Shown: positions 1-32,000, counted from the stretch's first letter. The stretch: DNA of 32,000 nt from Pirellula staleyi DSM 6068 (GCA_000025185.1 CP001848.1:5370001-5402000), one strand, 5' to 3'. Translations and numbers: made by a program. Notes: generated by a model not told the origin, from the sequence alone.

Positions 1-1424
1 TCGTGAGGCTCGATGTGCTGTCGATATTGATGAGGTCAATCGCTTCGTTGCCGCCACCCGCGATGAGGTCGAGCGCGAGGAAGCCTTCGAACGTGGTCGT
101 CGCGACGAGACCCGTATCGGCCGTGATCTCGGTCACACCGTCACCGAGTAGTGCATCGTCGCTGATCTCGATATCGGCAGTGCTGGTGCTGCTCGAAGCA
201 TCGACCACTAGGTTGCCACCAGCGCCGTCGAGGATGAGCGTGTCGAGATCGGCGAAGCTGACGAGCGTCAGCGGCGCGCCACTCGGACCGACACCGACGT
301 TGCCACTCCCTTGACCATCGAGGACGTCGCTGAAGTAGCCGACATCAGCCGCTGTAAGGAGCTCGAGCGCGAGGCTGTTATCGCCGAGTCCGCCATCGAA
401 GTGGATCGTCACATCGGTCAGATTGCTCGCGGTGTAGTAAGCATCGGCGGCTGTATTCAAGTGCGCGCCATTGCTCACGCCACCCGACGCGAGGCTGTTG
501 TCGACCAGCGGCGCAGCGCCGTCGAAGCTCGGGAGTCCCGCTGCTGTTTCGCGGATCGTCAGCGACTCACTATCATCGCTGCCGATCACCGTGAAGCTGT
601 TGATCGTATCGGCCTGGCCACTGAACTTGCCGAGGCCGTTGACCTCGACTTCGAACACGTTCGGTGCACTCAGGAAGATCTCGATCGCGTCGGCCGCGCC
701 GTTCTGGAAACCGGCGATTCGCATGTCGAGCACGAGGTTGTAGACCGACGTCAGCGGCGTCGTTTGCACCGTTTCAATCGAGGTGTAAGCAACCCCTGCC
801 GCCGACGTGCCGAACGACCAAACGCCGCTGTAGTCGACAGCGCCGAGCGTCAATGTCGGTACACCGAGCCCCGTAATATCGAGCACTAAAACGTCGCCCG
901 CTGGCATCGTCGGATCGCCACCAAAAATGCTGATCGGCGTGCTCGCGAGACCATTGTCTTGATCGGGCCGGACGTTGAACGTATCGATCTCCGCGCCGCC
1001 GGTGAACGTCGCGCTCACCGCATCGATATCCCCTGCAAAGCTCAGCACCGCGCCACCCCCATCCGCACTCGCCGCATCAATCGTCACGCTGACGGTGGTT
1101 CCAGCGGCGAGCCGGCTTCCCGCTTCGAGCGTGGCGTTATCACCGGCGTTAATCGTGATCGAGGTCCCAGCGCTGATCGTGGCGAGGGTCGACCCTTCGA
1201 GCAAAAAGTTTTGCGAGGCTGCCGAGTCGGTCGTGGTGAGCAGCACCGACGATGCGCCGCCACTAGCGGTCAAGTTGGCGTTGATCGTCATGTCGCCACC
1301 AGCGGTCGCCGTCAGGTTCCCGACCGATGTGATCGTGCTGTTGGCGGTAAAACTCCCCGCCGAACTTCCCGTAAACAGACCCGCCGAACTAATCGCCGCA
1401 CTACTTAAAAACGTCCCACCGCTG
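1..1424. repeat. Left arm of a large inverted repeat (window-truncated); reverse complement of 15658-17081
   Basis: Position x pairs with 17082-x and I saw no indels. Track ORFs 3-314, 311-889, 471-743, 959-1408 and 975-1625 (+) have near-identical counterparts at 16768-17124, 16193-18817 (C-terminal end), 16339-16611, 15674-16123 and 14878-16107 (-). The junction was checked at nucleotide level: the shared CAGCGGTGGG ends at 1424/15658. Confidence 0.9.
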
Positions 1425-4400
1425 CTGAGCGTGACGTTGCCGCCACCCGACGACAGAATCCCTTCGGTCACCGACATGTTGCCTGTGGAGGTGATGTTCA
1501 CGCCTCCACTGGTGGTTGTGCGGGCGCCGACGGTGCCGCCACTTGCGCCACCGATTGTCAGGTCGCCAGTGTTGGTGACGAGGATGCCGCCAGTGCTGCT
1601 GCGTGCTTCGAGGTTGTTCACCTGAGTCTCGAGTGCTCCGCTCCCGCCGACACCGATGCCGCTGCTCGCCACAATTTCGAGCTGATCGCCGAGGATGTCG
1701 AGCGTCGTATCAGCCGCGTTGTCGTGGATCGCTCCCGTTGATTCGAGGCGGATATCTCCGAGTCCAGCGTTGATCACGCCGATGGGAAAATTGTCCGTGT
1801 TATCGAGGAGGCTGATGTGATCGCTGACACCACCTGCCGTCGTTGCATCGACCCGAGCTCCAGCGATGGCCGAGGGGGCATTGATGCGAAACGGTGTCGC
1901 CAGGGTTCCAATCGTGCTGCCGCTGCCGGTCACTTCAAGGACGATGATGGTGCCGCCGATATCGCGATCGGTTCCACCATCTCCCACAATGCTGCCGTTG
2001 AGCGCGAGGACGTCGAAGGTTGCTCCAGTGCCAGCTCCCACGGTGGAATTCGAAACGCTTAGGCCACCGGCGGTGTCAACGACATAGACAAAGTTGGCCA
2101 AGGTCGTATTGGTTGCGACGACCAGCGTGCCGAGGTTGACTTCCAGCCGATTGCCGACGCCGCCGATCGAACGATTGGTGGTCGAGAGGGTGACGTTGAG
2201 GGTGCCAGCCACAATGTCGGCCACCCCGGCATCGCCAGCAGCGCTGTCGAGGTTGCCGTTGTTGATCGTCATCGTGACGGTGCCGCTGCCCGCGTTCACA
2301 TTGGCGGCAGCCACATTACCACTCGACGTGGTGTTGATTGTGATCGGGGCGTTGTTGTTGGTGACATTGGTGAGCGTGACGGCGTTGGTTTCGTCGATCG
2401 TGATCGAGCCCGACGTGCTGTTGGTGGCGACGATCGTGGCGACTGTGGTATCGAGATTGATGCCAGTCGTAGCCGAGGCAATCAGGTCTTGCGTCACAAT
2501 GTCGACGCCCGTCCCCGAGGTAGTGATCGAGCCACGCGCATCGAGGGTCACGTTGCCAGCGGCGCTAGCGGTGAGGGTTGCGTTAACAGCGATGGTTTGC
2601 GAATGAATCAGCACATTGCCGGTGAAGGTCGACGCAGTGCTGACGGTGGTTGTATCGGTGCCAGCAGCCCCGTTTTCGATTTGCAGATTCACCACGTTGT
2701 GTGTGGTGGCGGTGCCGGTGCTGACAGTCACAGTGTCGTTGCCATCTACGAGCGTGGTGTCGACCGTGAGGGTGCCGACGTTCCAGACGTGCAGCTGTTC
2801 GAAGGGAACACCGCCGCTCGAGCCGGTGAGGACAATCGCCGGGATGGTGCCGGTTGCGGAATCGGTGCCGCTGCTGAGGGTGACAATGTCATTGGCCGCT
2901 GCGGTGCTGAGGGTGACACTGGCCATCGAGTGGATGTCGACCGGTTCGAGCTGCGTGAAGTTAATCACCCCTCGGCCGACGATTTCGACTCGTCCATCGT
3001 TGTCGAGTGCGCCACTGGCGACTGCATCGGGGGTGTAGATGGCCGACTGGACGTTGTCGCCATTCACACGAAGCACATCGCCGAAGGGACCAGCAACATC
3101 TTGTGTGCCACCATTGAAAAAGAGGCCTCCTGATGGAAGCGCGTGGCTGTTAGCGGTGACGATCAAGCGATCGTCGCCAGCCAGACCGTTGAAGGTGAAG
3201 TTGGGTGGATTGACGAGGATGATGGCGGGGCTCGAGCCGACCACCACTTCGAGGTTGCCACCTGCTTGCGGTGTCACGACCACCGTATCAGCGCCTGCTG
3301 TGCCGTTGATGACAGGCTGGCTGTAGAGCACCACATCGTTTCCGTCGCCACCGGTGTAGCTGATGTAGAGCTTCTGACCACCGACGACAAACTCCGAACC
3401 TTCCGCGAGATCGAACGTGTTGGTGGGGTCGCGGAAAACGCCACTCACAGCGGCGCCGCCGGTGTTGCTGATGATCAGGAACGACTGCAGTGTCGCGGGG
3501 GTGATGGTGCCGGTGAGGTTGACGTTGAGCACCGGACGCTGACCGGCGCTGCCGAGTGTCAAACCGGGGACGATCAGCTGATCGTAGTCGGTGCCGGCCA
3601 CTGGTGCAGGCACACCGCTGAGGTTGATGTCGAGTGTGGCGTCGTCTTGCAGCAGCGCGGCGCCGGTTGCCAGGCTTTCGGTTCCCGCGAGAGTGAGGCC
3701 AACGCCCAGCACGCCCCCCGCTGCGACGGTGACAGCCCCGGTGATGGTGCCAGTGCCGGCGAGGATGCTCCCCGAGAGGACGCTCACTGCGCCTGAACCG
3801 GTGGCCGATCCGCTGCTGTTATTGGCCAGCAGCGTGCCGTCGGCGATGCTGAATCCGGCACTGTTGGTGCTCGCACCTTCGAGAATCAGCGTGCCGTCGC
3901 CACTCTTGGTGATCGCGCCGGTCCCTGTACCCGCGAGCTGCGAAGCCGATTGGAACGTGATCGACTGCGAGGCGTCGACCACGATCGAGCGTGGACCTGA
4001 GCCGGTGGTTGTTACCACGGCATCGGTGACGGTGGTGTTGCCACTCGCTGGATTCTGAATCGTTCCCGACGCAAAGTTAATGTTGAACGGAGTGGCGCTG
4101 GAGCGATCGATGGTGGTGGCTCGCAGCGTGCCGCCACTGATATTCAGCGTGGGGTTGTTGCCGCCACCATCGGCCAGGGTGCTATTCACCAGCAGCGAGC
4201 CTCCATTGAGATTCAGCGTGCCGTTGACAGTTCCTGCAGTTCCGGCATCGGTTCGCCGGGCAATGACCACGTTATTGGTATCGACGGTGCCGAGATTCAT
4301 GGTGAACGTGCCGGCGACAGTTCCGGTGGAGACGTTCGGTTTCGAGCCGACAATCAAGCTCGAGAGAAATGCGTTGAGGGTGCTTCCCGTAGCGAGAAAC

Positions 4401-7333
4401 GTTCCATTCACAGAAGTGCCGGAGGCCGAGGTGGCGTGAGCACCAAGCCGAAGTTCGGTCCGATTGCCACTGGTGCCGAGGTTGAGCGTGCTGCCAGATG
4501 CGACAAACGAAACTTGCGCCGAGCCTTTATCGCCAGCCACCACAAATAGCGGCGTGTTGATGGTGTTGCTCGCGCCGAGTCGGAGATTGTTCGTCCCGGC
4601 CAAGCCGACGGTCGTCGAGTTGGAGATCACAATCGAAGTCGACGCGGTGATGTTGTTCGATGCCGAGAGGGTGACCGTTGCTTGGGGATAAAGTTGGTTT
4701 GACCCCGTTGCCGAAGTGGAGGTGACGATGCCCAGTTCAGCCACATTGATGCTGACGCTCGTCGCGCCGGTGAAGTCGACCGTTTGAGCAAACGCCACTC
4801 CGGTGCCGGTGCCAAAATCGCCTGTACGACGACCGATATAAAGATTGCTGCCACTTCCCGAGCCGAGTGTGACCGTGCCCCCGTTCACATCGAGTGTGCC
4901 GAGGCCACCGTTGAGACCCACCACGGTGGTGCCGGTCACGTTCAGCGAGCCACCATTCATCACCAGCGAGCCTGTCGTGTTGGTTGGGGCAGTGCTTTGC
5001 GTGGTCGTTGATGCCGAAGAGTTCGGATTGGCGATGGCCAGTGTCACGGCATTCACTGTGCCGTTGCCAAACGTGAGCGAAGCTTGCGAGGCACCAGTGC
5101 CATTGAAGTGGCGCGCGATTCGGAGCTCATCGAGATTGGCATTGAAAGTTGCCCCAGCCAGGTTCATCACCCCCGAGATCACCGAACCGGTGCCAACGTT
5201 GTTGTCGGCGAGGAAAAGGTCGGCAACTGTTGCCGCGCCCCCTGCGCCATAGAGGTTCAGCGTACCACCGGCCCCAATCGTTACCTGGCCATTCGCCTTG
5301 CGACCACCCACGGTCATCACCGGGGTGTTGATCGTGGTGGTGCCCGCTCCGAGAGAGAGCAAATTCTGCTCTGCATTATTGAAGGGGGTAGCGGAATCCC
5401 CCAGCAGCACCGAAGTGGTGGCGGTGATGTTCTTGGTGACGTTATCAGGAAGTAGCAGTGTGCCAGAAGTTCCATCACCGGCCGCACCAGTTACGACCCC
5501 CAGGGCCATCGAAGCCACACTGATGGTGACCGATGAAGCGGCAGTGAGATTCACGGTCCCATCGACCGATGTGCCGCCGCTCGAGCGTCCGATGAAGAAG
5601 TTGGTAGAGGCTCCCGCGCCGATCGACACTGCTCCGCCGTTGACCAGCAGACTGCCGGTGCCCGTTCCCGACGAGGCGTCATTGAAACCAACACGCAGGT
5701 TGTCGACACTCAGTCCGCTGGCGATCGTGACACTACCGACGTCGATATTCACGCTGCCAGTGCCAGCGTCATTCCCCAGTGTTCCCGCTGACACCGTCCC
5801 ATTTTGGGTGACACGAAACGTGCCCCCTCCAACACGCAGGATCGAGTTGCCGGTGAGCGATCCGCCGCGCACTTCGAGCGTGCCAGCGCTCACGGTTGTG
5901 GTGCCGGTGTAGCTGTTGCTGCCAGTGAGAGCAAAAGTGTTCGAGCCGAGCTTCGTGAGGTTCCCATCGCCACTGATATCGCCGTGAAAGACCGCGTCGG
6001 GAGTGTTGACCCCGGTGGTGAGTGTTGCTCCTGTAGCAAGCACCATCAGGCTGTTGTCGACACCCGTGACGTTCCCCACTTGCTCGCTTGTGGCGACGGT
6101 GAGTGTCGCGCCGACGCCGTTGACGTTCACCTGACTTGTGTTCGGAACGGCACTGCCGCCCGTCACCGTCAGCACGCCGCTGGCGATGTCGACCGAACCG
6201 GTAAACGTGTTGCTGCCGCTGATCGTGACCCCTTGCGAGCCGGTCTTCTCGAGGGTGGCGAGGTTGCCGCTGATCGCGCCACTGAAAATGGTTCCCGCAA
6301 CGTTTTCCCCCACCAGATCGACCGACTTAGCTGCCGCAATGGTCCCCGAAAACGTGGTGAGTGGGGCCGGAATGTTCGTGGTGCCGATGGTGGTGACATT
6401 TCCGCCACTCATCCCAGCGCCGACTACGATGTTGTTGCTGATGGTCCCTCCCACCGAGGCGAGCAGCGCAGTGGGATTGGCGTCGGGAGTGGAAGCATCG
6501 TTGAGTGTGATGGTGCGGGCTGCTGTGCTGCCGAGGGCGTTCACGTGACCAAGCACGATCGTGCCGTGGTTGATGGTGGTCGTGCCGAGGTAGGCCGAGT
6601 TATCCCCCGACATCGTCAGCATGCCAGCCCCGGTCTTCAGCAGGACACCAGTTCCGCTGATCGTTCCGGCGTACGACGTGCTGGTTGCGTCCCCTCCGGA
6701 AGTGAACGTGAAACTGCCCAGGTTCACGTTGCCGCCCGTCCCAGCAAGCGAGTCGAAGGTGGCATTGGCTGTCAGCAGCGCCGTGGCACCTGCTTGAAGC
6801 ACGAGATCAGCCGAGTGATCGGCATTGGCGGTGAGTGTCGCGCCCGATTCGACCGTGATTTGATCACTCGCGCCGGCATCGCCGTGGACGACAATCGGAA
6901 CCCCAATGAGCGTGCTCAGAGAGGTGTCGAGTTCGACCGAGTCATCGCCAGCGCCAGCGCTGAGGGTCACGAGGTTGATGGTGGAAACGGGAATCCCAAC
7001 TTGATTGGTGCCGTTGAAGGTCCAGCCCATTTGCAGCGTGGGATTCAGCAGCGAAGTGCTGGTGATTTGCAGCATCGTTCCGCCACTGACAAGCTCGAGC
7101 GTGTAGCTGTCGTCGGTCCCCGATTGGTCGGTGATGCTGAGCGCTCCGAGCCCGTCGAGCGTGACGTCGCTGGTCAGCACGCGTCGCTCTTCCAGTCCTT
7201 CCAGAAACATGCGGCGACGAACACGTGGCGACAGCCGACGCACTGCTGGAGACACTGCTGAGCGAGCATTTTTCGTTGCAGTAGCCGACCCAATTAGCGA
7301 CGCCAAACGACCAAGAATGCCACGCAAGACCAT
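1..7333 (-). CDS. Giant secreted/surface repeat protein, paralog A (PATR-type beta-strand repeats plus beta-helix-like body); 5' end complete, 3' end beyond the left window edge (>2,444 codons in window)
   Basis: Not in the ORF track because there is no in-window stop. Manual reverse-complement translation starts at ATG 7333-7331, with GGAG ~10 nt upstream and an in-frame TGA at 7363-7361. It gives MVLRGILGRLASLIGSATATKNARSAVSPAVRRLSPRVRRRMFLEGLEERRVLTSDVTLDG... The same frame was re-checked without stops at 4018-3320 (...GDGTLILEGASTNSAGFSIADGTLLANN...GTDYDQLIVPGLTLG...KLYISYTGGDGNDVVLYSQP), 3320-3000, 1810-1740 and 1633-1381. Every minus-strand ORF the track lists inside 1-7333 is in another frame. 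From ~3326 down to 1 the protein is colinear with gene B residues ~1205-2393. Confidence 0.85.
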   Translation of the reverse strand, partial: MVLRGILGRLASLIGSATATKNARSAVSPAVRRLSPRVRRRMFLEGLEERRVLTSDVTLDGLGALSITDQSGTDDSYTLELVSGGTMLQITSTSLLNPTLQMGWTFNGTNQVGIPVSTINLVTLSAGAGDDSVELDTSLSTLIGVPIVVHGDAGASDQITVESGATLTANADHSADLVLQAGATALLTANATFDSLAGTGGNVNLGSFTFTSGGDATSTSYAGTISGTGVLLKTGAGMLTMSGDNSAYLGTTTINHGTIVLGHVNALGSTAARTITLNDASTPDANPTALLASVGGTISNNIVVGAGMSGGNVTTIGTTNIPAPLTTFSGTIAAAKSVDLVGENVAGTIFSGAISGNLATLEKTGSQGVTISGSNTFTGSVDIASGVLTVTGGSAVPNTSQVNVNGVGATLTVATSEQVGNVTGVDNSLMVLATGATLTTGVNTPDAVFHGDISGDGNLTKLGSNTFALTGSNSYTGTTTVSAGTLEVRGGSLTGNSILRVGGGTFRVTQNGTVSAGTLGNDAGTGSVNIDVGSVTIASGLSVDNLRVGFNDASSGTGTGSLLVNGGAVSIGAGASTNFFIGRSSGGTSVDGTVNLTAASSVTISVASMALGVVTGAAGDGTSGTLLLPDNVTKNITATTSVLLGDSATPFNNAEQNLLSLGAGTTTINTPVMTVGGRKANGQVTIGAGGTLNLYGAGGAATVADLFLADNNVGTGSVISGVMNLAGATFNANLDELRIARHFNGTGASQASLTFGNGTVNAVTLAIANPNSSASTTTQSTAPTNTTGSLVMNGGSLNVTGTTVVGLNGGLGTLDVNGGTVTLGSGSGSNLYIGRRTGDFGTGTGVAFAQTVDFTGATSVSINVAELGIVTSTSATGSNQLYPQATVTLSASNNITASTSIVISNSTTVGLAGTNNLRLGASNTINTPLFVVAGDKGSAQVSFVASGSTLNLGTSGNRTELRLGAHATSASGTSVNGTFLATGSTLNAFLSSLIVGSKPNVSTGTVAGTFTMNLGTVDTNNVVIARRTDAGTAGTVNGTLNLNGGSLLVNSTLADGGGNNPTLNISGGTLRATTIDRSSATPFNINFASGTIQNPASGNTTVTDAVVTTTGSGPRSIVVDASQSITFQSASQLAGTGTGAITKSGDGTLILEGASTNSAGFSIADGTLLANNSSGSATGSGAVSVLSGSILAGTGTITGAVTVAAGGVLGVGLTLAGTESLATGAALLQDDATLDINLSGVPAPVAGTDYDQLIVPGLTLGSAGQRPVLNVNLTGTITPATLQSFLIISNTGGAAVSGVFRDPTNTFDLAEGSEFVVGGQKLYISYTGGDGNDVVLYSQPVINGTAGADTVVVTPQAGGNLEVVVGSSPAIILVNPPNFTFNGLAGDDRLIVTANSHALPSGGLFFNGGTQDVAGPFGDVLRVNGDNVQSAIYTPDAVASGALDNDGRVEIVGRGVINFTQLEPVDIHSMASVTLSTAAANDIVTLSSGTDSATGTIPAIVLTGSSGGVPFEQLHVWNVGTLTVDTTLVDGNDTVTVSTGTATTHNVVNLQIENGAAGTDTTTVSTASTFTGNVLIHSQTIAVNATLTASAAGNVTLDARGSITTSGTGVDIVTQDLIASATTGINLDTTVATIVATNSTSGSITIDETNAVTLTNVTNNNAPITINTTSSGNVAAANVNAGSGTVTMTINNGNLDSAAGDAGVADIVAGTLNVTLSTTNRSIGGVGNRLEVNLGTLVVATNTTLANFVYVVDTAGGLSVSNSTVGAGTGATFDVLALNGSIVGDGGTDRDIGGTIIVLEVTGSGSTIGTLATPFRINAPSAIAGARVDATTAGGVSDHISLLDNTDNFPIGVINAGLGDIRLESTGAIHDNAADTTLDILGDQLEIVASSGIGVGGSGALETQVNNLEARSSTGGILVTNTGDLTIGGASGGTVGARTTTSGGVNITSTGNMSVTEGILSSGGGNVTLSSGGTFLSSAAISSAGLFTGSSAGSFTANSTITSVGNLTATAGGDMTINANLTASGGASSVLLTTTDSAASQNFLLEGSTLATISAGTSITINAGDNATLEAGSRLAAGTTVSVTIDAASADGGGAVLSFAGDIDAVSATFTGGAEIDTFNVRPDQDNGLASTPISIFGGDPTMPAGDVLVLDITGLGVPTLTLGAVDYSGVWSFGTSAAGVAYTSIETVQTTPLTSVYNLVLDMRIAGFQNGAADAIEIFLSAPNVFEVEVNGLGKFSGQADTINSFTVIGSDDSESLTIRETAAGLPSFDGAAPLVDNSLASGGVSNGAHLNTAADAYYTASNLTDVTIHFDGGLGDNSLALELLTAADVGYFSDVLDGQGSGNVGVGPSGAPLTLVSFADLDTLILDGAGGNLVVDASSSTSTADIEISDDALLGDGVTEITADTGLVATTTFEGFLALDLIAGGGNEAIDLINIDSTSSLT

Positions 7334-7894
7334 GGGGGAGGCTCCACAAGAAATCGCACATCAATCGCTCATCACAGCAGACAGATGTACATTGGCATGC
7401 ACAGAAGCATCGCGGTCGGAGTGGCACTTGAAACGCCACATCTTAGTGTTCTGTGTCAGCATCAGCCCCGTTAAGCTGGGAGAGAGCGTGCTGCGCGCAA
7501 TGTATACCTTGGGGCTAGACTAACTGCGTGGTCTAGCACCTTCAAGTGGCAACTTTGCTACAACCGGTACCTTCGGCAGTCCTTGGCAGTAGCAGGCTCA
7601 TACTCCGCTCGAGGGGCGGAATGCCGCAGTCGATCGGCTGCGGGAAATGAACCCACCTTACCAGGAAAAACCTCCGCTCTTGGCCCCAGTAGCGGGGGCG
7701 AGCTGGCTACCGCTGAGTAGCTGGGCTGCGTTGTGATGGCGGAATGCCGCCGCTAAAAAATCCAGGCTGTTTGGAAAAGATTTTCTGGCTCGCAAGGCCC
7801 AAGAGCGCACGAAAAAGCCCCGCCAGCGGCACGCTTGACATGCCAGATGACGAGGCTCTTGAGCTATCGAGAGTGATGTCGCGCTAACGACTCA

Positions 7895-7915
7895 CTGGCC
7901 GACGTGCGCGGCCAG
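7895..7915 (-). terminator. Candidate hairpin downstream of the propeller gene (CTGGCCG-N7-CGGCCAG)
   Basis: 7-bp GC-rich inverted repeat 23 nt past the stop at 7938. A second small hairpin (GACCT-TTAG-AGGTC) follows the stop directly. There is no U-run, so this is weak as an intrinsic terminator. Confidence 0.25.
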
Positions 7916-7937
7916 CGTACGACGACCTCTAAAGGTC

Positions 7938-9236
7938 TTACTTCGCAGCGCTAACGTCGTAGCAAAGCACGCGGCCGTTTTCACGCAGGTAGAGTTTGCC
8001 ACCTGTGATGACCGGATGCGCCCAGCTCGGACGATCGCCCGAACCGGGTGCCTTGAACGAGCCGAGTTCCTCGTGCTTGTCGCCAGCTTTCATCAGCGCG
8101 ATGGTGCCATCTTGGAAACCGAGGTAAAGGCAACCGTCGGCTGCAGCCACCGTCACCGAGCCCTTACCAACGCCGCGCTCTTTCCATTTGATCTCGCCCG
8201 TCATCAGGTCGGCGCAGAAGGGAATGCCAGCGTCGTCGGAATCACCAAACAGATAGTCACCCACCAGCACAATGCCGCCATGCTTATTGGCCAGGGCCGT
8301 GTTGAGGGGATAAACCTCTTCCACTTTCACTTCGCCATTTTCGCCAGCGACTTGCTTCAAAAGAGCACCGCCCCGCTTGTAGCCAGCCGAGAAGAAGACG
8401 TAATCACCCTTCACAATCGGCGTCGGAATCACAGCGGTTGTTTTGTCGATTTCGTACGACCACAGGAGCTTGCCATCGGAGGCACGCACACCCAGCGCGC
8501 CACTGGCGGTCGTTTGCACATAGACCTTCGTTCCACCGATGTTGCTGATCACGATCGAAGCGTGTCCCGCGCCACGATCCCCTTCGCGAACAGCACTCCA
8601 CACCGTTTCACCGGTCAGTTTGTTGAGCGCCACCATCGTGTTCTTGTCGCTGCCAGGGGTGCAAACGACCAGGTCGCCATCGACCAGCACCGATTCGCTA
8701 TAGCCCCAGCTGTCACCCTTGCTGCCGCCGAAATCTTCCTTCAAATCCTTGCGCCAAACTTCCGAGCCATCGGAGGTTTTGCTGCAGATCAACCGACCAT
8801 AGGCGGTCAGGGCATACACCAAATCGCCATCGACCGTCGGGGTCGAGCGCGAGCTCTGCCAGTTCGGCGAGCCGTTGTTCCAGGCGGGACCAAGCTTCGA
8901 CTTCCACAGCACATTGCCACCATCTTTGGCCAGGCAAATCAGGTACTCATCCTTGTCGTCTGCTTCGGCCCCTTCGAGGCTGTCACCCAGCGTGAAGAGT
9001 TTGTCCCCCGCCACACTCACGCTGGCATAGCCGCGACCAAGCCCCGTGGTTTCCCACAGCAACTTGGGACCACCTTCGGGCCACGCCTGTAGCAAACCTT
9101 TGTCGCTGGAAACAGCCGAGCGATCAGCGCCACGAAACGTCGGCCAGCCTTCAGCGGCTGCTGTGACTGCGGGAAATAAAGAGCCTGTCGCCAGAGCTAG
9201 CGAGGCGATCGCAGTTCGCACATAGGGAAGACGCAT
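7938..9236 (-). CDS. PQQ-like / BamB-like beta-propeller repeat protein with N-terminal signal peptide
   Basis: Track ORF 7938-9290. I prefer the internal ATG at 9236 (MRLPYVRTAIASLALATGSLFPAVTAAAEGWPTFRG), which has AGGA ~10 nt upstream and starts a hydrophobic signal ending in AAA-E. Recurrent ...G.V.A.D..TG...W... blades are typical of PQQ-enzyme-repeat propellers. There is no lipobox Cys. Confidence 0.8.
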   Translation of the reverse strand: MRLPYVRTAIASLALATGSLFPAVTAAAEGWPTFRGADRSAVSSDKGLLQAWPEGGPKLLWETTGLGRGYASVSVAGDKLFTLGDSLEGAEADDKDEYLICLAKDGGNVLWKSKLGPAWNNGSPNWQSSRSTPTVDGDLVYALTAYGRLICSKTSDGSEVWRKDLKEDFGGSKGDSWGYSESVLVDGDLVVCTPGSDKNTMVALNKLTGETVWSAVREGDRGAGHASIVISNIGGTKVYVQTTASGALGVRASDGKLLWSYEIDKTTAVIPTPIVKGDYVFFSAGYKRGGALLKQVAGENGEVKVEEVYPLNTALANKHGGIVLVGDYLFGDSDDAGIPFCADLMTGEIKWKERGVGKGSVTVAAADGCLYLGFQDGTIALMKAGDKHEELGSFKAPGSGDRPSWAHPVITGGKLYLRENGRVLCYDVSAAK

Positions 9237-9846
9237 ACGAGAGTTCCTGAAGCGTGGGGAATGTCGGCGGGAGGGGGGCGGGCAGGACACTGCCTAACCG
9301 TTAAGACCCTAGTAAACACCCATATCGAGCGCAAATCAATCGCGGGAAGGGGCCGAGAGGAGCTTGCAGGTCCCTTGCCGAGAGAATCGGCGATCCAGCG
9401 TGCACGTGCGTTTCAGCCGCAGGCCAGACCGTCCAAAAGAACTGCCGGCACCCCTTCAGTGGACTGTGCTGCCGAGCACAAAGAGGACATTCTTAAAAAT
9501 CTACCCGTTTGGTAGCTGAAACCTCTGGACCCCTGGCTTGGCGCAATTATGCTACGAACCGTTCCCGGCATAGTGAATTGGGGTGGATAACACGCGCGCT
9601 GAGGTCGCCAGAAAGCACCTCGTGAGCTGCGCGACAGACCATTCGGGTCCCTCAGGCAACGCTCGCTGCTGCCGCGACAAATCGACACGCAACTTTGTGG
9701 CGCTACTACCTATTTTCCATTAACGCTGGCTGATTCTCGATCCTGCTCATTAGAAAACCATAAGTCTTAAGATCTCCCCATATCTTATTACTTATAACCC
9801 AAGTCATCACCACCGACTACTCCTCCATACTCCTCATCCTCTCAAG

Positions 9847-9879
9847 TTCTGATAATTGAATTCCAACTTAATATCAGAA
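9847..9879. promoter_or_regulatory. Inverted repeat TTCTGATA-N17-TATCAGAA in the leader of giant gene B
   Basis: Perfect 8-bp arms at 9847-9854 and 9872-9879, 23 nt upstream of ATG 9902. It sits inside an AT-rich, G-depleted stretch. Its function (operator or 5'-UTR hairpin) is not established. Confidence 0.25.
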
Positions 9880-9901
9880 TCCCTGCTGGAGCATCGCTGT
9901 T

Positions 9902-12900
9902 ATGTCCATCCGCTCGAATCGCTCTTCGTCTACTGACTACAGCACTGCTTCCAAGTCGACGAATAAGTCCCAGCGAGAAGCTCATGCCAAGTCGCGCATG
10001 CAGTCTCCTAAGCGACGCGCCTTTCGCCGGATGCTGGTGGAATCGCTCGAACAGCGTCAGGTGATGGCCACGCTGGTGTGGGATGGTGGTGGTGATGCGA
10101 TCAATTTCGCCGACTCTGCTAACTGGGATCTCTTGGGAGTCGATCAGGCTCCTACCTCGGGAGATACGCTCGTCTTCGGCGGCGCTGCTGCCGGTACCTT
10201 GATCAACAACACCACCCCTGGCAACACCTACGCGATGCAGTTCAACGCACCTGGTTATGTGATCACCGGCAATAGCATCACGCTCAACCAGGCGGTATCC
10301 GACCTCGCCACGACGAGCATGGTTCCCAATGGCTTTGCGATTCGCAGCAGCGCGGGAGTGAACAACACCGTCAACACGCCGCTGATCCTGTCGGGTTCCA
10401 ACACCATCGATGTCGCCGCATCGACAGGATTTGCTACCGGAGGTGCGATCAGCGGTGGTGGCTCGCTCACCAAAACCAGCAACGGTCAGTACACCCTCCG
10501 CGGGGCCAATACCTTCGGTGGTGGCGTGGTCCATACTGCCGGAGCGATTCGCGCCGAGCACGCCCAAGCCTTCGGCACCGGCACGATCTCCGTGACTGGC
10601 ACCGCCGTTACGCTGCTGTGGTGGAACACTCCGTATCAGCGCGTGGAAAACAACTGGATTCTCAGCGGAACCGGCGGCTTTGATAGCAAAACCGCGATCT
10701 ACGCCGATGGCGCTGGCGGTGGCTCTCCCGACATCACTTTGGCCGGCACGATCACCCTGGTCGGGAGCGGCAGTATCGGCGGCAATAGCGCCAACAACAT
10801 CACGGTGACCGGCCAAATCACCGGCGCAGGGAGCCTCGTTAAAGGTGGCTCGCGCGGCGACGAGAATAGCACCCTCACGCTGATGAACCCCGCCAACAAC
10901 TACACGGGTGGAACCACCATCAATCGCGGCACCCTGAAAGCTGGCGCAAACGAAGTGATTCCGCATGCCGCTGGCAATCAGGTGGTGACGGTCGGTGCCG
11001 GAACGGCGCTCGATCTGAGTGTCTTCAGCGAAACGATCAACTCGCTCGCAGGCACCGGAACGGTGCGCCGGACAGGCGGCGTGATTCCGCTCACCAACTT
11101 CACCGGCGACGCTGACTCCGATATTAGTCTCGCCAAGACCTACACCCATAAGCTCGACTTCAACGCTGGCGCAACAGTCGCCACCGTTAACGGAGTGGCG
11201 TTCGACGCTGGTGTGCAAGTCGGCCCCAACTACACCCTCAACGCTACGGCCGCTGCTGCTGGAGTTCCCACCGGAGTCACACCACCTACCGATGGCACCA
11301 GCGTGCTGCTCGAAGATTTCTACTACAACGCCAATCCCACCCAGGTGACACTCACAGGATTGACGCCAGGGACCATGTATGAGGTTCGCCTCTACCACCG
11401 CCGCTGGCAACCTTATACCAACCGCACCCAGCGGTTTGTGTTTGATGAAGATGGAGCGGGTGTTGCTTCGACCATCCTCTATCACGATGTTGATGCCAGC
11501 GCGACCCCCAATTATATGACCTATCGGTACATTGCGACCGGTAGTGCAATGACCATTAATGTTCATCTCGCCAACAATACTTCTTCGACCTACCATATTT
11601 ATGGTTTAACGAACGAAGTGGTCTCAGGATCTCTCACCACACCTACCCTTCTAGTTTCCGGTACCACTGACAATAGTTTTAATGGAACCCTGGATGGCTA
11701 CGGCACCATTCAGAAGTCGGGCAGCAATACTCAAGGCTTCGGCGGTACAGGCTCCTTTGCAGGCAATCTTAATGTCACGCAAGGGAGTATTAGCGTTGGC
11801 TCAGCAACCGGCCTAGCAAGCGCCAATGTCAACGTCAGCTCGGGCGCCAATGTGCGACTGAATTATGGCAGCGGCAATGGTGTGATCGCCAATAACTTCA
11901 CGCTCCAAGGTCTGGGAACCGCTGGCGATGGCAAAAGCACCATCTATGGCGATGGCGGTGGAAGCGGACTGGCCGAGTATGTTTTGTCCGGGACGATCAC
12001 CCTGGGTAGCAACGCCTCGATCGGTGGCAACGACCAGAACCACATCACGGTGACTGGTCAGGTGACCGGCGCAGGGGGGCTCTTCAAAGGTCAAACACGC
12101 AGCGACGAGGCGAGCACCCTCACGCTGACCAATCCGGCCAACAACTATCAAGGTGGTACGGTCATCAATCGCGGCCGTTTGCGCACCGGCGCAAACGAAG
12201 TGATTCCGCACACTTTGGCCAGCAACTCGCTCGTCGTTGGAGCCGGAACCAGTGTCGACTTCGGCATTTACACCGAAACGATCGGCAGCCTCTCGGGTTC
12301 GGGCAACCTGATGCGGAGTGGTTCGGTTCTCGCACCGGTCCTGTTCGACTCCGATGCCACCAGCGGTATTTCGAGCAGCAAAACCTACACCCACGCCCTC
12401 GATTTCAATGCCGGTGCAAGCGTTGCTACGATCAACGGTGTCAACTTCACCAATGCAGGCAATTCCGGAGGGAACTGGACACTCACCGGAGCGGGCTTTG
12501 CCTTCAGCAACACCAGCACTGGCATCCTTTCCCCAACCGATGGGACTCACACGCTGCTGGAAGATTTCCTCTACGCTGGCAATCCTGCAGTTTTGACTCT
12601 TTCGGGCCTTGTCCCTGGAACGACTTACGAAACCCGTCTTTACAATCGACGCTGGGGCGCCGACGACCGCACGAACGTCCTCATCTTCGACGAAGATGGT
12701 GCTGGTCCTGCAAGCACCACCATTCGCTTCAACGAAGATGCCAGCGCCACGCCGAACTATTTGACCTACCGATTTGTGGCCACCAGTTCGAGCGTTGCCA
12801 TTTCATTCCGGCCCAACAACAGCACGACGGCGTCGTACCATTTCTACGGCGTCACCAACGAAGTGGTAGCTGCCCCAGCGACTCCGCAGCTCAGCATCGT

Positions 12901-15900
12901 GCAGACAACCAACGGCCTCTTCTCGGGCGCGATTTCCGGGGTCGGCAGCGTGGAGAAGCAAGGGGCTGCAAGCCTGACGCTCAGCGGCGCGAGCACCTAC
13001 AGCGGTGGCACCACGATCACAGGCGGCATTCTGCTGGCGAGCAATGCCAGCGGATCGGCTACCGGCACTGGTCCGGTGCAAGGGAGTGGCGCAAGCACCC
13101 TGGGTGGAACCGGTAGTATCACCGGCGCAGTAACGCTGGCGGCGACATCGACGCTTGCCCCGGGAGCCAGCCCCGAAACGCTTGCGACCGGCAATCTGGC
13201 CCTCGGCAACAACACCGCGCTCGCGATCGAAATCGGCGGAACAGCTCCCGGCAATGGCGTTACCGGCTATGACCAGGTGAATGTCACCGGCACCGTTTCG
13301 ATTGGAAGCGGCGTAGCACTCAATCTAACGCAGCTGAGTGGCTTCACAGTCAATCCAGCGGCGCTGCAAACCTTCACGATCGTCAGCAACGATGGATCCG
13401 ACGCCGTCACGGGAACCTTCGCCGGACTTGCCGAAGGAGCAGCCATTTCGTATGCCGGTGGAACACTCTACATCAGCTACGCTGGTGGCGATGGCAACGA
13501 TATCGTGCTGTCGAGTCAGCCACTCCTCGCGGGGACTAGCTTAGCGGATGAATTTGTCATCACCGGCGATGGCACCACCTACACGGTAACACGCACCAAC
13601 TCGAGTGGCGTCGTCACTGCTGTCTACACCAATCCCGTCGCTCAGATCCTCAATATCCTGGGAGCAGGTGGCGACGATACGCTGATCGTTCGCTCGAGCG
13701 GCGCCAGCACCGATCCGATTCCCACGGGCGGAATTGTGTTCGACGGTCAAGCTCAAACGATGAGCCTGTTTGGCGACACGCTGCGGGTTGAAGGCGCCAG
13801 CTCGCAAACCGCGACTTATGTTCCCAGCAGCACCACGTTTGGCTCGGGAACCGTCACCATCGCGGGCATCGGAGTGATTACGTTCGTCGGTCTCGAACCG
13901 CTCGATTTGAGCGGCTTTGGTGTCGCGAATGTCAACTTCCCCAATGCCAACGAAATCATCAGCATCAACACCGGTTTTGATTCTGCTACTGGAACGATTC
14001 CGGCGCTCGTCGTGAGTGGCAGCAGCGGCGGTGTCTCGTTCGAGCAAGTTCATCTCTCGGGCAATACGGTGGTGAATATCGACACCGTCGCCAGCGGCGT
14101 CGATGGAGCCGATCTCATCACCATCGCCGGCGCAGCGAATGCCCACGGCAACACCAACCTCAACATCAACGCTGGAGCTGGCGCCGATATCATCGACGTC
14201 AACGGCCTGATGTCGGTCGTGGGAGCCACCAGCAGCATCGCGCTCACGTCGGGAGGCTCGATCAACGTCAACAGCACCATCACCGCTGGCTTGTCGGTGA
14301 ATCTGTCGGCCGGCACAGGATCGATCACCGATGGCAACGGCGCAACCGCCAACGTCGTCACTACGGTTGCTGGTGGCAGCCTCGTCGCGAGCGCTGCCCA
14401 AGGGATCAACCTCGACACGAGTGTCGTGAACCTCACTGCGACCAATAGCACCTCGGGCACCGTGAATATCGACGACGCCGATGGGCTGAATATCCAGAGC
14501 GTCACCAACAACAACGCCCCGGTCGTAATCACCGCTGCTGGCATCGGCAACGTGGTTGTCGAGAACCTCAATGCAGGGACCGGCGCAGTAACGATCCTCG
14601 TCAACAACGGCAACATCGAGAGTGGTGCTGCTGATGGTGGGGCCGCCGACATCGTCGGTGGCGTCACCACCCTCACCCTCACACAAACCAGTCGGCGCAT
14701 CGGCAACGGAGCCGCCAATCGACTGGAAATCAACGCCACGCAGCTGATCGTCACCGGCGGCGCTGCTGGCACGCAAACCACCCCCAATCAGGTCCACATC
14801 GTCGATACTGCCGGCGGCCTGAGCATCTCGGATTCGTCGATCGGAGCTGCCGACAACACCGTCTTCGATCTGCTGGTTCAAAACGGCAGCCTCGTCGGCG
14901 ATGGCGAAACTGACCGCGACATCGGCGCTGTCACCATCATCCTCGAAGTCACCGGCGCCACGAGCACCATCGGCGCCCTGACTGCTGGCCTGCGAATCAA
15001 TGCGGCCACAACAACCCCGGGTGGACGTGTCGACGCCAAGACCGCCGGAACCGCTGCGAGCAACATCACACTTGTCGACACGACCGACAATTTTCCCATC
15101 GGCGTGATCGATGCAGGCCTCGGCGATGTGAGACTCGTTACGCTTAATTCCGGTGCCGTCATCACCGACAACGCCAACGATGCCCTGGTCGACATCATCG
15201 CGAACCGATTGTGGTTCGAGAGTATTGCGGGGGTCGGTGTTGGATCGCTGGGCAATCTCGAAACCCAAGTGAACAACCTCGAAGCGACGACAGGGACCGG
15301 CGGCATTGGACTCGCCAACACGGGCAATGTCACGCTGGGTGGTGCGACCGCAACCGTCACTGGCGTTCGCGCCACAACAGGCGGCAGCATTAACGTTTCC
15401 TCGACCGGCAACATCATCATCTCGGAGACGGTGACAACGGCGGGAACCAACAACAATATCACTCTCACCGCAGCTGGCTCGCTAACGAGCAATGCGGTCA
15501 TCAGCTCCACGGGGCTGCTCGGGGTCACTGCCAATGGTGGCACCCTCAGCACCACCGCAGCGATGACCTCCAGCGGTACTCTCACCGCATTTTCGACCGG
15601 CAACATGTCGATCGGTGGCACCACCACTTCCACGGCAGGCGATGTCTCGCTGACCTCCAGCGGTGGGACGTTTTTAAGTAGTGCGGCGATTAGTTCGGCG
15701 GGTCTGTTTACGGGAAGTTCGGCGGGGAGTTTTACCGCCAACAGCACGATCACGTCGGTCGGGAACCTGACGGCGACCGCTGGTGGCGACATGACGATCA
15801 ACGCCAACCTGACCGCTAGTGGCGGCGCATCGTCGGTGCTCCTCACCACGACCGACTCGGCAGCCTCCCAGAACTTTTTGCTCGAAGGGTCGACCCTCGC

Positions 15901-18832
15901 CACGATCAGCGCCGGGACCTCGATCACGATTAACGCCGGCGATAACGCCACGCTCGAAGCGGGAAGCCGGCTCGCCGCTGGAACCACCGTCAGCGTGACG
16001 ATTGATGCGGCGAGTGCGGATGTGGGTGGCGCGACGCTGAGCTTTGCAGGGGATATCGACGCGGTGAGCGCGACGTTCACCGGCGGCGCGGAGATCGATA
16101 CGTTCAACGTCCGGCCCGATCAAGACAATGGTCTCGCGAGCACACCGATCAGCATTTTTGGTGGCGATCCGACGATGCCTGCGGGCGATCTTTTAGTGCT
16201 CGATATCACGGGACTCGGCGTGCCGACATTGACGCTCGGCGCAGTCAACTACAGCGGCGTTTGGTCGTTCGGCGCGTCGGCGGCAGGGGTTGCGTATAGC
16301 TCGATTGAAACGGTGCAAACGACGCCGCTGACGTCGGTCTACAACCTCGTGCTCGACATGCGAATCGCCGGCTTCCAGAACGGCGCGGCCGACGCGATCG
16401 AGATCTTCCTGAGTGCACCGAACGTGTTCGAAGTCGAGGTGAATGGCCTCGGCAAGTTCAGTGGCCAGGCCGATACGATCAACAGCTTCACGGTGATCGG
16501 TAGCAGCGATAGTGAGTCGCTGACGATTCGCGAAACAGCAGCGGGACTCCCGAGCTTCGACGGCGCTGCGCCGCTGGTCGACAACAGCCTCGCGTCGGGT
16601 GGTGTGAGCAATGGCGCGCACTTGAATATAGCCGCCGATGCTTACTACACCGCGAGCAATCTGACCGATGTGACGATCCACTTCGATGGCGGACTCGGCG
16701 ATAACAGCCTCGCGCTCGAGCTCCTTACTGCCGCTGATGTCGGTTACTTCAGCGACGTCCTCGATGGTCAAGGAAGTGGCAACGTCGGTGTGGGGCCGAG
16801 TGGCGCGCCGCTGACCCTCGTCAGCTTCGCCGACCTCGACACGCTCATCCTCGACGGCGCTGGTGGCAACCTCGTCGTCGATGCTTCGAGCAGCACGAGC
16901 ACTGCCGATATCGAGATCAGCGACGATGGTGCAGCAGCTGATGGCGTGACCGAGATCACCGCCGATACGGGTCTCGTCGCGACGACCACCTTCGAAGGTT
17001 TCCTCGCGCTCGACCTCATCGCGGGTGGCGGCAACGAAGCGATTGATCTGGTGAACATCGACAGCACGTCGAGCCTCACGAGCATCGATATCGTGGCTGG
17101 TTCGTCGCTCGCGGCGACCGACAACAGCGCTCACACGGTTCGCATCCACGCGATCAAGAGTGGCGTGCCCGTGACGGTAACGGGCGACATCGGGGTCGAC
17201 ACGTTCCAGGTGTTTGACAGCGGGAATTCCGCATCGAACATCGCCTCGACTCTGTCGTTCAATGGCGTTGCCGGGGACGACGACTCGCTGATCGTCGTCG
17301 ACAGCGGAAGTGTGTCGGCCGACTCGGTCGTCATCACGCGCACCACGATCGAAGGGCTCACGATCGCAACGGGAACCGACATCACGTTCACGAGCATCGA
17401 CGATCTCGATGTGACGACTTCGGGCGGCGCCGATACGATCCGCGTCAACATGACCGAAGCGGCGAATGACCTCGACACGGCTGTTGTCAGTGGCGCGAAC
17501 TCGAACGATCAGTTCTACGTCAACGCGGCCGATTTCCTCGCGCGACTCACGCTCAACGGTGGTCTTGGCGACGACACGTTCGGCGGCACACCATCGAGCA
17601 CCGCGCCCGGCTATCTGCTGAGCGCCAGTGAACTCGACGGCGTCGACGACATGATTCGCCCGAGTCTCACAACCCCCTTCTTCATCAACGGCAACGATCC
17701 CTCGGTGCTCCCAGGCGATGTGCTGAACATCGATGTCTCGGCGCTCGGTGGTGGACTTGCCGCGACGAGCCCCGTGCTCGTCAGCAGCGGACAAGTCCTC
17801 AGCTCGACGCACGCCACCGTCACCTTCACGACGATCGAAGATCTCAATCTGGCCGACGATGGCGAGATGACGAGCGCCACGGTGAGTGACATCTACATCC
17901 GCGGCACCAATGGCAATGACACGATTCAGTTCGCTCGCGCCAACACCACACTCGAGCCCAATCGGACTCGCGTGCAGATCGGCTCGAGCTACACCTACCA
18001 CAACGTGCCGGGCAAGACGCTCGTCTACGGCCGCGGCGGCAACGACATCATCAACCAATCGAACCTGCAGATTCCCGCGGAATTCTACGGCGAAGCAGGG
18101 GATGACTTCCTCACCGGCAGCTTCAATAACGACCTCTTGGTCGGTGGTCTCGGTAACGACCGCATCAACGCCAGCAGCGGTAACAACATCGTCTGGGGCG
18201 ATGATGCTCCAACGAGCGACGAGCTCAATCCGCACGAGCTCAACATCGGTGGCAACGATACGCTGAGCGCGCTCGGCGGCAACGACATCTTCTACGCCGG
18301 TGGCGGCAACGATAGTGTGAGCCCAGGTGCGGGTGACGACTGGATCCACGGTGGCTACGGCAACGATCAGCTGAGTGGCAGCTCGGGCAACGACCGCATT
18401 TACGGCGCTCAAGGGAACGACACGATCAGCGGCGATGTCGGCGACGACTTCCTGAGCGGCGGCGATGGCGACGATCGGCTGTACGGCCGTGACGGCAACG
18501 ATGTGCTGATTGGCGGTGACGGCGTTGATCTGGTCGACGGCGGCAACGGCAACGACCTGGTGCTCGCGGCGATCACCACTTACCAAGGGACGAGCGATAC
18601 GGCGACGAGCAACACGTATAACAGCGCGGTCGACGCCGCGATGCTCGCGCTGCTGGTGGCCTGGAACAGCGGCGGCCCTGTCGCCGCGAATCTCACCCAC
18701 ACCGACGACTTCGACCGCGACACCGTTTACGGCGGCAGCGGCAACGATCTCTTCGGCACCCACACCAATGCCGACCCCCTCACCAGCGACATCCGCGGCG
18801 ACTTCAACAACTCCCAAGACACCAGCCTCTAA
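9902..18832 (+). CDS. Giant secreted/surface repeat protein, paralog B (2,976 aa): PATR-type repeats, duplicated 415-aa module, beta-helix-like body, C-terminal RTX-type Ca-binding repeats
   Basis: Single ORF from ATG 9902 (GGAG 11-14 nt upstream) to TAA 18830-18832. The N-terminus is KRRAFRRMLVESLEQRQVMA with no hydrophobic Sec h-region. It has G.G.L.K.G...L.L...N.Y.GGT.I..G.L units (autotransporter-associated beta-strand repeat type). The signature GYDQVNVTGTV...YISYAGGDGNDIVLS lies at 13264-13513. The body is T/S/G/N/A/V-rich, and a GGxGxD block lies at 18029-18565. I found no Cys residue by eye in the whole translation. Confidence 0.92.
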   Translation: MSIRSNRSSSTDYSTASKSTNKSQREAHAKSRMQSPKRRAFRRMLVESLEQRQVMATLVWDGGGDAINFADSANWDLLGVDQAPTSGDTLVFGGAAAGTLINNTTPGNTYAMQFNAPGYVITGNSITLNQAVSDLATTSMVPNGFAIRSSAGVNNTVNTPLILSGSNTIDVAASTGFATGGAISGGGSLTKTSNGQYTLRGANTFGGGVVHTAGAIRAEHAQAFGTGTISVTGTAVTLLWWNTPYQRVENNWILSGTGGFDSKTAIYADGAGGGSPDITLAGTITLVGSGSIGGNSANNITVTGQITGAGSLVKGGSRGDENSTLTLMNPANNYTGGTTINRGTLKAGANEVIPHAAGNQVVTVGAGTALDLSVFSETINSLAGTGTVRRTGGVIPLTNFTGDADSDISLAKTYTHKLDFNAGATVATVNGVAFDAGVQVGPNYTLNATAAAAGVPTGVTPPTDGTSVLLEDFYYNANPTQVTLTGLTPGTMYEVRLYHRRWQPYTNRTQRFVFDEDGAGVASTILYHDVDASATPNYMTYRYIATGSAMTINVHLANNTSSTYHIYGLTNEVVSGSLTTPTLLVSGTTDNSFNGTLDGYGTIQKSGSNTQGFGGTGSFAGNLNVTQGSISVGSATGLASANVNVSSGANVRLNYGSGNGVIANNFTLQGLGTAGDGKSTIYGDGGGSGLAEYVLSGTITLGSNASIGGNDQNHITVTGQVTGAGGLFKGQTRSDEASTLTLTNPANNYQGGTVINRGRLRTGANEVIPHTLASNSLVVGAGTSVDFGIYTETIGSLSGSGNLMRSGSVLAPVLFDSDATSGISSSKTYTHALDFNAGASVATINGVNFTNAGNSGGNWTLTGAGFAFSNTSTGILSPTDGTHTLLEDFLYAGNPAVLTLSGLVPGTTYETRLYNRRWGADDRTNVLIFDEDGAGPASTTIRFNEDASATPNYLTYRFVATSSSVAISFRPNNSTTASYHFYGVTNEVVAAPATPQLSIVQTTNGLFSGAISGVGSVEKQGAASLTLSGASTYSGGTTITGGILLASNASGSATGTGPVQGSGASTLGGTGSITGAVTLAATSTLAPGASPETLATGNLALGNNTALAIEIGGTAPGNGVTGYDQVNVTGTVSIGSGVALNLTQLSGFTVNPAALQTFTIVSNDGSDAVTGTFAGLAEGAAISYAGGTLYISYAGGDGNDIVLSSQPLLAGTSLADEFVITGDGTTYTVTRTNSSGVVTAVYTNPVAQILNILGAGGDDTLIVRSSGASTDPIPTGGIVFDGQAQTMSLFGDTLRVEGASSQTATYVPSSTTFGSGTVTIAGIGVITFVGLEPLDLSGFGVANVNFPNANEIISINTGFDSATGTIPALVVSGSSGGVSFEQVHLSGNTVVNIDTVASGVDGADLITIAGAANAHGNTNLNINAGAGADIIDVNGLMSVVGATSSIALTSGGSINVNSTITAGLSVNLSAGTGSITDGNGATANVVTTVAGGSLVASAAQGINLDTSVVNLTATNSTSGTVNIDDADGLNIQSVTNNNAPVVITAAGIGNVVVENLNAGTGAVTILVNNGNIESGAADGGAADIVGGVTTLTLTQTSRRIGNGAANRLEINATQLIVTGGAAGTQTTPNQVHIVDTAGGLSISDSSIGAADNTVFDLLVQNGSLVGDGETDRDIGAVTIILEVTGATSTIGALTAGLRINAATTTPGGRVDAKTAGTAASNITLVDTTDNFPIGVIDAGLGDVRLVTLNSGAVITDNANDALVDIIANRLWFESIAGVGVGSLGNLETQVNNLEATTGTGGIGLANTGNVTLGGATATVTGVRATTGGSINVSSTGNIIISETVTTAGTNNNITLTAAGSLTSNAVISSTGLLGVTANGGTLSTTAAMTSSGTLTAFSTGNMSIGGTTTSTAGDVSLTSSGGTFLSSAAISSAGLFTGSSAGSFTANSTITSVGNLTATAGGDMTINANLTASGGASSVLLTTTDSAASQNFLLEGSTLATISAGTSITINAGDNATLEAGSRLAAGTTVSVTIDAASADVGGATLSFAGDIDAVSATFTGGAEIDTFNVRPDQDNGLASTPISIFGGDPTMPAGDLLVLDITGLGVPTLTLGAVNYSGVWSFGASAAGVAYSSIETVQTTPLTSVYNLVLDMRIAGFQNGAADAIEIFLSAPNVFEVEVNGLGKFSGQADTINSFTVIGSSDSESLTIRETAAGLPSFDGAAPLVDNSLASGGVSNGAHLNIAADAYYTASNLTDVTIHFDGGLGDNSLALELLTAADVGYFSDVLDGQGSGNVGVGPSGAPLTLVSFADLDTLILDGAGGNLVVDASSSTSTADIEISDDGAAADGVTEITADTGLVATTTFEGFLALDLIAGGGNEAIDLVNIDSTSSLTSIDIVAGSSLAATDNSAHTVRIHAIKSGVPVTVTGDIGVDTFQVFDSGNSASNIASTLSFNGVAGDDDSLIVVDSGSVSADSVVITRTTIEGLTIATGTDITFTSIDDLDVTTSGGADTIRVNMTEAANDLDTAVVSGANSNDQFYVNAADFLARLTLNGGLGDDTFGGTPSSTAPGYLLSASELDGVDDMIRPSLTTPFFINGNDPSVLPGDVLNIDVSALGGGLAATSPVLVSSGQVLSSTHATVTFTTIEDLNLADDGEMTSATVSDIYIRGTNGNDTIQFARANTTLEPNRTRVQIGSSYTYHNVPGKTLVYGRGGNDIINQSNLQIPAEFYGEAGDDFLTGSFNNDLLVGGLGNDRINASSGNNIVWGDDAPTSDELNPHELNIGGNDTLSALGGNDIFYAGGGNDSVSPGAGDDWIHGGYGNDQLSGSSGNDRIYGAQGNDTISGDVGDDFLSGGDGDDRLYGRDGNDVLIGGDGVDLVDGGNGNDLVLAAITTYQGTSDTATSNTYNSAVDAAMLALLVAWNSGGPVAANLTHTDDFDRDTVYGGSGNDLFGTHTNADPLTSDIRGDFNNSQDTSL
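10685..12868 (+). repeat. Intragenic tandem duplication in gene B: two ~415-aa modules with a 1,245-nt period
   Basis: SKTAIYADG...NPANNYTGGTTINRGTLKAGANEVIPH...KTYTHKLDFNAG...YHIYGLTNEVV (10685-11623) parallels GKSTIYGDG...NPANNYQGGTVINRGRLRTGANEVIPH...KTYTHALDFNAG...YHFYGVTNEVV (11930-12868). Anchor residues are offset by exactly 1,245 nt. Nucleotide identity is roughly 75-80% in the stretch I compared (10871-10980 vs 12117-12230). Confidence 0.85.
15658..17081. repeat. Right arm of the large inverted repeat, inside gene B
   Basis: See the left arm. It encodes B residues ~1920-2393 (GGTFLSSAAISSAGLFTG ... GGGNEAIDLVNIDSTSSLT) in the gene B frame. The left arm encodes the same segment in the gene A frame. 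Confidence 0.9.
18029..18565 (+). repeat. RTX / hemolysin-type calcium-binding nonapeptide repeat block (coding, C-terminus of gene B)
   Basis: More than a dozen consecutive GGxGxD-type units: GRGGNDIIN, GEAGDDFLTG, GGLGNDRINA, GGNDTLSALGGNDIFYAGGGNDSVSPGAGDDWIHGGYGNDQLSGSSGNDRIYGAQGNDTISGDVGDDFLSGGDGDDRLYGRDGNDVLIGGDGVDLVDGGNGNDLVL. Confidence 0.85.
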
Positions 18833-18880
18833 AGCGGCCAGAGAAGGCGAGAGGCGGGAGACGAGAGAATGCCAGAGGCT

Positions 18881-18901
18881 AGGAACTAGGGACTAGGGAC
18901 T
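18881..18901 (+). repeat. Three tandem heptamers (AGGAACT AGGGACT AGGGACT) inside a polypurine tract
   Basis: Read directly from the sequence. The 7-nt period puts TAG at 18887, 18894 and 18901, one in each reading frame. Confidence 0.8.
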
Positions 18902-18970
18902 AGCAAAAGACGGAGCAGAGCAGAGAAGCAGAGGAAGAGAGAGCAGCAAAGCCGAGTTCCAGGCTGAAAG

Positions 18971-19015
18971 CAAAAAAGCCTGTATCGCAAGCGTTTGAAG
19001 CTCGAAATACAGGCT
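18971..19015 (-). terminator. Candidate intrinsic terminator for the minus-strand oxidoreductase gene
   Basis: On the minus strand a 9-bp stem, AGCCTGTAT-(21-nt loop)-ATACAGGCT, is followed directly by TTTTTTG. It lies 110 nt downstream of the stop at 19125. The large loop lowers confidence. Confidence 0.5.
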
Positions 19016-19030
19016 CGGAGGTTGTTTCAC

Positions 19031-19059
19031 CGAGCAGCTGAAAAGAAGTCAGCTGCTCG
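19031..19059. terminator. Perfect 10-bp hairpin between convergent genes (CGAGCAGCTG-N9-CAGCTGCTCG)
   Basis: The inverted repeat is read directly. It lies between the gene B stop (18832) and the oxidoreductase stop (19125). The flanking T-run is poor on both strands. Confidence 0.35.
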
Positions 19060-19124
19060 ATAGGTTTGTGGACGCCTTGTCGATCAAGGTCCTTGTCGGC
19101 TTGGACTAGTCGGCGGGGGGCTGA

Positions 19125-20597
19125 TTAGGCGATTTCGGGAAGCTCGAAACCTTTGCGATACTCGCGCGTGAAGAGTTTGTTCGCTTCTTCGCTAGTCGAA
19201 AGTTCGGTCTTCGGATCGATCGTCAACTCTTGGCCGAGATAAAGCTTGGTCGCATTGAAGTCGACGTTGTTTTCCTTCAAGTGAGCTTCGAACGTTTCAA
19301 ACGTGTCGAGGACATACTTGTTATCGGAAAGCAATTCGGGACGAGTCCCTTCGGCCACTGCTTTGCCGGTTCGGACCGAAACGTTACCGAGGTGAGCCAG
19401 GGCGCTCGACAGGTGGCCATCTTCGATGTCGAGATGCAGATCTTTGTAGTTGCGGCTCTGAATCGCTTTCACAAAGTTGCCAAAGTGGGCCTGATAGTTG
19501 CCACCTTCCCACTTACCAAGTTCCTTGCCGTCGTAGTCGAACGCGACCCCCGAGGTATAGTTCGGACCGACCACGTAGCCATCGGTGCCGTACCAAATGT
19601 TGCAAGCGCCGGTGAAGGGCTTGGTCCCCTTGAGGCCAAAAGTGACCGGGGTCTTGATCGGTAGACCACGCACGTCGGAGATGGCGATGGCGTCGTCCCA
19701 CTGATAGATCGTGACCTGGTTGTTGTAGACATCACCGTTATCGACGTAGCCGAGACGTCCGCCGATGCTGACCACCTTGTTGGGCAACTGCTGCTGACGA
19801 AGTCCCCAGCGTGCTTTGTCGAGTTCGTGAGGGTTCTGGTTCCCTAGATCGCCGTTGCCGGTCTCGAAAACCCAGTGCCAATCGTAGTGCAGACGCTTAC
19901 GAACCGGGACGACGTTCGACGCTGGTCCGGCCCAGAGGTCGAAGTTCATACCCTCTGGAATCGGGGCTGGGGTGTCGACCATGCCAATGCTGTCGCGCTT
20001 GCGGTAACAGATAGCTTTGGCGACCTTCACCGGGCCGATCTTTCCGCTGTGGACGAAGTCGAGGGTGGCTCGCATGCCGGTCATGCTGCGGCTCTGCACA
20101 CCCATCTGGCACATGCGGCCGAGTTTGCGTGCCCACTGGGTGATGACACGACCTTCGTGCACGTTGTGGCTGCAAGGCTTTTCGACGTAGACATCTTTGC
20201 CTGCTTGCATGGCCCAGACGGCCATCACAGCATGCCAGTGATTGGGGGTGGCGATCGAAACGGCATCGATCGACTTGTCTTCGAGCAGTTTGCGGACGTC
20301 TTGCTCGTAGCGGGGTGGATGGGCCATCCCTTTGAACTTGCTCTCGTGCTTTTTATAGGCAGCGGGATCGCAGTCGCAAATGGCGACGAGGTCGACTTCG
20401 GGAGTCTTCATCCACTCGCCGATGTGGGCTCCACCTTGCCCATTGACGCCGATCACAGCGACCCGAATTTTTTCGTTCGGGGAGACCGCTTTGACGGCGG
20501 TTTCTTCAGCGTGGACTTCTGCACCACCGCGAGCGAGTGCGGCGATCGCCCCGGCGATCATCGACTGCTCGACAAAATGACGACGTGTTAGCTTCAT
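19125..20597 (-). CDS. Gfo/Idh/MocA-family NAD(P)-dependent oxidoreductase with twin-arginine (Tat) signal
   Basis: Track ORF 19125-20849, trimmed to ATG 20597 (MKLTRRHFVEQSMIAGAIAALA...). The trimmed start has a strong AAGGAG 7 nt upstream and a TRRxFV Tat motif. It carries the Rossmann motif IRVAVIGVNGQGGAH and the EKP motif VYVEKPCSHN typical of the family. Confidence 0.85.
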   Translation of the reverse strand: MKLTRRHFVEQSMIAGAIAALARGGAEVHAEETAVKAVSPNEKIRVAVIGVNGQGGAHIGEWMKTPEVDLVAICDCDPAAYKKHESKFKGMAHPPRYEQDVRKLLEDKSIDAVSIATPNHWHAVMAVWAMQAGKDVYVEKPCSHNVHEGRVITQWARKLGRMCQMGVQSRSMTGMRATLDFVHSGKIGPVKVAKAICYRKRDSIGMVDTPAPIPEGMNFDLWAGPASNVVPVRKRLHYDWHWVFETGNGDLGNQNPHELDKARWGLRQQQLPNKVVSIGGRLGYVDNGDVYNNQVTIYQWDDAIAISDVRGLPIKTPVTFGLKGTKPFTGACNIWYGTDGYVVGPNYTSGVAFDYDGKELGKWEGGNYQAHFGNFVKAIQSRNYKDLHLDIEDGHLSSALAHLGNVSVRTGKAVAEGTRPELLSDNKYVLDTFETFEAHLKENNVDFNATKLYLGQELTIDPKTELSTSEEANKLFTREYRKGFELPEIA

Positions 20598-20842
20598 GGC
20601 GAGGCTCCTTAGAATTGGGCTATATCGTCCGCGCGACACCGACGTCGGGAGAAGGTTGTTGGTCGAGCGGGCGACCTTATGGCCACCTGTGGGGAAAATA
20701 CGATCACGCAGAGTCCCGCGCGAAGCCTTAAGAATACTGGCAAAAATTGCTGCGTGAAAGTGCGAAACGGTGCCGAAATGGGCTCGAAAAGGAGTAGCGC
20801 AGCCCATTTTTCGGGAGGAACCGCGCGGCTGCTCGCCTTGGG

Positions 20843-20883
20843 TTGACAAAGCGCGCCCTCCCGGGTAGATAGCTTCCTAGGAA
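20843..20883 (+). promoter_or_regulatory. Candidate sigma70-type promoter (TTGACA-17 nt-TAGATA) with an adjacent perfect 10-bp palindrome TTCCTAGGAA; possible MarR autoregulatory operator
   Basis: TTGACA at 20843-20848, TAGATA at 20866-20871 and the palindrome at 20874-20883, 39 nt upstream of the MarR ATG (20922). MarR-family proteins typically bind palindromes overlapping their own promoter. Planctomycetal promoter rules are poorly known. Confidence 0.35.
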
Positions 20884-20921
20884 ACAATATTGCGATTCTT
20901 TTTCTCCGAGAGGTCGAGCGT

Positions 20922-21386
20922 ATGGCCCAGACACCCAAAAGTGTCAGCCGACTCGAGAGTCACTTGGGCTACTGGCTCCGGTTTGTCTCGAATCACGTTT
21001 CGCACAGCTTCATGCAAAAAGTGGAGAGCAGGGGAGTGACGGTCGCCGAATGGGTGGTGCTGCGCGAACTGCTCGAGGGGGGGGAGATGCGACCGAGCGA
21101 TCTGGCGCAAAAGATTGGGATGACGCGTGGTGCGATTTCGAAATTGGTCGAGCGGCTGTGTGTGAAGAAGCTCGTAGCGCGGCAAGCATCGTCGAGCGAT
21201 GGACGCGTGCAGCAAATTGAGCTCACCGCGCAAGGGAAACGGCTTGTGCCGATGCTCGCCAAACTGGCTGACGAAAACGATCAGCAGTTCTTTGGGCATC
21301 TGACGAGTGAAGAGCGCCAGATGCTGCATGGGCTTCTGCAGTCGCTGGTGAAAACGCATGGCTGGAAAGAATTGCCGGTCGAATAG
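20922..21386 (+). CDS. MarR-family transcriptional regulator (154 aa)
   Basis: Track ORF. The winged-helix region GVTVAEWVVLRELLEGGEMRPSDLAQKIGMTRGAISKLVERLCVKKLVARQASSSDGRVQQIELTAQGKRL matches the MarR/SlyA pattern. Confidence 0.85.
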   Translation: MAQTPKSVSRLESHLGYWLRFVSNHVSHSFMQKVESRGVTVAEWVVLRELLEGGEMRPSDLAQKIGMTRGAISKLVERLCVKKLVARQASSSDGRVQQIELTAQGKRLVPMLAKLADENDQQFFGHLTSEERQMLHGLLQSLVKTHGWKELPVE

Positions 21387-21442
21387 TTTTCGAAGAAGCA
21401 CCGTCCAGGACCGTACTGAAAACCTCGTGGGAGCAGGATGGA

Positions 21443-21847
21443 ATGAACGCCGAACAGACAGCAGCGATTCGAGCTTGTGTGGCAGGTTCGCTCGCTGGAA
21501 CTTTGCAGTTTCCACAAATTGTCCAGCAGCTGATATCGATTGGGGTCGAGCGTTATCACGCCGACTACAGCCGACAGGAAACCACGTACTACTTGACCAG
21601 TGGCGAATCATTGGTGGTGGAGGTGCCCCACGAGGCACAACCAACGGCGATGGAGTTCTCGGCGTCGGCTGTGGAGCAAGCGGTGCGACAGAGTCAACGC
21701 GGCGAGCACTCGTATCGGGACTTTGTTCGCAAAACGCAAGCTGCCGGATGTGTCGGGTACTTTGTACAGCTGACCGGCCGACGGGTGATCTATTTTGGAC
21801 GCTGCGGCGAAAGTCATGTCGAGTTGTTTCCGAGTGCTTCTAACTAG
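21443..21847 (+). CDS. DUF1398-family protein (134 aa)
   Basis: Track ORF. ...GSLAGTLQFPQIVQQLISIGVERYHADYSRQETTYYL...GEHSYRDFVRKTQAAGCVGYFVQLTGRRVIYFGRCGESHVELFP matches my recollection of the DUF1398 (PF07166) consensus. It lies 56 nt after marR on the same strand. Confidence 0.6.
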   Translation: MNAEQTAAIRACVAGSLAGTLQFPQIVQQLISIGVERYHADYSRQETTYYLTSGESLVVEVPHEAQPTAMEFSASAVEQAVRQSQRGEHSYRDFVRKTQAAGCVGYFVQLTGRRVIYFGRCGESHVELFPSASN

Positions 21848-21877
21848 CGGTGCTGCTTGCTTGGGAGAAAGAAAGCA

Positions 21878-22348
21878 ATGTCATCCAGTTCCTTGCCAAC
21901 CGGCTTGCAGTCAGCAGGTGCGCCTAAGAGTCCACCAGCGACGCTGGGGATTGTCGAGACGGCGCTCTATGTGCGCGATGTTGCCGTGGCGGCGACGTTT
22001 TACCAAAGGTTATTTGCTTTCGAAACGCTGCTGGCGTCTGATCGTCTGCACGCGCTCGGGGTCGGTGGTCGCGATGTGCTGCTCCTCTTTAAGGAAGGGG
22101 CGACTAGCGAGCCGTTTGCCACCTCGCGTGGCACAATTCCTGGCCATGCGGGGAGTGGTCCCACCCACTTTGCGTTTGCGATTCCGCTGGCGGATGTCGA
22201 AACTTGGCGAGCCTGGCTGACGGCCCAAGGTGTCGCGGTGGAGAGTGAAGTGACGTGGGAAGGGGAGGCCCGCAGCCTTTACTTTCGCGATCCCGACCAC
22301 AATCTTGTCGAGCTCATCACTCCAGGATTTTGGCGTGTTAGCTTTTGA
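21878..22348 (+). CDS. VOC-family (glyoxalase / bleomycin-resistance / dioxygenase fold) protein
   Basis: Track ORF 21857-22348 starts at TTG. I prefer ATG 21878, which has GGAGAAAG upstream. GIVETALYVRDVAVAATFYQRLF...THFAFAIPLADVETWRAWLTAQGVAV...SLYFRDPDHNLVELITPG is a typical VOC beta-alpha-beta-beta-beta pattern. Confidence 0.75.
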   Translation: MSSSSLPTGLQSAGAPKSPPATLGIVETALYVRDVAVAATFYQRLFAFETLLASDRLHALGVGGRDVLLLFKEGATSEPFATSRGTIPGHAGSGPTHFAFAIPLADVETWRAWLTAQGVAVESEVTWEGEARSLYFRDPDHNLVELITPGFWRVSF

Positions 22349-22654
22349 CTTTCCAGCTAAAATGCGAGGTGTTTTGGGTGGTTTTTCGCTCGAAATAGCT
22401 CGCTAGCGACAGAGCAACCAAGTGTCGAACTTTACATCAGCAGTGTCGATCGATTCGACAACTATTTCGTGTTTGATGTACAGCGCGGTACGATCTTTGA
22501 TTGACCTACAAGCTCGGCGCTGATGAAACAGCACTTCTCTGCTGCGTCTGCGCTCGTTGGCACACGCGTTGCTCCCAGCAGTTCTCCGCTGGGGGAAACC
22601 AACAGATTTGGCAACGGATCGTCACTCATCTCGCACATTGGCAAGGCACATTCT

Positions 22655-23779
22655 ATGAATCGCCGCTCAACATTTTCGCGCCGCATGTTCATTGCGACCT
22701 CGGCAGCCACCGCACTCGTCGCTCGGTTTTCGTCCCTCGCACTGGCCGACGATGCTGCTTCGTATGAAGCGGTCACGGGTAAGGCGATTGAATGGCTCGG
22801 GAGTCGTCAGGCCGACGATGGTTCGTTCAGCTCGCAAATCGGGAGTGGTCCTACCGCGATGGTGATCACGGCGCTGCTGCGACAAGGTCGCACGCCAGCC
22901 GACCCTGTGGTTGCAAAGGGGCTGAAGTATTTGGAAGGGACCGTGCAAACGACTGGTGGCATTCACGGCGCGAAGAGCCGCCTGCCTAACTATGAAACCT
23001 GCGTTGCGGTGGTTTGCTTTCAAGAGGCCAATGGCGATGGCAAGTACACCGAGATCATCAAAAAGGCCGATGCGTGGCTGCGTGGCAATCAGATTGATGG
23101 TGGTGACGCGAAGAAGCCGGAAGATTTCGACTACGGTGGAGCAGGTTACGGTGGACCTTCGCGTCCCGATTTGTCGAACACTTCGTACTTGCTCGACGCG
23201 CTGAAAGCAGCGGGCGCTGGCCCCGATGATGAAGCAGTTCAGAAAGCACTGATCTTTGTATCGCGTTGCCAGAACCTCGAATCTCCCGCGAACACCACGC
23301 CTTTTGCAAACAAAGTGAACGACGGTGGCTTCTACTACACGCCTGTGCTCTCGCAGCAAGATGCGACACGCGAATCGGATGCCAATGGTGGTTTGCGAAG
23401 CTATGGCTCGATGACCTATCACGGCCTAAAAAGCATGATTTATGCAGGGCTCACGAAAGAGGATCAGCGCGTGAAGGCGGCGCTCACCTGGGTGCAGAAG
23501 CACTACGATCTGACGAGCAACCCGGGCATGGGTGATGCCGGGCTATATTACTACTATCACACGTTCGCCAAAGCGCTAGCCACTTCGGGACTCGACGAAG
23601 TGGAAGATGCTGCGGGCAAAAAGCACAACTGGCGTGCCGATTTGGTGGCCGAACTTGCCAAGAAGCAAGAATCGAACGGCTCGTGGGTGAACAAGAACAA
23701 TCGCTGGATGGAAGGAGACGCCGTTCTCTGCACCGCGTTTGTGCTCCTCGCCTTGTCCTACGCCAAGCCCAAAGCTTAA
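22655..23779 (+). CDS. Prenyltransferase / squalene-oxidase (terpenoid cyclase-like) repeat protein with Tat-like signal
   Basis: Track ORF 22523-23779, trimmed to ATG 22655 (MNRRSTFSRRMFIATSAATALVARFSSLALA). It has alpha/alpha-toroid repeat motifs SRQADDGSF, VNDGGFYY and KKQESNGSW. Confidence 0.7.
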   Translation: MNRRSTFSRRMFIATSAATALVARFSSLALADDAASYEAVTGKAIEWLGSRQADDGSFSSQIGSGPTAMVITALLRQGRTPADPVVAKGLKYLEGTVQTTGGIHGAKSRLPNYETCVAVVCFQEANGDGKYTEIIKKADAWLRGNQIDGGDAKKPEDFDYGGAGYGGPSRPDLSNTSYLLDALKAAGAGPDDEAVQKALIFVSRCQNLESPANTTPFANKVNDGGFYYTPVLSQQDATRESDANGGLRSYGSMTYHGLKSMIYAGLTKEDQRVKAALTWVQKHYDLTSNPGMGDAGLYYYYHTFAKALATSGLDEVEDAAGKKHNWRADLVAELAKKQESNGSWVNKNNRWMEGDAVLCTAFVLLALSYAKPKA

Positions 23780-23831
23780 CGCTTAGCAAGCCATGCACGA
23801 TCGAGCGTCAATCGCTCGGATCCATCCCCAG

Positions 23832-23866
23832 AACGCCTCGAAAACAGGCTTTTTCGAGGCGTTTTT
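23832..23866. terminator. Bidirectional rho-independent terminator between convergent genes
   Basis: AACGCCTCGAAAA-CAGGCT-TTTTCGAGGCGTT forms a perfect 13-bp stem. T-runs follow it on both strands. It lies between stops at 23779 (+) and 23889 (-). Confidence 0.75.
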
Positions 23867-23888
23867 GCTTTCTTGAAGTGAATGGGCG

Positions 23889-25316
23889 CTACTTGGCAGC
23901 AGCCCGCAGTTCTTCAAACTTTTTGCGATACGTGGTCGCTATCTCTTGATGCTTCGCGCTGGCGATCAAGTTGGTCTGTTCCTGAGGATCAGCCGACAGA
24001 TCGTAAAGTTCCTCATAGTCCCATTCGGGCCAAAGTGTGTACTTGAACTTCCGATCAACGAGGGCCTGCGAACTGGGAATCCGATTTTTATTCGAGACCG
24101 TTCCATGCTCGTAGAAAAACGCTTGTCGCCACTGCTGCACCGCTGTGCGCCGCGCGGCATAAAGATCTGCGAGATCGCGCCCTTGCATGGTCGCGGGTGC
24201 TGGGATGCCTGCGGCTGCCAGAATGGTGGGAGCCAAATCGACATTCAGTGCGAACTCGTCGTTGGTCACCGGCACCGTGGTCTTCGTGCGGGGATCGCGG
24301 ATTAGTAGCGGAACCCGAATGCTCTCTTCGTAGGGATACCATTTGTCGGCGAGCATCCGTTCGCCATGAAAGTAGCCATTATCGGTGGTGAAGATCACGA
24401 GCGTGTTGTCGAGCAAGTTTTGCTGGCGCAATTGCTCGATCACTTTGCCACACACCGCGTCGACTTCGGTCGCCATGCGATAGTAGTTCTTCATCATCGT
24501 TTGATACTTCTCGGGAGTATCAAATCGCCAGTTAAATCGAACGCGACCTTCGTTGGCAGATGCCTGGAGGAAGGGGGGCAAATTGGCAAGCGCCTTCTCG
24601 GTCATCAGTTCCGGAATTGGAATCGAGACCTCTTCGTACAGCTTCATGCTCTCGGGCTGAGGCTGAAATTGATCGGGATGTCCATCCTCAGCATGCGTCG
24701 CGAAGAAGGCGAGCGTCAGGCAAAAGGGTTTGTCTTTCGGACGTTTCTCGAGAAACTCGAGTGCATCGAGTTCGTTCTGCTTCGTCACATGCACCGGTTC
24801 GCCACCCGGTTTTTTCAGCCAATGACGACCACTGTAGGAACGGCCGAAATCGTAGTTTTCTTCGGGAAATTTGCCGTTATGCCACTTCCCGATATGCCCC
24901 ACGTGATAGCCCCCCGCGCGGAGCAAACCGGGATAGGTTTCGCTCCAAGGGGTGGTGAACATTCCAAAGCCCTGGTTGCCGTGACGCGACATCCACTGCC
25001 CGGTGTAGAGTGTCGCGCGGCTGACACCGCAAATCGATGTGGTGACGCGGGCATTGGTGAACCGCACCCCCTCGCGCGCGAGGGCATCGAGCGATGGTGT
25101 CTTGACGATCGGATTTCCGGCACAGCCGAGCGTGTCGAAGCGCCAATCGTCGGCGTAGAGCACAAGAATGTTCATCGGTTTTGTCGACGATGGAGTCGCT
25201 GTCACATCGACCGACGTTTCATCAGCCGCTGCTATAATGCCGACGAGCATGAGGGCCGCAAAACTGCTAACTAGTCCCATCGAGAAGCGAGTGCTGGGGA
25301 GGGGAGTCACTGGCAT
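23889..25316 (-). CDS. Sulfatase (alkaline-phosphatase superfamily, formylglycine type) with signal peptide
   Basis: Track ORF with ATG 25316 and AGGAAAGGA immediately upstream. It has [13 protein letters not shown] (metal-binding DD), [16 protein letters not shown] (active-site Cys region), GKWH and IFTTDNG motifs. Confidence 0.85.
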
Positions 25317-25498
25317 TCCTTTCCTGAAAATCGAGCTTCGAACGTTGCTTGATGATAGCTGCTGGCAACGCAGGTTTCATCCGCGCGGTGTTAACTCGCC
25401 GAGTCAGCATCTCTTGACTCGCGCCGAACAATAGAAGTGCTATCCGATTTGCGCTCGAACCATTCGTCTACCGACACTTCGCTCGAAAGATTACCGCC

Positions 25499-25993
25499 GT
25501 GCCGAAAGTTCATCTGTTTGATCGCTCCGGAACCCTCGTAGGTCCAGTCGAGACCAATAAAGTGGTGAAATCCGACGAAGCGTGGCGCGCGCAGCTTTCG
25601 CCCGATCAATTTCGGGTCTTGCGCTGCCAAGGGACCGAGCGTCCTTTCTGCGGGGTGTTGCTCGACAACAAAAAATCGGGAGTTTACTGCTGTGCAGGCT
25701 GTCGACTCCCGCTCTTTTCGTCGCAATCGAAGTTTAATTCGGGAACGGGATGGCCGAGCTTTTTTGCTCCCATCGCGCCGGGCAATGTGGTGGAGCATGC
25801 CGATCATTCGCACGGGATGACACGTATCGAAATTGTGTGCGGACGTTGCGACGGCCACTTGGGGCATGTGTTTCCCGATGGTCCGCCCCCCACACGTTTG
25901 CGTTACTGCCTCAACAGCGAATCGCTCGATTTTGTTGACGACTCGGAGCTCACCTCACTGGCCGATCCCCTGGTGGAATCAGCCCAGCAGTAG
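25499..25993 (+). CDS. msrB: Peptide-methionine (R)-S-oxide reductase MsrB
   Basis: Track ORF with a GTG start. The Zn-site pairs are CAGC and CGRC. GTGWPSF, HLGHVFPDGP and the catalytic RYCLNS are all MsrB hallmarks. Confidence 0.9.
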   Translation: MPKVHLFDRSGTLVGPVETNKVVKSDEAWRAQLSPDQFRVLRCQGTERPFCGVLLDNKKSGVYCCAGCRLPLFSSQSKFNSGTGWPSFFAPIAPGNVVEHADHSHGMTRIEIVCGRCDGHLGHVFPDGPPPTRLRYCLNSESLDFVDDSELTSLADPLVESAQQ

Positions 25994-26087
25994 GGGCGAA
26001 ACGATTCCCCCCCGGCCTCGATTCTCGATGCCGATTCCTGTCCCAGAAGTTATCGACACGCTTATTCTCGACCGAAAGAAAACTACG

Positions 26088-26672
26088 ATGCCAGAACCTG
26101 ATGAATCAAGCTCTTCGCCCGTGAGCGCGACCAAGCAAGCGGTCTTCGCAGGAGGCTGTTTCTGGTGCACCGAGATGGCGTTTGAACAACTCGCCGGGGT
26201 GAGCGATGTGGCGAGTGGCTACATCGGTGGCTCGCCCGAGACAGCCAACTACGAAGCGGTTTGCACGGGTCGAACTGGCCATGCCGAAGCGATACGGATT
26301 ACGTACGATCCGGCGGTGATGACGTATCAAACGCTGCTCGATGTTTTCTTTACCGCGCACGATCCCACGACCCTCAACCGACAAGGGAACGACATCGGCA
26401 CGCAATATCGCTCGGCGATTTTCACGAGCGACGAAGCCGAACTTGCGGCAGCTCGAGCGACCATTGCACGGCTCGACGCGAGTGGAGCGCTGCCCAGTCG
26501 CATCGTCACCACGCTCGAGCCACTCACCGAGTTCTATCCGGCGGAAGACTATCACCAGGATTATGCTCGCGCGCATCCGAATCAGTCGTACATCATGCAC
26601 GTCTCGACGCCGAAAGCTTGCAAAGTACGGAACTACTTTCCCAAGCTCATTCGGCGAGAGTATCTCCCTTAG
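26088..26672 (+). CDS. msrA: Peptide-methionine (S)-S-oxide reductase MsrA
   Basis: This is the C-terminal 194 codons of track ORF 25833-26672, which overlaps msrB. The catalytic GGCFWC, GHAEAIRITYDP, NRQGNDIGTQYRSAIF and YHQDY motifs are present. The start is ambiguous between ATG 26088 and ATG 26028. Confidence 0.88.
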   Translation: MPEPDESSSSPVSATKQAVFAGGCFWCTEMAFEQLAGVSDVASGYIGGSPETANYEAVCTGRTGHAEAIRITYDPAVMTYQTLLDVFFTAHDPTTLNRQGNDIGTQYRSAIFTSDEAELAAARATIARLDASGALPSRIVTTLEPLTEFYPAEDYHQDYARAHPNQSYIMHVSTPKACKVRNYFPKLIRREYLP

Positions 26673-26699
26673 TGCATCTGCACCAGAGCGACTGCAGCA

Positions 26700-27494
26700 T
26701 CACTGTGGTGTGACGCGGAGCAAATAGGGATGCAGATCGCTGCCACGATCGGTGGCGTCGATCAGGCTGATGAGAATCGGGCCGTCGCTGGTGGGAGAGA
26801 ACGTCAGCTCGGGATCGCGCGACGTGGCCGAGCGATCGTCGCTGGTGGCGAGTAGCGCGCCGTTTTCACTGAACAGCTGCAACTGCAAATCGGCGACCGA
26901 TCCGCGCGCAGCAGCTTCAACATCCACCTTGTATTTCTGTCCCGCCTTGAGCTCGATTCGAAACACATCGACATCGTGCTGACGATGAATCGAGGCGACG
27001 ATAAACTTGCCAAGCTCCATTGCTTGCGATTGCCGGAACCCGTCGTTGGGTTCCACTTCCTTGAGCAATTGATCGGTCTTCAGGACACGAACCGACAGTG
27101 GCGCTGTCTTCCCTTTGTCGCATTCGATCGTCAGCTCGAACTGATCGGCCGCGAAATCGTCGGGAAGTTTCAGCTCGGCCTCGACCCGGTAATCGCCATG
27201 CAGATTCGGCGCGACACGATCGGGGGGTTTTGCCTCTTCTTGCTTTTTCACCGGCAAATCTTGCGAAAAATCGCCGCTGCGGAGCTGAACCTGCTTGGTG
27301 TTTTGCAGGTGCTGTCCACGAATATCGAGCGTCACCATTTCGCCTGGCGTGACGACGAGTGGCCGTACGAAAAGTACGACCGGCGCTGACTGCGGCTCTT
27401 GCGCAGGCAGCGTGGCTGAGAATATGGCCGCCAGGAGCGGTGCTGCTGCGACAGCAGCGAGCGAGCGACTCGCGCGACTAGCTATAGAGAGCAT
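26700..27494 (-). CDS. Secreted protein with C-terminal pre-peptidase C-terminal (PPC)-type domain; third gene of the DUF1549/1553-DUF1501 operon
   Basis: Track ORF 26700-27599, trimmed to ATG 27494 (MLSIASRASRSLAAVAAAPLLAAIFSATLPAQEP, a signal peptide). GGGAGAG lies ~9 nt upstream. The start overlaps the DUF1501 stop by 17 nt. The EPNDGFRQSQAM...DVDVFRIELKAGQ...ATSDD pattern resembles PPC (PF04151). Confidence 0.7.
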   Translation of the reverse strand: MLSIASRASRSLAAVAAAPLLAAIFSATLPAQEPQSAPVVLFVRPLVVTPGEMVTLDIRGQHLQNTKQVQLRSGDFSQDLPVKKQEEAKPPDRVAPNLHGDYRVEAELKLPDDFAADQFELTIECDKGKTAPLSVRVLKTDQLLKEVEPNDGFRQSQAMELGKFIVASIHRQHDVDVFRIELKAGQKYKVDVEAAARGSVADLQLQLFSENGALLATSDDRSATSRDPELTFSPTSDGPILISLIDATDRGSDLHPYLLRVTPQ

Positions 27495-28815
27495 GGATGC
27501 GCTCTCCCGAATCGAGAATTTCGAGCGGACGGCCATCGGGGGTATAGATTTGCTTGCGTGGCGAGATGCCGAGCGCCGTGTAGATCGTCGCCGCCACATC
27601 GGCTGGACTGGCAGGGTCTTTCACCACGTAGCCGCCGGTATCGTCAGTTGCGCCAATCACCTGACCAGGGTTCACCCCCGCACCGGCGAACAGCAGCGAG
27701 GCTGCAGGGCCCCAGTGATCGCGGCCAGCATCTTTGTTGATTTTCGGACTACGACCAAATTCCCCCATGCAAACGACGAGCGTTTCATCGAGCAGGCCGC
27801 GCGTATGAAGATCTTCGATGAGGGCCGAAAAACCTTGATCGAATTCGGGGAGCTTTTTGTCGAGCCCTTCGAAAATTTTGCCGTGGTGATCCCAGCCACC
27901 GTAGTTCACGGTGACGAACGTAACGCCCCCTTCGACAAGGCGACGGGCGAGTAGACAGCTTTGCCCAAACGTGGTGCGACCATAGCGATCGCGCGTTTCC
28001 AGTTTCTCGCGCTCGATGTCGAACGAGGCTTGCGCTTCGGGGGAGAGGATCATCTCGGCGGCCCGTTTTTGGAACTCGTCGTACGTTGCGATCTGATCGT
28101 TCCCTTGCACTTGACGCGCGAGCGAATCGACCGCCGAGAGCAAATTTTTACGCCGCACGAGGCTCGGCTCGCTTAACGTTTGCTGACGCGCGAGATCGCG
28201 CACTTTATAGCCGTTGCTGTTGGGATCGCCCGCCTTGAACGACTCGTAGCGACCACCAAGGAACGCGCTGCGTCCCAGTTCCCAAGTGAACGAAGGATTT
28301 TGCGGCACGGCGACATAGGGCGGGACAAGTCCCGAGAAACCGGTCTCGTGCGCGACCACGGCACCAACCGCGGGATAGTCTCCAAACGGACTTCCAAAGC
28401 GTCCCGACATCACCCAGTTGGTGGCCGTTTCGTGATGGTCGTTGTTGTGGGCACCGCCACGCACCAGGGCCACCTTGTCCATACACTGCGCCATCTTCGG
28501 CAGCTTTTCGCTGATCTGACAGCCGACGACATTGGTGTCGATCACACCATACTTGCCGCGCACTTCTTCAGCCGCCTTAGGCTTGGGATCAAAGGTATCG
28601 TGGTGCGACATGCCACCGCCGAGGTAGACCATGATCACCGACTTGGCTTTACGTGGCGGCGCTGCTTCGGCACCATCGGCGCGCGAAGCAAGCAGATGCG
28701 ACAGCGAAAGCCCCAGCGGAGCCAGGCATCCGACGCGAAGCATCTGACGACGGGTTCGCAGATGGGCAGGGCCCGCTGGAACCGACTTCTGCGATCCGAA
28801 CAGAATGTCGAGCAT
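27478..28815 (-). CDS. DUF1501-family protein (sulfatase/phosphatase-like fold) with Tat signal
   Basis: Track ORF with GGAGA 7 nt upstream of ATG 28815. It has LRTRRQMLRVG (Tat motif), KSVIMVYLGGGMSHHDTFDPKP and a C-terminal GRDHWG motif, as in DUF1501 proteins. Confidence 0.85.
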   Translation of the reverse strand: MLDILFGSQKSVPAGPAHLRTRRQMLRVGCLAPLGLSLSHLLASRADGAEAAPPRKAKSVIMVYLGGGMSHHDTFDPKPKAAEEVRGKYGVIDTNVVGCQISEKLPKMAQCMDKVALVRGGAHNNDHHETATNWVMSGRFGSPFGDYPAVGAVVAHETGFSGLVPPYVAVPQNPSFTWELGRSAFLGGRYESFKAGDPNSNGYKVRDLARQQTLSEPSLVRRKNLLSAVDSLARQVQGNDQIATYDEFQKRAAEMILSPEAQASFDIEREKLETRDRYGRTTFGQSCLLARRLVEGGVTFVTVNYGGWDHHGKIFEGLDKKLPEFDQGFSALIEDLHTRGLLDETLVVCMGEFGRSPKINKDAGRDHWGPAASLLFAGAGVNPGQVIGATDDTGGYVVKDPASPADVAATIYTALGISPRKQIYTPDGRPLEILDSGERIHALYS

Positions 28816-28897
28816 AGGAAACGTCTCCGACGTGATCTTAGTAATTGGATGCGGTGGTTTAGGAGGCTGGATTGTTGGTTGTGTCGCTGCGTTTCAA

Positions 28898-31582
28898 TCA
28901 GTGATTGAAGGCAAATTCTTTCGCGTTCAAAAGCGCCCAAAACAGATCTTTATACGCTTCGTGACGCTGGTCTTCGGGGCCAAGTTCGGCCAGCACTTGC
29001 TTCAGTTCTTCGTCGGTCGGCTTGCGCGACAAAGTCGCGAGGAACAGCTTCTCGACTAGCGCCTCTGGCTCGGGCGAATCTTTCATCCACTTGGCCAAGT
29101 TGGCATCAGCGTGAGCCAGTTTGGCGGTGAGTTCGTCGCCGCATTGCAGATGCAACAGCTGCGGAAGGGTGACATCGCCACTCCGCTCGCAGGCACAGGC
29201 AGTCACGCGGTTAGAGCGGCCGAAGAGCGACAAAAAGTACGACGCGACCCCTGGATCGGGCAACTGCACCGCGCGAATGCCCACCGGATAGCCCGGGAAA
29301 CTATCGGGCTGACCTGTCGAGGAGGTGATCGCATCGAGCAGCACTTCGGCCGGGAGTCGGCGAGCGTAGTAGTGCGAGTAAAAACGGGTCTCGAGTTCGT
29401 TACCCGCCACCGTTGCCGAGCTGAGCTGATAGGTGCGTGACAAGAGAATCAGCCGCATCACATGCTTGAGGTTGTAGTTCGAGGCGATCAGTTCGCTGCG
29501 CAAATGATCCCAGAGGGGCCGATTCGAAGGTGGATTGCTCGCGCGCAGATCGTCGACCGGCTCCACAAGCCCGACGCCGAGGAAATGCTTCCAAAGTCGA
29601 TTGACGATGTTGCCCGAAAAGTTCTCGTTCTGGGGATCGGTCATCCACTTCACGAGCGATTCGCGCGGGTCGCTGCCGGGAGCGATTTCGGTCGTAGCGC
29701 GGTCGAGAGGCTGCGGCGCGAGCTGCTGATTGGTGCGCGGCTGTCGCACTGTCACAGCCCGCTCGATCGACATGTTGCGACGTTTTTCGAGTTCCATCAA
29801 ACGCTGCTGTTTCTGCGCGAGTTGCTCCTCGAGCCCCTTGCGCGAATTCTTCACCGCTTCGTCATCGTTTTGCGGCAGCGCGGCAAGCTCTTTTTGCGTC
29901 GCGGCAATTTGATTGTTCTGGTCGTTGATCTCGCGATTGATTTGATGGGTCTCTTCAGAGACCAGCAGCAAGTTCGTCGGTCCTTGCATCGAATCTTGAC
30001 GATCGAAGCTCACGCGGCCAAAGAAGGCGGCGAAATGGTAGTAGTCGTCTTGGGTGTATTTCTCGAGTGGATGATTGTGGCACTTCGCGCAGCCAACTCG
30101 TGTGCCGAGAAAACCTTGAGCGACCGACGACACCACTTCCGATTCTTCCGCGCGACGAAATTCCCCCACGGTCACAATGTAGTAGCCGACTTGAGGTGTC
30201 GTAATCACATCCCCTTTGGCCGTGAGAACATCGGCCGCCATTTCGTTCCAGGGACGATTTTTGGCCACTTGCTCGCGCACCCAAGCATGCAAAGAACGGA
30301 CCCCCTTGGTGCCACGCACATCGTGATCGCGCTCACGACGGTTCTGCAAAATGTCGCATAGCTGAAGGGTCCAAAAATCGACAAATTCCGGCCGATTCAG
30401 CAGCGAATCGACCAGTTTTTGACGTTTGCTGGGATCGGTGTCGGCGGTGAAAGCAAGCACTTCTTCGGGCGTCGGAAGTGTGCCAATGGTGTCGAGCATC
30501 GCGCGACGCAAAAACGTCACGTCGTCGCACGGTGGCGAGACCGGAATACGAAGTGACGAAAGCTTGTTCATCACATGCTCGTCGACCGGGCTGTGGCGTT
30601 GTGCATACTGCTCGGGAGCAGGCGATGCGCTGAACGGAATCGTCAGTGGCATCACTTCCACATGATTCTGGAAATGGATCCGCACCACGGTCTCGCCGCT
30701 GCGGAGCATTTTGACCAGACCACCGGGAGAGACCTCCGCGACCGAAAGATCGTTCGAGAAAAACTGCGTCAGCCAGGTGACATCGCGGACGTCGCCATTT
30801 TCATAGTGCGCACGCACCATCAACTGCTGCTCGTCTCCCGGCTGATAAATCGAAGGAGGGGGAAAGACCTCGAGCTTCACACACGCTGGCTCGTTTTCAA
30901 CAAGCGCTGGCGTGCCGGCTTCGATCCAGCGAACGAGTGTTTGCACACTCGGATCGTTCTCGCTCCACAGTTTGCCACCACCGTGCGGAATCCGTCCAAG
31001 AGGCTTTTGTACGAGCAAGCTTTGGGCAGGCGCAGCGCGGTCGATGCGACGACCAAAAAACTCGCGCGTGATCCAGTCGTGATCCCATTCCGAAGCGTAG
31101 CCGCGCAGTGAAAGCTTGAAGCCGTTTTGCCCAGCGAGCTTGCCGTGGCAAGCCCCTTGATTGCAACCAAAGCGTGTCAGGATCGGCTGAATGTCGTGGC
31201 GGAAAGAAGGGACGAGCGGCGCGTCGGCTGTTGCCACTTTAACAACCACTGGCGCGATGAGGCCGTCGACTTCGACCATGAGTTTGGTTTCACCAGCAGC
31301 AGTGGCGACTACCGAAAGCTCGGTGCCGAGCGACACGATTCCTTGGGTATCGCCGGTGATCTTCGCAGCGCGTGTGACATCGACCGATCGCCCCGCATCG
31401 TCGACTTTCGAGACCAAAAGATGCTGCGTGGCCGATAGTCGAGGGAGGGTGATTTCAGAGGGGTACACCACAAGGCGTGTCTCGGCCGAGAGCATGCCAG
31501 CAGCCATCAACCCGAAGACGAGTGCGGCAATCGCAACAGCCGTGCGGCGAACGTTCGCACGCTCGTAAACTGGACGAATCAT
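28898..31582 (-). CDS. DUF1549 (PSCyt2-like) + DUF1553 (PSD1) protein with N-terminal signal/anchor, Ig-like region and central coiled coil
   Basis: Track ORF (894 aa). FRHDIQPILTRFGCNQGACHG and VGCAKCHNHPLEKYTQDDYYHFAAFF bracket the DUF1549 part. A coiled-coil stretch reads QINREINDQNNQIAATQKELAAL...QLAQKQQRLMELEKRR. The DUF1553-type C-terminus is ...FGRSNRVTACACERSGDVTLPQLLHLQCG.... Confidence 0.85.
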   Translation of the reverse strand: MIRPVYERANVRRTAVAIAALVFGLMAAGMLSAETRLVVYPSEITLPRLSATQHLLVSKVDDAGRSVDVTRAAKITGDTQGIVSLGTELSVVATAAGETKLMVEVDGLIAPVVVKVATADAPLVPSFRHDIQPILTRFGCNQGACHGKLAGQNGFKLSLRGYASEWDHDWITREFFGRRIDRAAPAQSLLVQKPLGRIPHGGGKLWSENDPSVQTLVRWIEAGTPALVENEPACVKLEVFPPPSIYQPGDEQQLMVRAHYENGDVRDVTWLTQFFSNDLSVAEVSPGGLVKMLRSGETVVRIHFQNHVEVMPLTIPFSASPAPEQYAQRHSPVDEHVMNKLSSLRIPVSPPCDDVTFLRRAMLDTIGTLPTPEEVLAFTADTDPSKRQKLVDSLLNRPEFVDFWTLQLCDILQNRRERDHDVRGTKGVRSLHAWVREQVAKNRPWNEMAADVLTAKGDVITTPQVGYYIVTVGEFRRAEESEVVSSVAQGFLGTRVGCAKCHNHPLEKYTQDDYYHFAAFFGRVSFDRQDSMQGPTNLLLVSEETHQINREINDQNNQIAATQKELAALPQNDDEAVKNSRKGLEEQLAQKQQRLMELEKRRNMSIERAVTVRQPRTNQQLAPQPLDRATTEIAPGSDPRESLVKWMTDPQNENFSGNIVNRLWKHFLGVGLVEPVDDLRASNPPSNRPLWDHLRSELIASNYNLKHVMRLILLSRTYQLSSATVAGNELETRFYSHYYARRLPAEVLLDAITSSTGQPDSFPGYPVGIRAVQLPDPGVASYFLSLFGRSNRVTACACERSGDVTLPQLLHLQCGDELTAKLAHADANLAKWMKDSPEPEALVEKLFLATLSRKPTDEELKQVLAELGPEDQRHEAYKDLFWALLNAKEFAFNH

Positions 31583-31715
31583 CGCCAGCGACTTTCTATG
31601 TAGGAAGCTGCCGTAGCGGCAAACTTATTCGGCGGGGTAGGAGAGGCAGGAGCCATCCATCAGAGGGCTCTGATAGCTTATTCGACCGACGGGGGGGCTG
31701 TAAAGCAATTCCAGT

Positions 31716-31739
31716 AGCCATTCTCGGCAAAGAATGGCT
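31716..31739. repeat. Inverted repeat AGCCATTCT-N6-AGAATGGCT in a divergent promoter region
   Basis: Perfect 9-bp arms read directly from the sequence. It lies between the DUF1549/1553 start (31582, -) and the Sua5-like start (31869, +). Function unknown. Confidence 0.6.
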
Positions 31740-31868
31740 CCGAAATCGCCACTGGCAGTGCCACCTCTCAAGCGACTTCGAGCGTTCGACGAACCGAGGC
31801 CGGATGACTAGAATCGTATGACCTTCCCCTGATGGTTCGTTACTCCGCTGGTCGCTAGCAATCGCAAA

Positions 31869-32000
31869 ATGGCCTCGCTCGAAAGCAACCCGGCTTCCCC
31901 AGAATCTCCTCCGATTGTCTCGGACGAGATCATCGCGCGCGGAGCACAACTGCTTGCAGCGGGGGAACTTGTTGCGATTCCTACCGAGACGGTCTACGGC
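31869..32000 (+). CDS. L-threonylcarbamoyladenylate synthase family (Sua5/YrdC/TsaC), N-terminal 44 codons only
   Basis: Not in the ORF track because it runs off the right edge. ATG 31869 gives MASLESNPASPESPPIVSDEIIARGAQLLAAGELVAIPTETVYG. The (V/F)P-TETVYG string is the YrdC-domain signature. Confidence 0.65.
   Translation, partial: MASLESNPASPESPPIVSDEIIARGAQLLAAGELVAIPTETVYG

Follow-up and report, generated by a model that had tools for sequence, protein, structure and literature searches.

The 1.4 kb inverted repeat carried by two head-to-head giant genes of Pirellula staleyi DSM 6068, here called A and B, consists of two copies of a constant C-terminal module of ~950 aa that is common to at least six giant genes of this organism. 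We consider it likely that the constant tail evolves in concert across the whole family, through patchy gene conversion combined with purifying selection, and that the A/B pair carries in addition a private extension of 328 nt. The window analysed was a stretch of 32,000 nt of the P. staleyi DSM 6068 chromosome (CP001848.1:5370001-5402000), and all positions are counted from its first nucleotide (Table 1).

A repeat search of the window identified the two arms, each 1424 nt in length, as 95% complementary and gap-free. Direct counting gave 65 mismatches in 1424 nt (95.4% identity), of which 47 fall at third codon positions, and the longest perfect runs between the arms reach 99 nt at most. Position x of one arm pairs with position 17082-x of the other, the codon phases of A and B map onto each other, and the arms encode the same 474 residues in the real reading frames of both genes, with 13 differences. 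The first-pass annotation of this DNA had described a gap-free match between the reverse complement of 1-1424 and 15658-17081, lying in the coding frame of both genes and encoding a segment of about 475 aa, and our counts agree with that description. Its local estimates were also close to our recounts: 5 of 150 differing residues for 975-1424 (5 of 150 on recount), about 17 of 192 for 311-889 (19 of 193), and roughly 2-10 mismatches per 60 nt in 1-300 (2-11).

The edge of the block at 1424/15658 is very sharp, as first reported: 96 perfectly matching nucleotides are followed by a complete absence of ungapped similarity. Just upstream of this edge lie a 1-codon indel and an extra beta-helix unit of ~64 aa in B. 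A candidate 64-aa tandem duplication in B beside the boundary was rejected, the signal being merely low-complexity beta-helix similarity. At the other end of the repeat, the decay of identity towards the window edge that had been proposed is slight and owes most to a single 10-nt patch (144-153); the gradient is not robust once this patch is counted as a single event. Identity between A and B is still 92% in the final 100 nt at the left window edge. The length of 1424 nt is therefore a lower bound, and the right end of the B arm (17081) is set only by the left edge of the window.

Table 1. Features of the A/B locus and of the repeat family within the window (positions in nt; strand +, - or not applicable)
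Feature	Position	Strand	Details
Gene A, partial	1..7333	-	Giant PATR / autotransporter-associated beta-strand repeat protein; open frame 7360->1; 3' end beyond left edge
Inverted-repeat arm, gene A	1..1424	-	A aa 1980-2453
Constant C-terminal module, visible part of A copy	1..1096	-	8/363 differences from P0126, 10/363 from P0125
A/B-private segment, A copy	1097..1424	-	~110 aa; 7 differences from B copy, all synonymous (2.1%)
Segment between arms	1425..15657	.	14,233 nt; A head, propeller gene, intergenic 7334-7937 and 9291-9901, B head
PQQ_2/BamB-like beta-propeller gene	7938..9290	-	Pfam PQQ_2 E=4e-42
Gene B	9902..18832	+	ORF, 2976 aa; PATR repeats and C-terminal RTX repeats
Inverted-repeat arm, gene B	15658..17081	+	B aa 1920-2393
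A/B-private segment, B copy	15658..15985	+	Other four members only 25-48% identical here
Constant C-terminal module, B copy	15986..18829	+	B aa 2029-2976, ~948 aa; ~97-100% protein identity with P0123-P0126
RTX calcium-binding nonapeptide repeats	18218..18562	+	Pfam HemolysinCabind E=2e-18; inside constant module of B

The start of gene A is likely to be the ATG at 7333, with an alternative ATG at 7210; residue 1 of A in our numbering is the codon that opens the frame at 7360. The N-terminus of A bears a 'Planctomycete extracellular'-like motif (RRMFLEGLEERRVL), and planctomycete-type motifs with a weak Planc_extracel match are found at the N-termini of both A and B (…FLEGLEERRVL and …LVESLEQRQVM). 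Both proteins are members of the PATR family, with PF12951 scores of 60 bits for A (E=2e-16) and 52.6 bits for B against a cut-off of 27, and TIGR02601 scores of 57.6 and 47.6 against a cut-off of 19.85. The translation of B is identical to ADB18769.1 / WP_012913028.1. A stretch of B (aa 2773-2887) matches NF033943 at 75 bits against a cut-off of 1000, a match that is limited to the nonapeptide repeats; B showed no full-length match to an RTX toxin or T1SS substrate family, and there are no T1SS genes within the window. A single-sequence AlphaFold model of the block was all-beta but unusable (pLDDT 42).

Within the head of B, a unit of ~415 aa is duplicated in tandem (10358-11581 and 11621-12826; aa 153-560 and 574-975). 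The two copies share 48.5% amino acid identity, and the best-kept 228 nt (10738-10965 versus 11983-12210) are 75% identical. Third-position G+C dips to 0.48 at 11402-11701, where 41 of 100 codons end in T, a stretch that runs from the last part of the first repeat copy into the beginning of the second. The lag-415 signal is absent in A, and a direct repeat in A (1147 and 2392) proved to be a chance match.

The beta-propeller gene lies upstream of A in the same orientation and is outside the repeat family. It is a conserved gene, found with 54-73% identity in 49 planctomycete genomes, and no A/B homologues or conserved neighbours were found beside any of 52 propeller-gene loci, three of which were only 21-27% identical. 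It appears either that the giant genes came to lie around a conserved propeller gene or that the region has been rearranged. It should be noted that contig CAMDKL010000294.1, titled 'Pirellula staleyi DSM 6068 isolate ZH-13nov19-202', encodes a propeller gene only 60% identical to that of the window; given that B is an exact DSM 6068 protein, the DSM 6068 label of this metagenome-assembled genome looks wrong. The other genes of the window are typical of planctomycetes (DUF1501, PSCyt2/PSD1, sulfatase, GFO/IDH/MocA and MsrA). A PPC-domain ORF and a DUF1501 ORF (26700-27599 and 27478-28815, both on the minus strand) overlap by 122 nt as predicted, and the start of the PPC ORF has probably been placed too far upstream. 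Scans of the window for Rfam families and tRNAs gave no match, and promoter and terminator scans were empty or uninformative.

The first-pass annotation explained the repeat by recent gene conversion between A and B, and pointed to synonymous divergence along the paralog alignment as a means of checking this. In the codon alignment, the block (474 codons) shows 95.4% nucleotide and 97.3% amino acid identity, with a dS of 0.143 and a dN of 0.017 (dN/dS ~0.12). The colinear flank (A aa 1145-1979 and B aa 1012-1919; 816 columns) shows 57.6% nucleotide and 48.7% amino acid identity, a dS of 1.30 and a dN of 0.48, in agreement with the earlier description of genes that remain colinear beyond the block with about half of their residues matching. 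The heads (912 columns) are more divergent, with 43.6% nucleotide and ~32% amino acid identity, a dS of 1.92 and a dN of 0.88, and the N-terminal ~1000 aa of A and B are about 25-32% identical.

Synonymous divergence in the block is thus far below that of the flank, and falls approximately nine-fold at a sharp boundary, the signature of a gene-conversion tract. Constraint alone is insufficient to produce such a drop, and the block must therefore have been overwritten by recombination; since the flank is colinear with saturated dS, the overwriting took place inside pre-existing paralogs. The block is homogenised, beyond mere conservation, and both copies have been under purifying selection since. 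The part of the earlier proposal that invoked homogenisation by recombination consequently stands, but the event was not simply a recent exchange between A and B, because at least four more giant genes in this genome carry the same module. The A-B divergence of 4.6% means that the last exchange relevant to this pair was not very recent.

The wider family was identified by an exhaustive HMMER scan of 1.84 billion representative proteins, with B aa 1920-2690 as the query. The scan returned B itself (P0122, 2976 aa, ADB18769) and four giant proteins at 85-90% overall identity: P0123 (4109 aa, ADB16019), P0124 (3688 aa, ADB17731), P0125 (4503 aa, ADB16950) and P0126 (3688 aa, ADB17518). All are encoded on the 6,196,199-bp chromosome of P. 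staleyi DSM 6068. PATR and RTX repeats are present in each of these four, and their heads carry two PA14 and three C-type lectin domains (P0123), LamG (P0124), PA14/GLEYA (P0125) and F5/8 type C (P0126); in the heads of A and B, PATR beta-helix was the only feature recognised. The family members are probably adhesin-like, cell-surface proteins, and we infer that they reside at the surface and that the tail serves all of them in export or anchoring. Protein accession numbers are normally assigned in gene order. As those of the family are hundreds to thousands apart, we infer that the genes are dispersed along the chromosome. We found no account of this P. staleyi family in the literature searched. 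A word-indexed protein search returned one 43% match for the A block and generic PATR matches for B aa 1012-1918, and P. staleyi proteins seem to be absent from that index. Peptides of the block likewise had no close match in collections of genomic and metagenomic contigs.

Identity within the family has a nested, 3'-anchored arrangement: each pair of members is ~95-100% identical from its breakpoint to the C-terminus. P0125 and P0126 are ~100% identical across their last ~1670 aa; this identity extends to P0123 for the C-terminal ~1490 aa, to P0124 for the C-terminal ~1200 aa, and to B from residue ~2029 ('TVSVTIDAASAD…', nt 15986) through to its last residue. The five complete tails differ from one another at only 1-17 positions in 583 aa, the RTX block included, down to the C-terminus. 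Because the visible part of A keeps to the family sequence up to the window edge and the five complete tails are near-identical, the tail of A beyond the window is almost certainly like that of B, as predicted from these alignments. Only A and B share the 328 nt at the start of the block, an indication of an exchange or a common origin specific to this pair. Upstream of the module, a segment of B (aa ~1085-1330; 13157-13900) is 53-82% identical to P0124 and only 28-57% identical to A, which suggests older exchanges between B and this distant family member.

Comparable tails occur in Anatilimnocola, Gimesia and several metagenome-assembled genomes, in the same position and with the same architecture, but at only 38-45% identity. 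Tails within P. staleyi are 97-100% identical, compared with 38-45% in these planctomycetes, all of them more distant relatives, and the near-identity in P. staleyi may thus reflect intragenomic homogenisation. The tail module appears to be an old conserved domain set that evolves in concert within P. staleyi. No second set of near-identical tails was seen among 150 representative matches, a result that is weakened by repeat collapse in metagenome-assembled genomes.

A six-way protein comparison was possible for B aa 2031-2393, a stretch of 363 residues that can be seen in every member. Over this stretch B is identical to P0123 (0/363 differences) and differs from P0124 at 2 of 363 residues and from A at 13 of 363, while the closest relative of A is P0126, followed by P0125 (Table 1). 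Within the family-shared part of the block, A and B are each closer to another member than to one another. Nine of the 13 differences between A and B are two-state variants, with the A form in P0125 and P0126 and the B form in P0123 and P0124. At 144-153 / 16929-16938, eight mismatches are clustered within 10 nt, and A reads ALLG where B reads GAAA. This patch, which counts among the nine, is a two-haplotype polymorphism with the A form in P0125 and P0126 and the B form in P0123 and P0124; a local burst of mutation was rejected as its origin. Mismatches between A and B are sparser in the private segment (7/328, 2.1%) than in the family-shared part (58/1096, 5.3%; p = 0.015), which is consistent with the shared part having received variants from other copies.

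The five complete tails (B aa 2031-2976) contain 22 informative amino acid sites, which define six splits and are incompatible in 113 of 231 site pairs. Along the sequence these splits form spatial blocks, {P0125,P0126} followed by {B,P0126} and then {B,P0125}, and P0124 is a mosaic of B-type and P0125/6-type variants. Concerted evolution is expected to leave such a mosaic, which we observed at the protein level. At divergence of no more than 3%, repeated conversion over short tracts among the copies would account best for the pattern.

Base composition also distinguishes the module from its surroundings. Third-position G+C in B is 0.78 in the module (15658-18829) and 0.81 in the last 583 codons, against 0.69 in the rest of the gene (9902-15657; p = 1.6e-7), and ranges from 0.63 to 0.68 in the other genes of the window. 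The homogenised module of B is richer in G-ending codons. The raised third-position G+C of the module is compatible with GC-biased gene conversion.

We propose that each family member joins a different head to a common tail of ~950 aa, comprising an all-beta region, the RTX repeats and the C-terminus, and that the tails would be kept near-identical by repeated, patchy, non-reciprocal homologous recombination among the copies, together with purifying selection. A and B being head-to-head neighbours, their module copies form an inverted repeat. Heteroduplex extension would be expected to stop at the sharp upstream edge, where heterology (an indel and unrelated sequence) begins. By analogy with tuf genes and kan cassettes in Salmonella, a RecA-type pathway may be responsible. 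A reciprocal crossover in the arms would lead to in-frame inversion of 1425-15657, as an occasional by-product of the same recombination.

For the other four members, the case for concerted evolution was built from protein sequences. Nested, 3'-anchored identity could also be the outcome of serial partial duplication, and what opposes this counter-view as the sole process is only the mosaic of 22 amino acid sites. In its full form, this alternative holds that the 3' part was recently copied several times and fused to new heads at different breakpoints, so that the similarity is residual and there is no ongoing conversion. The different upstream breakpoint of each pair and the sharp boundary at 15658, adjoining an indel, would both be natural consequences of such a history. 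However, A and B are colinear upstream with saturated dS, and the block was therefore overwritten in paralogs that already existed; furthermore, six incompatible splits in spatial blocks at no more than 3% divergence are hard to obtain without recombination, and P0124 is a mosaic of B-type and P0125/6-type variants. We regard serial duplication as an unlikely explanation of the family.

The first-pass annotation also proposed that the arms, having undergone recent conversion specific to A and B, act as a recombinase-independent switch that swaps two different tails and generates chimeric giant surface proteins, a reading that we find very doubtful. The structural part of this proposal survives, in that the arms do form an in-frame, indel-free substrate with perfect runs of up to 99 nt, the private segment has just 2.1% mismatches, and inversion of 1425-15657 is mechanically possible. 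Pfam and/or NCBIfam scans found no recombinase domains in the 16 predicted gene products of the window, which, for the main ORFs, bears out the earlier statement that the window has no dedicated recombinase. The products of inversion would be an A-head/B-tail and a B-head/A-tail protein. Sequence divergence is known to depress homologous recombination through mismatch-repair barriers, and the 4.6% divergence of the arms, with perfect runs of 99 nt or less, should make inversion infrequent. Occasional inversion is plausible, because conversion between inverted tuf genes or kan cassettes in Salmonella, which is RecA- and RecB-dependent, brings inversion in 8-25% of events (PMC8262849).

The premise of two different tails, in contrast, is very probably wrong. 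Near-identity of the five complete tails extends to the very end of the protein, RTX block included, and A matches the family wherever it is visible, so the putative chimeras would be near-copies of the parents, differing from them by a handful of residues. In addition, B equals P0123 in the shared part and is 13 of 363 residues away from A, which is itself nearer to P0126. An exchange of heads and tails would very probably proceed without meaningful chimeras, and the idea of a diversity generator is unsupported, as it rested on the out-of-window tail of A being different from the RTX-bearing tail of B. With complete tails that differ at 1-17 of 583 residues and A following the family to the edge, inversion at this locus would very probably not bring the change of product that characterizes an invertible switch of the Campylobacter fetus sap type. 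Nor does it resemble a site-specific inverton or shufflon, as the repeat is not a short site but takes up at least 1.4 kb of coding DNA. It is tempting to speculate that the constant tail could be a recombination 'docking platform' for the grafting of lectin-type heads, with the nested breakpoints as scars, and that A/B inversion re-pairs heads with functionally different stalk variants (e.g. ALLG/GAAA), but we think this improbable.

Strong purifying selection on an essential domain and an assembly artefact duplicating one sequence deserve almost no credence and are refuted: the dN/dS of ~0.12 does indicate constraint, but selection at the protein level cannot give a ~9-fold synonymous drop at a sharp edge, 65 differences with 47 at third positions identify two real, separately evolving copies, and the source is a finished chromosome.

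Family-wide concerted evolution of the tail has precedents. Concerted evolution of 3' segments in Helicobacter pylori adhesin paralogs (babA/babB, sabA/sabB and hop pairs) was reportedly described by Pride and Blaser in 2002. Like the P. staleyi family, the H. pylori adhesins occupy separate loci and have divergent ligand-binding parts, with 3' segments that are near-identical within a genome by RecA-type gene conversion. The P. staleyi genes differ in their size (9-13.5 kb), in the length of the module (~2.8 kb or more), in the number of members (six or more) and in belonging to a free-living planctomycete; moreover, the family, known here from its sequences alone, shows no sign of phase or antigenic variation, or of chimeras that alter binding.

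In C. fetus, the sap locus is said to invert by homologous recombination within a conserved block, in work attributed to Dworkin and Blaser (1997) and Tu and colleagues (2001). The likeness is one of geometry only, namely surface-protein paralogs with opposed, in-frame conserved blocks that flank an invertible segment. The sap block is at the 5' end, and a single promoter on the invertible segment picks the variable gene that is expressed, whereas the P. staleyi block is a 3' tail, each gene has its own upstream intergenic region, and inversion would be near-neutral for the product. Co-evolution of tufA and tufB in Salmonella has reportedly been recognized since a study by Hughes in 2000. The tuf genes are likewise inverted paralogous sequences on one chromosome that are homogenised, with inversion as a by-product (Brandis et al., PMC8262849), but they are whole, essential, functionally identical genes 750 kb apart, whereas in P. 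staleyi only the tail is involved and the arms are 14 kb apart.

Rhs and CdiA polymorphic toxins with orphan C-terminal cassettes are also large secreted proteins, with modules that are joined anew by homologous recombination within a conserved region (Koskiniemi et al. 2014, PMC3967940). Their polarity is reversed, with a constant body, variable toxic tips and immunity genes, compared with the variable heads and constant tail of P. staleyi, and no toxin/immunity pair was seen. The rgpA/kgp/hagA group of Porphyromonas gingivalis is similarly reported to comprise several large surface-protein genes with near-identical C-terminal regions and domain rearrangement, in other domain families and another organism (PMC5266723).

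The P. staleyi family is a further example of a known phenomenon, concerted evolution, and involves no new mechanism. It accounts for the striking 1.4-kb inverted repeat found in this public reference genome, and carries a practical consequence, in that six or more ~3-kb repeats that are 95-100% identical can cause short-read assemblies to collapse or break and can give rise to inversions. Planctomycetes are rich in giant genes (PMC5177795), and in P. staleyi a repertoire of giant, probably carbohydrate-binding surface proteins appears to be built on a single co-evolving C-terminal module. The constant tail represents a candidate common export or anchoring module, which would offer one target for antibodies or knock-outs and a handle on the planctomycete cell surface.
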